A DNA stretch of 64,000 nt, from positions 2,118 to 66,117 of the forward strand of contig JBEKAS010000001.1 in NCBI GenBank assembly GCA_050015795.1, in the 5' to 3' direction. The position numbers and the translations under genes are program-made. The notes under the pieces are model-generated. The model did not search any database, had not been told where the DNA came from, and was given only the letters and a program-made list of their open reading frames with translations. Origin of the DNA: Terracidiphilus sp. (lineage in GTDB: Bacteria; Acidobacteriota; Terriglobia; Terriglobales; Acidobacteriaceae). Positions 1 through 64,000 of the stretch are shown here, piece by piece (position 1 is the stretch's first letter; each line of letters begins with the position of its first letter).

Positions 1-495
1 AGAAAGAATCGCCGTGTTGTAGGGACGATTCGGCGTCCCAAAGTCGCCGATCACCAGCTCTAGCGCCCGCTCTTTCGCAACCAGATCGTCCGGGCCTTCC
101 CGTGGCGGATTGTATTTCACGGCCGTGTACTCTTCCGGCCCTCCCGCTTGTTTCGCTTCGTAGGCTATCAGCAGCCGGTCGTGCGTCTCGTTCCACTTTG
201 GAAACACCACCTCCCAGCCCACGGGTGTTTTCATGCAGATGTAGTGAGTCAATCCATTTGTGTCGGGATGCAGCGCGAAAAACGCGTCGGTTCCGTGCCA
301 TGCAGCCTGATCGTAGGCGTAGAGTGCGCGACCCCGCTCCGTCACCCCCGCAAGATAGGCACTGAGATCTTTGTCGTCAACATGTCTTGTCTGTGCTGCA
401 AGAGAATTCGCAAAAGCAAAAAGACACGTCGCAGCCAAAGCCAGAGATCTGCGCATACCAGCACCCTTCTCCACGCGGAACGGCAATGAATCCAT
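1..495 (-). CDS. Secreted hypothetical protein (3' end runs off the window)
   Basis: Open frame from ATG 495 (or 456) to the window edge. It reads MRRSLALAATCLFAFANSLAAQT, a signal-peptide-like start. Not in the ORF track because no stop falls in the window. Confidence 0.6.
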   Translation of the reverse strand, partial: MDSLPFRVEKGAGMRRSLALAATCLFAFANSLAAQTRHVDDKDLSAYLAGVTERGRALYAYDQAAWHGTDAFFALHPDTNGLTHYICMKTPVGWEVVFPKWNETHDRLLIAYEAKQAGGPEEYTAVKYNPPREGPDDLVAKERALELVIGDFGTPNRPYNTAILS

Positions 496-581
496 AACGC
501 ACCGATTCAAATCGCCGCAGTTCGCTTGAAATGATTTGTGGGAATGATACGCCGTGGGCCGGCCCTACCGTCGAGCACTCC

Positions 582-643
582 TCACAATTGCGCAATGCAG
601 CGGCGCAGACGATCGATCCAGTTCGTCGCATCTCCGGAATCAC
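582..643 (-). pseudogene. Degenerate remnant of a VapC/PIN toxin N-terminus
   Basis: The GTG overlaps the antitoxin TAG (TAGTG). With one frameshift it reads VIPxDATNWIDRLR, similar to the PIN start VILxDTSVWIDHLR, then stops at 582-584. Confidence 0.4.
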
Positions 644-837
644 TACCGGTCGACTCTCATTCGCCTGATATCTTCGAGTTCCGGCATGGTGCCGCCAAGC
701 GCGGCGAGCTGGCGCGACGCCTCCCGATGAATCAGCGCCTTCAACGCTTCGTGCAGGAGAACGGTCCTGTCGGTGATTCCGGTGTAATCCTGCGCCTGGC
801 GCACTAGCTCGTCGTCGAGTCGCACGGTGGTCCTCAT
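643..837 (-). CDS. Type II TA antitoxin, VapB family
   Basis: 64 aa: MRTTVRLDDELVRQAQDYTGITDRTVLLHEALKALIHREASRQLAALGGT, a typical RHH-like VapB pattern. Confidence 0.8.
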   Translation of the reverse strand: MRTTVRLDDELVRQAQDYTGITDRTVLLHEALKALIHREASRQLAALGGTMPELEDIRRMRVDR

Positions 838-920
838 AAGGTCCTCTTATCACCTATATCGACGATACCGGACTGATATCCAATGAATTCCAGGCCGCGG
901 ACGGCCCTGAAAACCTGTCT

Positions 921-2390
921 CTACCGTCCGAGGTACGCCCGGTACTGCTGCTCCAGAACACCGGCGGCGCGCGCCAGCATCAGCTTCGAGACGTTGTACT
1001 GGTACAGGCTCTCCACGAGGTTGTTTTCGGCGGTGGCCAGGGTGGCTTGCGCCGTCACCAGGGGCAGGTTGTCGTCCACGCCGGCATTCACGCGGTCGGT
1101 CTCGTCGCTCAACGTACGCGTGGCAAGGTCCACATTGGATCGCGCCACGTCGACGAGCTGCTGGTTCGCGTTCACGTCCAGCAGCGCCGCCTGCACCTGT
1201 TCGTCGATGTGGTTGCGCAGGTCGGCAAGTTGGGCATCGATCGAGTCCATCTCCGCCTTTGACGCATCCTCATCGCCTCGCAGCCGCGCCTCGCGAAAGA
1301 TGGGAAAGTTCAGCGTCCCGATGGCGGACCAATCGCCGTGCGTGCCCGCGCCATTCACTGTGCTGGTGCCGTAGTAGCTTTTAAAACTGAGCGTGGGCAG
1401 CCGCTCGCTGCGATACACCGCGTGCACAGCCTTGTACTCCACCGCCTGGTTCTGCAGGTTCTGGTAGTCCTGGCGGCTGCGGTAGGCGAGCGCTCGCACC
1501 TCATCCGGCGTCTGCTCGGCCAGGTCGCTGTAGGGCGCGGGATCGGTGAGGGCAATCTCCTGTCCGGGATCGATGCCGATCTCGCGCTTGAGCAGAATCA
1601 AATCCTTCGCCTGCTGGTTCTGGGCCGCAATCAGCGCCTGCTGCTGCGACTCAAGTTGTACGCGAGCGCGCAATTCATCCAGATTTGCCACGGTCCCGGC
1701 TTGGTGCGCCGCATGCTCGTGATCCAGCTGCAATTGCGCCTGCGCCACCAGGGCGTTTGCGTTCTCCACCTGGCTCTCGTCGGCAATGGCCCGCAGATAC
1801 GCGGTCGCCACTTGTTGCACCACCTCGCCGCGCGCCGACATCTTGTTGAAATACGCTGACCGCTCCGCCGCGCCCGCCGCCTTCCAGCCCTGGATGACGG
1901 GGCCGGAAAACAGGATTTGGCTAAAGTGAATCTGCCCCTCGGTCAAATCGTCGCGCGTAATGTTCGAGAGCCCTGCCGGTATTTTGCCGCCGGGAAACAA
2001 CGACGAGAACTCGGCAATCACGCTGGGGCCGAATCCGAGCGCCGCCAGGTCGTGCATGTAATAACCGGTGTCGCCGGTGAGCCAGATGGTCGGCAAGAAC
2101 TCCTGCATCGCCTCGGTCTTCAGCCCGTGCAGCGTTTTCTCGCCGTTCTCGGCTTCTTTCAGTCCCAGGTTGTTTTTCAGGCCGCGCTGGATGGCGTCGT
2201 CCAGCGACAACTTGAGCGGCTCGCTCGCGACCGGCTGCGCGGTCACGCTGCCGTAGAAGGGATTGGCCGCCGACGTCGGGTTCTGCCCCTGCGCCAACGC
2301 CGCGCCGGCTCCAATCGCCGCCAAAATCAGGAGAAGGAACGCAGGCGCGATTCGCATGAAGTCAAAATGATGCCGTGGATTCACTGCCAT
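921..2390 (-). CDS. TolC-family outer membrane efflux protein
   Basis: Signal peptide, LSLDDAIQRGLKNN start, duplicated helical repeats, and a C-terminal AENNLVESLYQYNVSKLML. Confidence 0.85.
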   Translation of the reverse strand: MAVNPRHHFDFMRIAPAFLLLILAAIGAGAALAQGQNPTSAANPFYGSVTAQPVASEPLKLSLDDAIQRGLKNNLGLKEAENGEKTLHGLKTEAMQEFLPTIWLTGDTGYYMHDLAALGFGPSVIAEFSSLFPGGKIPAGLSNITRDDLTEGQIHFSQILFSGPVIQGWKAAGAAERSAYFNKMSARGEVVQQVATAYLRAIADESQVENANALVAQAQLQLDHEHAAHQAGTVANLDELRARVQLESQQQALIAAQNQQAKDLILLKREIGIDPGQEIALTDPAPYSDLAEQTPDEVRALAYRSRQDYQNLQNQAVEYKAVHAVYRSERLPTLSFKSYYGTSTVNGAGTHGDWSAIGTLNFPIFREARLRGDEDASKAEMDSIDAQLADLRNHIDEQVQAALLDVNANQQLVDVARSNVDLATRTLSDETDRVNAGVDDNLPLVTAQATLATAENNLVESLYQYNVSKLMLARAAGVLEQQYRAYLGR

Positions 2391-2448
2391 TATTTTCTCA
2401 GATGCGCCTCTGGCCTCAAAGATTCAATGGCATCCGGAGTAGGTCGGG

Positions 2449-4503
2449 CTAGTCCGCCGGATGGATCCACATGGCGTTGCCGCCGCCGGAAACCATGTGT
2501 ACGTCGAGCACCGTCGTGCGGTCGACAGTTTGCTTCGTCAACACCGTGTGCGTTGGTTCCTCGGCTGCGTCCGGCGCATCGGCGTAAATCTCCGCTACAT
2601 ATTTCCCCTCGCCCAGAAAGCTCAGCGGCACCTTCACGTCGCGCGCGTCCCAGTTGGTCAGCGAGCCCACATACCAGTCGTTCCCGCTGCGCCGCGCCAG
2701 CGTGATCCACTGCATGGGCATGCCGCCGATCGACCGCACCTCGTCCCACGTGCACGGAACCCGCTTGATGAAATCGAATTCCTTTTGCCCCGCGTAGGCT
2801 TCCGGAAAATCCGACACCATCTCGAGTTCGCTCTCGAAGACCACGTAGAGGGCCAACTCCTGGGCGCGCGTGTTCAGTCCCATGGGCATAAAGGGCCGCG
2901 GCACAAAGTGCTCCAGGTTCGAGTTGTTGAATGCGCCCGGCGTGTAATCCATGGGCCCGGCCAACATGCGCGTAAAGGGCAGCGTGGCGTTATGCGCCGG
3001 TGTCACCCGCGCCGTCCCCTTCAGATATTCCTTGCCCATTACGCCTTCGCGCGTCATCAGGTTGGGATACGTGCGGCGCAGCCCGTCCGGCTTGAACGCG
3101 CCGTGGTAGTCGATCATCAGATGATGCTCGGCCGCCGCGGCCACCACCTTGCGGTACCAGTCGACCATCCATTGGTCGTCGCGATTCATGAAGTCGATCT
3201 TCACGCCGGCGACGCCCCACTGCTCAAAGAGCGGAAACGCCTGGTCCATGTGCGCGTCCACCGACGTCCAATGCGCCCACAGCCACAGCTTCACGTGCTT
3301 TTCCTTTGCGTAGCGCAACAGCTCGGGCATGTCGATGTTCGGCGATACGTGCGTAATATCGGCCAGCCGTGGCTCCGCACCTGTGGCGTTGGGGTCCTTG
3401 GCTTCCCATCCCGCGTCGATGAGCATGTACGGGAAGCCCGACGCCGACGCAAAGTCGATGTAGTGCTTCATGATCTCGGTCGTGACGCCGGGCTTGACCG
3501 AGAGGCTTGGCGCGGCGTCGCCGCTCCACCAGTCCCACGCCGATTTGCCCGCCTTGATCCACGAGGTGTCAGCAATCTGCGGCGGGGGATTCAGATTGAG
3601 CACAATATTCGACTCGATCAGCTTCGACGGCTGGTCGGCGATCATCAGCACGCGCCACGGGCTCGAGAACGGGGTTTCCGTTTCCACCGCATAAGTGGGA
3701 TCGATGTTGCCGGCGCGATCCTCATGCGGCGAGAGATCGGCATGCACCGTACGGCTCGCGAATCTCTCTGCCTTGCGCAGGTACATGCCTGAGTAATGCT
3801 CGATGTCCGCCTCGGTAATCGCGACCCAACCCACGCCCGGCTCGTTGGCAAGATACGGCAGCCCGATCTGCCAGTCCTTGTGCAGCCCGCTCACGTTGCG
3901 CAGTTGATACTCGTCCTCCCACGACGACTGATAGCCATCGAGGATCAGCGGGTAGGTCGAAGCGTCTTTGGCATAGGTGAATTCGGTCAGCTCGTGGGCG
4001 ATGCGGGTTTGGCCAATCCCCGGCTGCTTGGGAACCAGATAGCGAAACGCCACGCCGTCGTCGAAAGCGCGCACTTCGATCGACATCTTGCGACCGGTCG
4101 CATCTGCGAAATCCGCACGCACGCCGTTGTAGTGGTTGTGCACTTCGCGCGTCTTGCCCACGGGGAGCGTGTAGGTGTCGTCGGCGCTCTCCGCGTGCTC
4201 GCCGGTCTTGCGCATGCCGGGCCCCATGGAGGGCTGCCCTATCAGGTCCAGCCCCAGCCTGGACGCGACAAAGAGCGGCTGGCGGTGAAAGTCGACCGTG
4301 TAGCGCAGGTCAACATTGGTGCCGCCGGCATTCTCCGTGCCGCCGGCCCAGTCCCCCGCAAACAGGCGCAACGTGATCTGACCGTTCGGCGATGTCACCG
4401 TAGCCGCGGCCGCGCCCGCATTGTCGGGCGACTGTGCGTTCAGAAATCCAGTGGCAACAAGAAGCGCAAGTGGGCACATTCCGGCGTGGCGAAGAGTGGA
4501 CAT
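2449..4503 (-). CDS. Glycoside hydrolase family 97 (alpha-glucosidase/galactosidase)
   Basis: GH97 motifs WIKAGKSAWDWW, GVKIDF, DYHGAFKP, TREGVMGKE and FTRMLAGPMDYTPG, plus a signal peptide. Confidence 0.92.
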   Translation of the reverse strand: MSTLRHAGMCPLALLVATGFLNAQSPDNAGAAAATVTSPNGQITLRLFAGDWAGGTENAGGTNVDLRYTVDFHRQPLFVASRLGLDLIGQPSMGPGMRKTGEHAESADDTYTLPVGKTREVHNHYNGVRADFADATGRKMSIEVRAFDDGVAFRYLVPKQPGIGQTRIAHELTEFTYAKDASTYPLILDGYQSSWEDEYQLRNVSGLHKDWQIGLPYLANEPGVGWVAITEADIEHYSGMYLRKAERFASRTVHADLSPHEDRAGNIDPTYAVETETPFSSPWRVLMIADQPSKLIESNIVLNLNPPPQIADTSWIKAGKSAWDWWSGDAAPSLSVKPGVTTEIMKHYIDFASASGFPYMLIDAGWEAKDPNATGAEPRLADITHVSPNIDMPELLRYAKEKHVKLWLWAHWTSVDAHMDQAFPLFEQWGVAGVKIDFMNRDDQWMVDWYRKVVAAAAEHHLMIDYHGAFKPDGLRRTYPNLMTREGVMGKEYLKGTARVTPAHNATLPFTRMLAGPMDYTPGAFNNSNLEHFVPRPFMPMGLNTRAQELALYVVFESELEMVSDFPEAYAGQKEFDFIKRVPCTWDEVRSIGGMPMQWITLARRSGNDWYVGSLTNWDARDVKVPLSFLGEGKYVAEIYADAPDAAEEPTHTVLTKQTVDRTTVLDVHMVSGGGNAMWIHPAD

Positions 4504-4625
4504 GATTCCCCCGTGGCGACCGGCTGGTTGGGTGTGCGTTCACGCAGCCTTGCCGGCCACGCGCCAGTATACGCGGGCGTCGCTGGCCGCAGATATACGC
4601 CGCGGATCAGTTCGAAGAAAATCAT

Positions 4626-4755
4626 CCCTCAGGGGCTAAATCCCCGGCTTATTCTTTGCGACGACTTCGGCCCGGCTAAAGCCGTGGCCTTGTTACAAAA
4701 CTCAGTGTGAAGAAGCGGCTTGCGACCCGGCTAAAGGCGTGCCTTTGTTACAAAG
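4626..4755. repeat. REP-like element, GGCTAAAGCC / GGCACGAC family (degenerate)
   Basis: cctcaggggctaaa...cggcccggctaaagccgtggcc.tgttacaaaac has the same layout as the 61368-61489 element. Confidence 0.6.
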
Positions 4756-4833
4756 CCCGTCTGCGTGCCCTTCTTACAATGCTCGTAGTGGAGATGCGTT
4801 TTCACGCGGCAGGAACTTTGCGGGCGGCGAATT

Positions 4834-6108
4834 TCATACGAGATGCAGCGCAGCTTCAGCCCAATGCAAGGCTTCTTCGTAGCACACCAGCAGATCGCCG
4901 GCGTTGAGGCCTTGCTTTTCCGTCACGATATCGCAGGTCGACCAGTCGGCGCGTTCGTGGCCCTCAAGCCAGCAGAGCAAGGCGCGCTCCGGCAGCTTCT
5001 CGCCCTCCAATGCCCGGCGGATCCCGTCTCGCAGCGGCAGCAAGGGCGTCAGATCGTTCATGGGCACCCGCAGCATTGCAGGCAGGAGGCTCAGCAGCCC
5101 CAGCAGATACTGCTCTGCGGGCAGCAGATTGCAAAACACTGAGGCCAGTTCGCAAAAGCGCCCGCGAACGAACGCCATGCGCAGCAATTCCATGGGTTGG
5201 CCCGCGTTCATCTCGCTGGTAATAGCCAGCGTTGCCAGACGGCGAAAGTTCTCTTCGCCCACGGCGATCAGCGCCGCTTGCACCGATTGCACCTCCTGCC
5301 GCATGGCGCTCATGGGCGAATTGACCAGCCGAAGCAGGCGGTAAGTCAGGCAGGTGTCGCGCTTTACGAGTCCCGTCAACTCGTGCAGGTCCATGGTTTC
5401 GTCCTGCAGCATGCGCAGGATCTCCACGTGCTGCAGACGGTTGGCAGGAACCTTGTAGTTCTTCATCAGCACGGGCCTGCAAAAGTAGTAGCCCTGCATA
5501 AGCGTAAAGCCCTCATCGCGCGCCTGCTGGTACTCCTCCTGCGTTTCCACTTTCTCTGCGACGAGCGCTACTGTCACGCCGCTCAGCCGGCGCAGCAGTT
5601 CGCGCCGATTCTGTTCATCCGAAATAGCAAAATCCACCTTGATATAGTCGGCAATCTCCACCAGCGGCTCGATGCCGGGCTTCCACGTGAAATCATCCAG
5701 CGCCAGCCGGAACCCGGACGCTTTCAGGTGCCGGCATGCGCTGATCAGTGCCGGTGAGGGGTCGAGAGTCTCAAGGATTTCAAGAACCGTCATGCCCGCG
5801 GGCAGTACATGCAGCAATCGGCCGGTAAGCGCCTCTTCGGTACAGTTCAGGAACGCCGGGAGATTGCCGCTCAGCCTTCCCAGCCCGAAAAGCAGCGTGT
5901 TGTCGATCATGGTGCGGGTGGCCAAGTCGCCGTCGCCGCGGAATATCGCGCGCGGGCCATCGCGAAACAGCAGTTCGTACCCGTGCACCTTGCCGTGCAG
6001 ATCGAGGATGGGCTGGCGCGCCACGTAGCGCATGCCAATCGCCAAATCCGGTTCCGGTAAGGCGCTGACGGGCGTGGCATTGAAAGGTGTTTCGGCGTGA
6101 GCTGCCAT
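4834..6108 (-). CDS. EAL + HDOD domain c-di-GMP signalling protein (YuxH/PdeH-like)
   Basis: ARQPI, YELLFR, ALDDF, KVDF, AEKVET and QGYYF motifs followed by an HDOD region. Start placed at ATG 6108 behind GGAGGGG. Confidence 0.85.
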   Translation of the reverse strand: MAAHAETPFNATPVSALPEPDLAIGMRYVARQPILDLHGKVHGYELLFRDGPRAIFRGDGDLATRTMIDNTLLFGLGRLSGNLPAFLNCTEEALTGRLLHVLPAGMTVLEILETLDPSPALISACRHLKASGFRLALDDFTWKPGIEPLVEIADYIKVDFAISDEQNRRELLRRLSGVTVALVAEKVETQEEYQQARDEGFTLMQGYYFCRPVLMKNYKVPANRLQHVEILRMLQDETMDLHELTGLVKRDTCLTYRLLRLVNSPMSAMRQEVQSVQAALIAVGEENFRRLATLAITSEMNAGQPMELLRMAFVRGRFCELASVFCNLLPAEQYLLGLLSLLPAMLRVPMNDLTPLLPLRDGIRRALEGEKLPERALLCWLEGHERADWSTCDIVTEKQGLNAGDLLVCYEEALHWAEAALHLV

Positions 6109-6195
6109 GCGTGCCCCTCCGAAACGTCTATCGGCGGGTTGCAAGACTCACTTGAGAAGCTGTCCGGAAATGCATCTGTGTGCGGTTCGTGCTGT

Positions 6196-6261
6196 CCCAC
6201 CCCTTGGCCCCCAAAACGGGCGAGATGATGGGGCACGGGAAGGTTCTTCTTCAAGCGGTCA
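6196..6261. repeat. REP-like hairpin, CCCACCC...GATGGGGCAC family, with extension
   Basis: Near-identical to 23617-23683, including the tail gggcacgggaaggttc.tcttca.gcggtca. Confidence 0.7.
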
Positions 6262-6284
6262 GAAACCTAGCTCCGCTAGCCCCG

Positions 6285-7034
6285 CTACCCGCCCATGAAC
6301 ATGCCTCCGTTCACATCCAGCACGTGGCCAGTAATGTACGACGCCGCGTCCGAGGCCAGGAACTTCACCGCCTGCGCCACATCCCTGGGCGTGCCGCGCC
6401 TGCCGAGGGGAACCGTGGCCAGCATGGCCTTGGATACCTCTTCGCTCAGCACCGCCGTCATGGGGGTTTCAATAAATCCCGGCGCTACCGCGTTCACGGT
6501 AATGTTTCGCGAGGCCACTTCGCGAGCCAGCGACCGCGTGAGCCCGATCAGACCGGCCTTTGATGCCGCGTAATTTACCTGGCCCGCCTGCCCCGCGCGT
6601 CCCACCACGCTGGCAATGTTCACAATCCGTCCCCAGCGGTTCTTCAGCATGGGGCTCAGCAGCGCCTGGGTCAGCAGGAAAGCTCCCGTCAGGTTGATGC
6701 TCAAAACCAGATCCCAATCGGCGGGCTTCATGCGCAGCATCAGGTTGTCGCGCGTGATGCCGGCGTTGTTGACGAGAATTTCGACCTTGCCGAATTTCTC
6801 CAGAATCGCCTTGGCTCCGGCCTCGATCGACTCCTGGCTCGACACGTTCACTGTGAACGCGGAGGCATCGATGCCCTGGGCCTTCATCTCGGCCACCGTC
6901 TCCGCCAGCTTGGCCTCGTTCACGTCGGCCAGCACGATCACCGCGCCCGCCGCGGCCAGCTCTTCGGCAATGGCGCGCCCAATGCCCTGCGCCCCGCCTG
7001 TTACCAGCGCAATTCTTCCCTGCAAATCACCCAT
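6285..7034 (-). CDS. fabG: 3-oxoacyl-ACP reductase
   Basis: TGGAQGIG, NNAGITRDNL, YAASK and VNAVAPGFIET motifs. Start at ATG 7034 after GAGG; 249 aa. Confidence 0.9.
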   Translation of the reverse strand: MGDLQGRIALVTGGAQGIGRAIAEELAAAGAVIVLADVNEAKLAETVAEMKAQGIDASAFTVNVSSQESIEAGAKAILEKFGKVEILVNNAGITRDNLMLRMKPADWDLVLSINLTGAFLLTQALLSPMLKNRWGRIVNIASVVGRAGQAGQVNYAASKAGLIGLTRSLAREVASRNITVNAVAPGFIETPMTAVLSEEVSKAMLATVPLGRRGTPRDVAQAVKFLASDAASYITGHVLDVNGGMFMGG

Positions 7035-7228
7035 GTCTGTTGTTGACCTCTGCGCGGAGAAGTCCGCGCCTTTCCACGGCTGATTATAAACGGGCCGCGC
7101 AGACATGCAGATTCCAGCCTTTCTAATGTGGTATGACATGGCGTCTCCGGTGACATTGCGCCAAGCAGCCTGTTCCTATACGCTAAGTGGGACTTCCGAG
7201 GCGGGTGCTCTGACGCCTGACAATCACA

Positions 7229-8422
7229 GTGGCTAGCCCCAAGGCATTGATAAAACCCGAGTTACTCGGCTGGGCACGCGATCGCGCTAAGGTCACAGTC
7301 GATGACGCCGCAAAGGTGGCCAACGTAGAGCCCGAAACGCTGGAAGGGTGGGAGGCGGGAGACGGCGCTCCGACCATCAGCCAATTGCGGAACCTCGCGG
7401 GAAAATATCACTTTCCCTTGGCTGTTTTCTACCTATCGAAACCCCCTACGGATTTCACACCCCTACGAGACTTCCGCCGGTTGCCGAATGCTAACGACCG
7501 CACGATCAGCACAGAACTAGCCTTGCACATTCGTAACGCCCAGCAAAGGCGAGAGCTTGCCTTGGAGCTGCACGATGAACTTGGCGAACCGGCGCGGCCG
7601 TTCCGGCTTAGAGCCACTCTCATCGATTCGCCCGAAGTTGTAGGTGAAGAGGTTCGTAGATTTCTCGGCGTAACAGATGCCGATCAGTGCAAGGCTGCAA
7701 GAGAGGGCCGCGGGTTCGACTTCTGGCGGCGGAAGTTTGAAGAAAAGGACATTTTGGTTTTCGTCATCGGTGGTCCGCATAACACCGTCGATACGAACGA
7801 AATGCGCGGCTTCGCCATCGCCCGCAATGAGATCCCCGTCATCGTCATCAATGGCCGGGACTATAGTCCAGGCGGCAGGTGCTACACCCTTTTGCATGAG
7901 CTAGCCCACGTTCTACTCGGAGAAAGCGCCCTTACGAATGGCGACGGCGGGACGGCCGAGGAGCAAATGATTGAACGCTTCTGCGATGCGGTCGCTGCTG
8001 CTGCCCTTATGCCGCGTGACCTCATGTTGTCGTTCGCTCAGGTGAAGCCGTCCGGCGAGCGGAAGTGGAACGACGACGAGCTGCGGACTATGGCAAACGC
8101 GATAGGCGTAAGCCGCGAGGCATTCCTGCTACGGCTTGTCACAATGCGACGGGCATCTTGGGATTTCTACATGGGCCGCCGGAAGAAGTTTCGAGATGAC
8201 TACGAAGCGGGTGCGACAGCAAAGGCATTGGCTCCTAAGAAGGAAGTCAAGATTCCGCGCCCGATTCTGCTGATGAGCTGGAACGGAAGAGGCTTCACGC
8301 GCCTTGTGCTGCGAAGCTATTACGATCAACGCATTACACTCAATGACGTTTCCAGCTATCTCGGCGCAAAGGTGAAGCATGTTCCCGCGCTAGAAAGGGC
8401 AGCGTTTCAGACAGCGGAATAG
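7229..8422 (+). CDS. XRE HTH + ImmA/IrrE-family Zn metallopeptidase
   Basis: N-terminal HTH (LEGWEAGDGAPTISQLRNLA), HELAH zinc motif, and ERFCDAVAAAALMP. Confidence 0.88.
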   Translation: MASPKALIKPELLGWARDRAKVTVDDAAKVANVEPETLEGWEAGDGAPTISQLRNLAGKYHFPLAVFYLSKPPTDFTPLRDFRRLPNANDRTISTELALHIRNAQQRRELALELHDELGEPARPFRLRATLIDSPEVVGEEVRRFLGVTDADQCKAAREGRGFDFWRRKFEEKDILVFVIGGPHNTVDTNEMRGFAIARNEIPVIVINGRDYSPGGRCYTLLHELAHVLLGESALTNGDGGTAEEQMIERFCDAVAAAALMPRDLMLSFAQVKPSGERKWNDDELRTMANAIGVSREAFLLRLVTMRRASWDFYMGRRKKFRDDYEAGATAKALAPKKEVKIPRPILLMSWNGRGFTRLVLRSYYDQRITLNDVSSYLGAKVKHVPALERAAFQTAE

Positions 8423-8433
8423 CTCCGCTCAAG

Positions 8434-8901
8434 ATGATCTACTGTGTTGATACAAGTTCGTTGATCGCGGCATGGCAGGAACGCTACCCAATCGAGAATT
8501 TCCCAAAATTTTGGGATCGCATTGACGGCCTCATTAAGGAGAAAAGGCTGATTTCGCCTGTCGATGTTTTCCTAGAGACCAAAAAGCGCTCCGATGAGCT
8601 GCATGGGTGGCTGAAAGGGCGTAAGGCCGATGTCTTCCGCGAACTCGATGACGCCGTGCAGACGGCGGCCGCCAGCGTCCTGGATAGGTTCCCGCGCCTC
8701 GTCGGAGATAAAAAACTTAGCACATCGGCGGACCCCTTCGTGATCGCCCTCGCGCTCGTCCAAGGGGTGACGGTCGTCACCGAGGAGAAACTTACGGGCA
8801 GCGATCGCAGGCCTCACATCCCGGACGTGTGCGCCGCCTTCGGAGTGGAGTGCAAGAGCCTCCTCGATATGATCCGCTCCGAAAAGTGGGTCGTCGGATG
8901 A
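8434..8901 (+). CDS. DUF4411-family PIN-domain protein
   Basis: YCVDTSSLIAAW...FPKFW, ADPFVIALA and VVTEE...IPDVC. It lies 11 bp downstream of the ImmA gene. Confidence 0.82.
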   Translation: MIYCVDTSSLIAAWQERYPIENFPKFWDRIDGLIKEKRLISPVDVFLETKKRSDELHGWLKGRKADVFRELDDAVQTAAASVLDRFPRLVGDKKLSTSADPFVIALALVQGVTVVTEEKLTGSDRRPHIPDVCAAFGVECKSLLDMIRSEKWVVG

Positions 8902-9070
8902 CGGGCCGCTATACATCGCTTTCGCCGATTCCGAGATAATATTGGCGGAGGCAGGTCGGATTGTTGTCGTCAACCGTCCGCCTGCGGCCGTGAGCCCGTT
9001 GCGGGTATGTCGGTTTCTGGTGACTGACTGTAGATTCCCTGCCGGCTTGTTCCCCCGTTCCCTGCTTTTC

Positions 9071-9877
9071 TCACGTCGGCGTCGCAGCCACCGTGACCGG
9101 CCTCGTCACCAACGCGGAGTGCACCAGCTCCGCCGGCCAGATATAAACCGCCAGCCGCCGCGAGTAGTGCAGCACCGGCTCCTGATTCGGCAGATCGATG
9201 CCTACCGCCGTCCCCAGATCGTTGCGCTCGATCTCCGCCTCCGCATCCTCAAGCGGCCAGGGCACATGGTGCAGATTGGCGCGGATCGGCTCTCCGGCCC
9301 GGTTGATGCTGAACACGCAATTGCGCTCGGAAAAGAAATATTCGAACGATCCCGGCCGAATCTCGGCCGTTTTATGGGTCGGTCCCAGTCCCCGGTAGCG
9401 CGCCTTGAAGATGACTTCCGGCCGCGTGAAGCGGCGGCGGCTGTAAAACGCGAACTCCCGTTCCGATCGTTGCTCCATGCGCATCTCCGCCAGCTTGTAG
9501 GGCAGGTGATAGGCGACATGCGCCACCGCCACCGCCAGTAGATTGCTGGAATCGACCGAAAAACAGTAGATTCCCGGCGTTCCCGTGAACCGGTCGCGCA
9601 CATAGGTCCGCAAATTCAGGTCGGGAAAGCTGCGCAGCCCCGGAATGGGCGGTACGCCGCGGATTTTAATGCGGTCCAGCCAGAAGGGCACTGCCCCCAG
9701 CCATGCCGATCCCTGATACGAATCGACTTCAAGCCACTCCGGAAGCAACGCCTCCATCACGGAGCCCGCAATCGGCCAGTGCGCAAAGAGCAGATCGTTC
9801 CAGCGCTGGGTCATGGCCCAGCGTCCCGGCGGCAAAGGCCGCGGTTTGTGCGATGTGCGCACTAAGAACTCCCGCAC
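9071..9877 (-). CDS. YqjF / DUF2071 family protein
   Basis: MTQRWNDLLFAHW, FPDLNLRTYV and PGIYCFSVD. GTG start at 9877 behind AGGAG. Confidence 0.85.
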   Translation of the reverse strand: MREFLVRTSHKPRPLPPGRWAMTQRWNDLLFAHWPIAGSVMEALLPEWLEVDSYQGSAWLGAVPFWLDRIKIRGVPPIPGLRSFPDLNLRTYVRDRFTGTPGIYCFSVDSSNLLAVAVAHVAYHLPYKLAEMRMEQRSEREFAFYSRRRFTRPEVIFKARYRGLGPTHKTAEIRPGSFEYFFSERNCVFSINRAGEPIRANLHHVPWPLEDAEAEIERNDLGTAVGIDLPNQEPVLHYSRRLAVYIWPAELVHSALVTRPVTVAATPT

Positions 9878-10046
9878 GAAGAACTCCTGTCCCAAGACGC
9901 GTGGATCGGCGCTCCCGCGCGTTTCCGGGGTTACGCTCTTGCGGCGCTTCGCCTTCCGGCTACGGCTCTATTGTTCACCTTCGCAGGCGCCAAAGTGAAT
10001 CACACATTCGAGGGAAACAGACCCCGCCACGCGCGGGCACTCCCTC

Positions 10047-11801
10047 ATGACGTATTCTGTCCGCGAGACGATCCTCATGTCCAGTGAAACTTTTCTGCCT
10101 CCCGGCGCCCGTACGCAATCCGAAGTTTTCGCCGTCCATGGCGCCGATCCCGAGATCCTCGCCTTCGCCATGGCCAAATACTCGCGCTCCGCGCTCTCCA
10201 TGCGCGAGTCCCTGACCGAAATCAGCGCCCAGCGCGCCGAACAGTTCCTGAATACCTTCTACTTCCAGTACGGCCATCGCTCCATCGCCGACCTCGCCCA
10301 CATCGCCTTTGCCGTGGAGCGGCTGAGCCTGCTGGCCGCCGTCGTCCTCGTCGACGAGGCCCGCTGGGACGGCCAGGAACGGTCGACACGTTATCAAAAT
10401 TTCCTCGAATCCGGCTGGTATTTTCCTGGTTTTGGTGAAGATTCTGCCTCAGCCCACCTTTACTCGCAAACCGTCGAAAATCTTTTCGGCGCCTATCAGC
10501 GCGTTTCCGCCGCCGTTCTCGATCTGCTCCGCGGCAGCGTCGCCCGCCCCGAGACGCTCAAGCCCGAAGCTTATGAGCGCACGCTCCGCGCCCGCGCGTT
10601 CGACGTGGCCCGCTATCTGCTGCCGCTTGCCACCAACACGTCGCTTGGGCAAATTGTGAGCGCCCGCACCCTCGAAACACAGGTCTCGCGGCTGCTCTCA
10701 AGCCCCACTGCCGAGGTGCGCCTGCTGGGTGAAAAACTTCGCGAGGCCGCCATTGGCCCCGCCTGGAACCTGAACGCCCGCGCTGCCCAGGCCTTCATCG
10801 ACAAACTCTCAGCCGCTGAAAAACAGGTGTCAGGTTTCAGGTGTCAGGGGTCGGAAGAACAGGGACTAGGGACTAGGGACTTAGGGATTAGCCATCAGGG
10901 AGCGCGGAGCGTAGCCCCTGAGGGAAGTTTTTCTTCTTTAGCCGCTGAAGCCGCCGCGCTTTTCACCCGCGAGATCCGGACCGCGCCGACGCTGGTCAAA
11001 TACGCACAGGCCAATCCTTATCTCATCCAAGCTCAGGCCGAGTTGGCGCAGGCTGCGGCGGAGGTTCTGAAGAATCTGCCCATCGCGCCGGCGCCGCTCG
11101 TCGACCTGGTGGAGCGCACGGAATCACTGGAAGTCGAGCTCACCGCAACCCTTCTCTACTCAGCCAGCCACCACCCCTATCGATCGATTCGCGATCTTGT
11201 TTCGGGGCTTCCGAGCTCTCAAGTTTCGGAGATCACAGAACTCGGTTTGAAGCACCGCGGCCGCCACGACGAGACGCTGCGCGCTTTTCAAGCCGGAGCC
11301 GTGCTGCGGTTCGATTTGCTTATGGACATCGGCGGCTTCCGCGACATGCACCGCCATCGCCGCTGCACGCAAATTATCCAGGGATTCACTTCGCAGCACG
11401 GATACGAGACTCCGGGCGCGGGCGATCTGCCGGCCGGGCCGGGCGATGATTCGAAAGGCGATTTCGACATTCTGGCCGCGTCCGGAGTTCTCGCCGACTA
11501 CCGCTCCGCCGTCGAATCCGCGCACCGCGCCGCCGCTCAAATCGCCGCCGGCCCCGCTCCCGAGGCCGCGCAATCGGCGCAGTATCTCTTCCCGCTGGCT
11601 ACGCGTATCCGCGCCCTCTTCAAGATGGATTTCGCCGAGGCCCAGTACATCACGGAGCTGCGTTCGGGCCCCGCCGGCCATTTCAGCTACCGCCGCGTGG
11701 CCTGGGAGATGTTTTTAGCCCTGCAGCGTCAGCACCCATCGCTCGCCGAGCACATCCGGGTCACGGACTTTACGCAGCCGATCGACCTGTTCCAGAGGTG
11801 A
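10047..11801 (+). CDS. thyX: FAD-dependent thymidylate synthase, tandem-domain ThyX
   Basis: YGHRSIADLAH, QERSTRY and ARYLLPLATNT in the first domain. FRDMHRHR and ELRS...GHFSYR in the second. Confidence 0.85.
   Translation: MTYSVRETILMSSETFLPPGARTQSEVFAVHGADPEILAFAMAKYSRSALSMRESLTEISAQRAEQFLNTFYFQYGHRSIADLAHIAFAVERLSLLAAVVLVDEARWDGQERSTRYQNFLESGWYFPGFGEDSASAHLYSQTVENLFGAYQRVSAAVLDLLRGSVARPETLKPEAYERTLRARAFDVARYLLPLATNTSLGQIVSARTLETQVSRLLSSPTAEVRLLGEKLREAAIGPAWNLNARAAQAFIDKLSAAEKQVSGFRCQGSEEQGLGTRDLGISHQGARSVAPEGSFSSLAAEAAALFTREIRTAPTLVKYAQANPYLIQAQAELAQAAAEVLKNLPIAPAPLVDLVERTESLEVELTATLLYSASHHPYRSIRDLVSGLPSSQVSEITELGLKHRGRHDETLRAFQAGAVLRFDLLMDIGGFRDMHRHRRCTQIIQGFTSQHGYETPGAGDLPAGPGDDSKGDFDILAASGVLADYRSAVESAHRAAAQIAAGPAPEAAQSAQYLFPLATRIRALFKMDFAEAQYITELRSGPAGHFSYRRVAWEMFLALQRQHPSLAEHIRVTDFTQPIDLFQR
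10808..10950. repeat. In-frame mosaic of heptamer arrays and REP fragments inside thyX
   Basis: (CAGGTGT/CAGGTTT)n, (AGGGACT)x3, agcccctgaggg and tttagccgctga. Confidence 0.7.
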
Positions 11802-11809
11802 AGGAAAGC

Positions 11810-12200
11810 AGGGAGCGAGGGAGCAAGGGAACAAGGGAACAAGGGATCGAGGGACCGAGAAGACAGGGATTTGGGAGTAGTCAATAGGGTGTAGACGCGC
11901 ACTTCCCACCCTTTCCGCAAAATGTGCGGAAAGGATGGGGCACGCTCGAACGCGGACGGGGACGTCCGCGTTACAGCCGGCCGGGAGGCCGGCGCTACGT
12001 GTAAGCGCGGAAAGGATGGGGCACGCTCGAACGCGGACGGGGACGTCCGCGTTACAGCCGTTCCACCAGCCCACGGACGAAGACCTGTCCGCGGGGGCCC
12101 CGGGCCGGGAGGCCGGCGCTACGTGTAAGCGCGGAAAGGATGGGGCACGGTTAGCGCTGGCGCGGTGCCGTTTTCTTGTTCCCTTGATCCCTTGGTCCCT
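11810..12200. repeat. Mosaic REP cluster flanked by inverted octamer arrays
   Basis: (AGGGAACA)-type array at 11810-11857 and its complement at about 12177-12200. Inside are three hairpin families with two internal ~45-50 bp duplications. Confidence 0.8.
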
Positions 12201-12204
12201 GCTT

Positions 12205-12915
12205 TTACCACCCCATCTGCCGCATGCGGTCCAGGATGATTTCGCTGTAATGATCCATGCGCTCGGGACGCCGCTTGAGCGGCAACGGCAGCACCGCGGC
12301 CAGGCGCGCCGCCTCGTCCCGGTCGATCTTCTGCGCCGAAGTTCCGTAGTAGGTGCGGCTCGCCGCCTCCACGCCATAAATTCCCGGGCCCCATTCCACT
12401 TCGTTGAGGTAAAGCTCCAGAATGCGCTGCTTGCCGAGCACCAGTTCGGCCACCGGAACCAGCGTGAACTCCGCACCCTTGCGCAGAAACGAACGGCCCG
12501 TCCCGAAGAACAGGTTTTTGACCAGCTGCTGCGTGATGGTGGAACCGCCGCGGATGCGGCGCCCGCGCTCCATGTCGTCTTCGGCGGCTATTTCGATGGC
12601 GTGCCAATCGAATCCATGGTGCTGGTAGAAGCGCCCGTCCTCGGCGGCGATCACGGCGTGTTGCAAATCGGGCGAGATCTGGCTCAGGGGAACGAATTGG
12701 TAGCGCAGGCGATAGGGCTTGTGGTGGATCCAGGCCTCGACGCGCCGCTCCATGTGGACCGCGGTGGTGGGCGGATCGACCCACTTGGCGGCGACCAAGG
12801 TCAGCGCGGCCAGAAGCCAGCAACCTACGACACCGATTACCAGACCCAGCAGAATCGAGCGCAGGGGAACCTTCCGACGCGGCGTTTTCGGAGGTATGGT
12901 TGGGTTGGCAGTCAC
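12205..12915 (-). CDS. mtgA: Monofunctional biosynthetic peptidoglycan transglycosylase
   Basis: N-terminal TM and GT51 motifs EDGRFYQHHGFD, GGSTITQQLVKN and ILELYLNEVEWG. Confidence 0.92.
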   Translation of the reverse strand: MTANPTIPPKTPRRKVPLRSILLGLVIGVVGCWLLAALTLVAAKWVDPPTTAVHMERRVEAWIHHKPYRLRYQFVPLSQISPDLQHAVIAAEDGRFYQHHGFDWHAIEIAAEDDMERGRRIRGGSTITQQLVKNLFFGTGRSFLRKGAEFTLVPVAELVLGKQRILELYLNEVEWGPGIYGVEAASRTYYGTSAQKIDRDEAARLAAVLPLPLKRRPERMDHYSEIILDRMRQMGW

Positions 12916-13042
12916 ATTTCAGGATAATCGTGGGGGCGCTAACCAGGCTTTGCCAGGGTAAGACATCGCGGATTCGCTGACTCGGAGCCCTGCCGCGCGA
13001 ACCGGTCTCCCGTCTCCCTTGTGCGAAAATTGAACCTTGCAC

Positions 13043-14128
13043 ATGCAGTCCAGCTTTCGCCTGCTCGTGGTCCGTTTGGGCGCCATGGGCGACATTCTTC
13101 ACGCGCTGCCCGCGGTGACGGCGCTGCGCCAGGCGCATCCCGCGTGGCAGATCGGCTGGGTTGTCGAGCCGCGCTGGCAGGCGCTGCTGGCTGCAGAGAT
13201 CAGAGATCGGAGATCAGAGATCAGCGAGGCCCGCGGCAGTGCCATGCCGGTTGTTGACGGGCTGCACTTTGCTGCCAGCCGCGCCTGGAAGCGCCATCCG
13301 TTGAGCGGCAAGACCCTAAGCCAGATCAAGGAGCTGCGCCGCGAGCTGCGCGCCGCTGAGTACGACGCGATGCTCGACCTGCAGGGCGCCATCCGCTCGG
13401 CCGTGATTGGACGCATGGCCGGCTGCGTGCGCCGCATTGGCGAGGCGCGGCCGCGCGAGTGGCCTGCACAATGGTTCTTCACCGAGCGCATTGTTACGCA
13501 CGGCGCGCACGTGATTGAGCAGGATGTGGAGCTGGCCTCGGCCGTGGCCGGCGATCCTCTTACGGCCGCGGAGCCTTTACTGCCCGTCGACCCCGAGGCC
13601 GAAAGCTGGTGTGGCGATTGGCTCGCGGAGCGCGTGGCTCCAGCCGGAGCGTGGCCGCTGGCGCTCATCACTCCCGGAGCAGGCTGGGGCGCCAAGCGCT
13701 GGCCGCCCGAGCGCTACGCGGCCGTCGCAAAAGGCCTGAAAGACCGCGGCATGCAGGTGCTGGTCAACGCTCCCCCAGGAGAAGAATCGCTGGCCGCGCC
13801 CATCACGGCGGGCGGCGCCGCGGTTCCCGTCACCACCACGCTTCCGCAGTTGATCGCGCTCACACGCCGCATCGCTCTCTGCGTCGGCGGCGACACAGGG
13901 CCGCTGCATCTCGCTTCAGCTCTCGGCCGGCCCGTGGTGGGCATCTACGGACCCACCGATCCCAGCCGCAACGGGCCGTACGGTACAAGAGCCCGCGTAC
14001 TGCGCAGCCCCGACAGCCGCCGCGACCACTCCCGCCGCGATGCACCCGAACCGGGCTTGCTGACGATCGCACCGGAAGACGTGCTGCGCGCGACGGATGA
14101 ATTGCTGGCCGAGGAGCGCGTGCAATGA
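13043..14128 (+). CDS. Glycosyltransferase family 9 (LPS heptosyltransferase-like)
   Basis: VVRLGAMGDILH, DLQGAIRS, PGAGWGAKRWP and GGDTGPLHLA. Confidence 0.88.
   Translation: MQSSFRLLVVRLGAMGDILHALPAVTALRQAHPAWQIGWVVEPRWQALLAAEIRDRRSEISEARGSAMPVVDGLHFAASRAWKRHPLSGKTLSQIKELRRELRAAEYDAMLDLQGAIRSAVIGRMAGCVRRIGEARPREWPAQWFFTERIVTHGAHVIEQDVELASAVAGDPLTAAEPLLPVDPEAESWCGDWLAERVAPAGAWPLALITPGAGWGAKRWPPERYAAVAKGLKDRGMQVLVNAPPGEESLAAPITAGGAAVPVTTTLPQLIALTRRIALCVGGDTGPLHLASALGRPVVGIYGPTDPSRNGPYGTRARVLRSPDSRRDHSRRDAPEPGLLTIAPEDVLRATDELLAEERVQ
13195..13222. repeat. (AGAGATC)x4 heptamer array, in frame in the GT9 gene
   Basis: agagatc agagatc ggagatc agagatc encodes EIRDRRSEI. Confidence 0.75.
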
Positions 14129-14778
14129 TTCAGCACTCCGCTCCTCCAAAGGTCGGCTCGATGCAATGGTGGCAATGGCTGGCGCGGCGCATTCGTGTGC
14201 CGCTGGGCTTTGTTACTGCCGCGGTTTATGTCTTTGAGGTTGCCCGGCATCCCGCGCACACGAGAGCCATCGCGTGGAGCCTGGTGCTGGTTCTGCCAGG
14301 CCTCATGTTGCGCGCCGCCGCTTCTGGCACGGTGAAAAAGAATCGCGAGCTCGCCGTCACCGGTCCCTACGCCTACACGCGCAATCCGCTTTACCTGGGT
14401 TCGATGCTGATGGCCGCGGGCTTTGCCGTGGCCTTGCTCAGTTGGCCGCTGGCGCTGCTCCTCGCGGCAGGCTTCGCCGTCATCTACATTCCCGTGATCG
14501 CCGCGGAGGAGCAATTTCTTCGCGACACTTTTCCGGGTTTCGAGGACTATTGCCGACGGGTTCCCAGACTTCTGCCCCGGTTCACTCCGGCCAAAGCCCT
14601 GGACGGTCGGGCAGTTCCGAGCGATGCACTGGCCGCCGGCGCGCCTGACGTCGGCTTCTCCTTTGCCCTTTACCGCCAGCATCGCGAGTACAATGCTGCA
14701 ATAGGGGCCGCACTGCTGTACTTGAGTTTGCTCTATCTGCGGCCGGTGCTGGAGGCGCTCCTGGACCGGTACCGGTAA
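14125..14778 (+). CDS. Isoprenylcysteine carboxyl methyltransferase / PEMT family membrane protein
   Basis: LAVTGPYAYTRNPLYLGS, AEEQFL...F.DYCRRVPR. ATGA overlap with the GT9 gene. Confidence 0.8.
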   Translation: MIQHSAPPKVGSMQWWQWLARRIRVPLGFVTAAVYVFEVARHPAHTRAIAWSLVLVLPGLMLRAAASGTVKKNRELAVTGPYAYTRNPLYLGSMLMAAGFAVALLSWPLALLLAAGFAVIYIPVIAAEEQFLRDTFPGFEDYCRRVPRLLPRFTPAKALDGRAVPSDALAAGAPDVGFSFALYRQHREYNAAIGAALLYLSLLYLRPVLEALLDRYR

Positions 14779-14783
14779 GCACT

Positions 14784-15617
14784 TTGCGCAACCGCGGAGT
14801 CCAACAAAACAGGATCGCTCTAACCCTTAAGGAGCCGTGCCGAACATTGAAGACACGCGCGAACGCAGTCAGCCTCTTTTGCGCATTTGCCCTGGCAGCA
14901 GCGGCCTATGGCCAGCAGGCCACTACGCTTGCGCCGCCGCGTCCCGGCTACAGCTTTCCCCAGAAGCAAACCCTCACCTACGCCGTGGATTGGCGTGTGT
15001 TCCCCGCGGGCACAGCGGTGATCCACTTTGAGGCAGCAGGCGACCGCGAGCGCATCGCCGCCTCTGCCGACACCAGCGGCGCCATCAATTTGCTGTTTCA
15101 CGTGGCGGACCGCTTCCAGTCCGACTTTGACCGCCAGCGCGGCTGCACCTACGACTTCGACAAGCAGACTGTGGAAGGACGCCGGCAGATCAACTCCACG
15201 CAAAGGCTGGACTATGCGAATGGGAAGTCGATACTGGATGAAAAGAACCAGGTGACAGGACAGGCCAAGCATGCTGAAGCGGTAGTGAACGGCTGCCTCA
15301 CCGATCTCCTTACCGGCGTGTTCTACGCCTCGTCGCAGCCGATGGCGCTGGGCCACAACTTCGTGATTCCCGTAGTGGATGCCATGCGCACCGTGCTGGT
15401 GACCATGAAAATCGAGGGAAGCGAAGAGATCAAGACCTCTCTCGGCACGTTCAAAACGCTTCGTGTGCAGCCGACCGCGGATGCAGGCGTGGTGAAGAAT
15501 CGCGGCAACATCTGGATCTGGTACACGGACGACGAGCGGCATTTGCCAGTGCAGATGCGTGCGCGGCTCTTCTGGGGAACGATTACGTTTCGGCTGATCG
15601 GAAATGAGAATAGGTGA
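14784..15617 (+). CDS. DUF3108 domain protein
   Basis: Signal-like hydrophobic stretch, LTYAVDWRVFPAG, and IWYTDDERHLPV at the C-terminus. Confidence 0.72.
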   Translation: MRNRGVQQNRIALTLKEPCRTLKTRANAVSLFCAFALAAAAYGQQATTLAPPRPGYSFPQKQTLTYAVDWRVFPAGTAVIHFEAAGDRERIAASADTSGAINLLFHVADRFQSDFDRQRGCTYDFDKQTVEGRRQINSTQRLDYANGKSILDEKNQVTGQAKHAEAVVNGCLTDLLTGVFYASSQPMALGHNFVIPVVDAMRTVLVTMKIEGSEEIKTSLGTFKTLRVQPTADAGVVKNRGNIWIWYTDDERHLPVQMRARLFWGTITFRLIGNENR

Positions 15618-15626
15618 GCTGCCGGC

Positions 15627-15710
15627 AGTTCGTAGTGCATTGTTCACAGTTCATAGTTCGCAGTCCTTGTGCCGTGCAAGCAACTGTGAACTGAGGACTG
15701 CGAACTACGA
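15627..15710. repeat. Inverted pair of degenerate heptamer arrays (AGTTCAC-type), forming a hairpin
   Basis: agttcgt agtgcat tgttcac agttcat agttcgc agtcctt ... aactgtgaactgaggactgcgaactacga. Confidence 0.65.
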
Positions 15711-15765
15711 CCTATCCTTCCGGTGTACACTTTCTCTTCGCGAAGTTGAGGGTTTGCTCCGCGCG

Positions 15766-18054
15766 ATGAGGATTTCCATGCGTCTTTCTTCTGCTCTCCT
15801 GGTTTTAGCGGCGGTTTTCGCACTGCCCGGCTTCAGTTCAAGTCAAAACGCAGCGCCTGCGGGCGGGTCTTTGCCGGCGGGGTTGCAAACCGCGCCCGCC
15901 GAGCGGCCCATGAGCCCTTCCGCGAAGCGGCCGATGACATTTGAGGACATGATGCAGATGAAACGGCTGGGCGATACGGCCGTTTCGCCGGACGGGAAAT
16001 GGCTGGCTTACTCCGTGACCACGGTCGATCTTGAAAAAAACACGAAGACAGCGGAGTTGTGGCTGCAGGCGATTGGGGGCGCTTCGGACCAGAGCGCGGC
16101 GCCGTTCAAGCTCGGGGTGGGGCAGCCGGGCGACAGCGGCATGCAGTTTGCTCCCGACGGGCACTCGGTGCTTTTCGTTTCCGGCCGAGAGAATGGCCAG
16201 CAAATCTGGATCGCCGATTTCGATGCGGCGACGGGCGCGTCAGGCAACGCCAGGAAGCTGACGGCGATTGCGACGGGGGCGGACAACGCGAAGTGGTCGC
16301 CGGACTCGAAGTCGATTGTGTTTACGTCGGCGGTTTATCCGGATTGTCCGGCGATTTCGACGGCGGATTTTGCGACGGGGAATCAATGCAACGCCGGCCG
16401 CGACAAGGCGGCAGCCGCGAGTCCGGTGAAGGCGCAGATCTGGACGCACCTTTTGTATCGCCACTGGGACCATTACACGGGAGAGAAGCGGTCGCATCTG
16501 TTTCTGGTTTCGGTCGGGACCGAGGCGATGCGTGACTTGAATCCTGGCGATGTGCACGATGTGCCGCCGTTCTCGCTGGAGGGGAGCGGCTGCGGGTGCG
16601 ATTTTTCGCCGGATGGGAAAGAGCTGGCGTTCACGGAGAATCCTGATCCGGTGCCGGCGATCTCGACGAGCGTGAGCGTCTTTACGCTCGACCTGACGAA
16701 CCCGGCGGCGAAGCCGGTGAAGGTGAGTACATCGGCGGGCGGGAACTTTGATCCGGCGTATTCGCCGGATGGGAAGTGGCTGGCGTGGCGGAGCCAGGCG
16801 CGGGCGGGGTATGAGAGCGATAAGTTTCGGTTAGTGCTATTGGAGCGGGTCAGCAAGTCAGCGAGTCAGCGAGTCAGCTGGCCGACGGTGCGGGACCTGC
16901 TACCGAACTTCGATAACTGGGTGGATGAGTTTGCGTGGGCACCAGATTCGAGGCGGTTGTTCCTTGCCTCGGAGCAGAAGGGTGAAACTCCAGTTCTCAT
17001 CGCTGATATCGAAGGGCACTCGAATTGGGTGAGCTCTTCGGGAGAACTGAGTGACCTACATCCTCTTGCGAACGGGAAGTCAATTCTCGCGTCGAAGATG
17101 GCAGTGGACGCCCCGGCTGAGGTAGTCAAGATCGCGTACTCATGGGACTATGCAGAGGAGCGCGGATACGACATCGTCACGAACAACACCAACGTCGAGA
17201 CAACTCCGCTGACCAACCTCAACGACGCCCTCCTCGCTCAACTCGATCTGCCGAAGATGGAGTCGTTCTGGTTTACGGCTGCGGACAAGACGAAGCTGGA
17301 GGGTTTCCTGATCCGGCCGCCGGGGTTTGATGCTACGAAGAAGTATCCGGTGAAGTTTTTGATTCATGGCGGGCCGCAGGGGAATTGGGGCGACGATTGG
17401 AGTTACCGGTGGAATCCGGAGCTGTTTGCGGCGAACGGGTACGTCGTGATCATGATCAACATGCGCGGGTCGACAGGGTATGGGCAGGCGATTGTGGATG
17501 GCGTGAACGGTGACTGGGGCGGGAAGCCGTTTACCGACCTGATGGAGGGACTGGATTACGCGGAACAGCATTACCCATTTATTGATAAGGACCGCGAGTG
17601 CGCGCTGGGCGCTAGCTACGGCGGATACATGGCGAACTGGGTGCTGGGACATACCAACCGCTTCAAGTGCATTGTGAGCCACGACGGGATGTTCGATGCC
17701 GAGTCGGCGTTTGGGACGACGGAGGAAGACTGGTTCAATATCTGGGAGTTCAAGGGGCATCCGTGGGACTACTACGGCAAGCCGGATGCGGAGAATCCCT
17801 ACAGGAAGTGGTCGCCGTCGCTCTATGCGAAGAACTTTAAGACGCCGACGCTGGTGGTGCACGGGCAATTGGATTACCGGCTGGATGTGAGCGAGGGGTT
17901 CCAGTTGTTTGACACGCTGCAGATGCTGGGCGTGCCGTCGAAGATGCTGTATTTCCCCGATGAGGGCCACTGGGTGCTGAAGCCCAAGAACTCGCAGCTC
18001 TGGTGGAAGACGGTGAATGATTGGGTGGATGAGTGGACGAAGGGCAGGGACTAA
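15766..18054 (+). CDS. S9 family peptidase (prolyl oligopeptidase / acylaminoacyl peptidase)
   Basis: Signal peptide, PD40-like SPDG repeats, IHGGPQ, GASYGG nucleophile, D in GQLDYRL and H in DEGHWV. Confidence 0.92.
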   Translation: MRISMRLSSALLVLAAVFALPGFSSSQNAAPAGGSLPAGLQTAPAERPMSPSAKRPMTFEDMMQMKRLGDTAVSPDGKWLAYSVTTVDLEKNTKTAELWLQAIGGASDQSAAPFKLGVGQPGDSGMQFAPDGHSVLFVSGRENGQQIWIADFDAATGASGNARKLTAIATGADNAKWSPDSKSIVFTSAVYPDCPAISTADFATGNQCNAGRDKAAAASPVKAQIWTHLLYRHWDHYTGEKRSHLFLVSVGTEAMRDLNPGDVHDVPPFSLEGSGCGCDFSPDGKELAFTENPDPVPAISTSVSVFTLDLTNPAAKPVKVSTSAGGNFDPAYSPDGKWLAWRSQARAGYESDKFRLVLLERVSKSASQRVSWPTVRDLLPNFDNWVDEFAWAPDSRRLFLASEQKGETPVLIADIEGHSNWVSSSGELSDLHPLANGKSILASKMAVDAPAEVVKIAYSWDYAEERGYDIVTNNTNVETTPLTNLNDALLAQLDLPKMESFWFTAADKTKLEGFLIRPPGFDATKKYPVKFLIHGGPQGNWGDDWSYRWNPELFAANGYVVIMINMRGSTGYGQAIVDGVNGDWGGKPFTDLMEGLDYAEQHYPFIDKDRECALGASYGGYMANWVLGHTNRFKCIVSHDGMFDAESAFGTTEEDWFNIWEFKGHPWDYYGKPDAENPYRKWSPSLYAKNFKTPTLVVHGQLDYRLDVSEGFQLFDTLQMLGVPSKMLYFPDEGHWVLKPKNSQLWWKTVNDWVDEWTKGRD
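16849..16880. repeat. (GTCAGCGA)x4 octamer array, in frame in the S9 peptidase
   Basis: gtcagcaa gtcagcga gtcagcga gtcagctg encodes VSKSASQRVSW. Confidence 0.75.
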
Positions 18055-18087
18055 GGAACGGGGAACAGGGAACAGGGAACAGGGACA
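18046..18087. repeat. (AGGGAAC)n heptamer array at the S9 stop codon
   Basis: Six imperfect units: agggact aaggaac ggggaac agggaac agggaac agggaca. Confidence 0.8.
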
Positions 18088-18145
18088 CAAGCTTCCGGTG
18101 CGGGCCGTGTAATACAGGAAAGCGGATTTGTAGTACACTTAGTTT

Positions 18146-18421
18146 ATGGGAACAATGGTGCAGGCACGGTTCGACACGAAGGCGGAGGCGGCGCTGAAGA
18201 AGCTGATCCGCAGCAACGGCTGGACCACTTCGCAGGCGCTGCGGGAGTGCGTGCTTCGCGTCTATGAACAGACTGCGGCAAAGCCTCGCCCGCGGCTTGT
18301 TGGAATCGGGTGTGTTGACTTTGGCCCCGGTGACATGGCAACCAACAAGAAGTACCTGAAGGACTTGGGTGTGAAGAGCATGGGCAAGGGCTGGCGCCGG
18401 CCAAAAGATCGTGCGAATTGA
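18146..18421 (+). CDS. Putative RHH antitoxin
   Basis: MVQARFDTKAEAALKKLIRSNGWTTSQALRECV. It overlaps the downstream PIN gene by 4 bp. Confidence 0.65.
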   Translation: MGTMVQARFDTKAEAALKKLIRSNGWTTSQALRECVLRVYEQTAAKPRPRLVGIGCVDFGPGDMATNKKYLKDLGVKSMGKGWRRPKDRAN

Positions 18422-18834
18422 CTCGCGTTCTGGTCGATTCGAGTTTCTTTGTGGCGCTTTACAACAAGCGCGAGGCCGCGCACCTTCGCTGCGTTGAAGC
18501 TTACGATGGGTTGGACTCCCAACTGGTCACCTGCGAAGCCTGCATCACAGAGGTATTCCACATCCTCGACCATGCAAGCGCGCCAGTAGATGCCATTTTT
18601 ACAAGCGTCGAAGAAGGTTCGCTGGAGGTCGCTTTCCAACTCGACCTTCATGTGCGTTCGGTTGGTGAACTGATGCGCAGGTACCGCGACACGCCAGCCG
18701 ATTTTGCCGATGCGTGTTTGATTGCGATGGCTAACCAGCTTGGGACCGGCGATATTCTTACGCTCGACGGCGATTTCAAGCACTATCGCTGGCGGCGCAA
18801 CCGCGCCTTCAACCTGCTGATTCCTCTGGATTGA
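18418..18834 (+). CDS. PIN-domain (VapC-like) toxin
   Basis: VLVDSSFFVAL, CITE, DFADACL and ILTLDGDF acidic quartet. Confidence 0.85.
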   Translation: MTRVLVDSSFFVALYNKREAAHLRCVEAYDGLDSQLVTCEACITEVFHILDHASAPVDAIFTSVEEGSLEVAFQLDLHVRSVGELMRRYRDTPADFADACLIAMANQLGTGDILTLDGDFKHYRWRRNRAFNLLIPLD

Positions 18835-19397
18835 TGGTTATGCCGTTCGGCCGCAAACCCGCGAAACCCAGAGCCGCGCTGAGCGAAGCGGGGTTGTACG
18901 AGTATGCCGTGAAGGCGCTGGGGCGGCGGATGCGGTCCGAGGTGGAGTTGCGTCGGCTGATGGCGACGCGGGCGGAGCCGGGGGAGCGCGGCGAGGCGGC
19001 GGTGCGGGCGGTGCTGGGCCGGCTGAGGGAGCACGGCTATTTGAACGATCAGTCCTTTGCCGAGACCTACGCGCGGCTGCGGCAGGAGAACGAGAAGCTG
19101 GGCGCGCGGCGGGTGAGACAGGATCTGCAGCAGAAGGGCGTTCGCGCCGAGGTGATTGAAGAGGCCGTGGGCGCGCGCTACGGCGAGACCAACGAGGAGG
19201 TGCTGGCGCGGGAACACCTGGAGCGGAAGCGGATCAAGAAGCCGGAGAACGAGAAAGAGACGGCGCGCGTGGTGCGGCGGCTGGTGGCGGCGGGATTCGC
19301 GACAGGGACGATCTACAAGATTCTGCGGCGGTGGGATGTGCCGGTGGAGGAGCTGGCGGAGCTGGAGAATCTGGAGGCGGAACGGGGCGAGGAGTGA
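18831..19397 (+). CDS. recX: Regulatory protein RecX
   Basis: YAVKALGRRMRSEVELRR, GYLNDQSFA, GARRVRQDLQQKGV and RRLVAAGF. Confidence 0.88.
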   Translation: MMVMPFGRKPAKPRAALSEAGLYEYAVKALGRRMRSEVELRRLMATRAEPGERGEAAVRAVLGRLREHGYLNDQSFAETYARLRQENEKLGARRVRQDLQQKGVRAEVIEEAVGARYGETNEEVLAREHLERKRIKKPENEKETARVVRRLVAAGFATGTIYKILRRWDVPVEELAELENLEAERGEE

Positions 19398-19407
19398 GAC
19401 GAAGAGC

Positions 19408-19551
19408 AGCTTTTAGCTGCTAGCTCCTAGCTTGCCGTCAGACGGGGGCCGTTGCACATTCGGCCGGGCGGGGACGCCGGCCGCACAGCCGGCCGGGAGG
19501 CCGGCGCTACATGGCGCAGCGACGGTACACAGGTCTGGAGGCCGGCGCTAC
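19408..19551. repeat. Heptamer array (AGCTNNT) plus REP hairpins (ACAGCCGG..GGAGGCCGGCGCTAC family)
   Basis: Four heptamers at 19408-19435. Hairpins at 19461-19483, 19485-19510 and 19529-19551 match those at 11951-11998 and 58111-58136. Confidence 0.7.
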
Positions 19552-19601
19552 ACCTGCGCTCGTTACACCGCTACACTTGCGCCCGTTACACTAAGAGAGC
19601 T

Positions 19602-22436
19602 ATGCAATTTCGCACGGGAAATGAGATACGCGAGCTGTTTCTGCGCTTCTTTGAGACGAAGGGGCACCGCCGGGTGCACTCCTCCTCGCTGGTGCCTGCC
19701 AACGATCCCACCCTGCTGTTTACCAACGCGGGAATGAACCAGTTCAAAGACCTTTTTCTGGGCGCGGAGAAGCGGGAGTACACGCGGGCGACAACTTCTC
19801 AAAAATGTGTGCGCGCGGGCGGCAAGCATAACGATTTGGAGAACGTGGGCTTTACGCGGCGGCATCATACTTTCTTCGAGATGCTGGGGAATTTTTCGTT
19901 TGGCGACTACTTCAAGCGCGATGCGATCCAGTTTGCGTGGGAGCTGGTGACGGACGAGAAGTGGTTTGGACTGCCGAAAGACCGGCTGTACGTGACGATT
20001 TTCGAGGGCGCGGAGGGGGTTCCGCGCGACGACGAGGCCGAGAAGTTCTGGCTGGAAGTGGGCGTGCCGAAGGAGCGCATCGGCGAGTACGGGCTGAAAG
20101 ATAATTTCTGGCAGATGGGCGAGACGGGGCCGTGCGGGCCGTGCAGCGAGATCTTCTACGACATGGGGATTGAGGCTGCGGAGACGCCCGGAGTGGACAA
20201 GCCATTTGGGCACGACGATGCGCGGTACGTGGAGATATGGAATCTGGTTTTTATGCAGTTCGAGCGCTCGGCCGTGGCGGATGCGGCGGGCAAGACGGCG
20301 TATAAATTGACTCCTTTGCCGAAGCCATCGATCGATACGGGGATGGGGCTCGAGCGCGTGGCGGCGGTGCTGCAGGGGAAGGTGAGCAACTTTGAGACGG
20401 ACTTGTTTACGCCGTTGATTGAGAGGGCGGCGGAATTGACGGTGCTGGGTGAGAGCAAGTCAGCGAGTCAGCGAATTAGCGAGTCGGCGGGTCAGCGAAT
20501 TGGCGAGTTGGCGAGTTGGCAAGTTGGCGAGTTGGCAGGGTTGCTGGGAAATGCGAGCTTGCGGATTATTGCGGATCATGCGCGGGCGGCGACGTTCCTT
20601 ATTAATGATGGAGTGGTGCCGTCGAACGAGGGACGCGGGTATGTGCTGCGCAAGATTATGCGGCGGGCAATCCGGCATGGGCGGCTGCTGGGGCAGGAGA
20701 AGCCGTTTTTGTTCGAGATGGTGTTTGCGGTGCGGGATCTGATGCAGGGCGCTTATCCGGAGCTGGCGGACTCGGCCACGCGCGTTGCGAAAGTTGTGGA
20801 AGCCGAGGAGAAGCAGTTCGCGCGTGTGATCGAAGTCGGCTCGGAAAATCTCGATTCAGCAATCGCGAACGCGAAGCTGCGGTTCGAAGCCTTTCCGGAC
20901 GACCTTCGCTACAGAGCAGGTTCCAAACCGCAACTCGCTGGCGATGAATGCTTCCACCTGTATGAAACGTACGGTCTACCTAGAGATTTCATTCAGGATG
21001 CATGTCGTGACGCCGGGGTCCACTTTGACGAAGAAGGCTTCGAGCGTGCTCGGGCCGAAGAGCAGGCGCGGGCGCGGGCGTCGTGGAAGGGCGGGAGCCA
21101 GAAGACGGCGAGTCCGGCGTTTCGCGATTTGCCTAAGACGGTGTTCGTGGGCTACCGGCAACTGACTTCGACGAATTGCGAAGTGCTGGCGATTGTGAAG
21201 GGCGGCGTGGGCGTGCCGGCGGCCAGGGCGGGCGACGAAGTGGAGGTCGTCCTCGACCACACGAGTTTTTATGGAGACTCGGGCGGACAGGTGGGGGATT
21301 TAGGTCTTTTTCTGACGGTGGACGGAAATTCTACGGTCGCCGAAATCGTTGGCTGCGTGCTGCCGGTGCAGGGCGTGAGGGCGCACAAGGCGATTCTGAA
21401 ACAAGAGCTGGCCGTGGGCGACCTGGTGGCGACGCAAGTGAACGGAGAGCGGAGAGACGCGATCAAGCGCAATCACACGGGCACGCACCTGCTGCACGCG
21501 GCGCTGCGGCAGGTTCTGGGAACGCACGTGAAGCAGGCGGGTTCGGCGGTGCACCCGGATCGGCTGCGGTTCGATTTCTCGCACTTTGCGCAGGTGGCGG
21601 ACGAGGAGTTGCAGGAGATTGAGGACATTGTGAACCGCGAAGTTCTCAAAAACGCCAAAGTCGAGACGCTGGAAGACGTGCCGATCGACGTGGCGGTGAG
21701 TGAGTACCACGCGATGGCGCTGTTCGGCGAAAAGTATGGCGACAAGGTGAGGGTGGTGCGGCTGGCGGATGGTTTTTCGACGGAGCTATGCGGCGGGACG
21801 CACACGGCGGCGACGGGCGAGATCGGGCTGTTCAAGCTGACAGGCGAGGAGTCGGTTTCTTCGGGGGTGCGCAGGATTGAGGCCATCAGCGGGATGGGGT
21901 CGCTGGATACGTTCCGGCGCGACTTTGAGCTGGCGCAGGTGGCGGGGCAATTTGTGCCTTCTGTCGAGAATTTGACCGAGGGGTTGAAGGCGAAGTTTGC
22001 GGCGCAGGAGGACGAGCTGAAGCGGCTGCGGCGCGAGATTGAAGAGATGCGCATGAAGTCGGCGGCCGGGGGCCTCGATGAGGCTGTGGCGCGCGCCGTG
22101 GATGTTGGTGGCGTGAAGGTGTTGACGCATCGCGCCGATGGGCTGGAGCGCGGGCAACTGCGGACGCTGGTGGACAACTTGAAGGGGAAGCTGGGCGAGG
22201 GCGTGGTGGTGCTGGGTTCGGCGCAGCCGGAGGGTAAGGTGGCGATGATCGCGGGCGTGACGCCGGGACTGACGAAGCGCATTCAAGCCGGGAAATTGGT
22301 GGGTGCGGTGGCGAAGCTGGTGGGTGGATCGGGCGGCGGCAAGCCGGAGATTGCCGAGGCCGGCGGCAAGGATCAGGCGCAAATTGACGCGGCGCTTAAG
22401 GCCGCACCGGGAATTGTGGGCGAACTGCTGGGATAG
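19602..22436 (+). CDS. alaS: Alanine--tRNA ligase
   Basis: [49 protein letters not shown] and GGSGGGK. True start is ATG 19602. Confidence 0.97.
20459..20538. repeat. Ten-unit octamer array (GTCAGCGA drifting to GTTGGCGA), in frame in alaS
   Basis: Encodes [26 protein letters not shown], between the AELT and SLRIIADH motifs. Confidence 0.85.
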
Positions 22437-22472
22437 TGCTGATCTTTGGCGCGGATGCCGTAGTCTTTTTCC

Positions 22473-23585
22473 ATGGCGAGATTTGAAGAGGATCCCGCGA
22501 AAATTGCCGCGCTACGCCGGCGATTGCTGGAGTGGTACGCGCAGCATCAGCGCAATCTGCCGTGGCGGCAGAGTTCGAATCCCTACGCAATCTGGGTTTC
22601 GGAGATCATGCTGCAGCAGACGCGCGCAGCCGTGGTCGCGGATCGCTACCAGGAATTCATGGAGCGGTTTCCGACGCTGATCGCGCTGGCGCTGGCTCCC
22701 GAACAGGATGTGCTGGCGCTGTGGAGCGGCCTGGGCTACTACCGGCGGGCGCGCATGCTGCACAAGGCCGCACAGTTTGTGGCTTCGCACATGGGAGGGA
22801 ATTTGCCGGCGCGGGCGGAGGAGTTGCGCGCACTGCCGGGGATTGGTGCGTATACCGCCGCGGCGGTGGCGAGCATTGCATACGGCGAGCCGGTGGCCGT
22901 GGTGGATGGCAACGTGGATCGCGTGCTTTGCCGGCTGGCGGGCTGGGAGGCGGGCAGCCGCAAGGGCGGAGGGGCAACACTGCGGCACAAGATTGTGGAT
23001 CTGGCGGGGCGGCTGCTCGATCGCGCGCGGCCGGGCGATTTCAACCAGGCCATCATGGAGCTGGGCGCAACGGTGTGCGCGCCGCGCAATCCGCAATGCC
23101 CGGTGTGCCCGCTGGCCGTTGATTGCAAAACGCGCGGCGAGCACAAGACACCGCGGCGGGCGCCGATGATGAGCCGCGCCGTGGGCTACGCGCTTTCGGT
23201 ACGGACGGAATCGGCAGCGGGAAAGCAGTGCGGACCGGGTGGGCGCGAGGTGCTTTTGGAGCAGCGGCCGGCGCAGCAGACGGTGATGCCGGGCATGTGG
23301 GAGCTGCCGATGCTTGTTCGCTCTGACGTGCCGCAGAAGGATCTGCGCATGACGCTGCGCCACGCCATCATGCAGGTGAATTACTACGTGCGCATCCGGA
23401 CGGTGTTTGAGGACGATAACGAGTCCATGACGATGGCGGGCGGGGAGCGCCGCTGGGTGCCGCTGCGCGAAGCAGCAGGGATGGCGCTGACGGGACTGGC
23501 GCGCAAGGTGCTGACGCGCGCGCATTTGTTGCCGGCTCCGCCGCTGGATAGCTTTGCGCCGAGTGCAGCCAAAGAGATACGGTGA
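22473..23585 (+). CDS. mutY: A/G-specific adenine glycosylase
   Basis: WVSEIMLQQT, WSGLGYYRRAR, LPGIGAYTA, VDGNV and the 4Fe-4S motif C-x6-C-x2-C-x5-C. Confidence 0.92.
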   Translation: MARFEEDPAKIAALRRRLLEWYAQHQRNLPWRQSSNPYAIWVSEIMLQQTRAAVVADRYQEFMERFPTLIALALAPEQDVLALWSGLGYYRRARMLHKAAQFVASHMGGNLPARAEELRALPGIGAYTAAAVASIAYGEPVAVVDGNVDRVLCRLAGWEAGSRKGGGATLRHKIVDLAGRLLDRARPGDFNQAIMELGATVCAPRNPQCPVCPLAVDCKTRGEHKTPRRAPMMSRAVGYALSVRTESAAGKQCGPGGREVLLEQRPAQQTVMPGMWELPMLVRSDVPQKDLRMTLRHAIMQVNYYVRIRTVFEDDNESMTMAGGERRWVPLREAAGMALTGLARKVLTRAHLLPAPPLDSFAPSAAKEIR

Positions 23586-23616
23586 AAACGGTCGGTGCGT
23601 GTGAATCGCGTGTTCT

Positions 23617-23683
23617 CCCACCCTTTTGCCCAAAAATTTGGCGAAAGGATGGGGGCACGGGAAGGTTCCTCTTCATGCGGTCA
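23617..23683. repeat. REP-like hairpin, CCCACCC...GATGGGGCAC family, with extension
   Basis: Matches 6196-6261, 11905-11943 and 28045-28083. Confidence 0.75.
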
Positions 23684-23794
23684 AAGTCCGAGCCGGATTC
23701 TATATGTCGATACAGCCCAGAAACCCAGCCTGCATGATCTGGTGATCTAAATCACAAGACTTTGCATCTAAACAAAGCGTTTACGTGAATTCTA

Positions 23795-23822
23795 TTGACA
23801 ATTGACGTGCGCAACATAGATT
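23795..23822 (+). promoter_or_regulatory. Putative sigma70-type promoter of the receptor gene
   Basis: TTGACA-N16-TAGATT in an AT-rich stretch 140 bp upstream of the ATG. Confidence 0.4.
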
Positions 23823-23961
23823 GTTTGCAAGAATCAAATCCTCCATCGCATGTCTTCGCGAAGGCGCGACCCCCAACCCGCTCATGAACGGTGACATTCA
23901 GCGCAGCCACGCCGCTGCGCATGCGAGGAGGAGCCTAATTTCGATCCGAGGAGAAATTGTC

Positions 23962-26900
23962 ATGCGTCGCTTCGCGATCTGCTTTCTTTTGATGGTTCTG
24001 GCGGCCAGTGCCAGGGCGCAATTCGATACAGCAACCATTCTTGGAACCGTGACCGATCCCAGCGGGGCAGTGGTTGCGCACGGCAATGTGGTGTTGCACA
24101 ACACGGCAACGGCGGTGGAGCAGACGGCCGTAACCGACGACCGGGGAGAGTTCCGGTTCGTGGACGTCTCGATTGGCTCCTATGAGCTGAAAGTGACGGC
24201 ACAGGGGTTTCAGGGGGCTGCAGCCAAGTTCGATCTGACGGTGGGCGCGCGGCAGCGCGTGGATGTGCAACTGAAATTGGCCACGGTGAGCACGTCAGTG
24301 ATAGCCACGGCGGAAGCCGCGCAACTCGATACCGATTCGAGCGAGCACGGCCAGGTGGTGGCGGCGCGGGAGATTGCCGCATTGCCGCTCAATGGCCGCA
24401 ATTACTCTCAGTTAGTCGAACTCTCCACAGGCGTGGTTCCGAGCCCGAGCAACCTGTCGGATAGCTACGGTTCTCGTGAAGGCGCGTTCAACATCAACGG
24501 GCTGCGCAGCGTGTACACCAACTACCTCCTCGACGGCGTGGACAACAACTTCTACGGCACCTCGAACCAGGGCTTCAGCAACGAGGTGGTGCAGCTGGCG
24601 CCGGATTCGGTAGCTGAATTCCGCGTGGTGACCAACAATGAAAGCGCGGAGTATGGCCGCGCGGGCGGGGCCACGATCAACGTGGTTACCAAGTACGGCA
24701 CCAACGAATTGCACGGGGGCGCTTGGGAGTACCTGCGCAACACGAATCTGGACGCAGAGGGCTTCTTCAAGCCTGACGTGGGCGGCAAGCCGGCCTTGCA
24801 CCGCAACCAGTTCGGTGGCAACTTCGGCGGCCCGATCAAGAAAGACAAGCTCTTCTACTTCCTCGATTACGAGGGTTATCGCCAGACTTCATCCTCCACG
24901 GACCAGAATCAGCTGCCCTCGTGCGCGGAACGCGGCCAGGCCGGCACCACGGCGTGCGGCGCGGCGCTGGGCTACTATCTGATCGACAATACCGACACGG
25001 GAACCGCAAATCCGTCTGGCGCGCCCTATCTGCCGGTTAGCAACCCCTGTAACTACAATGCGGGCAAGAACCCGTGCAACTCTTCGACCTTTTTCGGTCT
25101 CGGCCTCGGCGCAGGCGGTTCCGCGTATCAGGCGGCCGTAGGCGGAACGCAGTACCTCAACGGCGAGATTCCGGCTTCAGCCGTGATTCCCTTTGCCGCA
25201 TCGTCGAACGGAGGGCTTCTGTCGTACCTGCCCAGCCCGACCAATACCAACTCGTTCAACAGCTCCTTCCCATACAACTACATCGTTCTTGATCCTCAGA
25301 CCTACGACAAAGACAAAGGCGATGCCAAGATCGACTGGACTCCAAGTGAAAAGATGCATCTTTTTGTCCGCTACTCGCAAAGCCGCGAGAACGTCGTCGA
25401 TCAGGGCAGCATCCCCGGCGTAGCCGGCGACAATGGCGACGGCCAGGTGTACGCGCCCATCAAGGCGATTGACGCCGGAGCCACCTGGACCATTAACCCG
25501 GTGTCGGTGCTCGAAGCCCGCTTCGGCTTCTCGCAGATGCTGGCCGGAAAGAAGCCGATCCAGGCCGGCGGCCCCTCGATGCAGACGTTGTTCAACATCC
25601 CCGGTCTGCCCACCGATCCGCAATACACCGGCGGCGTTACCTATGAATACTTCATCGATGGCGGATGGACCAGCCTGGGCCGCCTGTGGACCAGCCCGCA
25701 GTATCAAAACCCGACCATGTGGGATCCCAAGGCCAATTACACGCGGCTGATTGGGAGTCACAGCCTCAAGGCCGGCGTCGAGTATCAGATGCTGCACGTG
25801 GCTCAACAGGATCTGCATCCTGTGATGGGCGGAAACGTCTACACCGAGCCAGCCTATGGAGCAGGCTATGGCTTTTACAACAAGCTCTATGGTCCTCTTA
25901 CCGGACCTGTGACATCTGAGAATACCCGCATGTTCGACTATGCCAACTTCCTGCTCGGCTACCAGGCCGAAATGGGCCTCGCCAGCCCCACCGTCAGCCA
26001 ACTTCGCAGTTGGGGCTGGGCCGGCTATCTGCAGGACGACTGGAGGGCGACCCGCCAGCTTACCTTGAACATGGGCCTGCGCTACGAGTTCAACACACCC
26101 ATCTACGAAGCCAACAATCAACTCGCCAACTTTAATCCCACAACCCAATCCATTGTGCCGGCGACCTCGGGCAACAGATATACGATCAATCCGAACACTG
26201 CGGATTTTGGGCCGCGGTTTGGCGCATCCTACGAAGTGGACGACAAGACGGTAGTACGCGGCGGTTACGGCATCAGCTACTCGCACTGGAACCGCGTCGG
26301 CTCCAACTACCTCAGCATGAACCCGCCCAACGGCGTGGTCGCGCTGCAGGTGTCGATTCCCGGCACGGGCCTCTACAACAACGTTCAAAGCGGCTTTCCT
26401 GCCAATATGGTCAGCCCCACGAATTACAACCCGGCGTTCGATACGCTGCAATACATGCCTCCCAATTCGCCCGATACGCAGGTCCGCAGCTGGTTCTTCG
26501 GCGTGCAGCGCGACCTGACTCACAGCTGGCTGGTCGATCTTTCTTACGTCGGCAATTACGGACTCAACGAGATCATTGTGAACGACATCAACCAGGCCCC
26601 GACTGGCGGTGCGCTTCCGCTCGACCTCGCCGCGGAGGCCGGTGTGGCCACGTACCCGGTGCGCGTTCCGTATGCAAACTTCAGCATGATCGCCGGCATC
26701 CTGCCCTGGGCCTATTCCGACTACGATGGCCTGCAAGCCAAGGTGGAGAAGAGATTCTCGAACGGGCTTTACTTTCTGGAATCCTTCACCTGGTCCAAGG
26801 CTATCGACATCGCCCCGCAGGCTCTCGACGGCGGCGGCAATTGCGACAATTGCGGCAACGGCATTCCCTCGGTGCAGAATATCTATAACGTCGGGGCCGA

Positions 26901-27543
26901 CCGTGGGATTTCAGCGTATAACCACCCCTTCGTCAACACCACCACAGCGGTCTGGTCGCTGCCGGTCGGCAAGGGCCAGTGGCTGCTGCCGAACGCGAAC
27001 CGTGCATTGGATACCATTCTCGGCGGTTGGCAGGCTACCGGGATCGTGTCGGGGCGCAGCGGCGACCCGCTCGATTTTGACTATCGCCCAGGCCCCACCA
27101 GCGACCAGTCGGTCTCACCGCTTACCCCTGTCGACGGCCGCAACGCCTACCGGCCTAACATAAGCGGTCCCGCCATCGCGTCGAACAAGTCCTACCTGCA
27201 GTACTTGAACGTGACGAGCTTCAGCGCCCCGCCTACGGCGCCTCCGGCCGGCAGCATCACTTACAACAGTTTCGGTGACATGCCGAGGAATGCAATTCGT
27301 GGATACGACTACTGGGATGTCGATATGGGCCTGAGCAAGGATTTCGCGATCACGGAAAGATCCCACTTCCAGCTCCGGGCCGAGGCGTTCAACCTCTTCA
27401 ACCACACCAATTTCGGCGATCCGAATACGCAAGTGCCGGATACGGGGGCAGCGCTGGTTCAGGGGCAGACCGGCAGCTTCGGCGTGATCTCATCAGCGCT
27501 TCCGGCGCGCGAGCTGCAGGTGGCCGGGAAGATCGTCTTCTAA
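23962..27543 (+). CDS. TonB-dependent-receptor-like outer membrane protein with carboxypeptidase-regulatory-like N-domain (Oar type)
   Basis: Signal peptide, ILGTVTDPSGAVV, LPLNGRNY, RNQFGGNFGGPI, FQLRAEAFNLFNHTNF and a terminal aromatic residue. GAGGAG RBS. Confidence 0.9.
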   Translation: MRRFAICFLLMVLAASARAQFDTATILGTVTDPSGAVVAHGNVVLHNTATAVEQTAVTDDRGEFRFVDVSIGSYELKVTAQGFQGAAAKFDLTVGARQRVDVQLKLATVSTSVIATAEAAQLDTDSSEHGQVVAAREIAALPLNGRNYSQLVELSTGVVPSPSNLSDSYGSREGAFNINGLRSVYTNYLLDGVDNNFYGTSNQGFSNEVVQLAPDSVAEFRVVTNNESAEYGRAGGATINVVTKYGTNELHGGAWEYLRNTNLDAEGFFKPDVGGKPALHRNQFGGNFGGPIKKDKLFYFLDYEGYRQTSSSTDQNQLPSCAERGQAGTTACGAALGYYLIDNTDTGTANPSGAPYLPVSNPCNYNAGKNPCNSSTFFGLGLGAGGSAYQAAVGGTQYLNGEIPASAVIPFAASSNGGLLSYLPSPTNTNSFNSSFPYNYIVLDPQTYDKDKGDAKIDWTPSEKMHLFVRYSQSRENVVDQGSIPGVAGDNGDGQVYAPIKAIDAGATWTINPVSVLEARFGFSQMLAGKKPIQAGGPSMQTLFNIPGLPTDPQYTGGVTYEYFIDGGWTSLGRLWTSPQYQNPTMWDPKANYTRLIGSHSLKAGVEYQMLHVAQQDLHPVMGGNVYTEPAYGAGYGFYNKLYGPLTGPVTSENTRMFDYANFLLGYQAEMGLASPTVSQLRSWGWAGYLQDDWRATRQLTLNMGLRYEFNTPIYEANNQLANFNPTTQSIVPATSGNRYTINPNTADFGPRFGASYEVDDKTVVRGGYGISYSHWNRVGSNYLSMNPPNGVVALQVSIPGTGLYNNVQSGFPANMVSPTNYNPAFDTLQYMPPNSPDTQVRSWFFGVQRDLTHSWLVDLSYVGNYGLNEIIVNDINQAPTGGALPLDLAAEAGVATYPVRVPYANFSMIAGILPWAYSDYDGLQAKVEKRFSNGLYFLESFTWSKAIDIAPQALDGGGNCDNCGNGIPSVQNIYNVGADRGISAYNHPFVNTTTAVWSLPVGKGQWLLPNANRALDTILGGWQATGIVSGRSGDPLDFDYRPGPTSDQSVSPLTPVDGRNAYRPNISGPAIASNKSYLQYLNVTSFSAPPTAPPAGSITYNSFGDMPRNAIRGYDYWDVDMGLSKDFAITERSHFQLRAEAFNLFNHTNFGDPNTQVPDTGAALVQGQTGSFGVISSALPARELQVAGKIVF

Positions 27544-27582
27544 GGGTTTACGGCGACTGCCGCAAACCTTAAGCCTGTGCGT

Positions 27583-27613
27583 GAAGGCCTCTTCTCAAAA
27601 GGAAGAGGCCTTC
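27583..27613. terminator. Perfect 12-bp stem hairpin between convergent genes
   Basis: gaaggcctcttc-tcaaaag-gaagaggccttc. Confidence 0.6.
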
Positions 27614-27643
27614 GTGTATGGATCGGGATCCGGCAGGGGCTTA

Positions 27644-27937
27644 TCAGTAATAGTCGGCGCAGCTGAGGTAGTAGCCGCAGTGGGTGCAGACCAGCTTGCA
27701 GCGGTGGCCGGTAAGGCGATGACCGCAGGTGGGGCAGACCTGGCAGTGGTGATCGATACGGGCATCGACGGGGGCGTCGGCGGGTTGCGCGTCAGTCGCG
27801 TCAATGCCGGCGTGGGGGCCGGCGAGGGGAGGGTCCGCGCCGGGCGGGGCGGAGCCGGACACACCACTTTGTGAGATTTCCGATGCGGAATCGGCGGGAA
27901 AGTCGGAAATCAGGGCGCGGGGCCGCTCCGGTAACAT
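27644..27937 (-). CDS. Small Cys-rich zinc-ribbon protein (start uncertain: 27937 or 27862)
   Basis: C-terminus [33 protein letters not shown] has two CxxC pairs plus further Cys. Confidence 0.6.
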
Positions 27938-28044
27938 GGGGGACAGATTAGCATAGAGATGAAGCTGCCTGCGCGACGCGATACGGGCAGGCGTTCGAGA
28001 GCTTGAGCCGGTTCCAGGATCGATGTACCCAGGCTTTTTGCTTT

Positions 28045-28083
28045 CCCACCCTTTTCGCAAAAAGCGCGAAAAGGATGGGGCAC
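28045..28083. repeat. REP-like hairpin, CCCACCC...GATGGGGCAC family
   Basis: cccacccttttcgcaaaaagcgcgaaaaggatggggcac. Confidence 0.75.
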
Positions 28084-28211
28084 GGATGCGATGGGTATAG
28101 CTATTGTGGAGTTGCCTTAACAGCAAGAACGGCGCCCCGGTATTCCCCGAAGAACCCGCGCCGAACGCCCCAACACAACCACCGGATTCTTGAATCCCCC
28201 AAGGAGGGACT

Positions 28212-28643
28212 ATGGCAAGCAAGGCAAGTGCGGTTTGGACAGGTTCACTGAAGGAAGGCAAGGGCACGATCTCGACGGCGACGGGCGTGCTCAACAACGC
28301 CAACTATTCGTTCGCCACGCGGTTTGAGGGCGCTGCCAGCGGCACCACCCCCGAGGAACTGATTGCGGCGGCTCACGCGAGCTGCTTCTCAATGGCTCTG
28401 GGCGCACAACTGGGCGGCGCGGGCCTGACGCCCAACAGCATCGAAACTCAGGCGGCCGTGACCCTGGCCAAGGTGGATGCGGGCTTTGCGATCACGAAGA
28501 TCGCGCTGACCACCACCGCCAGCGTTCCCGGCGCCACCAAGGAAGTTTTCGACAAGGCGGCTGCCGACGCCAAGGCCGGCTGCCCAATCTCGAAGCTGTT
28601 TGCGAACAACACGGAGATCACGCTCGACGCGAAATTGGTTTAG
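28212..28643 (+). CDS. osmC: OsmC-family peroxiredoxin
   Basis: [34 protein letters not shown] and [18 protein letters not shown]. Confidence 0.92.
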
Positions 28644-28803
28644 ACGCGGGGCTGGCGCACGCGCGGATCGGATGGAGAGGCCGGGGCGAGAGGCCCCGGT
28701 CGCAACTCGTTGAGTATGCTGGCGGTATTTGACACCACGTTCCGCATTTGCGAGACTCAAAGTTGCTGCCTGCTCAGCGCATCCTGCCTGAGCGGTCTCC
28801 CGT

Positions 28804-28890
28804 GCCGAAGTGGCGGAATTGGCAGACGCGCGTGGTTCAGGTCCACGTACTCGCAAGGGTGTGGGGGTTCGAGTCCCTTCTTCGGCACCA
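28804..28890 (+). tRNA. tRNA-Leu(CAG)
   Basis: Acceptor stem GCCGAAG/CTTCGGC, D-loop GGAATTGGCAGAC, anticodon stem CGTGG-ttCAGgt-CCACG, long variable arm, GTTCGAGTCCC T-arm and encoded CCA. Confidence 0.97.
28873..28890 (+). repeat. attL: 18-bp core (tRNA 3' end)
   Basis: gtcccttcttcggcacca is identical to 54129-54146. Confidence 0.88.
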
Positions 28891-28913
28891 TAAGATTCTA
28901 AGTTGAATAGAAT

Positions 28914-28933
28914 GAGCCGCCTCCGGGTGGCTC
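28914..28933 (+). terminator. Hairpin downstream of the tRNA
   Basis: gagccgcc-tccg-ggtggctc, 24 nt after the CCA. Confidence 0.45.
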
Positions 28934-29130
28934 TAATCGTTTAGTTAGGTATTAGTTAGGCGAATCGGCATAGATATCCCGCGCGCCGCCCAATTGCCTG
29001 TTTCTCGACCGGGGATTATCGCGCGACGCCGCGCGACAGAGTGGGAAATGGAGATTGTTCTCGGGATCAAACCCCGGAAGCAGTCTCACAAAATAATCAG
29101 GCTGGAAGTTAGGCACCGCAAGGCGATCTA

Positions 29131-29286
29131 GATACCAAAAGCGGCGCAGAGACGATCATGCCCGACCCTCCTGCGGGAGTGGAAGTCTCCATCCGTTCGG
29201 GAGATGGGAAGCGCATATGGATATTTGCCAACTACGCGAGTGGACCGTGCTCCGTCACATTGCCACGTGCCATGAGAAATGTGCTT
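29131..29286 (+). pseudogene. Possible remnant of a GH42 beta-galactosidase C-terminal domain
   Basis: PAGVEVSIRSGDGKRIWIFANY...VTLPRAMRNVL resembles that domain by eye. It is cut by the IS3 remnant. Confidence 0.4.
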
Positions 29287-29293
29287 GGCTGTG

Positions 29294-29460
29294 AACTTCG
29301 ACCACCGTCTCGCCCGATTCCGCTTCGCGAAGCACCCGCAGAATCTCCTCTTCACTGTGTCCGCGCTTGCCCATTTCCTGGTCTCCTCCCCTCTTCATGG
29401 GACCACGAAAGGTCGCAATCTCTCAACTTCAAAACGGCCTAGTTTTCGGGTTTTGGGTCA
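29294..29460 (-). mobile_element. IS3-family remnant (left end plus first 27 codons of OrfA)
   Basis: End TGACCCAAAACCCGAAAACTAGG, RBS GGAGGAG, then MGKRGHSEEEILRVLREAESGETVVEV, truncated before the HTH recognition helix. Confidence 0.75.
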
Positions 29461-29555
29461 CATGGTGCGCTCTGCGCCTATCCAGAGATTTCTTTATTTT
29501 CTGCACTAGGCGAATGCCGAAGGCGGAGCAACGGCAAGAAGAGCTCATGTGGGTT

Positions 29556-31790
29556 TCATTGCCACTCGGTGCCCATATTATCGTCAGTAATCACGCGCAT
29601 ACCACTGAGGCGGCGGATCAGGCTCTCGCGCCCTTCGACGGGAGAGTTGCTATCATTCCAACCAACCACTCTCTTCAAATCCGGCAAGGAGACAATCTGT
29701 TCCAGCGCGGCACGGTCGGTTGATTTTGACAAATCGAAAACCGGGTGGCCGTCAATCCGATATGCCATCAGCGTCGATTTCAACTGCTCACTGTCGAATA
29801 CGATTGGGCTGTCGCTGACGGCGAGAAAGCTTGCAATGCGTAATGCATACGGAAAAACGGTGACGCCCGTTAGTTGCACTTCTCCGGACGACGTTGTGTT
29901 GTAATACTCAACGCCGCCGGCCTTCAGGTGTGCCCGGATCAGCTCGAGAAAATTGACTGACAAGAGATTCGAAACGTTCGCACGCCAATTGAATGTCGTA
30001 TTCATCAGGATGAAGTCAAACTTGCGATCGGGATGGGCAACAAGCCATCGGCGGCCATCGTCGATTGCAATGTGCACCTTCGGATTCTTTAGGAGACTGG
30101 CAACCTCAGGCCGTTTTCGAATCAGCGGCAGGTATCCCGGATTGATCTCGACAATGGTCACATCCCGCACCATCGGATCATTGGTCAATATCTGCGCCCA
30201 CGACCCAGACGAAAGACCGATGATTAACACCTCCTTCGGCGCGGGATGAATCGCCGGAATCGCATAGCAGCGGAAGATTCCATTCGTGTCGCGCACTGGA
30301 TCGGTATTGAAATGCCCGTCGTAGACTCCTCCTCCATAAACCGTTTCATGGTTGTCTACTGCGATTACGCCGCTACGGTTCTCCACAACATCAACGAGCC
30401 ACAAGCCGTGATGGTAAGCTCTCTTGAAAAGCAATCGCTCATAAATACCCGAATAAAGCTTTGGCGATAACACCGCCGCCAGAACGCAAATGACACATGC
30501 GAACGCTACAGCAATCTTCGACGGCCTTGGCTTTGCCATTAGCGCGAGAATGGAAGCAATCGCTGCTCCAAAGCCGAGAAGCGTGACCGACGTTGCACCG
30601 GTCGACCAATGGTCCAAAATCACAAAGCCGACAAGAAAGCTTCCCAGCGCCGATCCCACGATATTGCTCAGGTAGAGATAGCTGAGCTTCTTCCCCGCCT
30701 CTTCCGCCGGGCCGATTGCAGCGTGAGACAGGATCGGGAACGATGCACCGAGTAAACCTGCGGCGACAGCCACCAGCGCGTACATAATCTCGTAGGGAAG
30801 CCGCAGGACCCAAAGAGATAAGACCGGGCCAACAAGAAACGCTCCGATCGAACCTAGGAAGACCAGCGTTGCTCCAGCCCCGAGCGTTCGGCCCACCTCG
30901 TTCTTCAGTTTTCGCTTGCATTCCTCATGAACGGCAAACGCTCCATATGCAATTCCAAACAGATAGTACGCCAACAGACTTGCGAAGACCGGAGCCCTTC
31001 CTTCGCCCGCAAACGAGTAAATGCGAAACCAGATGATTTCGTATGCAAGCGCGATGAAGCCCGTGCAGGCAGCCAGGGCCATGCCCAATGCGAAGGGAAT
31101 GGTTTGACCTGGCTCATTGCTACTGGGAGCAGTCTCAAATCTCTCCCCCTTCCAATTCGGCCCACTTCGGTAAGCGAGAAACAATGCTGTCGCTCCCACA
31201 AGCAGGTTCATGCACGCCGCCAATCGAACCACGCTTGACTCTCCAAGGATGCGCATGAGAAACAAGGCAGCCATCACACACGCAACGCTGGAGCCAAAAG
31301 TATTCGCGGAATAGAGCGAACCCACTGACTGTCCCACATTATCTGTATGTTTCACTAGGTACGCGACGAGCAATGGCAATGTGCTCCCCATCAGGAGAGT
31401 CGGCGCGAGCAGAAGCGCAAATGTGATCGCGCCCGTTTCCGCAGTCGAAGCGCCCGCTGTGAATCTTGCCGCCCAACGAAAAAGCGGCAGGGAGCAAAAT
31501 CCAAATACGCCGATCGAAGTCTCAATTGCGCCGAAGGCTGTCAAAGCGGCCACGCGGCGCATCGTCGAAAGTCGTCCGCCGGCGAGACTGCCAAGGCCCA
31601 AACCAAGCATGAACACCGTCACAATCACCGTGACCGATTCCACGTTCACGCCATATATCGTGAAAAGCGCTCGTTGCCACACTGTCTGGTACAGAATCGC
31701 AGGAAATCCCGACACAAAAAAGAGCGCGAAGTATGGCCAAAGTTTCCCCTGCGCCCGCATCAAAGAGGATGAGGTTGTCGCACTGGACAT
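29556..31790 (-). CDS. Fused multi-TM membrane protein / spermidine-synthase-like SAM domain
   Basis: SGFPAILYQTVWQR, LGLGSLAGG, LYSANTFGS and the repeated YLSNIVGSALGS. C-terminal KEVLIIGLSSG, VEINP and DDGRRWL. Confidence 0.85.
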   Translation of the reverse strand: MSSATTSSSLMRAQGKLWPYFALFFVSGFPAILYQTVWQRALFTIYGVNVESVTVIVTVFMLGLGLGSLAGGRLSTMRRVAALTAFGAIETSIGVFGFCSLPLFRWAARFTAGASTAETGAITFALLLAPTLLMGSTLPLLVAYLVKHTDNVGQSVGSLYSANTFGSSVACVMAALFLMRILGESSVVRLAACMNLLVGATALFLAYRSGPNWKGERFETAPSSNEPGQTIPFALGMALAACTGFIALAYEIIWFRIYSFAGEGRAPVFASLLAYYLFGIAYGAFAVHEECKRKLKNEVGRTLGAGATLVFLGSIGAFLVGPVLSLWVLRLPYEIMYALVAVAAGLLGASFPILSHAAIGPAEEAGKKLSYLYLSNIVGSALGSFLVGFVILDHWSTGATSVTLLGFGAAIASILALMAKPRPSKIAVAFACVICVLAAVLSPKLYSGIYERLLFKRAYHHGLWLVDVVENRSGVIAVDNHETVYGGGVYDGHFNTDPVRDTNGIFRCYAIPAIHPAPKEVLIIGLSSGSWAQILTNDPMVRDVTIVEINPGYLPLIRKRPEVASLLKNPKVHIAIDDGRRWLVAHPDRKFDFILMNTTFNWRANVSNLLSVNFLELIRAHLKAGGVEYYNTTSSGEVQLTGVTVFPYALRIASFLAVSDSPIVFDSEQLKSTLMAYRIDGHPVFDLSKSTDRAALEQIVSLPDLKRVVGWNDSNSPVEGRESLIRRLSGMRVITDDNMGTEWQ

Positions 31791-31915
31791 AATAGTGTCC
31801 TGGATTATAACAGCCGATCAGGATTCTGCCATCGCAGTTCTTCAGTTCGTGTCGAGCAGCGCCCCAATCGCCAGGTGGCGTTTCCTCTTTATGAACCTGT
31901 CATATCGTTCGCTTC

Positions 31916-32128
31916 TCAATACCTCACAACTTGAACTGTAGGGTCAACACTAACATACGTGCCACTGATTCCGCGCTTGACGAGGCTCCAGAAGTTTTCG
32001 AGGCCGTTGGTATGGACGCGGCTAACCACCTTGCGCTGCTCGATTCGCAGGACCGTGCCGGGTTCCCCAAAGGCACAGCCGCGCAAGCGCACCTTTGCGC
32101 CGATGGGGAATTGTTCGGAGGCGGTCAT
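31916..32128 (-). pseudogene. Chimeric ORF: small phage-like protein N-terminus joined to an IS1595 transposase fragment
   Basis: First half FPIGAKVRLRGCAFGEPGTVLRIEQRKV. Second half VHTNGLENFWSLVKRGISGTYVSV. Confidence 0.55.
31940..32017 (-). mobile_element. IS1595-family transposase fragment
   Basis: VHTNGLENFWSLVKRGISGTYVSVDP matches the conserved HTN.iEnfWS.lKRgi.GtY segment around the catalytic Glu. Confidence 0.75.
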
Positions 32129-32539
32129 TGCAGTGCCTTCAGTGGATCGTCAAGCGCCACAACGCAGCCGCAAGCCTCCAGACGGTCGAGCAGGCCCGAC
32201 AATTCCCAGCCCCCAGCAAGCCAGTCTTTCCCCGCTCAATCGGGCGGCCAACTGCATCAGCGTCGTGCGGATGATTTTCTCGGTATTTGTGGCGGTTGAG
32301 CACTCCGATAATCGAACCGGGGCATCCTTCGGGGACCACGAGATAAGCCGCACACCGGCAGGCATGGCCGGACGGCGGGCAAGTTCGGCGAGCAGTTCCG
32401 CCTTATGCTGGCGCAACTCTCCCATCACGGGCGCGGCGGCGGTTGCCGGAACGATCCCCAGCCGGTCGCCATCGATCATGAATCGACCGCCAGCCAACTC
32501 GACAATTTGAATCAGCTCCAAGGCCGCGCTCACAGCCAA
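32125..32539 (-). pseudogene. Frameshifted phage/ICE-type small protein (TubC N-terminal-docking-like)
   Basis: LIQIVELAGGRFMIDGDRLGIV...ELRQHKAELLAEL. A shift at the GGGG near 32230 gives KDWLAGGWELSGLLDRLEACGCVVALDDPLKALQ*, whose TGA overlaps the next ATG (ATGA). Confidence 0.55.
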
Positions 32540-32756
32540 ACGTCCTCCGAAAAGCTCCTACCCAACTTCTCAGAATTGAGGGGAGTTCCCGTCCTTGCGG
32601 GAACAAGCAATTCGTCAGTGTTTACGCACTGTTCGATAGGAGAAGAATTGCTTGGCCTTCTTGGAAAGGCTCTGATTATGCCGATTCACAATACGTCTCG
32701 AGCGCCTCTTGTATGGATGCGGAGTTGCAGGTCGGTATGATCCTAGAATCGGCATG

Positions 32757-33040
32757 ATGCCGCAACTCGTGTAAAGCCCCGCACGCCCTTTGTGGCCTGC
32801 AGGTATCTTCTTCAGGATTCCGATCGATGCGGTATCTTCGTGCCGATAAGACAACTCCGTCGTGTCGTGAAGAACCAGAAAGGGAAAGCCACGGCTAGCG
32901 GAAAATCTCTCGCGCGTGCAGGCAAAATAACCGGCGAGAATATTGGATTCGCTGATCCGTTCGTTGCCAAAGAAGCGGTAAACCGCCTTGGTGTTGGCCC
33001 AATCCTGACATGCCGACGGCGTGGTCGCACCTACCCGTAG
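32757..33040 (-). mobile_element. IS4-family (Tn5/IS50-like) transposase fragment
   Basis: Minus frame ACQDWANTKAVYRFFGNERISESNILAGYF...LVLHDTTELSY...CGI covers the Tn5-type DNA-binding segment and first catalytic Asp. Confidence 0.78.
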
Positions 33041-33406
33041 ATTTCATGACGGAGGATGGGTCGCGGTTCATGTCTGACGCGAGGAGTTCCCCAAAAGCAT
33101 TGCGATACTCGTAGCCGAAGAGGCACGTTCAGGTTTGGCGCTCTGTTGCAGGTGCTCGGGGAGACCAGATAGATACCCGTCCGTTATTTTGGGGCAATCC
33201 GGTGCGCAATTCGGCATATAAGAAGATTAGGCACGGTGTGGCTTGGGGTCCCAAGAATACCGGCTTTGGACTGTGGCGTTCGGGCTTGAGTAGCGCTTAT
33301 CCAGGGCTGACTTGGCCGATGCAAGAACTTGTCATCAATGGGATTGCCGAGTTGCTGCTCAGGTCCTCTAGGAGTCTCCTAGGCGTTCTGTGATTAGAGG
33401 ATTGGA

Positions 33407-34345
33407 ATGACCAAGAAGTTGATTACGATCATCACTCCGTGCCACAACGAAGAACTCAATGTGCGGGAGGTTCATCGGCGTGTGATGGCAATGGCGGCAC
33501 AGCTTCCCGAATATCGCTTCGAGCATCTGTTTGCTGATAATGCATCAAAGGATGGTACAGTTGCCGTACTGCGCGAGATGGCTGCCGAAGATCCCAGCGT
33601 CAAAGTGATCGTTAACGCACGCAACTTTGGCCCCGACCGCTCGGGAATGCATGCGTTTCTGCAGGCGGAGGGAGATGCGGTTGGATCGATAGCTGCCGAC
33701 CTGCAGGATCCGCCCGAGCTATTCGTGGAAATGATTCGCGAATGGGAAAAAGGCTGTCCGATCGTAGCCGCAATCAAAAACTCGAGCGATGAGAGCGGAC
33801 TGATGTACCGCGTGCGCACCGCCTACTATCGCCTGGTTTCGCGCCTCACCAATGTAGAGATCCTGGAGCACTTTACAGGCTTCGGGCTCTATGATCGTTC
33901 CGTTGTGGAGCATATCCGCAACAACTTCCGAGACCCCTATCCTTACTTCCGGGGAATGATTGCGGAGCTTGGACTGCCATGTGCCAAAGTTCTCTACAAT
34001 CAGCAGCGCCGCGAGCGCGGCAACACCAAGAACAACTTCTACTCTCTTTACGACTTTGCTATGCTGGGCATCACCAACCTTTCCAAAGTGCCTTTGCGCC
34101 TGGTGATCGGGTGCGGCTTCGTCTCCGCCACAATCAGCTTTTTGATCGGTATGATCTACCTCGCGTACAAGCTTGTATTCTGGAGCAGGTTTTCTGTCGG
34201 CGTCGCTCCAGTAGTCCTCGGCTTGTTTTTTCTTGGTTCGGTACAGTTGATTGCGCTGGGGATCATCGGTGAATACGTGGGCTCCATCCACACATTTGTG
34301 CTGAATCGCCCCCTGGTTACTGAGAAAGAACGCATCAACTTCTGA
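33407..34345 (+). CDS. GT2 polyprenol-phosphate glycosyltransferase (GtrB/ArnC-like)
   Basis: ITPCHNEE, DNASKDGT, NARNFG, AADLQDPPE, two C-terminal TMs and LGIIGEY...RP. Confidence 0.9.
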   Translation: MTKKLITIITPCHNEELNVREVHRRVMAMAAQLPEYRFEHLFADNASKDGTVAVLREMAAEDPSVKVIVNARNFGPDRSGMHAFLQAEGDAVGSIAADLQDPPELFVEMIREWEKGCPIVAAIKNSSDESGLMYRVRTAYYRLVSRLTNVEILEHFTGFGLYDRSVVEHIRNNFRDPYPYFRGMIAELGLPCAKVLYNQQRRERGNTKNNFYSLYDFAMLGITNLSKVPLRLVIGCGFVSATISFLIGMIYLAYKLVFWSRFSVGVAPVVLGLFFLGSVQLIALGIIGEYVGSIHTFVLNRPLVTEKERINF

Positions 34346-34360
34346 AGGATCTCGATCTTA

Positions 34361-34834
34361 GTGAAGCCGCATTCGCACAAGTCGGTTGGGCAATTTGTGC
34401 GATACATCGTGGTTGGGGGATTCAATACTGTTTTCGGCTATGGCGTCTTTGCGCTGCTCACCTGGTCGTTCAGGGGACTGGGTTCCTATAACTACATGTA
34501 TGCGGCAGTCTTGGCGAATGTGATCGCCATCAGCATGGCGTATCTAGGATACAAATGGTTCGTTTTTCGAACCCGCGGGAACTACCTGATTGAATGGATA
34601 CGCTGCTTTGGAGTGTACGGGAGCAGTGCGCTCATCGGTTTGGCCGGCCTGCCCATTCTGGTTCCAATTCTGCGCCACGTGCTGCACAGTCCGGAACAGG
34701 CCCCGTACATTGCAGGGGCCCTTTTAATGATGGTGACCGTGCTGTTCAGCTTCTTTGGCCACAAGAATTTTTCGTTCAGGCAGAAACAGATCGAAGAAGG
34801 TGCGAAGTCGCACTCCGAAGTGCCGCCTGCATAA
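34361..34834 (+). CDS. GtrA-family lipid-linked sugar flippase
   Basis: QFVRYIVVGGFNTVFGY, four TMs, YKWFVF and SFFGHKNFSF. Confidence 0.88.
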   Translation: MKPHSHKSVGQFVRYIVVGGFNTVFGYGVFALLTWSFRGLGSYNYMYAAVLANVIAISMAYLGYKWFVFRTRGNYLIEWIRCFGVYGSSALIGLAGLPILVPILRHVLHSPEQAPYIAGALLMMVTVLFSFFGHKNFSFRQKQIEEGAKSHSEVPPA

Positions 34835-34964
34835 GTGGAGGGTTCCGATCTGATCGCCCGAGCTGTTGTACCGGAATCAGGTGCCGTCAAACTGCCGGAC
34901 ACATTGAAAGCGCGGCCTAGCCTATGCAGACATCCGGCCGCGCTCGTTTGAAAGGAAGAACACT

Positions 34965-37073
34965 TTGGCTAGCAACTTTACGGTTCAAGATGTGCTGGGA
35001 ATCCTCATAGTCCTTCCTTTCTTTTCGCTGGCCCTGATTGCCCCTGGCTACCTTATTGGCTTTGCTTCGAATGTCCTGGACTTCAGGCGAAGGGGCTTCT
35101 CCGAGCGATTGCTGCTGGCCATCGCGATCTCAGCCGCAGTGTCGCCTTATGCGATCAACATTTTATGCCGCTTTTTCTCTGTCGGAATTGTATCGGCGCT
35201 TTACCTTTTGCTCGGTGTCGCGTTCGTGGCCAGGCTTCTGCTTGAATGGAGACGCAGCAATTACGTGTTTCATATTGATTTACATAGGACTACCAAGCTA
35301 GCCATCTGTTTGGTTTCTGTGTGGATTGTTGTTTGCCTCATCTCGCTGCCGGACATGCAACTGGGACAGAAAATTTACTCTGCGGCGGCGACCTGGGACT
35401 ACTCGGTGCGCAGTCCCTTCATCGCTTCGGCGCTTCGCACTGGTGCTCCGCCTGCTAGTCCATTTTTCTATCCGGGACACTCCGTACCTGCGCGCTATTA
35501 CTACTACTGGAACGTATTATGCGCATTGCCGGCATTCATGTCGCGGGGCAGTGCCCGGGTTACGCTCTACGCCAGTTGCATATGGAGCGGCCTGCTTCTC
35601 GCTTCAATGATTCCCATCTATTTGAAGCATTTTCTCGAGCAATCTTCCAAATTGCGCACCGCATCTCTCGTCGGGATTGCAATACTTTCGGTGACGGGCC
35701 TGGATTTGATTCCGACCCTTGGGATTATTGCCTTTGCGCATGTACATCTGCCTGCCGATATGGAATGGTGGGATCCGTGCGAGATCGCATCGTGGCTGGA
35801 TGCATCGATCTGGGTACCTCATCATGTAGCGGCGCTGGTGGCCTGCCTGGCGGCGTATTTGTTTCTCTGGAAGGCCACATGCAAAGCAGACTCCTCGACA
35901 CGGATTTGGCTCATTGCGCTTGCTGCGCTTGGCTTCACCAGTGCCGCTGGGCTTTCCGTTTACGTCACGTTCGCCTTCGGGGGATTCATCGTCACATGGG
36001 AGGCATACCTGCTGATGCGAGGTAAGTTTTCCGCCGCGGTTATTCATGGTGCTGCAGGCACCCTGGCTCTGCTGTTCTCAGTCGGTTACATTCGAGATCT
36101 TCTCGGCCCTGGAACGAGCGCTAGCGGGTCCAGCGGAGCAAGCAGCCATTTTGTTGCGTTTGCTCTGCGGCAACTTCCCTTTGTATTCGATTTTCACAAC
36201 AACTTAGCCAATTTCAGCCTTTGGGTTCTGCTTGCCCTCCTCATTCTTTTTCTTGAACTGGGGGTATATATGTTGGTCGGCCTGATTCAGGCAAACCGCG
36301 ATTGGCGCCGATGGCGAACTCTTTCAGAGGCACAGAAGGCATTGTGGGTTATGGCCGGTTCTTCCCTCGTGATGATCATGTTTGTTCGGTCAACCGTGAT
36401 CGGAGCCAACGATCTCGCCTCGAGAGGCTCCATGGTTCTGCAGTTTGTACTTCTTCTTTGGACCACCGTCTATCTGACGAATCGCTTTTCAGCTCATCGA
36501 GAAGCACCGGCCAGGGGCCTGTCGGACCAGCAGTTGTTCGACGCGACGCTCTTCTTGCTTTTGGCAATTGGCGGTGCATCGACTCTCTATCAGTTGGGAA
36601 TGCTCCGTGTTTACACGCTTTTGAGCGATCGGTACCATTGGACAGATTTTATGCAGCTGGCAAACGGAGATGAGACCTTTGCCCTCCGCAGCGCATACGC
36701 GGAGTTAGATCGCGTGGTACCGGCAAACGCGGTGGTCCAATACAACCCCGATAGCAAACTGACCACTCCGATGCTGATCTATTCTCGCTATCAGCAGGCA
36801 GCTGGAGATCCTGGCTGCATTACGACATTCGGTGGATCAATGGCCGAGTGCGCGCCCGTGCAAGCCGGATTACAAGTTATATTCGATCCTCAGGCTGGCA
36901 GGTTTTCCTCAAAGGCCGAGGTAGATAAGATTTGCCAGGCGTTGCACATCAATGTGCTGATAGTGAACGCTCGCGATCCCATATGGAATAGAAGAGATAC
37001 TTGGGTTTGGCAAGATACTCCCATGATCCAGAATAAATTCGTTCGGGTTTACCGGTGCGGAAGCGGTCCCTGA
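34965..37073 (+). CDS. Large polytopic membrane protein, putative GT-C glycosyltransferase
   Basis: Many TMs, an early loop with WDYSVR...PPASPFF...RYYYYW, WVPHH, and a soluble C-terminal domain. Confidence 0.6.
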   Translation: MASNFTVQDVLGILIVLPFFSLALIAPGYLIGFASNVLDFRRRGFSERLLLAIAISAAVSPYAINILCRFFSVGIVSALYLLLGVAFVARLLLEWRRSNYVFHIDLHRTTKLAICLVSVWIVVCLISLPDMQLGQKIYSAAATWDYSVRSPFIASALRTGAPPASPFFYPGHSVPARYYYYWNVLCALPAFMSRGSARVTLYASCIWSGLLLASMIPIYLKHFLEQSSKLRTASLVGIAILSVTGLDLIPTLGIIAFAHVHLPADMEWWDPCEIASWLDASIWVPHHVAALVACLAAYLFLWKATCKADSSTRIWLIALAALGFTSAAGLSVYVTFAFGGFIVTWEAYLLMRGKFSAAVIHGAAGTLALLFSVGYIRDLLGPGTSASGSSGASSHFVAFALRQLPFVFDFHNNLANFSLWVLLALLILFLELGVYMLVGLIQANRDWRRWRTLSEAQKALWVMAGSSLVMIMFVRSTVIGANDLASRGSMVLQFVLLLWTTVYLTNRFSAHREAPARGLSDQQLFDATLFLLLAIGGASTLYQLGMLRVYTLLSDRYHWTDFMQLANGDETFALRSAYAELDRVVPANAVVQYNPDSKLTTPMLIYSRYQQAAGDPGCITTFGGSMAECAPVQAGLQVIFDPQAGRFSSKAEVDKICQALHINVLIVNARDPIWNRRDTWVWQDTPMIQNKFVRVYRCGSGP

Positions 37074-37210
37074 TCGGGATGCAGAGCGGGTACGACGGTC
37101 ATTTGGACGGGGATTAGGGACGCACACCCCAGGGCGCCACGCGCACGGCCGAGGATCGATTATCCAGATTGCGGTCGCTGCTTTAGACTGACCTGGTTGA
37201 GGTAAAAAGA

Positions 37211-38071
37211 ATGGTCGCATGGATCGCAACGGGCTTTTGCCTGCTTTGGCTTTGGACTAGGGCCGTAGGGCTGCCCGAAGCCCTCCAGGGATGCGCGTGG
37301 GTCATTGTGCGCATGGCCTTTCCGCGCAGGCCATCCTGGGCGAAGGCGATCATGCCTCGACCGAGAATCGTGGAAGTCCGTATTCCCGGCCATCCGTACG
37401 TGTATTACGCGCGATGGCCAGCCTCCGACCTGCACATTCTGCACACCGTGGTCCGGCGTGGTGAGTACGCCCCCTTGGACCGCTATCTCGACAGCAGGCG
37501 GGAGATTCTCTTCCTCGATCTCGGAGCCAATATCGGCGCAACGTCGCGGTACTTCCTCAATCGCTATCCGGGATCGAGCGTGCTTGCCGTGGAACCCGAT
37601 TCCGCCAATATTGAAATGTTCCGCAGGAATCTAGAACCGTATCACGATCGGGTTCGTCTAATTCATGCCGCTGTGTGGAACTGCAATACCACGCTGGTGT
37701 TCGACCAGGAGTCGACGCAAACGGGAACCGAAGCGGGGATCCGTCTTCGCGAATCCGCGCCCGGTGAAGCGACCGCGGACTCTGTGCAGGGTGTCGACAT
37801 TCCGACTCTGCTCGCCGGAAATGGCGTGACGATGCACAGCCAGATCGTGGTGAAGATGGATGTGGAAGGCAGCGAGGAAGCGATTTTCCGGGGTTCGAAC
37901 CTGGAGTGGCTAGACAAGGTCAGCTGCATGGCGATCGAGCTTCACGATCACGTGAACCCGAACTGCAGCCGAAATTTCTATGCAGCGATGCAAGGCCGGA
38001 TGCGCGGGACCCCGCAAAAGATCAGTGAAACGCTCTTCGTGGGGCTCAGCGGTGGTTCAACCGCGGCATAA
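37211..38071 (+). CDS. FkbM-family methyltransferase
   Basis: LDLGANIG, VEPDSAN, HAAVW, VKMDVEGSE and IELHD. Confidence 0.88.
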   Translation: MVAWIATGFCLLWLWTRAVGLPEALQGCAWVIVRMAFPRRPSWAKAIMPRPRIVEVRIPGHPYVYYARWPASDLHILHTVVRRGEYAPLDRYLDSRREILFLDLGANIGATSRYFLNRYPGSSVLAVEPDSANIEMFRRNLEPYHDRVRLIHAAVWNCNTTLVFDQESTQTGTEAGIRLRESAPGEATADSVQGVDIPTLLAGNGVTMHSQIVVKMDVEGSEEAIFRGSNLEWLDKVSCMAIELHDHVNPNCSRNFYAAMQGRMRGTPQKISETLFVGLSGGSTAA

Positions 38072-38175
38072 TCTCCCGATTGCTACGGTTCGCAATAAAA
38101 TTCAGATAACAAAGGGCTATCTGCGCGGTCGTTCCGCAAAGGGCAGTGAGGATTTTTATGCTTTTTTTCAGCAAC

Positions 38176-40416
38176 TTACGGGCGGCTTGGGATGTTGGAG
38201 GGCTTGACATGCGGCGAGGCGGCGTCCCCGACTGAAGCAGACTTTTTTACAGGGACATTTCCTCGAAGCGGCATGGGGGCCGATTCGCTCAGTTTCTGCA
38301 GCATCCATGTGAATGGGACGGCGGCAAGCAGATCAAGTACGTAGTGCTCGCCGGTCGCAAGGATTGTGAAGGCCGTTAGCAACGTGAAGACAAATGCAGC
38401 GCGCCTAAGCCAGATTGGACCGGCGTTCAGCCACAACAGCGCGGCCCACACCAAGTGCATCGAGGGCATACAATTGCGAGCGGCGTGGGGGTCGCCTGCG
38501 TGTATTGGACCTACAGCGGGCACGAGCAAATAACAAGGCAGGGCCAAGATTGCGCCAAAGCACAAGGCCCGCGCCAATTGGCCGCGAGCTTTCCCCTTCG
38601 TGTATGCGAACACGATTGCTATCATCAGCGGAAGATTTTCATAGACACAGTTCACAGCGGCCAGCCGCAGTGAGTTTGCCAAGGTCCAATTCCGCAGCAC
38701 CGCCCCGATGCCGAAGTCGGCTTTGAGCAAGATAGCGTCGAATAGATTTGGAGTCAGGTTGGCAACGAGCTTGTTGAAAAAGTTCGCATATGCGACGGAC
38801 AAGGGCAACAAAACTGCAATCTGGAAGTTCTGTTTGGCGATCTGGCTGCCACTGGCGGCCTGAAACGCCAATACGATCGTCCCGCTGCAACCGAGCATCA
38901 TGAGCGCAGCAATCAACGGCTGAACATGGCACCAAGCGGCCAAGCAGAACAGCGGAGTTGCTACCGCAAGCAGGTGGGGGACGCGCGACTTGTTAAAGCT
39001 GAAGCAGAGGATTGCGCCGCCGAAAAACGCCGACACAGCGAAGCCAGGCCTCACTTTAAAGGTCACCACGCACGCGGCAAACGTTACATATAGCAATATG
39101 AGAACAACCCAAAGGCAGACGAGCGCGAACGATTTCAATGAAGGGCCGGAGTTTGAGTGCACCTGACGAGGTTCGGTTACGAAATTTGTTTCAGAGCCGG
39201 CGCTTAAGGATGCCGTCATGCAGCGATCGGGCGGGACGGCATACATGACGGTCTGGAATCCGTCTCCTTCGTAAGCGCGCAGATACAACCTGTGCTCCGG
39301 GAGCATCTCCCGGACGAGGAGCGGAATGCGCCAGATGTCGTTTTGCGTATGGTAAACGCAGATGGCAAGGATGGGCCGATCGCGCCGAATGACCTTTGCT
39401 GCGCCGCGTAAAGCATCGTACTCCGCCCCCTCAATATCCATTTTGATGAAGGTCAACGGAGTGTCTGCGAAGAGCTCGTCGATCGGATAACACTCTACCG
39501 GAAGTCCCTCGGCTGATATCTTCGCGCCAGTCTGGCCTGAGTGAGCAAAGTGTACAACTTCGCGCGTTGCGCCCACTGCAAAGTGAATGAGCCTTAACTT
39601 TGCTTGAAGGGGCTCAGGCAAGATGTCGCGATACGCTTTGAGCCTTGAAAATGAAACATTGTCGGCTTCAAGCGCATAGAACAGGTCAAAGCGATCTCCA
39701 CGTTTTCGGATCAGGTCTTGCGTCATCTCACCACTTGTCGCACCGCAATCCAGAAAGCGATCTTGATCCGAAAGACTGAAAATTTCCTTTGGGAAGTATG
39801 TGTTTTCGGTGGGTCGACCAGGGAGGCCGTTTAAATCTCCACGGGCGCGTAGACGAATGTTTGCGTTGAATATGGCTCGCGATTCAAACTCAGACCAAAT
39901 ATTCTCCGCCGCCAGCACACAGCTACTTTCTTGGTAGAGTTTGTGCGGCAAGTCATTCAACAGACATGGAAGAAATATCTCGGAGAACCGCCAATGAAGA
40001 AATGTATATGGGGCGACTTGGTCGCACCCATACTCGCGCAGCTGTTGATCTGTCTCACGGAACCAATGAAACTCGTTCCAGATGGTAACGAGAAAAACTG
40101 AGTCGGTGCCGTAAAGCTCTGCCGCTTTTACAGGTGGAAGGATCTCTAAGCCATCAACGTGCGCACCCCATCGTTCACGGTTGTTATCACTGAATGCAAG
40201 GGGCTTTACACCAATCCCCTGCAGGGCGCCGGCCGCCCGCCTGCCGAGATTTCCGGAGCCGAAAAGAACGACTCGGTTGTTTCGCGTGCGAAGCAGTTCT
40301 TCGAGCGCGTGTTGCTCGCGGTGCATTACCGAATCGAGAGGCTCCTGAAGTAACTCGCTAAGAGATTCTGCATTCATCCCACTGGTTCCTCTCGTAGATC
40401 CCTGCGAATGATTCAT
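38176..40416 (-). CDS. FkbM methyltransferase fused to a PAP2/AUR1-type membrane domain
   Basis: N-terminal VLFGSGNLG, DCGA, FIKMDIEGAE and ICVYH. C-terminal TMs carry MPSMH and GEHYVLD. ATGA-coupled to the ThDP gene. Confidence 0.75.
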   Translation of the reverse strand: MNHSQGSTRGTSGMNAESLSELLQEPLDSVMHREQHALEELLRTRNNRVVLFGSGNLGRRAAGALQGIGVKPLAFSDNNRERWGAHVDGLEILPPVKAAELYGTDSVFLVTIWNEFHWFRETDQQLREYGCDQVAPYTFLHWRFSEIFLPCLLNDLPHKLYQESSCVLAAENIWSEFESRAIFNANIRLRARGDLNGLPGRPTENTYFPKEIFSLSDQDRFLDCGATSGEMTQDLIRKRGDRFDLFYALEADNVSFSRLKAYRDILPEPLQAKLRLIHFAVGATREVVHFAHSGQTGAKISAEGLPVECYPIDELFADTPLTFIKMDIEGAEYDALRGAAKVIRRDRPILAICVYHTQNDIWRIPLLVREMLPEHRLYLRAYEGDGFQTVMYAVPPDRCMTASLSAGSETNFVTEPRQVHSNSGPSLKSFALVCLWVVLILLYVTFAACVVTFKVRPGFAVSAFFGGAILCFSFNKSRVPHLLAVATPLFCLAAWCHVQPLIAALMMLGCSGTIVLAFQAASGSQIAKQNFQIAVLLPLSVAYANFFNKLVANLTPNLFDAILLKADFGIGAVLRNWTLANSLRLAAVNCVYENLPLMIAIVFAYTKGKARGQLARALCFGAILALPCYLLVPAVGPIHAGDPHAARNCMPSMHLVWAALLWLNAGPIWLRRAAFVFTLLTAFTILATGEHYVLDLLAAVPFTWMLQKLSESAPMPLRGNVPVKKSASVGDAASPHVKPSNIPSRP

Positions 40417-42233
40417 TCCGGCAGCGGTTTCACGATCATGTTCGCCAGAAACTCCTCGCGCGGGAGGAACGGGAACAGATCCTCCAGCGGTTTGGAGACC
40501 ATCGATCCGTCAGGGTTCTGGTACGACTGGAGGCGCGGCGCGCGCATTTCGTCGAGAATAACGTGCACATCAACGATCACGGGACCGTCCATCGCCAGGG
40601 CGCGCCTGACGTCGTCGCGCAGATGTCTCTGATCTTCAATCACAACGGATGGAATGTTGTAGGCCGCGGCCACCTTGCTCATATTGGGGACAGTAAGGCC
40701 GGTGCTGCTGTCGCAGCCAATGTTGGGCTTGCCAAAATAACCTTTCTGCGAGGCACGGATGGACGCGTACCCGTCGTTATTCAGGACGAAGAACTTCACC
40801 GGCAGCTTGAGCCGTGAGGCCGTTTCCAGCTCCTGAATATTGAACTGAAAACCACCGTCGCCATCGACGAGGATGGTGCGCCTGCGGCCGCCACCGATGC
40901 AGACCGCAAGAGACATCGGCAGACCGTATCCCATGGCCCCCAAACCGGCCGTGTGGTAGATGCGCTGACCGTTGCGCGTAGGACAGGCGAGCAGAAAAAT
41001 CTCTATCCCGCTGCCCGAGCTGCCGGAGACAAGCAAGTCGTCGGGATTGGATTCGGTGCCGATCACCTCAGCGAGATGAAAGATGCTCACCTTGCTGTCG
41101 GGTTTGCGATGCTCGTCCGTTACCACGGGGTAGCGCGTTTTCCAGTCGGCGCAGCGCGCGTTCCATGCAGTGTGGTCTTGCATCTTGATGGAGTCTTGTT
41201 GCCGTAGCAGCTCCTCAAGAAACGCTTTTGCGTCTGTGCAGATGGGTTGCTGGATATGTGGATGGAGTTTCTTCAATTCGGCGGCGTCGATGTCCACAGC
41301 GGCCTTCCAGGCTTCCCGCGCCAAATTCTGCGGAGCATAGCCGGTAATGGCAAAGTCGAGGCGAACTCCGATGGCGAGCAGAAAATCACTGTTCTGCAGG
41401 GCGAAATTAGCGCCGCGCGCCGCGACAGCACCCGGCCGGCCGACAAAGGTCGGTTCGTCGCTGGGCACCATGTCGGCGGCGCACCAGGTGGCGACGGTCG
41501 GAACGCGCAGCAAATTGCGAAACTCTTCAAATTCCGTAGTGGCATGCGCAAGCCGGATCCCATTGCCGGCAAAAAGAAGCGGGCGCTCGGACTGGTTCAG
41601 TTTTTCGACCAGGCGGCGGACTTCCTGTTTCAGGCTGGCGTTGCCCGGGTGTTCTTCCAGCTCAGCCGGATCGAAAGCGCGCAAAGAGGTGGGATCTTCA
41701 ATCGGCGATGCTTGCACGTCGAGAGGGATGTCGATCCATACCGGCCCGGGCCGGCCGTTGAGGGCAAGATAAACAGCCTTCTCCATGTGGTATCGGATGT
41801 CCTTCGGCTCGAGAACCGTGACGGCGTACTTGGTAATCGGTTTGACGATCGAGACGATGTCCATCTCCTGCACGCCGAGCTGGCGCATGCCGAGCGGTCG
41901 TCCATCCTTGTCAAACATCCGATCGGGGCGCTTGACCTGGCCGGAGACAACCAGCATGGGCGTCGAGTCGAGCCAGGCGCCTGCAACGCCGGTAACAGCG
42001 TTGGTGCCGCCGGGCCCGGTTGTTACCATGCAGACCCCGAGGTGGTTGGTAACTTTGGCGTAAGCCTCGGCGCACATCGCGCTGGCCTGCTCATGCGAGT
42101 TACAGACCGGCTCGATTGCCGCCGCTGCTCCCAGCGACTGGTTCAGGTGCATGGCGCCGCCACCGGTTACCAGAAACACGTGCTTCACGCCCTGGTCAAC
42201 AATGAATCGAACAACGTAGTCAGAAAGCTTCAT
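40413..42233 (-). CDS. Thiamine-pyrophosphate-dependent enzyme (acetolactate-synthase fold, YerE-like)
   Basis: MKLSDY..., HEQASAMCAE, TTGPGGTN and GDGGFQFN...NNDGY ThDP motif. Confidence 0.88.
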   Translation of the reverse strand: MKLSDYVVRFIVDQGVKHVFLVTGGGAMHLNQSLGAAAAIEPVCNSHEQASAMCAEAYAKVTNHLGVCMVTTGPGGTNAVTGVAGAWLDSTPMLVVSGQVKRPDRMFDKDGRPLGMRQLGVQEMDIVSIVKPITKYAVTVLEPKDIRYHMEKAVYLALNGRPGPVWIDIPLDVQASPIEDPTSLRAFDPAELEEHPGNASLKQEVRRLVEKLNQSERPLLFAGNGIRLAHATTEFEEFRNLLRVPTVATWCAADMVPSDEPTFVGRPGAVAARGANFALQNSDFLLAIGVRLDFAITGYAPQNLAREAWKAAVDIDAAELKKLHPHIQQPICTDAKAFLEELLRQQDSIKMQDHTAWNARCADWKTRYPVVTDEHRKPDSKVSIFHLAEVIGTESNPDDLLVSGSSGSGIEIFLLACPTRNGQRIYHTAGLGAMGYGLPMSLAVCIGGGRRRTILVDGDGGFQFNIQELETASRLKLPVKFFVLNNDGYASIRASQKGYFGKPNIGCDSSTGLTVPNMSKVAAAYNIPSVVIEDQRHLRDDVRRALAMDGPVIVDVHVILDEMRAPRLQSYQNPDGSMVSKPLEDLFPFLPREEFLANMIVKPLPE

Positions 42234-42264
42234 AAGTGGAACCGCCGATGGTTTTGGCCGTGAG

Positions 42265-42792
42265 TCATGGGCGTGAAAAGACCTCCTGAGCACGCAGGCC
42301 TCGCGCCGCCAGTAGCGCTTCGATCAGCTCACGGACCGCACCGTTGCCGCCGGTATTCCGGGCAACAAATTTCGCCTGGGCGAGAACATCTGAGACCGCG
42401 CTGGCAGGAGCGGCGGAGAAACCGGCAATCTGCATCGCGGGGAGATCATTCACGTCGTCTCCCATGTAGCAAATTTCCGCGAGCTCGATGCCTGCCGATG
42501 TCGCAATCTCGCGCAGCGCAGTTGCTTTGTCACGGCAACCTTTTATGACGTAGCGGATGTGCATCTTTTCCGCATAACGGCTCACCAGCGGGCTATCCTC
42601 GCCGGAGACCAGCGCCAGTTCGAAGCCTGCTCGCCGCGCGAGGGAGATCCCCATGATGTCGGCGAAGCAGAAGCGCTTCCACTCTTCACCGCCGGGCCCC
42701 CACCAGAGCCCGCCATCGGTGAGCACTCCATCGACATCAAACACGACGGCGCGGATGCGTTCGAGGCCGCCGTTTGCAGTATTGGGTTCCAT
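42265..42792 (-). CDS. KdsC-family HAD phosphatase
   Basis: FDVDGVLTDG, DIMGI, VSGEDS, KA and YMGDDVNDL. 175 aa from ATG 42792. Confidence 0.88.
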   Translation of the reverse strand: MEPNTANGGLERIRAVVFDVDGVLTDGGLWWGPGGEEWKRFCFADIMGISLARRAGFELALVSGEDSPLVSRYAEKMHIRYVIKGCRDKATALREIATSAGIELAEICYMGDDVNDLPAMQIAGFSAAPASAVSDVLAQAKFVARNTGGNGAVRELIEALLAARGLRAQEVFSRP

Positions 42793-42802
42793 CGCGCCCG
42801 GT

Positions 42803-43678
42803 CTAGACCGCTGCGCCGACACGGCGAAGCTTCTTGATGATGGGAAATTCGCGCTCGTACACGCGCTTAATGCCGTCGCCCTTGGACTGCTCCCAAAGCC
42901 GAATGTCACGCACCAGGCGGGTGATGCCGTTCGGCTCCAGTGAAGCCGCTTGATCGGAGCCCCAACCCGCGCGGTCCAAGGTGATGTGGCGTTCGACACA
43001 GCAGGCCCCAAGCGCGGCCGCGCAGACACTGGTTGGAATACCAGTTTCGTGCCCGGAATAGCCAACTGGGACGCCGTAACGCGCCGCCATGACTGGGATC
43101 GCACGGAGATTCAACTCGTCGTAGTTAGCGGGGTAGGTGCTGGTGGCGTGCATCAAAATCAAGTCATCTTTTCCCAGAACCTCGAGGGCATGATCGATTT
43201 CGTCGTAGGTGCTCATTCCGGTAGAGAGAATGATCGGCTTGCCGGTCTTGCGAATGTACCGCAGCAGATTGTCGTCAGTGAGCGATGGGGAGGCAATCTT
43301 GTACACAGGGGGCTTGAATTGCTCCAGAAAATCCACTGAGCCCTCATCCCAGGGAGAGGCAAACCAAAGCATCTTCACCGACTTGCAAAATCTGTCGATT
43401 TCCGAATATTCTTCCTGCCCGAATTCAAGTCCATGTTTGAGGTCGTCATTGGTTGGACCGAAGGGATTCTCACGCGGTTTAGCCAGTTCTTCAGGTGTGT
43501 ACACCACCTCAATTGTGCGCTTCTGGAACTTGACGGCGTCGCATCCTGCCGCGACTGCTACGCTGATCAATCGCTTGGCGAGATCAATGTTACCGTTGTG
43601 GTTGATACCAATCTCCGCAACGATGAAACAGGGCTGATCGTCGCCGACCCACCTGTTGCCGACCTGGACCTTGCTCAT
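42803..43678 (-). CDS. NeuB-family PEP-dependent ulosonate synthase, short form without the C-terminal SAF domain
   Basis: IVAEIGINHNG, DAVKFQ, KIASPS, LSTGMS, HATSTYP, GYSGHE and ERHITLDR. 291 aa. Confidence 0.88.
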   Translation of the reverse strand: MSKVQVGNRWVGDDQPCFIVAEIGINHNGNIDLAKRLISVAVAAGCDAVKFQKRTIEVVYTPEELAKPRENPFGPTNDDLKHGLEFGQEEYSEIDRFCKSVKMLWFASPWDEGSVDFLEQFKPPVYKIASPSLTDDNLLRYIRKTGKPIILSTGMSTYDEIDHALEVLGKDDLILMHATSTYPANYDELNLRAIPVMAARYGVPVGYSGHETGIPTSVCAAALGACCVERHITLDRAGWGSDQAASLEPNGITRLVRDIRLWEQSKGDGIKRVYEREFPIIKKLRRVGAAV

Positions 43679-43913
43679 GGTTGATTCACTCCTTTTGCTG
43701 TTGCCCAGCAGCGGCCGCCAACGCAACGAACGAAGGCGGGTGTTGCGGACCCCACAGTTCTCTGGCAGCGACTGAGGCGGCGGCACAGCATCCCAGCCGG
43801 AAATTCATTTCAACATGGTTACCGAAGATACCACACTCACACGAAGGTGGAACCTAGTATGTTTCGTCGCCTGCGTGTTCCGCACCACGCAGTGCACGGT
43901 TTATGCTGATTGC

Positions 43914-44954
43914 GTGAAGCGACTGCCAACAGAAGACCTGGATCATGTCTTGGGGCAAACCCTGCCGCTGTGGGAGCAGGCGCGCGGCCGGCGCGTATTT
44001 ATTTCGGGGGGGACAGGGTTTTTTGGCGCATGGCTGCTGGAAAGCCTGGCCTATTGCAATCGCGAACTTGCGCTCGGCCTGTCCGCGACGGTTCTCAGCC
44101 GCGACCCGCGAGCATTCGCCCGGAGAATGCCGCACCTTGCCAGCGAGCCCTGCATCCAGATGCTCAAGGGAGATGTTCGCGATTTCGGCTTTCCTCGGGA
44201 GGAGTTCGAATACGTCATTCACGCCGCGGCGCCTACGTCCGGAGCCGCGGCCAGCCAACCGCTCGAATTGCTGAGTACCCTGCTTGATGGCACGAAACGC
44301 ATGCTTGCGTTTGCCAAGGCGCGGGGTGCAAAGAGATTTCTCCTGACAAGTTCCGGCGCGGTCTACGGGAGACAACCGCAGAATTTGAGCCATATCCCCG
44401 AGGATTACTTCGGAGGGCCGGAGTGGCTCGATCCGAATGCGGCCTATGCAGAGGGCAAACGGGTATCCGAACAGATGTGCTCTCTCGATGCGCGGGAATC
44501 CGGGATTGACTTCATCATTGCGCGATGCTTTGCCTTTGTTGGTCCGCACCTGCCGTTAAACCAGCACTTCGCAATCGGCAACTTTATCGCCGACGCTCTA
44601 GGCGGCAGGAACATCGCAGTCCGGTGCGACGGCACACCCATGCGCTCTTATCTCTACGGAGCCGATCTCGCGATCTGGCTATGGACGATGCTATTACATG
44701 ATTCCCTGCCGGGATCGAATCCACATGTGTTCAATGTCGGGTCTGGAGAGGCAATCAGTATTCGCGATCTGGCTCAGGTCGTGGTTGAGGAACTCGACCC
44801 CTCGCTGAAGGTGGAAGTTGCGAAGGCACCGATCGCCGGGGAGTCGCGTTTGCAGTACGTGCCGGACGTCCACGGTGCCGAAAACTGCCTGGGTCTGCGT
44901 CAGACAATCGGACTGCGGGAAGCCATCCGACGCACGGCAGCATGGCATCGCTGA
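43914..44954 (+). CDS. NAD-dependent epimerase/dehydratase/reductase (extended SDR)
   Basis: SGGTGFFG, TSSGAVYG, YAEGKR, ARCFAFVGP and RSYLYG. Start uncertain. Confidence 0.85.
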   Translation: MKRLPTEDLDHVLGQTLPLWEQARGRRVFISGGTGFFGAWLLESLAYCNRELALGLSATVLSRDPRAFARRMPHLASEPCIQMLKGDVRDFGFPREEFEYVIHAAAPTSGAAASQPLELLSTLLDGTKRMLAFAKARGAKRFLLTSSGAVYGRQPQNLSHIPEDYFGGPEWLDPNAAYAEGKRVSEQMCSLDARESGIDFIIARCFAFVGPHLPLNQHFAIGNFIADALGGRNIAVRCDGTPMRSYLYGADLAIWLWTMLLHDSLPGSNPHVFNVGSGEAISIRDLAQVVVEELDPSLKVEVAKAPIAGESRLQYVPDVHGAENCLGLRQTIGLREAIRRTAAWHR

Positions 44955-44964
44955 ACGTGCGCTC

Positions 44965-46317
44965 CTACCCAACCGGGACGCGGTTTGCGAACCGATGGAG
45001 ATTTGTGTTCGATGCAAAGCCGGTCATCACTTCTGCGACAAAATCGAGCATCGGTTTGGTCAGTCCCGGATACACGCCGATCCAGAACACGTTGTTCATC
45101 ACGAAATCGGAATTCGGCAAGGGGCCGGCGACACGAACCTCGCAGCTTTCGTAAGCTGGTTGCCGGAGGAGATTGCCGCCGAAGAGCAGTCTCGTGGCGA
45201 TCTTCTTCGCTTCAAGAGCGCGGATGATGTCTTCCCGCGTAAACGGTGCATCCTCGCGAACTCCGATCGGGAAGCCAAACCACGCGGGATCCGAGCCCGG
45301 CGTAGCCTCGGGCAGCATCAGGCAGTCCTTCATCGGTTTGAGCGCAGCCGACAAGTAGCGGAAGTTCTCCTTGCGGCATTCGATAAAGATGGGCAGCTTT
45401 TCGATCTGGGAGAGTCCTAGCGCCGCCTGCATGTCGGTGGCCTTCAAGTTGTATCCGATGTGCGAGTAGGTGTATTTGTGGTCGTACCCGCAAGGCAGTC
45501 TGCCCAGCTGCCAATCGAACCGCTTGCCGCAGGTATTGTCTTTACCGGGTTCGCACCAGCAGTCACGGCCCCAGTCGCGGAACGACTCGATCAGAACCTG
45601 CAGATCGGGCCGCTGGGTGAGCACCGCGCCGCCCTCGCCCATGGTGATGTGGTGAGCGGGATAAAAGCTGACAGTTGCGATGTCGCCAAAAGTGCCTACA
45701 TGGCGTCCCTTCCACGTGGATCCGAGCGCATCGCAGCAATCCTCAATCAGCCACAGGTGGTGTTTCTTTACAAAGTCCGTCACGGCGTCGAGGTCAAAGA
45801 CATTCCCCAACGTGTGCGCGATCATGACAGCTTTGGTCTTTTCGCTGCGGGCAGCTTCGAGTTGGCTCACATCGATCTCGTAAGTCGGCACCGTAACATC
45901 CACGCAAACCGGTACAAGTCGATTCTGAATGATCGGATTGACTGTCGTAGGAAATCCCGCGGCGACAGTAATCACTTCGTCGCCTGGCTTGAGCCGTCGG
46001 TCACCCAGCTTTGGCGAGGTGAGCGCACTGATGGCGAGGAGGTTGGCGGATGATCCGGAGTTGACGAGCGACGCGCAGCGGACTCCGACAAAACGCGCGA
46101 GCCTTCGCTCAAACTCTTCGGCAAAGCGCCCCGTCGTAAACCAGCAATCCAGTGCCGCATCAACCACAGAACTCAAATCGCTGCCGTCAATCACCTTGCC
46201 CGACACCGGCACAGGCGATTCGCCGGGTTTGAACTCGGCTGCTGGAAAGGCTTCAGCAAGATACTCGGTGCATAGATCGAGGATTTGCCGCCGAAGATGT
46301 GTTGCTTTATTCGTCAT
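44965..46317 (-). CDS. rfbH: CDP-4-keto-6-deoxy-D-glucose 3-dehydrase (E1, DdhC)
   Basis: [22 protein letters not shown] (His replaces the PLP Lys), RDWGRDCWC...NTC Fe-S motif and YDHKY. Confidence 0.92.
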
Positions 46318-46455
46318 CGACAATTAGTAACCTCAGCATACACACAATCAGAATCCGGTGGTGTACGCTATTGGCAAGCGAACACGATCTACAAACGGAT
46401 CCCGCGGTGAATTTGCCGCGGCGAACGTTAGCCCAAAGGATGCTAAGAAACTGGA

Positions 46456-47226
46456 ATGAAAGCAGTTATTCTGGCTGGCGGGCAGGGAACACGGCTGAGT
46501 GAGGAAACCAGCACGCGTCCCAAGCCTATGGTTGAGATCGGCGGCCGACCGATTCTGTGGCACATCCTCAAGATCTATTCCCAGCACGGCATCAACGACT
46601 TCGTCATCTGTTGTGGCTACAAGGGATATCTGATCAAAGAGTACTTCGCTAATTATTTTCTGCACATGTCCGACGTAACCTTCGACCTGCGGGGAAACCA
46701 CATGCAGGTGCATCAGAGCGTTGCGGAGCCTTGGCATATCACCCTTGTGGACACAGGAGACAACGCCGGGACCGGCGGACGGCTGCGAAAGGTTGCAGCG
46801 TACGTGGAGGGGGAGCGCGACTTCTGCATGACCTATGGGGACGGAGTCAGCGATCTGAATATCTCCGCATCGATCGATTTTCACAGAAGTCACGGTAAAT
46901 TGGTGACGGTAACGGCAGTTCAGCCCACGGCGCGCTTCGGGGGCTTGAGCTTCGTTGGAACAACCATCAGCGCATTCCGGGAAAAGCCCGAGGGGGAGGG
47001 CGGATGGATCAATGGCGGTTTTTTTGTCCTTTCGCCGGAGGTCATGAGCGAAATTCCCGACGAAAGCTCGATGTTTGAGCAAGAGCTCATGCAGAAGCTG
47101 TCGGCGAGGAATCAGGTACAGGCCTTTTTTCATCATGGGTTCTGGCAGCCAATGGATACGCTGCGAGACAAGCAAAGGCTTGAAGAACTGTGGACCTCCG
47201 GGAGGGCGCCTTGGAAGACGTGGTAG
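46456..47226 (+). CDS. rfbF: Glucose-1-phosphate cytidylyltransferase
   Basis: LAGGQGTRLSEET..RPKPMVEIG, GYKGYLIKEYF, TYGDG, WINGGFF and FWQPMDTLRD. Confidence 0.95.
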   Translation: MKAVILAGGQGTRLSEETSTRPKPMVEIGGRPILWHILKIYSQHGINDFVICCGYKGYLIKEYFANYFLHMSDVTFDLRGNHMQVHQSVAEPWHITLVDTGDNAGTGGRLRKVAAYVEGERDFCMTYGDGVSDLNISASIDFHRSHGKLVTVTAVQPTARFGGLSFVGTTISAFREKPEGEGGWINGGFFVLSPEVMSEIPDESSMFEQELMQKLSARNQVQAFFHHGFWQPMDTLRDKQRLEELWTSGRAPWKTW

Positions 47227-48290
47227 ACCAATGGCGGGGTCGACGTGTTTTCCTGACTGGTCACACGGGCTTTAAGGGCGGCTGGCTCGCACTCTGGCTT
47301 GCGCGCCGGGGAGCTCAGATAAGGGGATATGCGCTCGACCCGCCAACGGAACCCAATCTATTCACGGTCGCTTCCGTGGCTGCCGTTCTCGATGACATTC
47401 GCGGCGATATTCGGGACTACGCCAAGCTGGAATCCTCGATGACGGAGTTTCGTCCGGAGGTGGTTTTTCATCTTGCCGCGCAGCCGATCCTGCGGCGCTC
47501 GTATGCGGATCCGCTGGGCACATATTCGACCAACGTCATGGGCACTGCTCATGTGTTGGAGGCCGTTCGAAAGACTTCGAGTGTACGCGCGGTGGTGTGC
47601 GTCACTTCAGATAAGTGCTACCAGAATCAGGAATGGGTCTGGCCTTATCGCGAAACCGACGCACTTGGGGGATTTGACCCGTACTCCTCCAGCAAAGCAT
47701 GCACCGAAATCGTGTGCTCGGCCTACCGCAATTCCTTCTTCCCTGTGAACCGTCTGTATGAGCACCATGTCGCCTTGGCCACAGCGCGTGCCGGAAATGT
47801 GGTTGGGGGTGGAGACTGGTCGGAGGACCGCCTGGTTCCGGACCTGATCCGCGGATTTCAGGCGGGCCAGCCCGTGCTGATCAGGCATCCAAAGGCAGTT
47901 CGGCCATGGCAGCACGTCCTGGAACCCCTCAGCGGATACATGCTGCTGGCGGAGAAACTCCTCGATGCGCCTTCACAGTATTGCTCCTCGTTCAACTTCG
48001 GCCCGGGCCAAAAGGATGCGTGGCCGGTTGAGCGCATCGCGACAAAACTTGCGGAAATGTGGGGCGAGGGAGCCGGCTGGATACGCGATTCCGTTCCAGG
48101 CGTGCACGAGCACCACTCTCTGACGCTGGACACCAGCAAGGCCCGACGGCAACTTGGCTGGCAGCAGCGTCTGGGGATCGAAGCGAATTTGGAATGGACC
48201 ATGAAGTGGTACCGCAACTGGCAACAGGGCGCTGATATGAATCAGGCGACCTCGGCGCAAATCGCCAGATTTGAGCAACTCGCTCACTGA
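47220..48290 (+). CDS. rfbG: CDP-glucose 4,6-dehydratase
   Basis: TGHTGFKGGWL, HLAAQP, VTSDKCY, DPYSSSKA, RAGNVVGGGDW and RPWQHVLEPL. Confidence 0.95.
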   Translation: MVDQWRGRRVFLTGHTGFKGGWLALWLARRGAQIRGYALDPPTEPNLFTVASVAAVLDDIRGDIRDYAKLESSMTEFRPEVVFHLAAQPILRRSYADPLGTYSTNVMGTAHVLEAVRKTSSVRAVVCVTSDKCYQNQEWVWPYRETDALGGFDPYSSSKACTEIVCSAYRNSFFPVNRLYEHHVALATARAGNVVGGGDWSEDRLVPDLIRGFQAGQPVLIRHPKAVRPWQHVLEPLSGYMLLAEKLLDAPSQYCSSFNFGPGQKDAWPVERIATKLAEMWGEGAGWIRDSVPGVHEHHSLTLDTSKARRQLGWQQRLGIEANLEWTMKWYRNWQQGADMNQATSAQIARFEQLAH

Positions 48291-48395
48291 TCGCGGCCTA
48301 CTGATCGCCGCCGGACAACTTGCAAGTGTTCGCGTGCTGTCTTTGAAAGGACTGGGGTCGCCGCCCACAGGGTAGCGGTACTGCGAGGCAATATT

Positions 48396-50144
48396 ATGAC
48401 GTCGTCTTCCGATGCCACCAGTCCGACGCTACTAATCCTGGAGTTCAGCCTGACAGCGTTCATGTTCGTGATTTCTTTCGGCTGGCCGGGAATCGGGCAA
48501 AATTTTTTCCGGCGAATGGAACGTTGGTTTGGAAAGCTGGCGCGAAGAAAATGGCTCGCGGTTATTTCTGTCGCCCTAAGCGTACTGCTGCTGCGCCTGG
48601 CCATCCTTCCTCTATTTCCGGTTCCGCTCCCGTTTTGTTCCGACGATTTCAGTTTTCTGTTAGCCGGTGATACTTTTGGCCACGGCAGACTGACCAATTT
48701 GACGCCTGCCATGTGGACCCATTTCGAGACTATCCACGTCACTATGAAACCGACGTATCAATCGATGTACTTCCCAGGGCAGGGGCTGATTCTTGCCGCC
48801 AGCAAGGTCGTCTTTGGTAATTCCTGGACTGGCCTGTTGATCGTGAGCGCGCTGATGTGCGCGGCGCTTTGCTGGATGCTGCAGGCGTGGCTTCCGGCCA
48901 GTTGGGCTTTGCTCGGCGGGATGATTGCCGTTCTGCGACTGGGGGTATTCAGTTACTGGACGAACACTTATCACGCCGGGGGTTCACTCGCGGCGCTGGG
49001 CGGAGCGCTGATTTTGGGCGCCCTGCCGCGACTGATAAGAACGACAAGGCTTCGCTATGCAATGCTGATGGGCATTGGCGTTGCGATATTGGTTCTTACG
49101 CGACCATACGAAGGCATACTGCTTTGCCTGCCGGTTGGGGTTGTGCTGGGCAACTGGATTTGGAAGGGAAAAAACCGGCCGGGCGTTGCTTCACTGACGG
49201 GCCTGGCCGCGGCGACGCTGGCGTTTGGTATTGCTGCTGTGGCTTGGATGGGCTACTACGACTATCGCGCCTTCGGTAATCCGCTGACTGCGCCGTACAC
49301 CATCGATCGCAATACTTACGCAATTGCCCCGTATTATGTGTGGCAGCAACCGCGGCCGGAGCCTACGTACAGATATGCTGAGATGCGGGCTTTCTATCAT
49401 GAAGGCGAATTGAGTTTCTACAACCACATCCATTCCGTGAAGGGGTTTGTGCCTTACACCCTGGAGAAAGTCGGATTTGTAATTCTCTTCTACGCTGGTT
49501 TTGCGCTGTTTCCTCCGTTGATTATGGTCCGCCGCATCTTTCTGGATCGGCGCATCCGCTTCCTTGTTGTGTGCGTGCTTGTGCTGGCAGGCGGGATGGT
49601 CATCGAGATCTTTCTTCTGCCGCACTATGTGGCGCCTTTCACGGCGGCTTTTTATGCCATCGGTTTGCAGGCTATGCGGCACATGCGGTTTTGGAAGCCG
49701 GAGGGGAAGCCGATGGGTTTGGCTTTGCTGCGGCTCACGATTGTGGTCTGTGTGTTGATGGCCGGAATACGGGTGGTTGCATCGCCTTTGCATTTTGGAC
49801 CGAACGAATTCCCACCGAGCGACTGGAACGAATCCTGGTTCGGCCCGGAGCATTTTGGAACAGAACGAGCGCAAATCGAAGCCCGGCTCAGCCAGCTTCC
49901 TGGGGGACAATTGGCGATCGTCCGCTACAGCCCTGACCACAACCCAGGGAACGAATGGGTTTACAACCGTGCTGACATCGATGGTTCCAAAGTCGTATGG
50001 GCACGGGATGCAGATGCTGCCGATAATTTAGAGTTGATCCATTACTACCAAAACCGGAAGGTCTGGCTGGTTGAGCCGGACCTGACACCTGCAAGAGTTT
50101 CGCCGTATGCAATATCGGAAAGGGCCGCCCATCCCACTCCGTGA
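48396..50144 (+). CDS. Polytopic membrane protein, putative GT-C glycosyltransferase
   Basis: First loop DDFSFLLAGDTF.HGRL...HFE...YQSMYFPGQ, then many TMs and a soluble C-terminal domain. Confidence 0.6.
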   Translation: MTSSSDATSPTLLILEFSLTAFMFVISFGWPGIGQNFFRRMERWFGKLARRKWLAVISVALSVLLLRLAILPLFPVPLPFCSDDFSFLLAGDTFGHGRLTNLTPAMWTHFETIHVTMKPTYQSMYFPGQGLILAASKVVFGNSWTGLLIVSALMCAALCWMLQAWLPASWALLGGMIAVLRLGVFSYWTNTYHAGGSLAALGGALILGALPRLIRTTRLRYAMLMGIGVAILVLTRPYEGILLCLPVGVVLGNWIWKGKNRPGVASLTGLAAATLAFGIAAVAWMGYYDYRAFGNPLTAPYTIDRNTYAIAPYYVWQQPRPEPTYRYAEMRAFYHEGELSFYNHIHSVKGFVPYTLEKVGFVILFYAGFALFPPLIMVRRIFLDRRIRFLVVCVLVLAGGMVIEIFLLPHYVAPFTAAFYAIGLQAMRHMRFWKPEGKPMGLALLRLTIVVCVLMAGIRVVASPLHFGPNEFPPSDWNESWFGPEHFGTERAQIEARLSQLPGGQLAIVRYSPDHNPGNEWVYNRADIDGSKVVWARDADAADNLELIHYYQNRKVWLVEPDLTPARVSPYAISERAAHPTP

Positions 50145-51681
50145 GCCGTCCACGCAAGCAGAATCTGCTCGCCCACGGCGATTTGCGTGGGTTCTCGAAG
50201 GGGTGCCCGACTCGACGCGCTCGCGTTGGCCGGAATGGGGCACGCTGTTTCTCTACGTGGCGCTGGTTGCCCTCGCAATTCCCTATCATGAACCGTGGGT
50301 TGACGAAGCCCAGGCGTGGCAGTTAGCGAGAAGTCTTTCTCTCACATCTCTATTCAAGACTTACATTCGTTACGAAGGTTCCCCGGGCCTTTGGCATTTC
50401 GTGCTGTGGATGATGACTCGCATCCATATCAGCTACGCAGGCGTGCACTGGATTTGCGGAGCGATTGCCACTGCCGCGGTGTGGCTTCTTCTTTTCAGAT
50501 CGCCCTTTTCCCGTTACCTGAAACTCTCGCTGCCGTTCACTTACTTTCTTTTATTTCAGTACGCGATTGTGGCGCGGAACTATGTACTCGCGCCATTACT
50601 GTTGTTTCTCGCCGCAATGGCATGGAAGAAAAGTCCAGTCAGGCTGGCCCTGGCTCTGGGGTTACTGGCAAATGTATCGCTCCACGCCGCGGTTATCTCT
50701 GGCGGACTCGCCGCCGTTTATGCCATCGAGCAATTTCGCAACCGAGAGAACAAATCTCTCAACCACCCGCGAAAACTCTTGATTGGTGCGTTGCTCCTTC
50801 TGGTCTTCTATGCGTTCGCGATCTGGACAGCATGGCCGCCCCGCGATCTTATCCTTTCCTCGGTCCGCGGGCAGTCCGGTATTTACCTTCTGCGAGGGGT
50901 CTTTTCGCTGGTGTGGCCGACGTGCCAACCGTGGGTCGTATCCATACCGTTCTGGACCGCAATAATATTGTGGCTCCACGCGCGCCACAAGCTCTATTTC
51001 CTTTTGCCGGTTCTGCTTTTTGCCGCCTTTTCCGGTGCAGTGTCAGTCGCCTGGTGGCATGCCGGACTCGTGATCCCACTTTTGATCTGCCTGCTTTGGA
51101 TTACTTGGCACGCGCCTGGAACAGTCGCCCGCGAGATTGAGATGGCTGGCCGCATCGCATTGGTGATCATGATTGCGACGCAGATTCTCTGGTCAGGTTA
51201 TGCGCTCTTCTACGACCACTACTATCCATACTCCCCCGATCCTGCAGCTGCGAAGTTCTTAAGCCCATATGTCAGGGAAGGCGCAACCATTGCGGTGACG
51301 TATATCAGTGGTCCCAACGATAAGCGCGTGCGCGCTTATCCCGCAGTGGGAATCTTGCCCTATTTCGACCATAATATTTATGCAAATACTCCTTATCCAT
51401 TCTGGTGGTGGAGCGATCAGGACCCATCTGAGGATCGGTTCAACGCCTTGTTGCCGTCTCACCCTCGCATCGTGATCGTTGAAGAAACACATAGCAATCC
51501 AGTAGTACATATGAATCTGGACAAGCCCAAGTACGTATTGTTAGTTAAGGATGGCTACAGGTTTGTGACCAGTTTCTGCGGATCCCAACCGTGGCAATTG
51601 GAACTCGGAGAAACCCTCTGCCACGTCGTCTTCGAGTACTCAGGACAGTCCGGCGCTTCGGGTATGCAGGCGCAAAGATAG
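50107..51681 (+). CDS. Polytopic membrane protein, putative GT-C glycosyltransferase
   Basis: HEPWVDEAQAWQLAR...YEGSPGLWH after the first TM (DE diacid typical of GT-C), QYAIVARNY and about ten TMs. Confidence 0.62.
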   Translation: MQYRKGPPIPLREPSTQAESARPRRFAWVLEGVPDSTRSRWPEWGTLFLYVALVALAIPYHEPWVDEAQAWQLARSLSLTSLFKTYIRYEGSPGLWHFVLWMMTRIHISYAGVHWICGAIATAAVWLLLFRSPFSRYLKLSLPFTYFLLFQYAIVARNYVLAPLLLFLAAMAWKKSPVRLALALGLLANVSLHAAVISGGLAAVYAIEQFRNRENKSLNHPRKLLIGALLLLVFYAFAIWTAWPPRDLILSSVRGQSGIYLLRGVFSLVWPTCQPWVVSIPFWTAIILWLHARHKLYFLLPVLLFAAFSGAVSVAWWHAGLVIPLLICLLWITWHAPGTVAREIEMAGRIALVIMIATQILWSGYALFYDHYYPYSPDPAAAKFLSPYVREGATIAVTYISGPNDKRVRAYPAVGILPYFDHNIYANTPYPFWWWSDQDPSEDRFNALLPSHPRIVIVEETHSNPVVHMNLDKPKYVLLVKDGYRFVTSFCGSQPWQLELGETLCHVVFEYSGQSGASGMQAQR

Positions 51682-52045
51682 TCCCGGATGAAGAGGGAGG
51701 CGCGGCGAATGGCATACTTCCAAAACCCCGGTGCATTGAGGTTTGCGTTGAGGTGTGTGAAATTTACACTTGTATCCGCACTGGCGTGACCAGAATGGAG
51801 AGCCCGGCAAATTCTGTGCCATCAGTTGGCATGAGACAAACTGCAAAGAACGAAGCAAGGATTAGAATGGCTCTCAGGTGAGCCGTTCCTGTCGGCTCGT
51901 TGCAGCCATGCCGCAGCGGCGAATGCGGATTGCTCGTCCCCGTCCCGGTCTGCCCTTGGAAACCGCCGCGTCCACAACGAAGGGTAGACTTCTGCGGCGA
52001 CCGAGGAGCCCTGCGGAACCTACCCGTAGAACGGCCAGAAGTGGA

Positions 52046-52094
52046 ATGGGGTTGCCCCCTTAACTGTTTGTCTCAGCCAAGGGGGCAACCCCAT
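52046..52094. repeat. Perfect 16-bp inverted repeat with a 17-nt loop
   Basis: atggggttgccccctt-N17-aagggggcaaccccat. Confidence 0.8.
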
Positions 52095-52454
52095 CTCGTG
52101 CCCGCCGCGTGCTGGCCGTCTGTAAGCGTGTGGCTCCATCAGTTTTCCCTCCAACTGCTTCGACCTTATCCCCGCTCCTGACCCACTTCAATGCCCCTGC
52201 GTGCTGCGGTGATTGGCGTTGGGATTCTTTGCAAGAGTTACTCTGCGGCGCATGAGCACCATCCCGGAGCTTTCCTTCTCCTCGGCAAAGATTCTGGAGG
52301 CACTTGCGACATGGCCAGTAACCATACATCGGTTACCGGCGCACCGGGAAAGAGCACTTAACGGGCAGGAGCGCGTGCAGCAAAAGCCGCATTGCACATT
52401 CAGGTTCTCAGCCCTAGACTTTGCGTTCAAGACGAAATAAAGGAGGAAGAGCAA

Positions 52455-52640
52455 ATGCACGACGGGCTTCTTACCTTGTACGTGAAGTTCCAAACTCTGG
52501 CGAGCCGCGAAGAAGGTCAGGATCTGGTCGAGTATGCGTTGCTCTGCTGTCTAATTGCCCTCGCCGTGATCACGGGCGTTAACCAAGTTACGACAGCGGT
52601 GACGACGGTCTTCAGCAATATCAGCACTTCGCTTGCGTAA
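52455..52640 (+). CDS. flp: Flp-family type IVb pilin
   Basis: REEG|QDLVEYALL Flp motif (E+5, Y+6), hydrophobic helix, 61 aa, and AGGAGG RBS. Confidence 0.9.
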   Translation: MHDGLLTLYVKFQTLASREEGQDLVEYALLCCLIALAVITGVNQVTTAVTTVFSNISTSLA

Positions 52641-52770
52641 TCAAGGAATCGCGAGGAACTAATCCACTGACGTGTTTCGTCGCGGTACGTTTCCAGTAAT
52701 CGGTTCCTATTCCCGTTGGTCTCGGCTCTGCGTGTTCACACCTACCGGGGGCTCGTTTAGAGGTGCTGCT

Positions 52771-52953
52771 ATGAGCGACCGCGAACGCGACTACATGGAA
52801 TTGCTGGCCCATCTGGAAAAGGCGCGGCTGGCTATCGGCACAGCCAATCCTCGTTTTTCTTACTACGAGCGCATGATCCGGCAAGCCATCTTTGACGACG
52901 ACGCACTTGCCGAATTGCAGGAGCGCATTCGACGCGAAGGAGGTCTCTGGTGA
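52771..52953 (+). CDS. Small hypothetical protein (60 aa)
   Basis: GAGGTG RBS and a helical, charged sequence MSDRERDYMELLAHLEKARLAIG. Confidence 0.5.
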   Translation: MSDRERDYMELLAHLEKARLAIGTANPRFSYYERMIRQAIFDDDALAELQERIRREGGLW

Positions 52954-53061
52954 TCGACCAATTCCGCTTTTGCTTGACATATTCCGGCTTCATATCAAGC
53001 AATTAAGTGTTGCCGGTCAAGTGGTAGCCTTGGTGTCGCTTTTTCGGTGTGAGCTTTTTAG

Positions 53062-53529
53062 ATGAGTATGCGTCAAGCAGCAAAATGGTGGTCGCAATAC
53101 ATGGGCGTTGTTCGCGATGGGCAACACCGGCTTGATGCTGTGTTTCAGGCGATGCTGCATTCCAATGACCTTGTCGGTTGTGGAAGAGACATATTGGACA
53201 AACGCTACGGTCATGTGCAGCGTTGGCTGATGAAGGATGGCTCAGGGCTGTCGCTACCTATGCTTGGTCACCCGGTTGAGCAGTTGGTATCCCAAAGCGT
53301 TGGCGACCTGAAAAAGCCAGCGTTCAGGCTGCTGTCTGAGGATGAAGCCGAAGTCCTCAAGGCTGAAATCGTTGCGAGGAATGAACTGGCTGGAGGGGTT
53401 ATCCGCCACGTTTGCGCTGAGACGACTATCGGGGAACCGAATGTGTCCCATGATTTGGAACTCAACAACGACGACAAGGAATGGTTGCACCGGATAGGCG
53501 TAGCCTTGGAGGTCACCGACATCGCATGA
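53062..53529 (+). CDS. Hypothetical protein (155 aa)
   Basis: Uninterrupted ORF with protein-like composition and no recognisable motif. Confidence 0.5.
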   Translation: MSMRQAAKWWSQYMGVVRDGQHRLDAVFQAMLHSNDLVGCGRDILDKRYGHVQRWLMKDGSGLSLPMLGHPVEQLVSQSVGDLKKPAFRLLSEDEAEVLKAEIVARNELAGGVIRHVCAETTIGEPNVSHDLELNNDDKEWLHRIGVALEVTDIA

Positions 53530-53764
53530 CTGAGGATGGCATTTGCTCCACATTCTCTTCTGTCTGTTCCGGCACCTTCCGAAACACCCGATTGTAAATC
53601 TCGTGCGCCAAATCGACCGACTCTTCTATCGCATGGCTGGTCGGAACGACTCTGACGTTGGCCTGCTTCTCTCGCGCCAGCCGGATTCCGGCGATGAGGC
53701 ACGCGCCAAGGTAGACCATCCCTCGGTTGATTCGGGGCAGGTGAGCGTCCGGGTCGAACATCAC
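53513..53764 (-). CDS. Small hypothetical protein (83 aa)
   Basis: ATGA-coupled to the upstream zinc-ribbon gene; contains VYLGACLIAGIRLAR. Confidence 0.55.
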   Translation of the reverse strand: MMFDPDAHLPRINRGMVYLGACLIAGIRLAREKQANVRVVPTSHAIEESVDLAHEIYNRVFRKVPEQTEENVEQMPSSVMRCR

Positions 53765-53976
53765 CGGCCTCCGTCCCGTTGCTGGCGGGTGACGAGTCCG
53801 TCAGGTCGCCCGAGGAAGACCTCGCTCGGTCTGTACTGCCGTCGCTCTCCACATAGCGGACACTCTACGACGACCGACTGAAACGGGAATTCCTCCCGAC
53901 CAGAGGGCACATCGCGGCGGCACTGCTTGCAGGTGACCACGAAGGTCTTGCGATTCCAGTCGGGGCTTCCTAGCAT
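53761..53976 (-). CDS. Small zinc-ribbon protein (71 aa)
   Basis: VVTCKQCRR...VECPLCGERRQY: two CxxC pairs. Confidence 0.6.
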   Translation of the reverse strand: MLGSPDWNRKTFVVTCKQCRRDVPSGREEFPFQSVVVECPLCGERRQYRPSEVFLGRPDGLVTRQQRDGGR

Positions 53977-54128
53977 TTCCTAACAGTTTTCCTGAAATCG
54001 AAGGGCTCAAAATTGTCATCGACAATGGAAAATCCATGATTGTCTCAGAAATCCCTTCGTTTTCGCTTGCATTTTTGGGGGCAATATTTACAGTGGTCTT
54101 GGAAAAACTTCAGGCACTCCGAAGGCGC

Positions 54129-54146
54129 GTCCCTTCTTCGGCACCA
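54129..54146 (+). repeat. attR: duplicated 3' end of tRNA-Leu
   Basis: gtcccttcttcggcacca is identical to 28873-28890. Confidence 0.88.
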
Positions 54147-54198
54147 AATCTTACCAAAATTCTTCTGTTGATTCGTCAATTGAACAAGGGTGCGCTTA

Positions 54199-54239
54199 CC
54201 CACCCAAATCCCTAAAAAAGCGCGGAAAAGTATGGGCAC
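54199..54239. repeat. Degenerate REP-like hairpin, CCCACCC...GGGCAC family
   Basis: cccacccaaatccctaaaaaagcgcggaaaagtatgggcac, just outside attR. Confidence 0.55.
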
Positions 54240-54289
54240 GGATGCAGTGTTTGTTGCCGAATCAATAATGGGCGGGCGGCCGGCCGAGT

Positions 54290-55294
54290 TTACGTACGCG
54301 GCGCACAGGTGGATTCGCGCAACACAAACCGCGTCTTGTACTCGAAGTTGGTTTTCTTGGGTGTGTGCTGGATTTCTTCGAGGAGGGCGCGGAAGGCCAG
54401 CCTGGCAAGCTCGCGAGGAGAAAACTCGATGGAGGTGAGCGGCGGCTGCGTGTACTGGCAGATGGTGAGGTCGTCGAAACCGATGAGGGCAATGTCTTTG
54501 CCGGCCTGAAGGCCGCGCGCGGCCAGGGTCTTCAAGGCGCCGACGGCAGCCACGTCGTTACAACACAAAACGGCAGTGGGCGGCTTGGGAAGGCTGAGCA
54601 AAAAGCCCATGCCGTGCGCGCCGCCATCCCAGGTGTGATCGCATTCGGCCACCAGCTCCTTATCGAAGGCGTAGCCGGAGGCTTTCATGGCCTTGCGCAG
54701 GGCTTCGAAGCGCGTGCGCATGCTGCTCCAGCTCATGCGTCCGCTCAGGTAGCCGATGCGCTGATGTCCGAAGTCGACGAGGTGCTTGATGGCGTCCTTA
54801 AAGCCGGGCAAATAGTTGATGCGCACGTTACGCACGCCGCGCAGATCGTGATCGGCGCCGGCGTAGACCACGGGAACGTCGATCTGCGTGTTCGCCAGCT
54901 GCTCTTCCATGCCGAAGGTGAGGGCGGCGATGCCTTCGACCTGACGCTCCTGCATGCGCGTGGCGCACACGGCGACGTGATCGGGTCGGGTTTCGGTGTC
55001 GGCAAAGCTGACGAGGACTTCGTAGCCCTGTTCGACCGCGGCGCGTTCGAAGTAGAGCATGACCTCAGAGAAAAATGGATTGCCGCCGCTCAGCTCGGAG
55101 ACGATCAACCCGACAGTGTGGCTGCGGCCGCGAGCCAGGGCACGCGCCTGGAAGTTGGGCCGATAGCCCACTTCCTGAATGATGGCCTGCACGCGGCGCA
55201 CCAGTTTGGGATCGACAGATTCAACCTGATTGATGACCCGGGAAACGGTGGAATGAGAAACACGAGCGCGCTTGGCAATCTCCCTGATATTCAT
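54290..55294 (-). CDS. LacI-family transcriptional regulator
   Basis: MNIREIAKRARVSHSTVSRVIN, YRPN..ARAL, NDVAAVG, GFDD and PPLTSI. Confidence 0.93.
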   Translation of the reverse strand: MNIREIAKRARVSHSTVSRVINQVESVDPKLVRRVQAIIQEVGYRPNFQARALARGRSHTVGLIVSELSGGNPFFSEVMLYFERAAVEQGYEVLVSFADTETRPDHVAVCATRMQERQVEGIAALTFGMEEQLANTQIDVPVVYAGADHDLRGVRNVRINYLPGFKDAIKHLVDFGHQRIGYLSGRMSWSSMRTRFEALRKAMKASGYAFDKELVAECDHTWDGGAHGMGFLLSLPKPPTAVLCCNDVAAVGALKTLAARGLQAGKDIALIGFDDLTICQYTQPPLTSIEFSPRELARLAFRALLEEIQHTPKKTNFEYKTRFVLRESTCAPRT

Positions 55295-55551
55295 GCACTT
55301 TTCTCAAACCGAACGGCCGCCTAGGAGGGCATTTTAGAAACCGGTCACTCGGGGGGGGGTGCGGTTCGACTCCGAGTATATCAGCAGATTGCGCTGGCCC
55401 AGGCGCATGGACGATTTGATTTGCGATCGAAGTGGAATCACGCAAGTTTCGTTGGGGTCGTAGGAGGTTGCGATTCTGGCAGCGTAGCAGCTGCGCTGGA
55501 TGTGCGCGCGGAGGGTTGCGACCATAATAGAAGGATGAGCGACAGGATCGA

Positions 55552-57975
55552 ATGACGAAGGAAGCGGTGCGACACCCAATCTCACGCAGAAAATTCGTGC
55601 AGGTTTGTTCGGCGACCGCTGTTTTGCCGCCGATGGCGGCCTGCCTGGACTGGACCACACCGAAAGCATGGGGCGCTCAAACAAGCGGCCCCGCGCAGCG
55701 CGTGCTCGGCCTCGATCGCGATTGGCTCTTTGCGGGCAAATCCACTGCCGCGGACCTCGATCCCAGCTACGACGACAAAGTTCTGGTTCGCGTAACACTG
55801 CCGCACACAGTTGCCGATCTCTCCTGGCGCAACTGGTCGCCATCGCAGTGGGAGGATCTTTTTGTTTATCGCCGCCGCTTTGCGGTGCCTGCCGCATGGC
55901 GCGGGCTGCGCGTGTTTGTTCACTTTGATCGCGTGATGGCGAGCGCGACTTCGGTGGTGAACGGGCGCAGCCTGGAACCGCACGCAGGCGGATTCTTGCC
56001 GTTCGACCGCGAGATTACCGGCATCGTGAAAGAAAAGGACAACGTGCTTGCGGTTGCGGTGGATTCGCGCTGGCTGAATGTGCCGCCCGCCGGCTCGCCG
56101 CGTGGAGCAGCCGCGGTGGATTATCTGCTGCCCGGCGGCATCACGGGATCCGTTCAGCTTCGCGCGTTGCCTGCGGCTTTTTTGCGCGAAGTGTTCGCCA
56201 AGCCGACCGATGTGCTCGATTCCAGCCGGCGCGTCGAGGTTGTATGCCGTGTGGATGCGGCTGCGCCGCTGCCGGCGCGCATTCGTCTGGAGGCTGCGCT
56301 TCGCCACGGCGATCAAACCATTGCCAGAGTGACGCAGAGCGCACTAATGGAAAAGTCCGACGAGGAATTTCATCTTACGCTCAGCAATCTCGGCAACATC
56401 CAGTTATGGGATCCGGAGCATCCGCATCTTTATCGCGTGGAGGTCACGCTTTTTCTCGACGAGCGTCCCATACATCGTTTCGCCACGCGTATCGGCTTCC
56501 GCGAGGCGCGTTTTGCGGTCGAGGGTTTCTATCTAAACGGACGCCGCACGCAGTTGTTCGGGTTGAACCGCCATGAGCTCTATCCGTATCTTGGCTTCGC
56601 TGCGCCGCCGCGCCTGCTGCGCCGCGACGCAGAGATTCTGCGCAAGCAATTCAACTGCAATATGGTGCGCTGCTCGCACTATCCGCAGTCGGAAGCGTTT
56701 CTGGATGCATGCGACGAACTGGGACTGATGGTGTGGCAGGAGCCGCCGGGCTGGCAGTACATTGGCGACGAGAGCTGGCAAGACCTGGCGGTGCACGACG
56801 TGGAAGCGATGATCCGCCGCGACCGCAACCATCCGGCCATTGTGATCTGGGGCGTGCGCATCAATGAGTCGCGCAACGATCCCGCGTTCTATCGACGTAC
56901 GCGGGAGGTGGCCAAGTCGCTGGACGATTCACGCCCTACGTCGGGCACCATGACGCCGGACTCGAGAAAGAACTGGCAGCAGGAATGGCACCAGGATGTG
57001 TTTGCGTTCGACGATTATCACGCCGCGCCCGATCACAGCGTGGGCATTCTCGATCCTATCGAGGGCTATCCCTACATGATTGCGGAGACGGTTGGTCAGT
57101 TCAATTACGTCGCCGGCAGGGGATTCGATTTGAGATACCGGAAGGCCGGCGACATCGGACAGCAGACGAGCCAGGCGCTCTATCACGCGCAGGCGCACAG
57201 CAGGGTTGCTGGCCACGAGCACATTGCGGGAACGATTGCATGGTGCGCCTTTGACTACGCGAGCCTGATGAACGATTACGAGGCGATTAAATGTCCCGGC
57301 GTCGCCGACGTCTTTCGCCTGCCGAAACTGGGGGCCGCGTTCTATCTTGCGCAAGTGGAGCCGTCGATAAGGCCGGTGATCGAGCCGAATTTCTACTGGG
57401 ACTTCGGCGCGCAAACTCCGACGGGCCCAGGTGAGCACGCCGCGATCTTCTCGAACTGCGAGCGACTTGAGATTTTCATTGACGGCAAGCCGCATGCAAC
57501 GCTCGAGCCAGACCGCGCGAACTTTGCGAACCTGAAATTTCCGCCATTCTTCGCCGATCTCAAATTGGACGGCTCGGCACATCCAGAGTTGAGCATTGAC
57601 GGCTACGTGAGCAAAACGCGCGTGCTTTCGCGTTGGTTTTCATCAGATCACGCGGCGGACCGTTTCTGGCTGCATGCGGACGATGCGGAGCTTGCGAACG
57701 ACGGCGCGGATAGCACGCGGCTTGCCTTCGCGGTCGTCGACAAGTTTGGCGCGACCCGCGCATTCGCCGAAGGGGAGGTTGCGCTCGATCTCGACGGGCC
57801 GGGTGTCATCGTTGGCGACAATCCGTTTCCCCTTGAGGCGAATGGAGGCGCCGGAGCGGTGTACATCAGGACCATCCCCGGCCGCGTGGGCACGATTCGC
57901 ATCACGGCGCGCCACTCTGCACTGGGCGCAAAGGCAGTGGAGATCCGCGTGAGGCCGCAAGAGAGCGAAGGTTAA
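55552..57975 (+). CDS. Glycoside hydrolase family 2 (beta-galactosidase-like) with Tat signal
   Basis: SRRKFV Tat motif, GLNRHELYP, RCSHYPQ, CDELG, RDRNHPAIVIWGVRINES and IAETVG. Confidence 0.9.
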   Translation: MTKEAVRHPISRRKFVQVCSATAVLPPMAACLDWTTPKAWGAQTSGPAQRVLGLDRDWLFAGKSTAADLDPSYDDKVLVRVTLPHTVADLSWRNWSPSQWEDLFVYRRRFAVPAAWRGLRVFVHFDRVMASATSVVNGRSLEPHAGGFLPFDREITGIVKEKDNVLAVAVDSRWLNVPPAGSPRGAAAVDYLLPGGITGSVQLRALPAAFLREVFAKPTDVLDSSRRVEVVCRVDAAAPLPARIRLEAALRHGDQTIARVTQSALMEKSDEEFHLTLSNLGNIQLWDPEHPHLYRVEVTLFLDERPIHRFATRIGFREARFAVEGFYLNGRRTQLFGLNRHELYPYLGFAAPPRLLRRDAEILRKQFNCNMVRCSHYPQSEAFLDACDELGLMVWQEPPGWQYIGDESWQDLAVHDVEAMIRRDRNHPAIVIWGVRINESRNDPAFYRRTREVAKSLDDSRPTSGTMTPDSRKNWQQEWHQDVFAFDDYHAAPDHSVGILDPIEGYPYMIAETVGQFNYVAGRGFDLRYRKAGDIGQQTSQALYHAQAHSRVAGHEHIAGTIAWCAFDYASLMNDYEAIKCPGVADVFRLPKLGAAFYLAQVEPSIRPVIEPNFYWDFGAQTPTGPGEHAAIFSNCERLEIFIDGKPHATLEPDRANFANLKFPPFFADLKLDGSAHPELSIDGYVSKTRVLSRWFSSDHAADRFWLHADDAELANDGADSTRLAFAVVDKFGATRAFAEGEVALDLDGPGVIVGDNPFPLEANGGAGAVYIRTIPGRVGTIRITARHSALGAKAVEIRVRPQESEG

Positions 57976-58110
57976 TCCGGCCGCGGCGTCGACTTTACGC
58001 AGCGATCGAGACTGTGCCCTGGCGGTTGCGGAGTGATGAACGGTGCAAGTGCGACGACTTCATCAATTCGCAATCGCTCTCTGCCTTGTGCGGGCGTGGA
58101 CGCGCGCACG

Positions 58111-58136
58111 ACAGCCGGTCTGGAGACCGGCGCTAC
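58111..58136. repeat. REP hairpin ACAGCCGGTCTGGAGACCGGCGCTAC
   Basis: Same family as 11973-11998 and 19485-19510. Confidence 0.7.
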
Positions 58137-58185
58137 ATTCCGCTGGCGGTTGTACCTCGTAGACTGAGGAGAGAGGTTTCGCGCA

Positions 58186-58785
58186 ATGCAATGGCCGGCG
58201 CAATTTTTGCTGTCAGCGCTTTCGGCGGCCCAGTTTCCCAGGGCAGAAGCGCCGGAGATCGCGTTTTTGGGGCGGTCGAACGTAGGCAAATCGAGCCTTC
58301 TGAACGCGCTGGTGGGCGAGAAGGCCGCAAGAGTCTCCAACACGCCGGGACGCACGCGCGCGATCAATTTTTTTCTGGTTTCGGACGCGCGGCGCGCGAG
58401 AAAGATGATGTTCGCCGATCTGCCCGGCTACGGATACGCGAAGGTTTCCAAGTCCATCTCGGCGGAATGGCCGACTTTTGTTGAGCCCTACCTCGCGGAA
58501 CGCGAGACTTTGGCGTTGTGCATCTGCCTGGTGGACGGCAACGTGCCACCGCGCCCCAGCGATCGCCAGTTGCTGGACTGGCTGCGCGCCGCGGGCCGGG
58601 ACTTTGTGGTGGTTGCCACCAAGATCGACCGGATGAGCGGCAACGAGCGCACGCGCAGCCTGGCGGCGCTGAAACGGGCGCTCGATCTCGAGGAACTTTT
58701 GCCGGTTTCGGCAAAGACGGGGTATGGGATTAAGGAACTGCGGGCGCGGATTGAAGAAGCAGGGACTGAGGGACTGAGGGACTAA
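58186..58785 (+). CDS. engB: Ribosome biogenesis GTPase YihA/YsxC
   Basis: GRSNVGKSS, SNTPGRT, DLPGYG, TKID and VSAK. Confidence 0.93.
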   Translation: MQWPAQFLLSALSAAQFPRAEAPEIAFLGRSNVGKSSLLNALVGEKAARVSNTPGRTRAINFFLVSDARRARKMMFADLPGYGYAKVSKSISAEWPTFVEPYLAERETLALCICLVDGNVPPRPSDRQLLDWLRAAGRDFVVVATKIDRMSGNERTRSLAALKRALDLEELLPVSAKTGYGIKELRARIEEAGTEGLRD

Positions 58786-58819
58786 GGGAACAGGGAACAG
58801 GGAACAGGGAACAGGGAAG
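58762..58819. repeat. (AGGGACTG)x3 then (AGGGAAC)x5 array spanning the engB stop
   Basis: Eight consecutive GGG-containing units. Confidence 0.85.
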
Positions 58820-58833
58820 AACGTGCTTGCCGG

Positions 58834-59622
58834 CTAAGATTTGCCGGGGTCAAAGCAGTGCTTTTCCTCGAGACCGCGGGCGTAGGAGCGAATCTCATAA
58901 GGGAACGCGATCTCGCCGCGGCCTACGCACGCATCGAGTTGCTCGGCAAAGCGGGCGGCGAATTCGCGATGAGTTGAAAGCAGGCGCAGATCCTGCCTGA
59001 GGCGGCCGAGGTAGCGCGGCGCGAGGCGCAGCCAGCGGCGGGCCGACCAGTCGTTCGCGTCGAGACATTCGAGAGCGATTGCATCCAGCACTGCCAAATC
59101 TTTGTGACGAGCCGAGTCCACGCGCCAGATGACGAGCGCCGGAATGCTGGTGAGATCGGCTTCGTCGTATTCGCCTTCCTGATGGACGAGCGCTTCATGG
59201 AGAGGCGCGATGGGCACGTCGCGACGCAGCAGGTCGGGTTGCACACCGCGCACGTTCATCTCGCGCTCCATGGCCGCCGGGGCCATCGCGACACAAACTG
59301 AAACCGTTTCGCGCTTACGAAGCTGGTTTTTGAGGATGCGCAGGGCCTCGTCGAGCGAAGTGACGAGGAAATCGGCGATGGCTTCGCGAATGGCCTGCTT
59401 TTGCGCCGCGAGGTCTGCCGATGCGACGAGCGTGGCTGCACCGGCGATGTTGGCAGCGACGACGAGCGCGCGGCCTTGCTCATCCATTTCTCCGGCGTAG
59501 AACAGGCTGCCGCCGAGGCCCGATTCCGGATCGGCATACGGGGATGCGATCAGCTTTGCGTAGGCGTGGGCTACGCGCGCGACAAAATCGAGGGCTGCGT
59601 GAGATGGAGGAGCAAGCGCCAC
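58834..59622 (-). CDS. Truncated urocanase (HutU)-like protein
   Basis: LGGSLFYAG...ANIAGAATL...DFLVTSLDEALRIL...SV resembles the HutU NAD-binding region. It is 262 aa, about half of HutU. Confidence 0.55.
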   Translation of the reverse strand: MALAPPSHAALDFVARVAHAYAKLIASPYADPESGLGGSLFYAGEMDEQGRALVVAANIAGAATLVASADLAAQKQAIREAIADFLVTSLDEALRILKNQLRKRETVSVCVAMAPAAMEREMNVRGVQPDLLRRDVPIAPLHEALVHQEGEYDEADLTSIPALVIWRVDSARHKDLAVLDAIALECLDANDWSARRWLRLAPRYLGRLRQDLRLLSTHREFAARFAEQLDACVGRGEIAFPYEIRSYARGLEEKHCFDPGKS

Positions 59623-59717
59623 GGGTCTATCTTAACGACCGATTGGGCTGCGGGGCGAGCGGCATGAAGGCCAGAGCGATTCCAAAATAGGTGTAGTCAG
59701 CGATTGTGATGCCACAT

Positions 59718-59753
59718 CCCCGGTCCCCAAATGCGAGGGACCCAGGGGCACCC
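59718..59753. repeat. REP-like hairpin ending in GGGGCACCC
   Basis: cccggtcccc-aaatgcga-gggacccaggggcaccc shares its 3' end with the CCCACCC family. Confidence 0.45.
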
Positions 59754-59781
59754 AAATGGGTATAGCAGTAATGGAAGGGCT

Positions 59782-60240
59782 CTAATTCTCCAGCTCGCGC
59801 CAGTTGAGCTTCCGGACGAAGAAAACGAACTCGCCGGGCTTGGCGGTGTAATGGGTCTGGCTGCATTCGTTGGGAGCGACGACGCCCGACTTGAGGATCT
59901 GGGCGATGGGATACCAGATGTCTCTATTCTTGTCGGATTCCTTTGCGATCTCGCAGTTGATGTAGGTCTCCGTCGACATGTCATAGGTAGCCTTGACGGA
60001 GATCTCCCGGGCGTCGGGAGGCAGCGTGACGGTGACGGTTCCGTCGTCATTCATGTGTACCCATTCGTTATGCGCGGTGTCATGGTGGTCAATGCGCACC
60101 AGATAGTTCGAGGCTTTTACGGGCAGCCCGGTTTTGCCGTCGAGCAGGCGGATCTGAATGGTATTTTCCGATTGGGCGTGAAGGCTGGCCAAAAGAACGG
60201 CGGCACATAAGAGGCCGACGAGGGTACGGATAGCTGGCAT
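59782..60240 (-). CDS. Secreted hypothetical protein
   Basis: Signal peptide ending LHA|QS, IQIRLLDGKTGLPV, and a Cys pair. Confidence 0.7.
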   Translation of the reverse strand: MPAIRTLVGLLCAAVLLASLHAQSENTIQIRLLDGKTGLPVKASNYLVRIDHHDTAHNEWVHMNDDGTVTVTLPPDAREISVKATYDMSTETYINCEIAKESDKNRDIWYPIAQILKSGVVAPNECSQTHYTAKPGEFVFFVRKLNWRELEN

Positions 60241-60264
60241 ACGGGCTTTCCTCCGGCGAAAGGC

Positions 60265-60368
60265 AACAGCAGATTCCCGCTCGACTATGATGATGTGCCG
60301 CGACGGAAGATCTTCGATCAGGACAGACTTCGAACGCGGCTGCAGCGCGGCCTCGCGCGGGATGACAA
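60265..60368. repeat. Possible REP-like element (AGCAGATTCCC...GGGATGACAA)
   Basis: Terminal inverted arms attcccgc/gcgggat. Single copy in the window. Confidence 0.3.
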
Positions 60369-60432
60369 CGCTCTATTATGCATTTTCAATGGTTTCGATG
60401 GGGCAAAAACCGAAGGCTAATTGTTCCTAAAG

Positions 60433-60861
60433 TTACCAGGAAGAATAAGGCTGACCGTCGGTGCCGGTTTCGGTCGAGCCGGAATGGATGTCGGTAATGC
60501 CGGGCTCGGTTTCATCCAGCGAGTACATGGCTTCGCTCGAGTCGGTCACCCAGGTGTCTTTGCTGCGGGTCATGGGATCTTCGGGGATGGCTCGGAGGTA
60601 GCCGTCCTGGACCAGGTCGTCGAGCGACTGCGGTCCCTTCTGCTTGTCCATGGTGTAGGTGTCGATGGCGGTGCGCATGGTCTGCAGGTCTTCCTTGAGC
60701 GCGGCCTCGCGCGCGTGCCTGACGGCGCCCACAAAGCTGGGAATCGCCAGGGTGATGAGGATGCCGATAATGGCCATCACGATCATCAGCTCGATGAGGG
60801 TAAAGCCCGCGGATTGTGTGCGATCTCGGCGCAAATACGTTTCCTCAGCTGTTTTCACCAC
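60433..60861 (-). CDS. Type II secretion pseudopilin (PulG/GspG-like)
   Basis: AG|FTLIELMIVMAIIGIL prepilin motif, DLVQDGYLRAIPEDPMT and DIHSGS. Confidence 0.88.
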   Translation of the reverse strand: MVKTAEETYLRRDRTQSAGFTLIELMIVMAIIGILITLAIPSFVGAVRHAREAALKEDLQTMRTAIDTYTMDKQKGPQSLDDLVQDGYLRAIPEDPMTRSKDTWVTDSSEAMYSLDETEPGITDIHSGSTETGTDGQPYSSW

Positions 60862-61586
60862 GTCGCGTACTTGGTCCCGTCAAGCGCGGTTCCCTGCGAC
60901 TTGGAGTGTACATCGAAGACACTCTGCCCGCCATACGAGTCGGAATCGGGGTCGTCCTGCATGGAGCGCAATCCCCACTCAGCCTGGCCCGTCATGGGAT
61001 CCACGGGAATCTTGCGGAGAAACCTGAGCTTCTTGCCTTGCACATCCACGCCGGTAACCAGCGTCTCAAGGTCGGGCGGGTAGTTCTGACTCTCGATCTT
61101 GGTCTGGAATGCGCCCCTGTCGGCCGCGTCCTTGTATTTATCGATGGCATCGCGCATCATCCACAGATCGGCGCGGAGCTCTCGTTCCTTTTGCCGCTTG
61201 ACCTGAAAGCGCACGAGGGGCAAGGCAGCCGACATAAGAATGGTGAGGATGGCCGCGGTCACGATCAGCTCAACCAGGGTAAGGCCGCGTTGGCTGCTGG
61301 GTGCGGAAAAGAACGAGAGGTTGCGAGTCGCGGTGTGGGCCGTTGTTCGAATTCCGGGAAGGCTTCTCTCAGGGGCTAAAGCCCCCAAATCTTTGCGGCG
61401 TTTTTCGGCACGACTAAAGTCGTGCCCTTTCACAAAACCGCGTAGAGAGCCCTTTACGGCACGACTAAAGTCGTGCCCTGATACAAAACGCGAGGTGTTA
61501 ACGGCACGCGACCCACGCACGGGGTGGGTTCCCCGGTCGTGCCCTTTCACGGCAACGATCTCTTCGGCGGCACGGGAAAGCATCAT
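60855..61586 (-). CDS. Type II secretion pseudopilin with an unusually long, repeat-derived leader
   Basis: RG|LTLVELIV prepilin motif, YPPDLETLV and FLRKIPVDPMTG. About 100 aa precede the cleavage site. Confidence 0.8.
   Translation of the reverse strand: MMLSRAAEEIVAVKGHDRGTHPVRGSRAVNTSRFVSGHDFSRAVKGSLRGFVKGHDFSRAEKRRKDLGALAPERSLPGIRTTAHTATRNLSFFSAPSSQRGLTLVELIVTAAILTILMSAALPLVRFQVKRQKERELRADLWMMRDAIDKYKDAADRGAFQTKIESQNYPPDLETLVTGVDVQGKKLRFLRKIPVDPMTGQAEWGLRSMQDDPDSDSYGGQSVFDVHSKSQGTALDGTKYATW
61368..61553. repeat. REP-like cluster: GGCACGAC-TAAA-GTCGTGCC hairpins plus GGGGCTAAAGCCCC
   Basis: Identical 20-nt hairpins at 61407-61426 and 61458-61477, with a degenerate copy at about 61536-61553. 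Confidence 0.85.
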
Positions 61587-61597
61587 CGACACAACCC

Positions 61598-64000
61598 CTA
61601 CTTCACCACAATTGTGGCTTGCCCTGTCTCGACCGGCACTTGTTGCTGGGCGGCATTCACTACCGAGGCGCGCGTGATGCCCAGGCCGCTCTGGCCCGAG
61701 GCCTTGGCCTGGAAGGTCAACACGCACACCACGCCTGTTCCGGTGACGCCGTGTGTTCCCGGCGGCCGGGAGATGCTGACGACGAGGGTTCCCGGCGGAT
61801 CCTCAACATGACTGAGGCCGGTTGGCTGGCCGTCGCGGCTGAGGATGTCTCCGGCCGCTACGCCGCTCAATTGCAGCTTGGCGGTGTCGTAGTGCAACTG
61901 CAAGGCAATGGAAGTAACATCGGTTCCCCCGTTGAGTACGATGGGAACCTGGAAGGTGGCGCCTGCGGCCATGGGGGTTGCGGGCACATTGAGAGCCAGG
62001 CTGGCACCCGCCACGGGCGGCGGGGGCGCCGCGGCTGCGGGCGGAGTTGCGGCTGCCGGGGCCTGAGGCGACGGCGCGCCAGGTGGCGGGCTGGGCGGCG
62101 GCTGGGTAATGGGCAGATTGGGCTGCGGCACAGCCGCTTGCGCGGTGGCCGTGGGGCTGCCATTGGAGCCCATATCGGAGCGCAACTGCGCCAGCATCTC
62201 CGGCGCGGCCTCAATCGCGCTCTGCGCGGGAATCGATCCGACGACCGGGCGCTGTGCCGGCATGGTGTGTGCCATGGGCACCGCAGCCGGCGCCGCCGCG
62301 CCATTTTCGTTGTCTCCGTGGCGCAGCGCGATGGAAGCCTGCCCCAGGCCGGTGTCGATGACGCGCAAGTTTGCCTGATCAAGCTCCTGCGAACGCACGA
62401 TATGCGGCACCACCACGAAGACAATGTCGTCGTCCTGGATGGTGTGGTCCTTGGAGCCGAAGATGTACTTGAGGATCGGGATGGCGCTCAAACCGGGGAT
62501 GCCGGTCCAGTTCTGCGCTTCCTGCTTGTTCTGAATGCCGCCCAGGATGCTGGCCTCGCCCTCGCGGAGACGGATCACCTGGTTCACAACGCGCTGACTG
62601 ATGATGGGCTCCGTGACGCCGCTGATGGTCTCGGTTCCGCTCTCCGCAGAGACCTCAATCTTGATGTTCAGGGTCACGTCGTGGTCGTAGTGGATGCTGG
62701 GCGTCATCTCGATGTTTACGCCCACGTCCTGGTACTGGAACTGGGTGTTGACCAGCGAGCTGACCAGCGCCGTGGCCGCGCCGGTTTGATAGGAGCCGGT
62801 GGCGATGGGGATGCGCGAGCCGATCTTCATGGTGGCTTTTTGTGCGTCGGTGGCGCGGATGCGCGGGCTCTGCAGGACCTTGGTGTTGTTGTCAGTGAGC
62901 AGGAGATTGAGCGTGGCCGACCCCACGGTGACAGCGAAATCCGTGGAGTTGAGATGGGCGAGGCTGTAGAGAGTGGGACTGGCAGTCGAGGTGGAGCCGG
63001 TGGTGCCGGTGGAGCCGGTGGTGGAGGTGGTAGTGGAACTGCAGGAATTGGTTGCCGCGCAGTTAGGCTGCAGGGTGACGCCGAAGCTGCTGGGCCATTG
63101 CATTCCCAGCGTCTTCTCCCAGTTCTTGCTCACCTCGAGCACCGCGATGTCGACCACGACTTCGCCGCGGGGCTTGTCGAGATCGTCGATGAGTTGCTGC
63201 GCCAGCAAGAGCTCATCGGGCGTGCCGCGCATGACGATGGCGTTCTGGCTCTGGACCGGAAAGGCCTTGGCGGCGGGCATGACATTGCGGATCGCGGTGG
63301 CGACGTCGTTGAGGTCGTTTTGCTGCCATGCGTTGGTGAGATAGAAGGTCTGCACGGCCTGCTCATCCAGGTCGCGCCGCTTGGCGGGAGTGTTCTGGGC
63401 CACGAAGATGGTGTTGCTGGTGACCGGACGCCAGAAGGTATTGGACATCACGCTCACAATGCGCAGGGCATCGAGCAGCGAGACGTTGTTCAGGTCTAAA
63501 TCAATGCGCGAGCTGTGGAAGTCGGGATCGAACAGGACGTTGATGCCTGCGGCCTTGCCCACTGTCACGTAGACGACCTTGGAGTCCTCGGCCATTTTCA
63601 GCGAAAGCGGCTCATTGGAGACGGGCTTGAGCTCCGGCGGAGACTCGATGGTCTGGAGTTGCTCGGCTTCCGCGGGAGGCTCGGGAAGTCCCACCTCGGG
63701 CACCGGCGCGCTTTCACCCTGCTTCTGGCGGAGGTGGGCAATCTCCTGCTGCGCGGCTTCGTTGCTGGGATCGATCTCTGCGGCGTGGAGAAACTCGCCA
63801 AGCGCTGCCTGGGTATCACCGGCCTGCTCCAACTTGTGGCCCCTGGTGACGTGAACTGAGGACGCCGTGACGCGCACGCGCGAAAGCGCAATCTTGAAGC
63901 GCGCATCCCTGGGATCCTTGTTGAAGGCTTTCTGGAAGTCTTCAAAGGCCGTGTCGTAGTCTTCGCGGGCCTCGGCGGCCTGACCCTGCTTGAAATCGGC
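61598..64000 (-). CDS. Secretin (GspD/PulD-like) with TPR N-region and C-terminal cohesin-like domain; 5' end outside the window
   Basis: Frame is open to the window edge. TPR-like AFEDFQKA, VVVDIAVLEV, VLQSPRIRATD, YQDVGV and a Pro/Ala linker precede a beta-sandwich (FQVPIVL...LTFQAKASG). Confidence 0.88.
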   Translation of the reverse strand, partial: ADFKQGQAAEAREDYDTAFEDFQKAFNKDPRDARFKIALSRVRVTASSVHVTRGHKLEQAGDTQAALGEFLHAAEIDPSNEAAQQEIAHLRQKQGESAPVPEVGLPEPPAEAEQLQTIESPPELKPVSNEPLSLKMAEDSKVVYVTVGKAAGINVLFDPDFHSSRIDLDLNNVSLLDALRIVSVMSNTFWRPVTSNTIFVAQNTPAKRRDLDEQAVQTFYLTNAWQQNDLNDVATAIRNVMPAAKAFPVQSQNAIVMRGTPDELLLAQQLIDDLDKPRGEVVVDIAVLEVSKNWEKTLGMQWPSSFGVTLQPNCAATNSCSSTTTSTTGSTGTTGSTSTASPTLYSLAHLNSTDFAVTVGSATLNLLLTDNNTKVLQSPRIRATDAQKATMKIGSRIPIATGSYQTGAATALVSSLVNTQFQYQDVGVNIEMTPSIHYDHDVTLNIKIEVSAESGTETISGVTEPIISQRVVNQVIRLREGEASILGGIQNKQEAQNWTGIPGLSAIPILKYIFGSKDHTIQDDDIVFVVVPHIVRSQELDQANLRVIDTGLGQASIALRHGDNENGAAAPAAVPMAHTMPAQRPVVGSIPAQSAIEAAPEMLAQLRSDMGSNGSPTATAQAAVPQPNLPITQPPPSPPPGAPSPQAPAAATPPAAAAPPPPVAGASLALNVPATPMAAGATFQVPIVLNGGTDVTSIALQLHYDTAKLQLSGVAAGDILSRDGQPTGLSHVEDPPGTLVVSISRPPGTHGVTGTGVVCVLTFQAKASGQSGLGITRASVVNAAQQQVPVETGQATIVVK

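Follow-up and report, generated by a model that had tools for sequence, protein, structure and literature searches.

Gene content and composition of the interval

The DNA analysed here (the window, 64,000 nucleotides of a Terracidiphilus sp. contig) carries a tRNA-Leu(CAG) gene whose 3'-terminal 18 nt, GTCCCTTCTTCGGCACCA, occur in two exact copies in a pattern search, with 25 kb of DNA between them (Table 1). The exact recurrence (18/18) reported by the first-pass annotation is thereby borne out, against a chance expectation for this core of 0.01 matches at up to two mismatches, and the repeat grows to 21 nt if one mismatch is tolerated. About 13 of the 151 genomes of the genus hold the 18-mer in duplicate.

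Table 1. Features of the interval and its edges, in window coordinates
Feature	Position	Strand	Basis or remark
tRNA-Leu(CAG)	28804-28890	+	ARAGORN; last 18 nt (28873-28890) are core copy 1
Native tRNA-downstream DNA (B')	28891-29045 (right limit approximate)	+	comparison with genus genomes
Presumed IS3-family relic	29297-29412	-	alignment with copies in G020, G077 and G011; translation
Fused MFS/spermidine-synthase-like membrane protein, 744 aa	29556-31790	-	PF01564, NCBIfam NF037959
IS1595-family transposase fragment, 70 aa	31916-32128	-	PF12762, E=4.9e-6; gene call
GtrB-like GT2	33407-34345	+	PF00535
GtrA flippase	34361-34834	+	PF04138
702-aa protein	34965-37073	+	no family match
FkbM methyltransferase	37211-38071	+	PF05050
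FkbM-PAP2 fusion	38176-40416	-	PF05050, PF14378
CDP-sugar pathway (ThDP enzyme, HAD phosphatase, NeuB-like, epimerase, RfbH, RfbF, RfbG)	40413-48290		Pfam, NCBIfam
Large protein, 582 aa	48396-50144	+	no family; gene call
Large protein, 524 aa	50107-51681	+	no family; gene call
Flp pilin	52455-52640	+	PF04964
60-aa ORF	52771-52953	+	gene call
155-aa ORF	53062-53529	+	no family
Putative element-end module	53513-53976	-	codon-periodic conservation in 8 copies from 5 congeners; no Pfam family
82-aa protein	53513-53761	-	part of element-end module
71-aa CxxC...CxxC zinc-ribbon protein	53761-53976	-	part of element-end module
Putative P arm of attR site	53967-54128	+	162 bp; starts with TTCCTAGCATTTCCTAAC; conserved while DNA on either side differs
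Core copy 2, exact 18-mer	54129-54146	+	pattern search
Spacer	54147-54193	+	47 bp, right of core copy 2
REP-like dispersed repeat	54194-54245	+	copy of the REP family examined
LacI-family regulator	54290-55294	-	Pfam; first flank gene common to G017, 91% nucleotide identity

The cargo is probably a mosaic of within-genus surface-structure modules for Gtr-type glycan modification, a CDP-sugar pathway and an Flp pilin. G024, G077, G123, G004 and other congeners (handles are ours) have homologous CDP-sugar clusters, 71-80% identical, at loci away from tRNA genes, and the glycan and Flp cargo together has partly syntenic counterparts there at the same identity. The gene for the 582-aa protein adjoins the Flp gene in several congeners, and the region of the 155-aa ORF (53006-53650) recurs away from this locus in G017, on contig C10, with 94% identity. 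Pfam searches of interval ORFs of at least 80 aa returned no phage structural, packaging or replication domain and no satellite hallmark domain, and the suggestion of a former prophage thus finds nothing phage-like to stand on.

Two insertion sequence relics lie among these genes. The first, which we take to be of the IS3 family from its resemblance to IS3 OrfA N-termini, comprises a terminal inverted repeat TGACCCAAAACCC and the first ~27 orfA codons (MGKRGHSEEEILRVLREAESGETVVEV), and is 63 bp longer in one conspecific contig type (variant C, below). The ORF at 29158-29442 has a weak Pfam GH42 C-terminal match and was considered as a truncated beta-galactosidase, but its conserved piece is this orfA relic on the opposite strand. 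The IS1595 fragment lies within 1.6 kb of non-coding DNA between modules, and the two relics appear to mark a mosaic, stepwise assembly.

The interval has a GC content of 0.560, compared with 0.616 and 0.614 in its flanks and 0.610 genome-wide, which is the lowest value among 72 windows of 25 kb; its tetranucleotide distance is the largest among 41 windows. Hence the region is AT-richer, as had been claimed, and both parts of the composition profile proposed as a check are shifted. For the one REP family that we examined, the copies, at 11903-12160, 28040-28089 and 54194-54245, all lie outside the interval, and the claim that REPs flank the interval and are missing from it holds for that family.

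Two unlike junctions

The DNA directly after the tRNA is of native type. It includes a hairpin, GAGCCGCCTCCGGGTGGCTC, at 28914-28933, which is found at a fixed 23 nt from the core end in 9/151 genus genomes. In five congeners (G024, G135, G072, G111 and G165) the hairpin directly follows the sole tRNA core copy, and genes of normal GC lie beyond it in G024; in G123 it comes after the outermost repeat and is followed by housekeeping genes, in G017 a degenerate core precedes it, 880 bp past the tRNA, and in G138 it probably also lies beyond inserted DNA. G017 and G020, the closest relatives, have other sequence directly after the tRNA, and identity between this genome and G017 beyond the hairpin is weak as judged by eye. 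The P' arms of islands E1 and E2 of G123 and of variant A resemble one another, and their motif is absent from the window; at the place directly after the tRNA where an element-specific P' would mark attL, the native hairpin B' is found instead. Thus the left 18-mer would be just the tRNA, and this junction reads as attB-like (tRNA, core, native terminator), although in principle the hairpin may instead belong to an element arm, relics of which persist in several genomes. The first-pass annotation had pointed to a direct repeat at about 28943-28970 as a possible arm-type site. A TTAGTTAGG pair does exist (28941-28949 and 28952-28960), but we rejected the arm-type role because the pair sits in native DNA and the P' arms of related elements contain nothing equivalent.

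The right junction differs in kind. The 162-bp P arm beside the second core copy is kept in three other contexts, namely next to island E2 at the same tRNA in G123, ~280 bp from an AlpA excisionase gene (PF05930, E=1.3e-21) in G167, and in metagenome contig Ga0326728; G123 and G167 also carry recombination genes. The ~650 bp to the left of the junction are 73-78% identical to the right end of E2, where the module of zinc-ribbon and 82-aa genes stands at either end in inverted orientation. These two genes overlap at TGATG, and their module has >1,800 homologue clusters, the best 120 being listed at 81-100% identity. Scans for the P arm-core junction found it in two genome records and three metagenome records and gave no match in the viral contigs scanned. 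The junction is identical in 10 contigs from 9 metagenome samples, in the integrated form only, as judged from assembled contigs, at which level rare excision is invisible. Beyond the core, homology to G017 picks up again within or just after the REP-like repeat. Judged by its surroundings in the sequence, the right copy is a genuine attR, and the two copies do not constitute an attL/attR pair. The earlier picture of perfect att repeats bounding an element thus fails at the left copy, which is followed by native tRNA-downstream DNA rather than an element arm.

The site in relatives and the search for recombinases

G017, the closest genome (72% complete), shares both flanks at 91% identity and holds 5.2 kb of other DNA between them, with a DUF5107 gene at the site instead; no remnants of this gene or of its 152-aa neighbour were found in the window. 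Conspecific contigs offer three alternative contents, a chaperone-usher pilus (variant A) and two Gtr variants, and in variant C the genes downstream of GtrA differ from those of the window. Variant C, represented by the 143-kb contig Ga0643842_0000006, encodes an 813-aa protein; variant A is represented by the 67-kb contig Ga0181533_1000290. A precise empty site was not found, G017 having its 5.2 kb and variant A its chaperone-usher cluster. Moreover, G123 carries tandem defence islands at tRNA-Leu(CAG), and core-bounded intervals without integrase are present in G113, G003, G059 and G123 (E2). On this comparison, tRNA-Leu(CAG) is a hot spot of repeated integration and a plasticity zone among uncultured Acidobacteriaceae.

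Profile searches with PF00589, PF00239 and PF05930 gave zero matches on this contig at E<=1, and tblastn of the window with ten integrases of this genome and the G123 integrase, as well as with one AlpA, produced only noise. This agrees with the earlier statement that the interval has no tyrosine or serine recombinase, and the suggested hunt for integrase remnants, by profiles and eleven integrases, detected none. The sole AlpA and integrase pair in this genome belongs to an intact island at tRNA-Ser(GGA) on contig C127, and the tyrosine integrase encoded by island E1 of G123 has no relative in this genome. In G167, a 375-aa ORF beside the tRNA was expected to be an integrase and turned out otherwise; a 302-aa integrase nearby is part of an IS91 unit.

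Origin of the interval

We consider that the interval is probably a fixed, immobile replacement island in the tRNA-Leu(CAG) plasticity zone, with an orphan attR. The right end would be the surviving end of a decayed element of the Int/AlpA type, from a family that in this genus appears to target the last 18 nt of tRNA-Leu(CAG), and the zinc-ribbon gene pair, the P arm and the core would be what is left of it. Its integrase and attL arm would have been lost, and the two IS relics may record later rearrangements: the element may have entered at or beside the site, and an IS-linked deletion may then have taken out attL, int and the DUF5107 gene that G017 retains. The block would now change by homologous recombination only and would be unable to excise. 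The standard order tRNA-core-P'...P-core-B' is not simply convertible to the tRNA-core-B'...P-core found here, and thus the history is inferred rather than reconstructed; the 47-bp spacer, whose origin is without a match, also counts against this explanation. The earlier idea of an integrative element that shed its mobility genes survives in part, in that the P arm and core are an element's mark and the integrase is missing, while a whole element bounded by attL and attR is not supported.

Such a whole element, CIME-like and excisable in trans after loss of its integrase, is in our judgement an unlikely origin. The exact direct repeat, the conserved P arm, the low GC and the other integrase-less, core-bounded intervals would all suit it, and if the hairpin belonged to an element arm, the P arm-core-hairpin of G123 could even pass for a tandem junction of attP type. 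This condition sits poorly with the hairpin following the only core copy in five genomes, with normal-GC genes next in G024, and with the degenerate core before it in G017. The known P' arms of the family look different and are absent here, the G123 integrase lacks a relative in this genome and the only Int and AlpA pair is at tRNA-Ser, and the 10 contigs show no alternative junction; the same points weigh against a satellite excised in trans.

Equally doubtful is a donor circle formed by imprecise excision, carrying the element's right end, attR, native tRNA-downstream DNA and chromosomal genes, and integrated via the core. It would put the donor B' beside the tRNA and leave P arm-core at the distal boundary, which is the observed order B-core-B'...P-core, and the attR junction of G123 (P arm-core-hairpin) has the needed structure, with 36/36 bases identical after the spacer; the different sequence after the tRNA in G017 and G020 also fits. 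However, in none of the ~45 genomes searched do the island's left-end genes come after the hairpin, no second hairpin lies past core copy 2, and an unusual attR x attB reaction would be required. The same hairpin type in G017, displaced by a relic, fits vertical inheritance of B'. Finally, a reading in which the second 18-mer matches by chance or is irrelevant, and the interval is an old chromosomal polysaccharide locus, is very improbable: surface-glycan loci are commonly AT-richer, which fits the low GC, and the cargo is within-genus in origin and partly syntenic elsewhere, but this reading is contradicted by the 0.01 expected matches and by the adjoining 162 bp, whose homologues in three other genomes or contigs are arms of att sites, and the 18-mer lies within 47-85 bp of the G017 breakpoint.

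Known systems resemble the favoured replacement island in part. Like a CIME, the interval lacks integration and transfer genes and keeps a well-preserved attR; related elements also use this tRNA 3' end, where islands have accreted in tandem in the congener G123. A CIME, however, retains both attL and attR, whereas here native DNA follows the tRNA, the cargo looks like resident genus genes rather than element genes, and a partner element is absent. Another group, tRNA-linked islands such as CP4-57 and Enterobacteria pathogenicity islands, has a P4-type integrase and AlpA. Their target is likewise the 3' end of a tRNA gene (here the repeat spans the T-arm and the 3' acceptor strand as far as CCA), and an AlpA gene stands beside the conserved P arm in G167, but the window itself has neither integrase nor AlpA, and the intact island of this type in the genome is the one at tRNA-Ser(GGA). 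Replacement islands such as O-antigen, capsule and pilin-glycosylation loci are swapped by recombination in conserved flanks, and the present site likewise has alternative cassettes in the same flanks (chaperone-usher pilus, two Gtr variants, DUF5107) and lower-GC surface-glycan and pilin cargo; unlike them, it has one boundary that would be a site-specific recombination relic, and IS relics inside. Temperate phages of Shigella and Salmonella carry gtrABC serotype-conversion cassettes. As in these, gtrA and gtrB are conserved, the next gene is strain-variable (variant B versus variant C) and the cassette adjoins a tRNA att site; it is, however, embedded in a much larger sugar-biosynthesis cluster without phage genes or integrase, and the 702-aa protein beside GtrA and GtrB matches no GtrC family, other genes taking its place in variant C.

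It is hardly probable that the attB-type tRNA site and the attR-type site 25 kb off are still a working pair for a visiting integrase. If they were, such an integrase could loop out the whole block of glycan and pilin genes, which could then spread as a 'surface-antigen switching' cassette with no integrase of its own, and the widespread zinc-ribbon and 82-aa gene pair at island ends could take part. There is no sign of a new mechanism, and the interval is probably an ordinary genomic-island relic rather than a mobile element, whether intact or hidden. For calling a region att-bounded, an exact tRNA-end repeat is hence insufficient; the sequence beside each copy decides, and here only one side of the repeat-bounded interval would be element-derived. 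The block, on the sequence comparisons made here, is one of strain-variable, lower-GC surface-sugar and pilin genes in which a decayed integrative element apparently left its mark at the right end, and it is relevant to how surfaces vary between strains of a group abundant in soil and peat.

The repeat, base composition and recombinase search

The final 18 nt of tRNA-Leu(CAG), GTCCCTTCTTCGGCACCA, occur exactly twice in the window, against 0.01 matches expected in shuffles even with two mismatches allowed, and the repeat reaches 21 nt if one mismatch is allowed. GC content between the two copies (the core) is 0.560, compared with 0.616 in the left flank, 0.614 in the right flank and 0.610 in the whole assembly (4.03 Mb in 321 contigs). 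This was the minimum among 72 genomic 25-kb windows, and the tetranucleotide distance was the maximum among 41 genomic windows. Pfam models for tyrosine recombinases, resolvases and AlpA had no match on the contig at E<=1, and tblastn for remnants with ten integrases of the same genome, one from a related island and one AlpA returned only noise. One REP-like family has copies at 11.9-12.2, 28.04-28.09 and 54.19-54.25 kb; the interval itself contains no copy. Thus the raw observation of the first-pass annotation, an AT-richer interval between exact tRNA 3'-end copies, lacking tyrosine or serine recombinases and the REP elements present on both sides, was correct, for REP in the one family examined. 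This ~50-bp element (CCCACCC...AAAAAGCGCG.AAAAG.ATGGGGCACGGATGC) has matches on 48 contigs of the genome, and one copy sits 47 bp past core copy 2.

Positions of the island, its cargo and related loci (window coordinates unless a contig is named)
Feature	Position	Strand	Remarks
tRNA-Leu(CAG)	28804-28890		sole tRNA in window (ARAGORN)
Core copies 1 and 2	28873-28890; 54129-54146		
TTAGTTAGG pair	28941-28949; 28952-28960		
REP-like elements	11903-12160; 28040-28089; 54194-54245		
AlaS gene	19452-22436		994 aa
Putative IS3-family relic	29297-29412	minus	inverted repeat, first ~27 orfA codons
IS1595 transposase fragment	31916-32128		
744-aa MFS/spermidine-synthase-like protein			cargo
GtrB, GtrA, 702-aa protein			cargo; last without family
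Two FkbM methyltransferases			cargo; one a PAP2-domain fusion
RfbF, RfbG, RfbH (CDP-glucose pathway), ThDP enzyme, HAD phosphatase, NeuB-like enzyme, epimerase			cargo
582-aa and 524-aa large proteins			cargo; both without family
Flp pilin; 155-aa ORF			cargo
Two-gene module (71-aa zinc ribbon, 82-aa protein; small, overlapping)	53513-53976	minus	right end; also G123:C8 22167-22552 and 34489-34874
Segment shared with G017	53006-53650		G017:C10 338824-339468
Tandem islands	G123:C8 3500-37000 (L031, L032)		17 kb and 13 kb
880-bp relic	G017:C5, L021 15445-16336		
P arm-core junction	L080 (Ga0326728_10113424), ~1332-1530		
tRNA-Leu and AlpA-P arm-core junction	G167:C5 880 kb and 2.33 Mb (L052, L056, L058)		
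tRNA-Ser(GGA) island start	C127 3523-5691		

An attR on the right and native DNA on the left

The 18-mer is duplicated in ~13 of the 151 genomes of the genus. Three copies lie on one contig of the congener G123, at 4.7, 21.8 and 35.1 kb; the first intercopy interval (E1) encodes AIPR and FRG proteins besides a tyrosine integrase, and the second (E2) a small resolvase together with a restriction-type nuclease and a phosphoesterase. Over the 650 bp to the left of the third copy, G123 shares 73-78% identity with the corresponding 650 bp beside window copy 2, both small genes included. A search of public genomes and metagenomes for the core preceded by the final 10 nt of this arm gave two further independent contexts, the congener G167, in which a 64-aa AlpA-family gene terminates ~280 bp from the core, and contig Ga0326728. 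The 162 bp from TTCCTAGCATTTCCTAAC up to the core is conserved in each of the four, with differing sequence on either side, as expected for the P arm of an attP/attR site, and the right copy is a real attR.

The two small genes, a 71-aa CxxC...CxxC zinc ribbon and a ~70-82-aa protein overlapping at TGATG, matched no Pfam family. They have >1,800 homologue clusters, of which the best 120 listed share 81-100% protein identity and are all 'hypothetical'; congeners have several copies of the module, and E2 has one at each end, in inverted orientation. The G123 islands, whose nuclease is of the REase-ARP type and whose phosphoesterase is a metallophosphoesterase, are by their gene set probably defence islands, and the 4.7 kb upstream of the first copy showed no intact tRNA-Leu(CAG). 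On the metagenome contig Ga0326728, a second core with one mismatch, GTTCCTTCTTCGGCACCA, follows ~150 bp after the P arm-core junction and is another stacked att relic. In G167 the tRNA-Leu is 1.45 Mb away from the AlpA-P arm-core junction and on the other strand; near both are identical-length units of an IS91 transposase (458 aa) and a 302-aa integrase, which suggests that a large inversion between IS91 copies split an integrated element.

At the left junction, the tRNA is followed by TAAGATTCTAAGTTGAATAGAAT and then by a hairpin, GAGCCGCCTCCGGGTGGCTC. This arrangement of core end, 23 nt and hairpin is found in 9 of the 151 genomes, and in five of them (G024, G135, G072, G111, G165) the hairpin follows the sole core copy. 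That of G024 is the tRNA, with normal-GC genes next and no second core within 17 kb. In G123 the hairpin follows the third, outermost copy and precedes housekeeping genes; in G017, the closest reference genome (72% complete), it follows a degenerate core, GTTCCTTCTTCGGCACTA, 880 bp past the tRNA, and similarity to the window extends beyond it. This distribution indicates that the hairpin is native downstream DNA (B'), displaced from the tRNA by inserted elements. Related elements have mutually similar P' arms, seen behind G123 copies 1 and 2 and behind the tRNA in variant A, a conspecific arrangement; these arms were sought in the window and found absent. With native B' on the left, no P' and a P arm on the right, the window is not an attL/attR pair; it holds an attB-like site (tRNA-core-B') and an orphan attR (P-core). 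Hence, of the perfect att repeats said to bound an element, only the right copy stands as such, the left being just the tRNA end with native B' after it, and the TTAGTTAGG repeat, previously suggested as a possible arm-type site, falls in that B' DNA. The G017 relic separates the tRNA from a core with two mismatches that precedes the native hairpin, and its sequence immediately 3' of the tRNA resembles the P' arm of E2.

Cargo and variation at the tRNA-Leu site

Among the domain matches of the interval genes, phage or conjugation domains were not seen. Counterparts of the glycan cluster, 71-80% identical, occur at tRNA-less loci in G024, G077, G123, G004, G006 and others with the GtrB-GtrA-...-RfbG-...-Flp order partly retained, which argues for a within-genus origin of the cargo; Flp adjoins the 582-aa gene in several congeners. 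These counterparts and the IS relics are signs of stepwise assembly. We take the first relic to be of the IS3 family; a conspecific contig retains 63 bases more of it. The segment that spans the 155-aa ORF and reaches into the 3' end of the 82-aa gene is 94% identical at a different G017 locus, exceeding the 91% of the common flanks, and the copy there adjoins low-GC DNA (0.48-0.54).

The architecture of its TonB receptors helps to place the genome among uncultured Acidobacteriaceae. A precise empty tRNA-Leu site did not turn up in the close relatives compared. G017 keeps both flanks (left to the last tRNA base, right from ~54232; 91% identity each) around 5.2 kb of other DNA with a DUF5107/TPR gene and a small ORF, and other congeners have unrelated genes 3' of the tRNA (HisS, GlmS, a FUSC protein, an ammonium transporter), which makes tRNA-Leu(CAG) a synteny breakpoint. 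G113, G003 and G059 likewise have core-bounded intervals that lack an integrase, and decay here is thus common across the genus.

The exact left-flank OsmC protein was found in three contexts on conspecific metagenome contigs (L069-L078). In variant A the tRNA is followed by an element-type P' arm, a chaperone-usher (SCPU/Usher/PapD) pilus cluster, an ABC protein and lastly EngB, with LacI/GH2 and the hairpin absent from its contigs. Variant B is the window's island. The left end of variant C is 99% identical to the window, and the genes beyond GtrA differ (a 224-aa methyltransferase, an 813-aa membrane protein and a 297-aa methyltransferase). The site is thus a plasticity zone extending from the tRNA to EngB. 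The right junction does not vary within variant B; the exact 82-aa protein lies on 10 contigs from 9 metagenome samples in a constant order, GH2-LacI-(zinc ribbon)-82 aa-155 aa-Flp-524/582 aa-RfbG. In the left flank, the AlaS gene calls of conspecific contigs (L069-L073) are 928, 944 and 997 aa long, which fits in-frame octamer microsatellite length variation.

A probable immobile replacement island

Among known kinds the island comes closest to the CIME, a decayed element retaining attL and attR (PMC5704250), but lacking attL it does not fit that definition. Replacement islands for surface polysaccharides are similar, as are the gtrABC cassettes of temperate phages, although phage genes are absent here. 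The first-pass proposal of a former prophage or integrative element that lost its mobility genes and kept surface-glycan cargo is partly borne out: an orphan attR remains and the integrase is missing, as is attL. The repeat is real and one copy is a true att site, but the interval is more aptly termed a mosaic island of glycan and pilin genes with an orphan attR than an island between perfect att repeats.

The present order is not derivable from standard integration by simple steps. A circle carrying attR may have integrated at the tRNA, or secondary-site integration beside lacI may have been followed by deletion. Excision in trans, as proposed for a satellite, is unlikely: the P' arm is absent, nothing related to the G123 integrase occurs in the genome, and the sole integrase and AlpA pair of the assembly is at tRNA-Ser(GGA), where a classical island begins (tRNA, 411-aa tyrosine integrase, AlpA gene; AlpA 52% identical to that of G167).

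The block is most likely a replacement island that is now immobile. Some element with this type of P arm would formerly have entered at or beside the tRNA-Leu site; its attL side with the integrase would have been lost, and the IS-linked events behind that loss plausibly also took away the DUF5107 gene retained by G017. The remaining DNA would now be inherited vertically and exchanged by homologous recombination.

Follow-up and report, generated by a model that had tools for sequence, protein, structure and literature searches.

A gene island of a soil acidobacterium with a probable role in making a branched surface sugar of unusual size

The window we analysed is a stretch of 64,000 nucleotides from Terracidiphilus sp., and between about 33.4 and 51.7 kb it carries a gene island whose probable product in this soil acidobacterium, judged from the sequence, is a branched surface sugar that is exceptionally large. 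The core of the island is a tight operon on the minus strand that encodes a NeuB-family PEP-condensing synthase of 291 aa (42803..43678), a KdsC/YrbI-family C0 HAD phosphatase of 175 aa (42265..42792), a YerE-like ThDP-dependent carboligase of 606 aa (40413..42233), and, as its last gene, a fusion of an FkbM methyltransferase (PF05050, residues 223-381) to a PAP2-type membrane domain (PF14378, residues 568-706; 38176..40416). Ten nucleotides separate the NeuB and HAD genes and 31 nt the HAD and ThDP genes, and the ThDP and FkbM-PAP2 genes overlap by 4 nt. A gene for an extended SDR of the nucleotide-sugar-binding type (PF01370; 43815..44954, plus strand) diverges from the operon and is followed by rfbH (44965..46323, minus strand), rfbF (46456..47226, plus strand), and rfbG (47190..48290, plus strand). 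The island additionally holds a GT2 glycosyltransferase, a GtrA-like protein, a second FkbM protein, and three large ORFs. Searches with Pfam and NCBIfam profiles found every gene named in a preliminary description of this DNA intact and in the order claimed there; the span it had given (40413-48290) leaves the FkbM-PAP2 fusion just outside.

The products of the three rfb genes all exceed NCBI equivalog cut-offs. Specifically, RfbF/DdhA matches glucose-1-phosphate cytidylyltransferase (TIGR02623, 432.6 bits against 300), RfbG/DdhB matches CDP-glucose 4,6-dehydratase (TIGR02622, 490.5 bits against 278), and RfbH/DdhC (E1) matches CDP-6-deoxy-L-threo-D-glycero-4-hexulose 3-dehydrase (NF011936, 727 bits against 423) and contains the E1 iron-sulfur motif C-x-C-x7-C. 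At the level of their families these proteins are established to convert glucose-1-phosphate to CDP-4-keto-3,6-dideoxy-D-glucose, which is what they would be predicted to do here. An AscD/DdhD E3 reductase (Fer2 + FAD_binding_6 + NAD_binding_1) was absent from the island and from every acidobacterial locus searched with the E3 protein of a Pseudomonas locus (L122) as query, and in the genome itself, a 93%-complete MAG, this query gave a single 27% partial match that lacks the Fer2 part. RfbH would therefore rely on a generic reductase encoded elsewhere; of 80 loci of the JanthE type described below, 70 likewise lack the E3 reductase. The SDR, whose nearest structures are UDP-glucuronate decarboxylases (7e-29), is found in 59/80 type-A loci and 73/80 JanthE loci, and is a candidate side-chain ketoreductase in the role of YerF or ErwF. 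Its start codon is uncertain.

The ThDP enzyme matches three TPP domains in Pfam (PF02776, PF00205, and PF02775), and has the cofactor motif GDGGFQFN...NNDGY and a catalytic glutamate in the sequence HEQ near its N-terminus. Its best match in the PDB is JanthE (8rph, 1e-112), whereas acetolactate synthases match at about 1e-67 or more weakly, and NCBIfam acetolactate synthase equivalogs score at most 340 bits against cut-offs of at least 538. In an IQ-TREE phylogeny built without the sequences of YerE, ErwE, MMAR_2332, and MyGE, the enzyme lies within a 52-member group, and the split between it and the IlvB of the same genome has support of 100/97. The preliminary description had named such a phylogeny as a check on its reading; the outcome, together with the scores, sets the enzyme apart from IlvB/acetolactate synthases and assigns it, on sequence grounds, to the YerE-like group. 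JanthE of Janthinobacterium sp. HH01, which provides the closest solved structures (8rph, 8rpi, and 8rpj), is a ketone-accepting carboligase whose donors include longer as well as 4-hydroxy 2-oxo acids, and has been described as YerE-like (PMC12247030, PMC12188165). The JanthE family shares with the island enzyme the rfbF-rfbG-rfbH context, its gene lying directly after those three. The two enzymes are, however, only about 35-37% identical by BLAST and differ in the ThDP motif (CDG in JanthE, the canonical GDG here), and in JanthE-type clusters the ThDP gene adjoins not neuB but genes for an acetaldehyde dehydrogenase like DmpF and an aldolase of the DmpG/HMGL type, which correspond to the ErwJ/ErwI route. 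The structure 5ahk, which we take to be PpYerE, is more remote (1e-71) and lies outside the 52-member group.

The neuB gene starts with an ATG at 43678, downstream of a GGAG. PF03102 (258 bits) is the sole Pfam domain of its product, with no match to SAF, in agreement with the preliminary description of a short, SAF-less NeuB. Like NeuB, LegI, and PseI, the protein belongs to this TIM-barrel family and keeps its conserved core, two invariant histidines included. Its scores fall below the equivalog level (TIGR03569 (NeuB), 247 bits against 399.65; TIGR03586 (PseI), 210 against 340), and with these scores and no SAF domain we rejected an assignment as a true N-acetylneuraminate or pseudaminate synthase and place it in the Pfam NeuB family only. 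No other NeuB-family gene is present in the genome. The HAD protein exceeds the cut-off of the YrbI subfamily model (TIGR01670, 115.7 bits against 106.95), contains the motif FDVDGV (DxD nucleophile), and has as its best structural matches the KDN-9-P phosphatase of B. thetaiotaomicron (3e81, 5e-30), which is the nearest, and 4um5. An identification as a KDO-8-P/KDN-9-P phosphatase equivalog was rejected (NF007019, 116 bits against 208; NF058599, 128 against 180). The second KdsC-like gene of the genome is on another contig (C121). We propose that NeuB makes a 3-deoxy-2-ulosonate or its phosphate, and that the HAD protein acts as a ulosonate-phosphate phosphatase.

These assignments suggest, with a probability that we put at about two in three, that the product of the island is a CDP-activated 3,6-dideoxyhexose with a long hydroxylated branch at C4, made by a ThDP route that NeuB and the HAD phosphatase feed. 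In the scheme we have in mind, the SAF-less NeuB would condense PEP with an aldose, either free or phosphorylated, and the KdsC-type phosphatase would strip the terminal phosphate before or after this condensation. The ThDP enzyme is proposed to decarboxylate the resulting ulosonate and to ligate the acyl anion so formed to CDP-4-keto-3,6-dideoxyglucose at its C4 ketone, with formation of a tertiary alcohol. The divergent SDR, in the manner of YerF and ErwF, would reduce the ketone of the side chain. The GtrB-like GT2, the GtrA-like protein, and the large family-less ORFs would then take the sugar by way of polyprenyl phosphate to a surface glycan.

The KDN and KDO routes likewise pair a PEP-dependent synthase with a subsequent C0 HAD phosphatase of the YrbI family (KDN-9-P synthase and phosphatase of B. 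thetaiotaomicron; KdsA/KdsC/KdsB), where the two enzymes yield a free 3-deoxy-2-ulosonic acid. The fate of the acid differs, being transferred intact in those routes and, as proposed, ligated with decarboxylation here, and the island differs from them further in its lack of a CMP-transferase gene, its SAF-less NeuB, and the sub-equivalog scores of both proteins. Unlike sialic, legionaminic, and pseudaminic acid systems, it is also without NeuC, NeuA, and aminotransferase/acetyltransferase partners. Comparison of all island ORFs of at least 150 aa with Pfam bore out the earlier statement that the island holds no NeuA/KdsB-like (CMP-ulosonate synthetase) and no NeuC-like gene. Genome-wide, PF02348 matched only on contig C186 (KdsB) and, weakly, on contig C213. 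In principle, activation of what NeuB makes could fall to the housekeeping KdsB.

A comparison of genomes couples the ThDP gene to both sides of the proposed route. In a genus sample of 121 genomes, rfbH is present in 24 of the 25 with a YerE-like gene, mostly within 6 kb of it, and in only 9 of the 96 without one (Fisher p = 6e-17). All 17 genomes that carry the ThDP clade of the window have an ortholog of the SAF-less NeuB. These co-occurrence figures are uncorrected for shared ancestry. Of the 80 most closely related loci, 73 retain the NeuB-HAD-ThDP triad with its genes adjacent, and the gene arrangement is far from chance. Conserved co-occurrence, a further check named in the preliminary description, thus holds at the genome level, and the clusters of neuB, HAD, ThDP, and rfbH genes without neuA that it had suggested searching for recur in hundreds of Acidobacteriota and in other phyla. 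The latter carriers are MAGs labelled Verrucomicrobiota, Planctomycetota, deltaproteobacteria, Flavobacteriales, Bdellovibrionota, Actinobacteria, and Firmicutes, and several phyla besides Acidobacteriota have rfbF-rfbG-rfbH-neuB-HAD-ThDP operons in colinear order. By its ThDP placement, its coupling to rfbH and NeuB, and its recurrence, comparative genomics supports the pathway interpretation first put forward.

The pairing with rfbH bears on the possibility of a different reaction of the ThDP enzyme with the ulosonate, either as a decarboxylase that gives a 2-deoxy-aldose or, in the manner of an acetolactate synthase, by adding a hydroxyethyl group from pyruvate to the C2 ketone of the ulosonate, with the CDP-dideoxyhexose made separately. 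Decarboxylation is the first half-reaction throughout the enzyme family, acetolactate synthases are established to take 2-oxo acids as acceptors, and the protein has an ALS-like domain architecture. We nevertheless judge such a role quite unlikely: the pairing of YerE-like genes with rfbH, usually abutting, would go unexplained unless the CDP-ketosugar were a substrate, there is no nucleotidyltransferase for a new free sugar, and JanthE and ErwE (PMC9306805), the closest relatives that have been characterised, are ketone-accepting carboligases.

The donor side varies between clusters in a manner that is consistent with a NeuB-fed ThDP ligation. Three divergent, non-orthologous NeuB subtypes, accompanied by three different phosphatase types, adjoin matching ThDP clades, and the branching of the ThDP tree follows the subtype of NeuB. 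Of the two subtypes not found here, one is a NeuB-cupin fusion accompanied by a 197-aa protein with a DxDxV motif, the other a NeuB with SAF accompanied by a HAD_2 phosphatase, and in a Lachnospiraceae locus NeuB adjoins a ThDP-HAD_2 fusion protein. The neighbours of 183 ThDP genes include NeuB in 89 cases, an aldolase in 78, and both in one. Two unrelated families, each producing 4-hydroxy-2-oxo acids, alternate at a single position by the ThDP gene. A few YerE-like clusters (L091, for example) have neither, and for some members of the group pyruvate is therefore a possible donor.

Pyruvate would also be the donor if the island served two separate sugars, with the ThDP enzyme forming a yersiniose-type C2 branch and NeuB and the phosphatase forming a KDN- or KDO-like acid that KdsB activates and that enters the glycan intact. 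NeuB and a YrbI-type phosphatase together make up precisely the opening half of KDN and KDO synthesis, KdsB is present in the genome, and one glycan island often holds the genes of several sugars. We consider this arrangement unlikely, since no NeuA/KdsB-like gene was found in about 180 loci with a YerE-like gene, ThDP clades co-diversify with the NeuB subtype, the NeuB and aldolase modules exclude each other almost completely, ThDP-HAD_2 fusion proteins exist, and type-A NeuB was never found without a ThDP gene in the genus sample save in one fragmentary genome. The same three subtypes and three phosphatase types, always beside the ThDP gene in many phyla, make it highly improbable that adjacency reflects co-regulation only, with NeuB and the phosphatase working downstream of or parallel to a donor from central metabolism (to build the aldose, for example, or another part of the glycan), even though the island is lower in GC, patchily distributed, and rich in accessory genes.

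Of characterised systems, that for yersiniose A (YerE/YerF, Yersinia pseudotuberculosis) resembles the island in ThDP-dependent addition at C4 of CDP-4-keto-3,6-dideoxyglucose, in ketoreduction, and in its rfb/ddh context, whereas YerE uses pyruvate, leaves a C2 branch, and needs no donor-supply genes. Also close to the NeuB-fed scheme are the systems for erwiniose, caryophyllose, and 'gastriose' (ErwE/ErwF/ErwI/ErwJ of Pectobacterium atrosepticum, MMAR_2331/2332 of Mycobacterium marinum, and MyGE/MygI of M. gastri), for which Steitz et al. in 2022 set out a partly tested scheme with 4-hydroxy-2-oxo acids as donors of YerE-like enzymes and pyruvate aldolases as their source (PMC9306805). ErwE rejects pyruvate and requires 4-hydroxy-2-oxo acids (PMC9306805). 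These systems share with the island the ddhABC/rfbFGH acceptor genes, a YerE-like enzyme encoded beside donor-supply genes, an SDR-type reductase, and, with its proposed route, a 4-hydroxy-(3-deoxy)-2-oxo acid as donor. The preliminary description had presented a 3-deoxy-2-oxo acid donor as its own idea; this principle is already published for all three sugars with aldolases (PMC9306805), and the novelty is therefore narrower than was claimed. What is new is the proposed supply by a PEP-dependent NeuB and a phosphatase; the recurring module is as yet undescribed. The proposed scheme would thus be the aldolase-fed erwiniose/caryophyllose pathway with its donor supply exchanged for a sialic-acid-type synthase and phosphatase. 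In the sampled sequences, the island ThDP enzyme falls in a clade apart from aldolase-associated ones.

Erwiniose-type donors arise from pyruvate and a free aldehyde, whereas with NeuB and a KdsC-type phosphatase in their place the aldose precursor would be phosphorylated and the polyol chain probably longer. A more specific proposal, which we hold to be possible but doubtful, is that NeuB takes a hexose, heptose, or pentose phosphate, giving a C8-C10 ulosonic acid as donor and a branched monosaccharide of 13-15 carbons as product. A donor of this size would be KDO- or KDN-like or a heptose-derived deculosonate. Such large donors are hinted at by a GmhA-like sedoheptulose-7-phosphate isomerase in about 31 sister clusters and by the phosphosugar-isomerase-like cupin that is fused to NeuB in another subtype; no GmhA-like isomerase was found in the window or in its own genome. 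If correct, a monosaccharide of 13-15 carbons would exceed any described in size, and the NeuB-phosphatase-ThDP module would be a horizontally exchanged system by which many bacteria of soil, water, and gut make branched surface sugars of very large size. We know of no report of long-chain branched sugars from Acidobacteriota.

The remaining genes of the island may serve in modification and export of the sugar. The GT2 (33407..34345, plus strand; PF00535, 1.8e-23) resembles polyprenyl-phosphate sugar transferases (GtrB/ArnC/PgfS-like), PgfS and ArnC being its closest NCBIfam models, both under cut-off, and is likely to load the finished sugar onto a lipid carrier. It is 75-91% identical between clusters with differing ThDP/NeuB cassettes and, paired with the small GtrA-like membrane protein, a candidate flippase (34361..34834, plus strand; PF04138, 9.9e-17), is present in 27-30 of 80 loci. 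Three plus-strand ORFs are without a match in Pfam or NCBIfam. One, of 702 aa (34965..37073), is weakly conserved (28-38% identity, 9/80 loci) and is possibly a periplasmic transferase; the other two, of 582 and 524 aa (48396..51681), belong to the island but each occur in just one of 80 related loci. The stand-alone FkbM-family methyltransferase of 286 aa (37211..38071, plus strand) matches PF05050 and exceeds the cut-off of TIGR01444 (73.9 bits), and with the FkbM domain of the fusion it may O-methylate the product; a methyltransferase has also been reported in the R. palustris cluster (PMC9306805). Forty of 80 loci have a gene like that for the FkbM-PAP2 fusion, matched over at least half of the protein, and this gene often lies directly downstream of the ThDP gene.

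In the window, RfbF (46456-47226), RfbG (47190-48290) and RfbH (44965-46323) each score above the NCBI equivalog cut-off, and RfbH has the E1 dehydrase cluster motif, C-x-C-x7-C. As shown at the level of these families, the three proteins are predicted to convert glucose-1-phosphate, by way of CDP-glucose and CDP-4-keto-6-deoxyglucose, to CDP-4-keto-3,6-dideoxyglucose. Adjoining the rfb genes is a tight minus-strand operon (spacing of 10 nt and 31 nt, then a 4-nt overlap) that encodes a NeuB-family protein of 291 aa lacking a SAF domain, a 175-aa HAD phosphatase of the YrbI/KdsC family, a 606-aa ThDP enzyme with three domains and a GDG motif, and an FkbM-PAP2 fusion; a gene encoding an extended SDR is divergent from it. 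The island (approximately 33.4-51.7 kb) also contains a GT2 (GtrB/ArnC/PgfS-like) gene with an adjacent GtrA-like gene (33407-34834), a second FkbM gene and three large ORFs without family matches. Profile scores, coordinates and motifs bear out in every particular the gene content and arrangement reported in the preliminary description, including its observation that the island contains no CMP-ulosonate synthetase or NeuC, as we found no NeuA/KdsB-type or NeuC-type gene there.

The window's genome is a 93%-complete metagenome-assembled genome from a large acidobacterial genus; the nearest relatives that bear a name carry the labels Terracidiphilus or Acidobacteriaceae. The small number of close matches in our phylum sample led us to suspect a mis-binned contig, a possibility we could rule out: the alanyl-tRNA synthetase shares 80-85% identity with its counterparts in congeners, indicating that the contig belongs to this genome, and the genus sample shows that the cluster is patchily distributed. 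GC content is 54-59% across the island and its surroundings (window 28000-56000) as against 60-64% in the flanks; both this lower GC content and the presence of the cluster in just 17 of 121 sampled genomes of the genus are compatible with horizontal exchange.

The preliminary description had proposed that the product of NeuB and the phosphatase serves as the ThDP donor for a C4-branched 3,6-dideoxy sugar. NeuB would condense PEP with an aldose or aldose phosphate to give a 3-deoxy-2-ulosonate or its phosphate, with the YrbI-type HAD removing the phosphate before or after this condensation. The ThDP enzyme would then decarboxylate the ulosonate and join the acyl anion so formed to the CDP-ketosugar at C4, the SDR would reduce the side-chain ketone, and the FkbM domains might O-methylate the product. 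The donor principle is already published, in a unifying scheme for the long branched sugars erwiniose, caryophyllose and the Mycobacterium gastri sugar in which YerE-like enzymes join decarboxylated 4-hydroxy-2-oxo acids to CDP-4-keto-3,6-dideoxyglucose prior to a YerF-like reduction (Steitz et al., PMC9306805). That scheme has been tested in part, with ErwE requiring 4-hydroxy-2-oxo acids and rejecting pyruvate, and in every cluster described there a pyruvate aldolase makes the donor (PMC9306805); the biosynthesis of long acyl-branched 3,6-dideoxy sugars was rationalised as late as 2022, solely with aldolase-derived donors (PMC9306805). The novelty would lie in the source of the donor, NeuB together with a phosphatase, a route that our literature search did not find described, and the search returned no paper linking NeuB to YerE-like enzymes. 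The interpretation that the ulosonate would be used in this way is, in our view, supported by strong comparative genomic evidence.

Acetolactate synthase equivalogs score far under their cut-offs against the ThDP enzyme (best, 340 bits versus 538) and a separate IlvB-like gene is present on another contig of the genome (C27), which eliminates the biosynthetic IlvB as an identity for the enzyme. A grouping with IlvB had been set beforehand as the outcome that would count against the proposal; a maximum-likelihood tree instead places the enzyme within a 52-member group, split from the genome's own IlvB-like paralogue with support of 100/97. Among solved structures its closest relative, by a wide margin, is JanthE (8rph; 1e-112), followed by 5ahk (1e-71), which we take to be the Pseudomonas protegens YerE, and then plant ALS (approximately 1e-67). 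JanthE, from Janthinobacterium, is described as a YerE-like carboligase that accepts ketones and has an unusual CDG motif (PMC12188165, PMC12247030), whereas the ThDP motif of the window protein is the canonical GDG.

Searching a single genome of each species yielded 453 proteins related to the ThDP enzyme. Of the 80 best loci, which show 73-88% identity and almost all carry the label Acidobacteriota, 73 have the NeuB, HAD and ThDP genes side by side, and the remainder are mostly short contigs. Neighbours within 10 kb include the SDR (59 loci), an FkbM-PAP2-like gene (40), RfbH and RfbF (36 each), RfbG (32), the GT2 (30) and the GtrA-like gene (27). The orthologous ThDP gene is found in 17 of the 121 genomes of the genus sample, and every one of these 17 has both the SAF-less NeuB ortholog and rfbH. 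Co-occurrence is thus conserved, as the proposal had anticipated. Other YerE-like genes (36-50% identical) occur in 8 further genomes of the genus, 7 of which have rfbH, usually within 6 kb; in the eighth, the YerE-like gene is a pseudogene. Of the 96 genomes that lack a YerE-like gene, just 9 have rfbH (Fisher p = 6e-17 for YerE-like gene versus rfbH across the 121 genomes, shared ancestry uncorrected; a second Fisher test on co-occurrence in the genus sample gave p = 8e-20, likewise uncorrected). This near-obligate link to rfbH is left unexplained by the notion that the ThDP enzyme performs some other reaction on the ulosonate, such as plain decarboxylation or ALS-like acceptor use, which we consider very unlikely.

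The strongest evidence that the NeuB product is the ThDP donor comes from independent recurrences. Most clusters around other YerE-like genes have a NeuB-family gene adjoining the ThDP gene, and the NeuB is of other subtypes: a NeuB-cupin fusion of 501 aa, after which comes the gene for a 197-aa protein that has a DxDxV motif but no family match, or a NeuB of approximately 362 aa with a SAF domain, beside a HAD_2 (phosphoglycolate-phosphatase-like) protein. The invariant NeuB core residues are kept in all subtypes, and the ThDP tree contains one well-supported ThDP clade per NeuB subtype. A NeuB-family gene neighbours 89 of the 183 ThDP genes that the fetched loci contain, an aldolase gene neighbours 78, and a single ThDP gene has both. 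Two unrelated families that make 3-deoxy-(4-hydroxy)-2-oxo acids therefore alternate at one position beside YerE-like enzymes, which is the pattern expected if such an acid is the ThDP donor. When we used the genome's own KdsB as a tblastn query, no KdsB/NeuA-like gene was detected in the fetched loci with a YerE-like gene (a very distant NeuA could escape this search), and the sole KdsB match among all fetched loci is in an unrelated ALS locus. The window's genome has one KdsB, on another contig, and a second KdsC-like gene elsewhere; no other NeuB was found in it. The main alternative is that pyruvate is the ThDP donor and that a separate ulosonic acid, the product of NeuB and the HAD, is activated by the housekeeping KdsB. 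We think this rather unlikely, as it accounts neither for the co-diversification of ThDP clades with NeuB subtypes, nor for the mutual exclusion of NeuB and aldolase, nor for the complete lack of CMP-transferases in YerE-like loci.

Recurring neuB-phosphatase-ThDP clusters without neuA, the search for which had been suggested in the preliminary description, are found across several phyla. A search with a ThDP-HAD_2 fusion as the query located the window's own subtype in Verrucomicrobiota and Planctomycetota (NeuB 66-72% identical; KdsC-type HAD in 3 of 4 loci). It also recovered MAGs with the colinear operon rfbF-rfbG-rfbH-neuB-(197-aa protein)-ThDP, which bear the labels deltaproteobacteria or Flavobacteriales. 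In other MAGs, labelled Desulfobacteraceae, Bdellovibrionota or Actinobacteria, the arrangement neuB-(197-aa protein)-ThDP is present but the stretch that was fetched holds fewer rfb genes or none. In a Lachnospiraceae locus, NeuB is immediately upstream of the ThDP-HAD_2 fusion. Desulfitobacterium sp. Sab5 (L212) is the one isolate genome among the fetched loci in which a NeuB-like gene adjoins the ThDP gene; every locus of the window's subtype came from a MAG. Fused domains are present in some of the 150 representatives that resemble the ThDP enzyme most closely in a library of 1.8 billion proteins (P0124, P0126, P0130, P0171, P0197, P0233 and P0241): at the C-terminus a HAD_2 phosphatase, a SAM methyltransferase or a radical-SAM/SPASM domain, and at the N-terminus an extension of approximately 250 aa that matches cupins in two proteins (one also weakly PMI-like) and no family in two others. 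We note that in one acidobacterial locus (L100:5869-10770, genome G080) an AroB-related putative sugar-phosphate cyclase (TIGR04425, 339 bits, under the cut-off of 400) lies between a NeuB+SAF gene and a YerE-like gene, with no HAD detected in the cluster. Because 3-deoxy-2-ulosonate phosphates are substrates of AroB-type enzymes, cyclisation may replace dephosphorylation of the NeuB product in that cluster.

In approximately 31 sister clusters, a GmhA-like sedoheptulose-7-phosphate isomerase is encoded inside the cluster, often by the gene immediately preceding the SAF-less NeuB (L043:7756-8406, plus strand, SIS_2; also, for example, L036, L040-L042, L007, L008 and L197). The protein falls just under the equivalog cut-offs (NF010546, 219 bits versus 276; TIGR00441, 200 versus 209), and the gene occurs in no other sampled cluster type except for a weak 29% match in JanthE locus L141. 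The cupin of the NeuB-cupin fusion resembles sugar isomerases and, like the GmhA-like gene, hints at a step from ketose-phosphate to aldose-phosphate; as a candidate lead, the GmhA-like gene of the sister clusters raises the prospect that heptose-7-phosphate may be the NeuB substrate. No GmhA gene was found in the window, and its genome yielded just a partial match, at 33% identity, within an ORF of 404 aa on contig C311. The AscD/DdhD-type reductase E3 (query, the Pseudomonas E3 from L122) is absent from the island and from the acidobacterial loci, and none is recognisable in the 93%-complete genome. Since most JanthE loci are without E3 as well (it is nearby in just 10 of 80), a generic reductase may stand in for it as the partner of E1, RfbH.

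In the JanthE family (80 loci from many phyla, L106-L185; gene positions in the high-GC L106 are from tblastn coordinates), the ThDP gene comes directly after rfbF-rfbG-rfbH and is followed by genes for a DmpF-type acetaldehyde dehydrogenase, a DmpG/HMGL-type aldolase and an SDR, as in Leptospira ilyithenensis (L179:4532-15840) and a Pseudomonas sp. (L122), the same arrangement as that of the erwiniose pathway. Published work left the physiological substrates of JanthE unidentified; its gene-cluster context suggests that it joins 4-hydroxy-2-oxovalerate to CDP-4-keto-3,6-dideoxyglucose, giving an erwiniose-type sugar. Across the loci compared, many of the apparently conserved neighbour groups are shadow ORFs. 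In a fourth layout, the YerE-like ThDP gene lies between those for an HMGL-like aldolase, upstream, and a HAD_2 phosphatase, downstream (Clostridium cavendishii DSM 21758, L213:7136-10530; a Chitinispirillia MAG, L189:7094-10454); close by in the Clostridium locus are genes for an FkbM methyltransferase, a radical-SAM protein and an RfbH-like (DegT-family) protein. A phosphatase therefore partners an aldolase variant too, which suggests that some aldolase routes begin with phosphorylated aldehydes. L122, from Pseudomonas sp. P7548, has tandem ThDP genes after rfbH (8199-11812), PpYerE-like (570 aa) and JanthE-like (610 aa), and an AscD/E3-type reductase gene upstream of rfbF.

Among the components of bacterial envelopes, long acyl-branched 3,6-dideoxy sugars stand out as rare but strongly immunogenic, and the Acidobacteriaceae are a dominant, little-studied soil group. 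If our reading of the ulosonate as donor is correct, a second, PEP-driven donor route enlarges the predicted chemical space of bacterial sugars, sialic-acid-type synthases gain a role without CMP activation, the large YerE-like group, sought as biocatalysts for chiral tertiary alcohols, acquires candidate physiological donors, and an as yet undescribed surface glycan is indicated in the Acidobacteriaceae. For export, the GT2 would place the sugar onto polyprenyl phosphate, the GtrA-like protein would aid flipping, and the large ORFs without family matches would carry out the final transfer. Between the window and five loci with other ThDP and NeuB subtypes (L086, L088, L089, L092 and L093), the GT2 is 75-91% identical and the GtrA-like protein, where found, 49-69%, as against 39-47% for the ThDP enzyme; this conservation across clusters with differing subtypes suggests a conserved lipid-carrier export chassis into which different cassettes for sugar synthesis can be exchanged. 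The minus-strand gene at 29556-31790, just upstream of the island, encodes a fused membrane/spermidine-synthase-like protein of 744 aa (NF037959, fused MFS/spermidine synthase).
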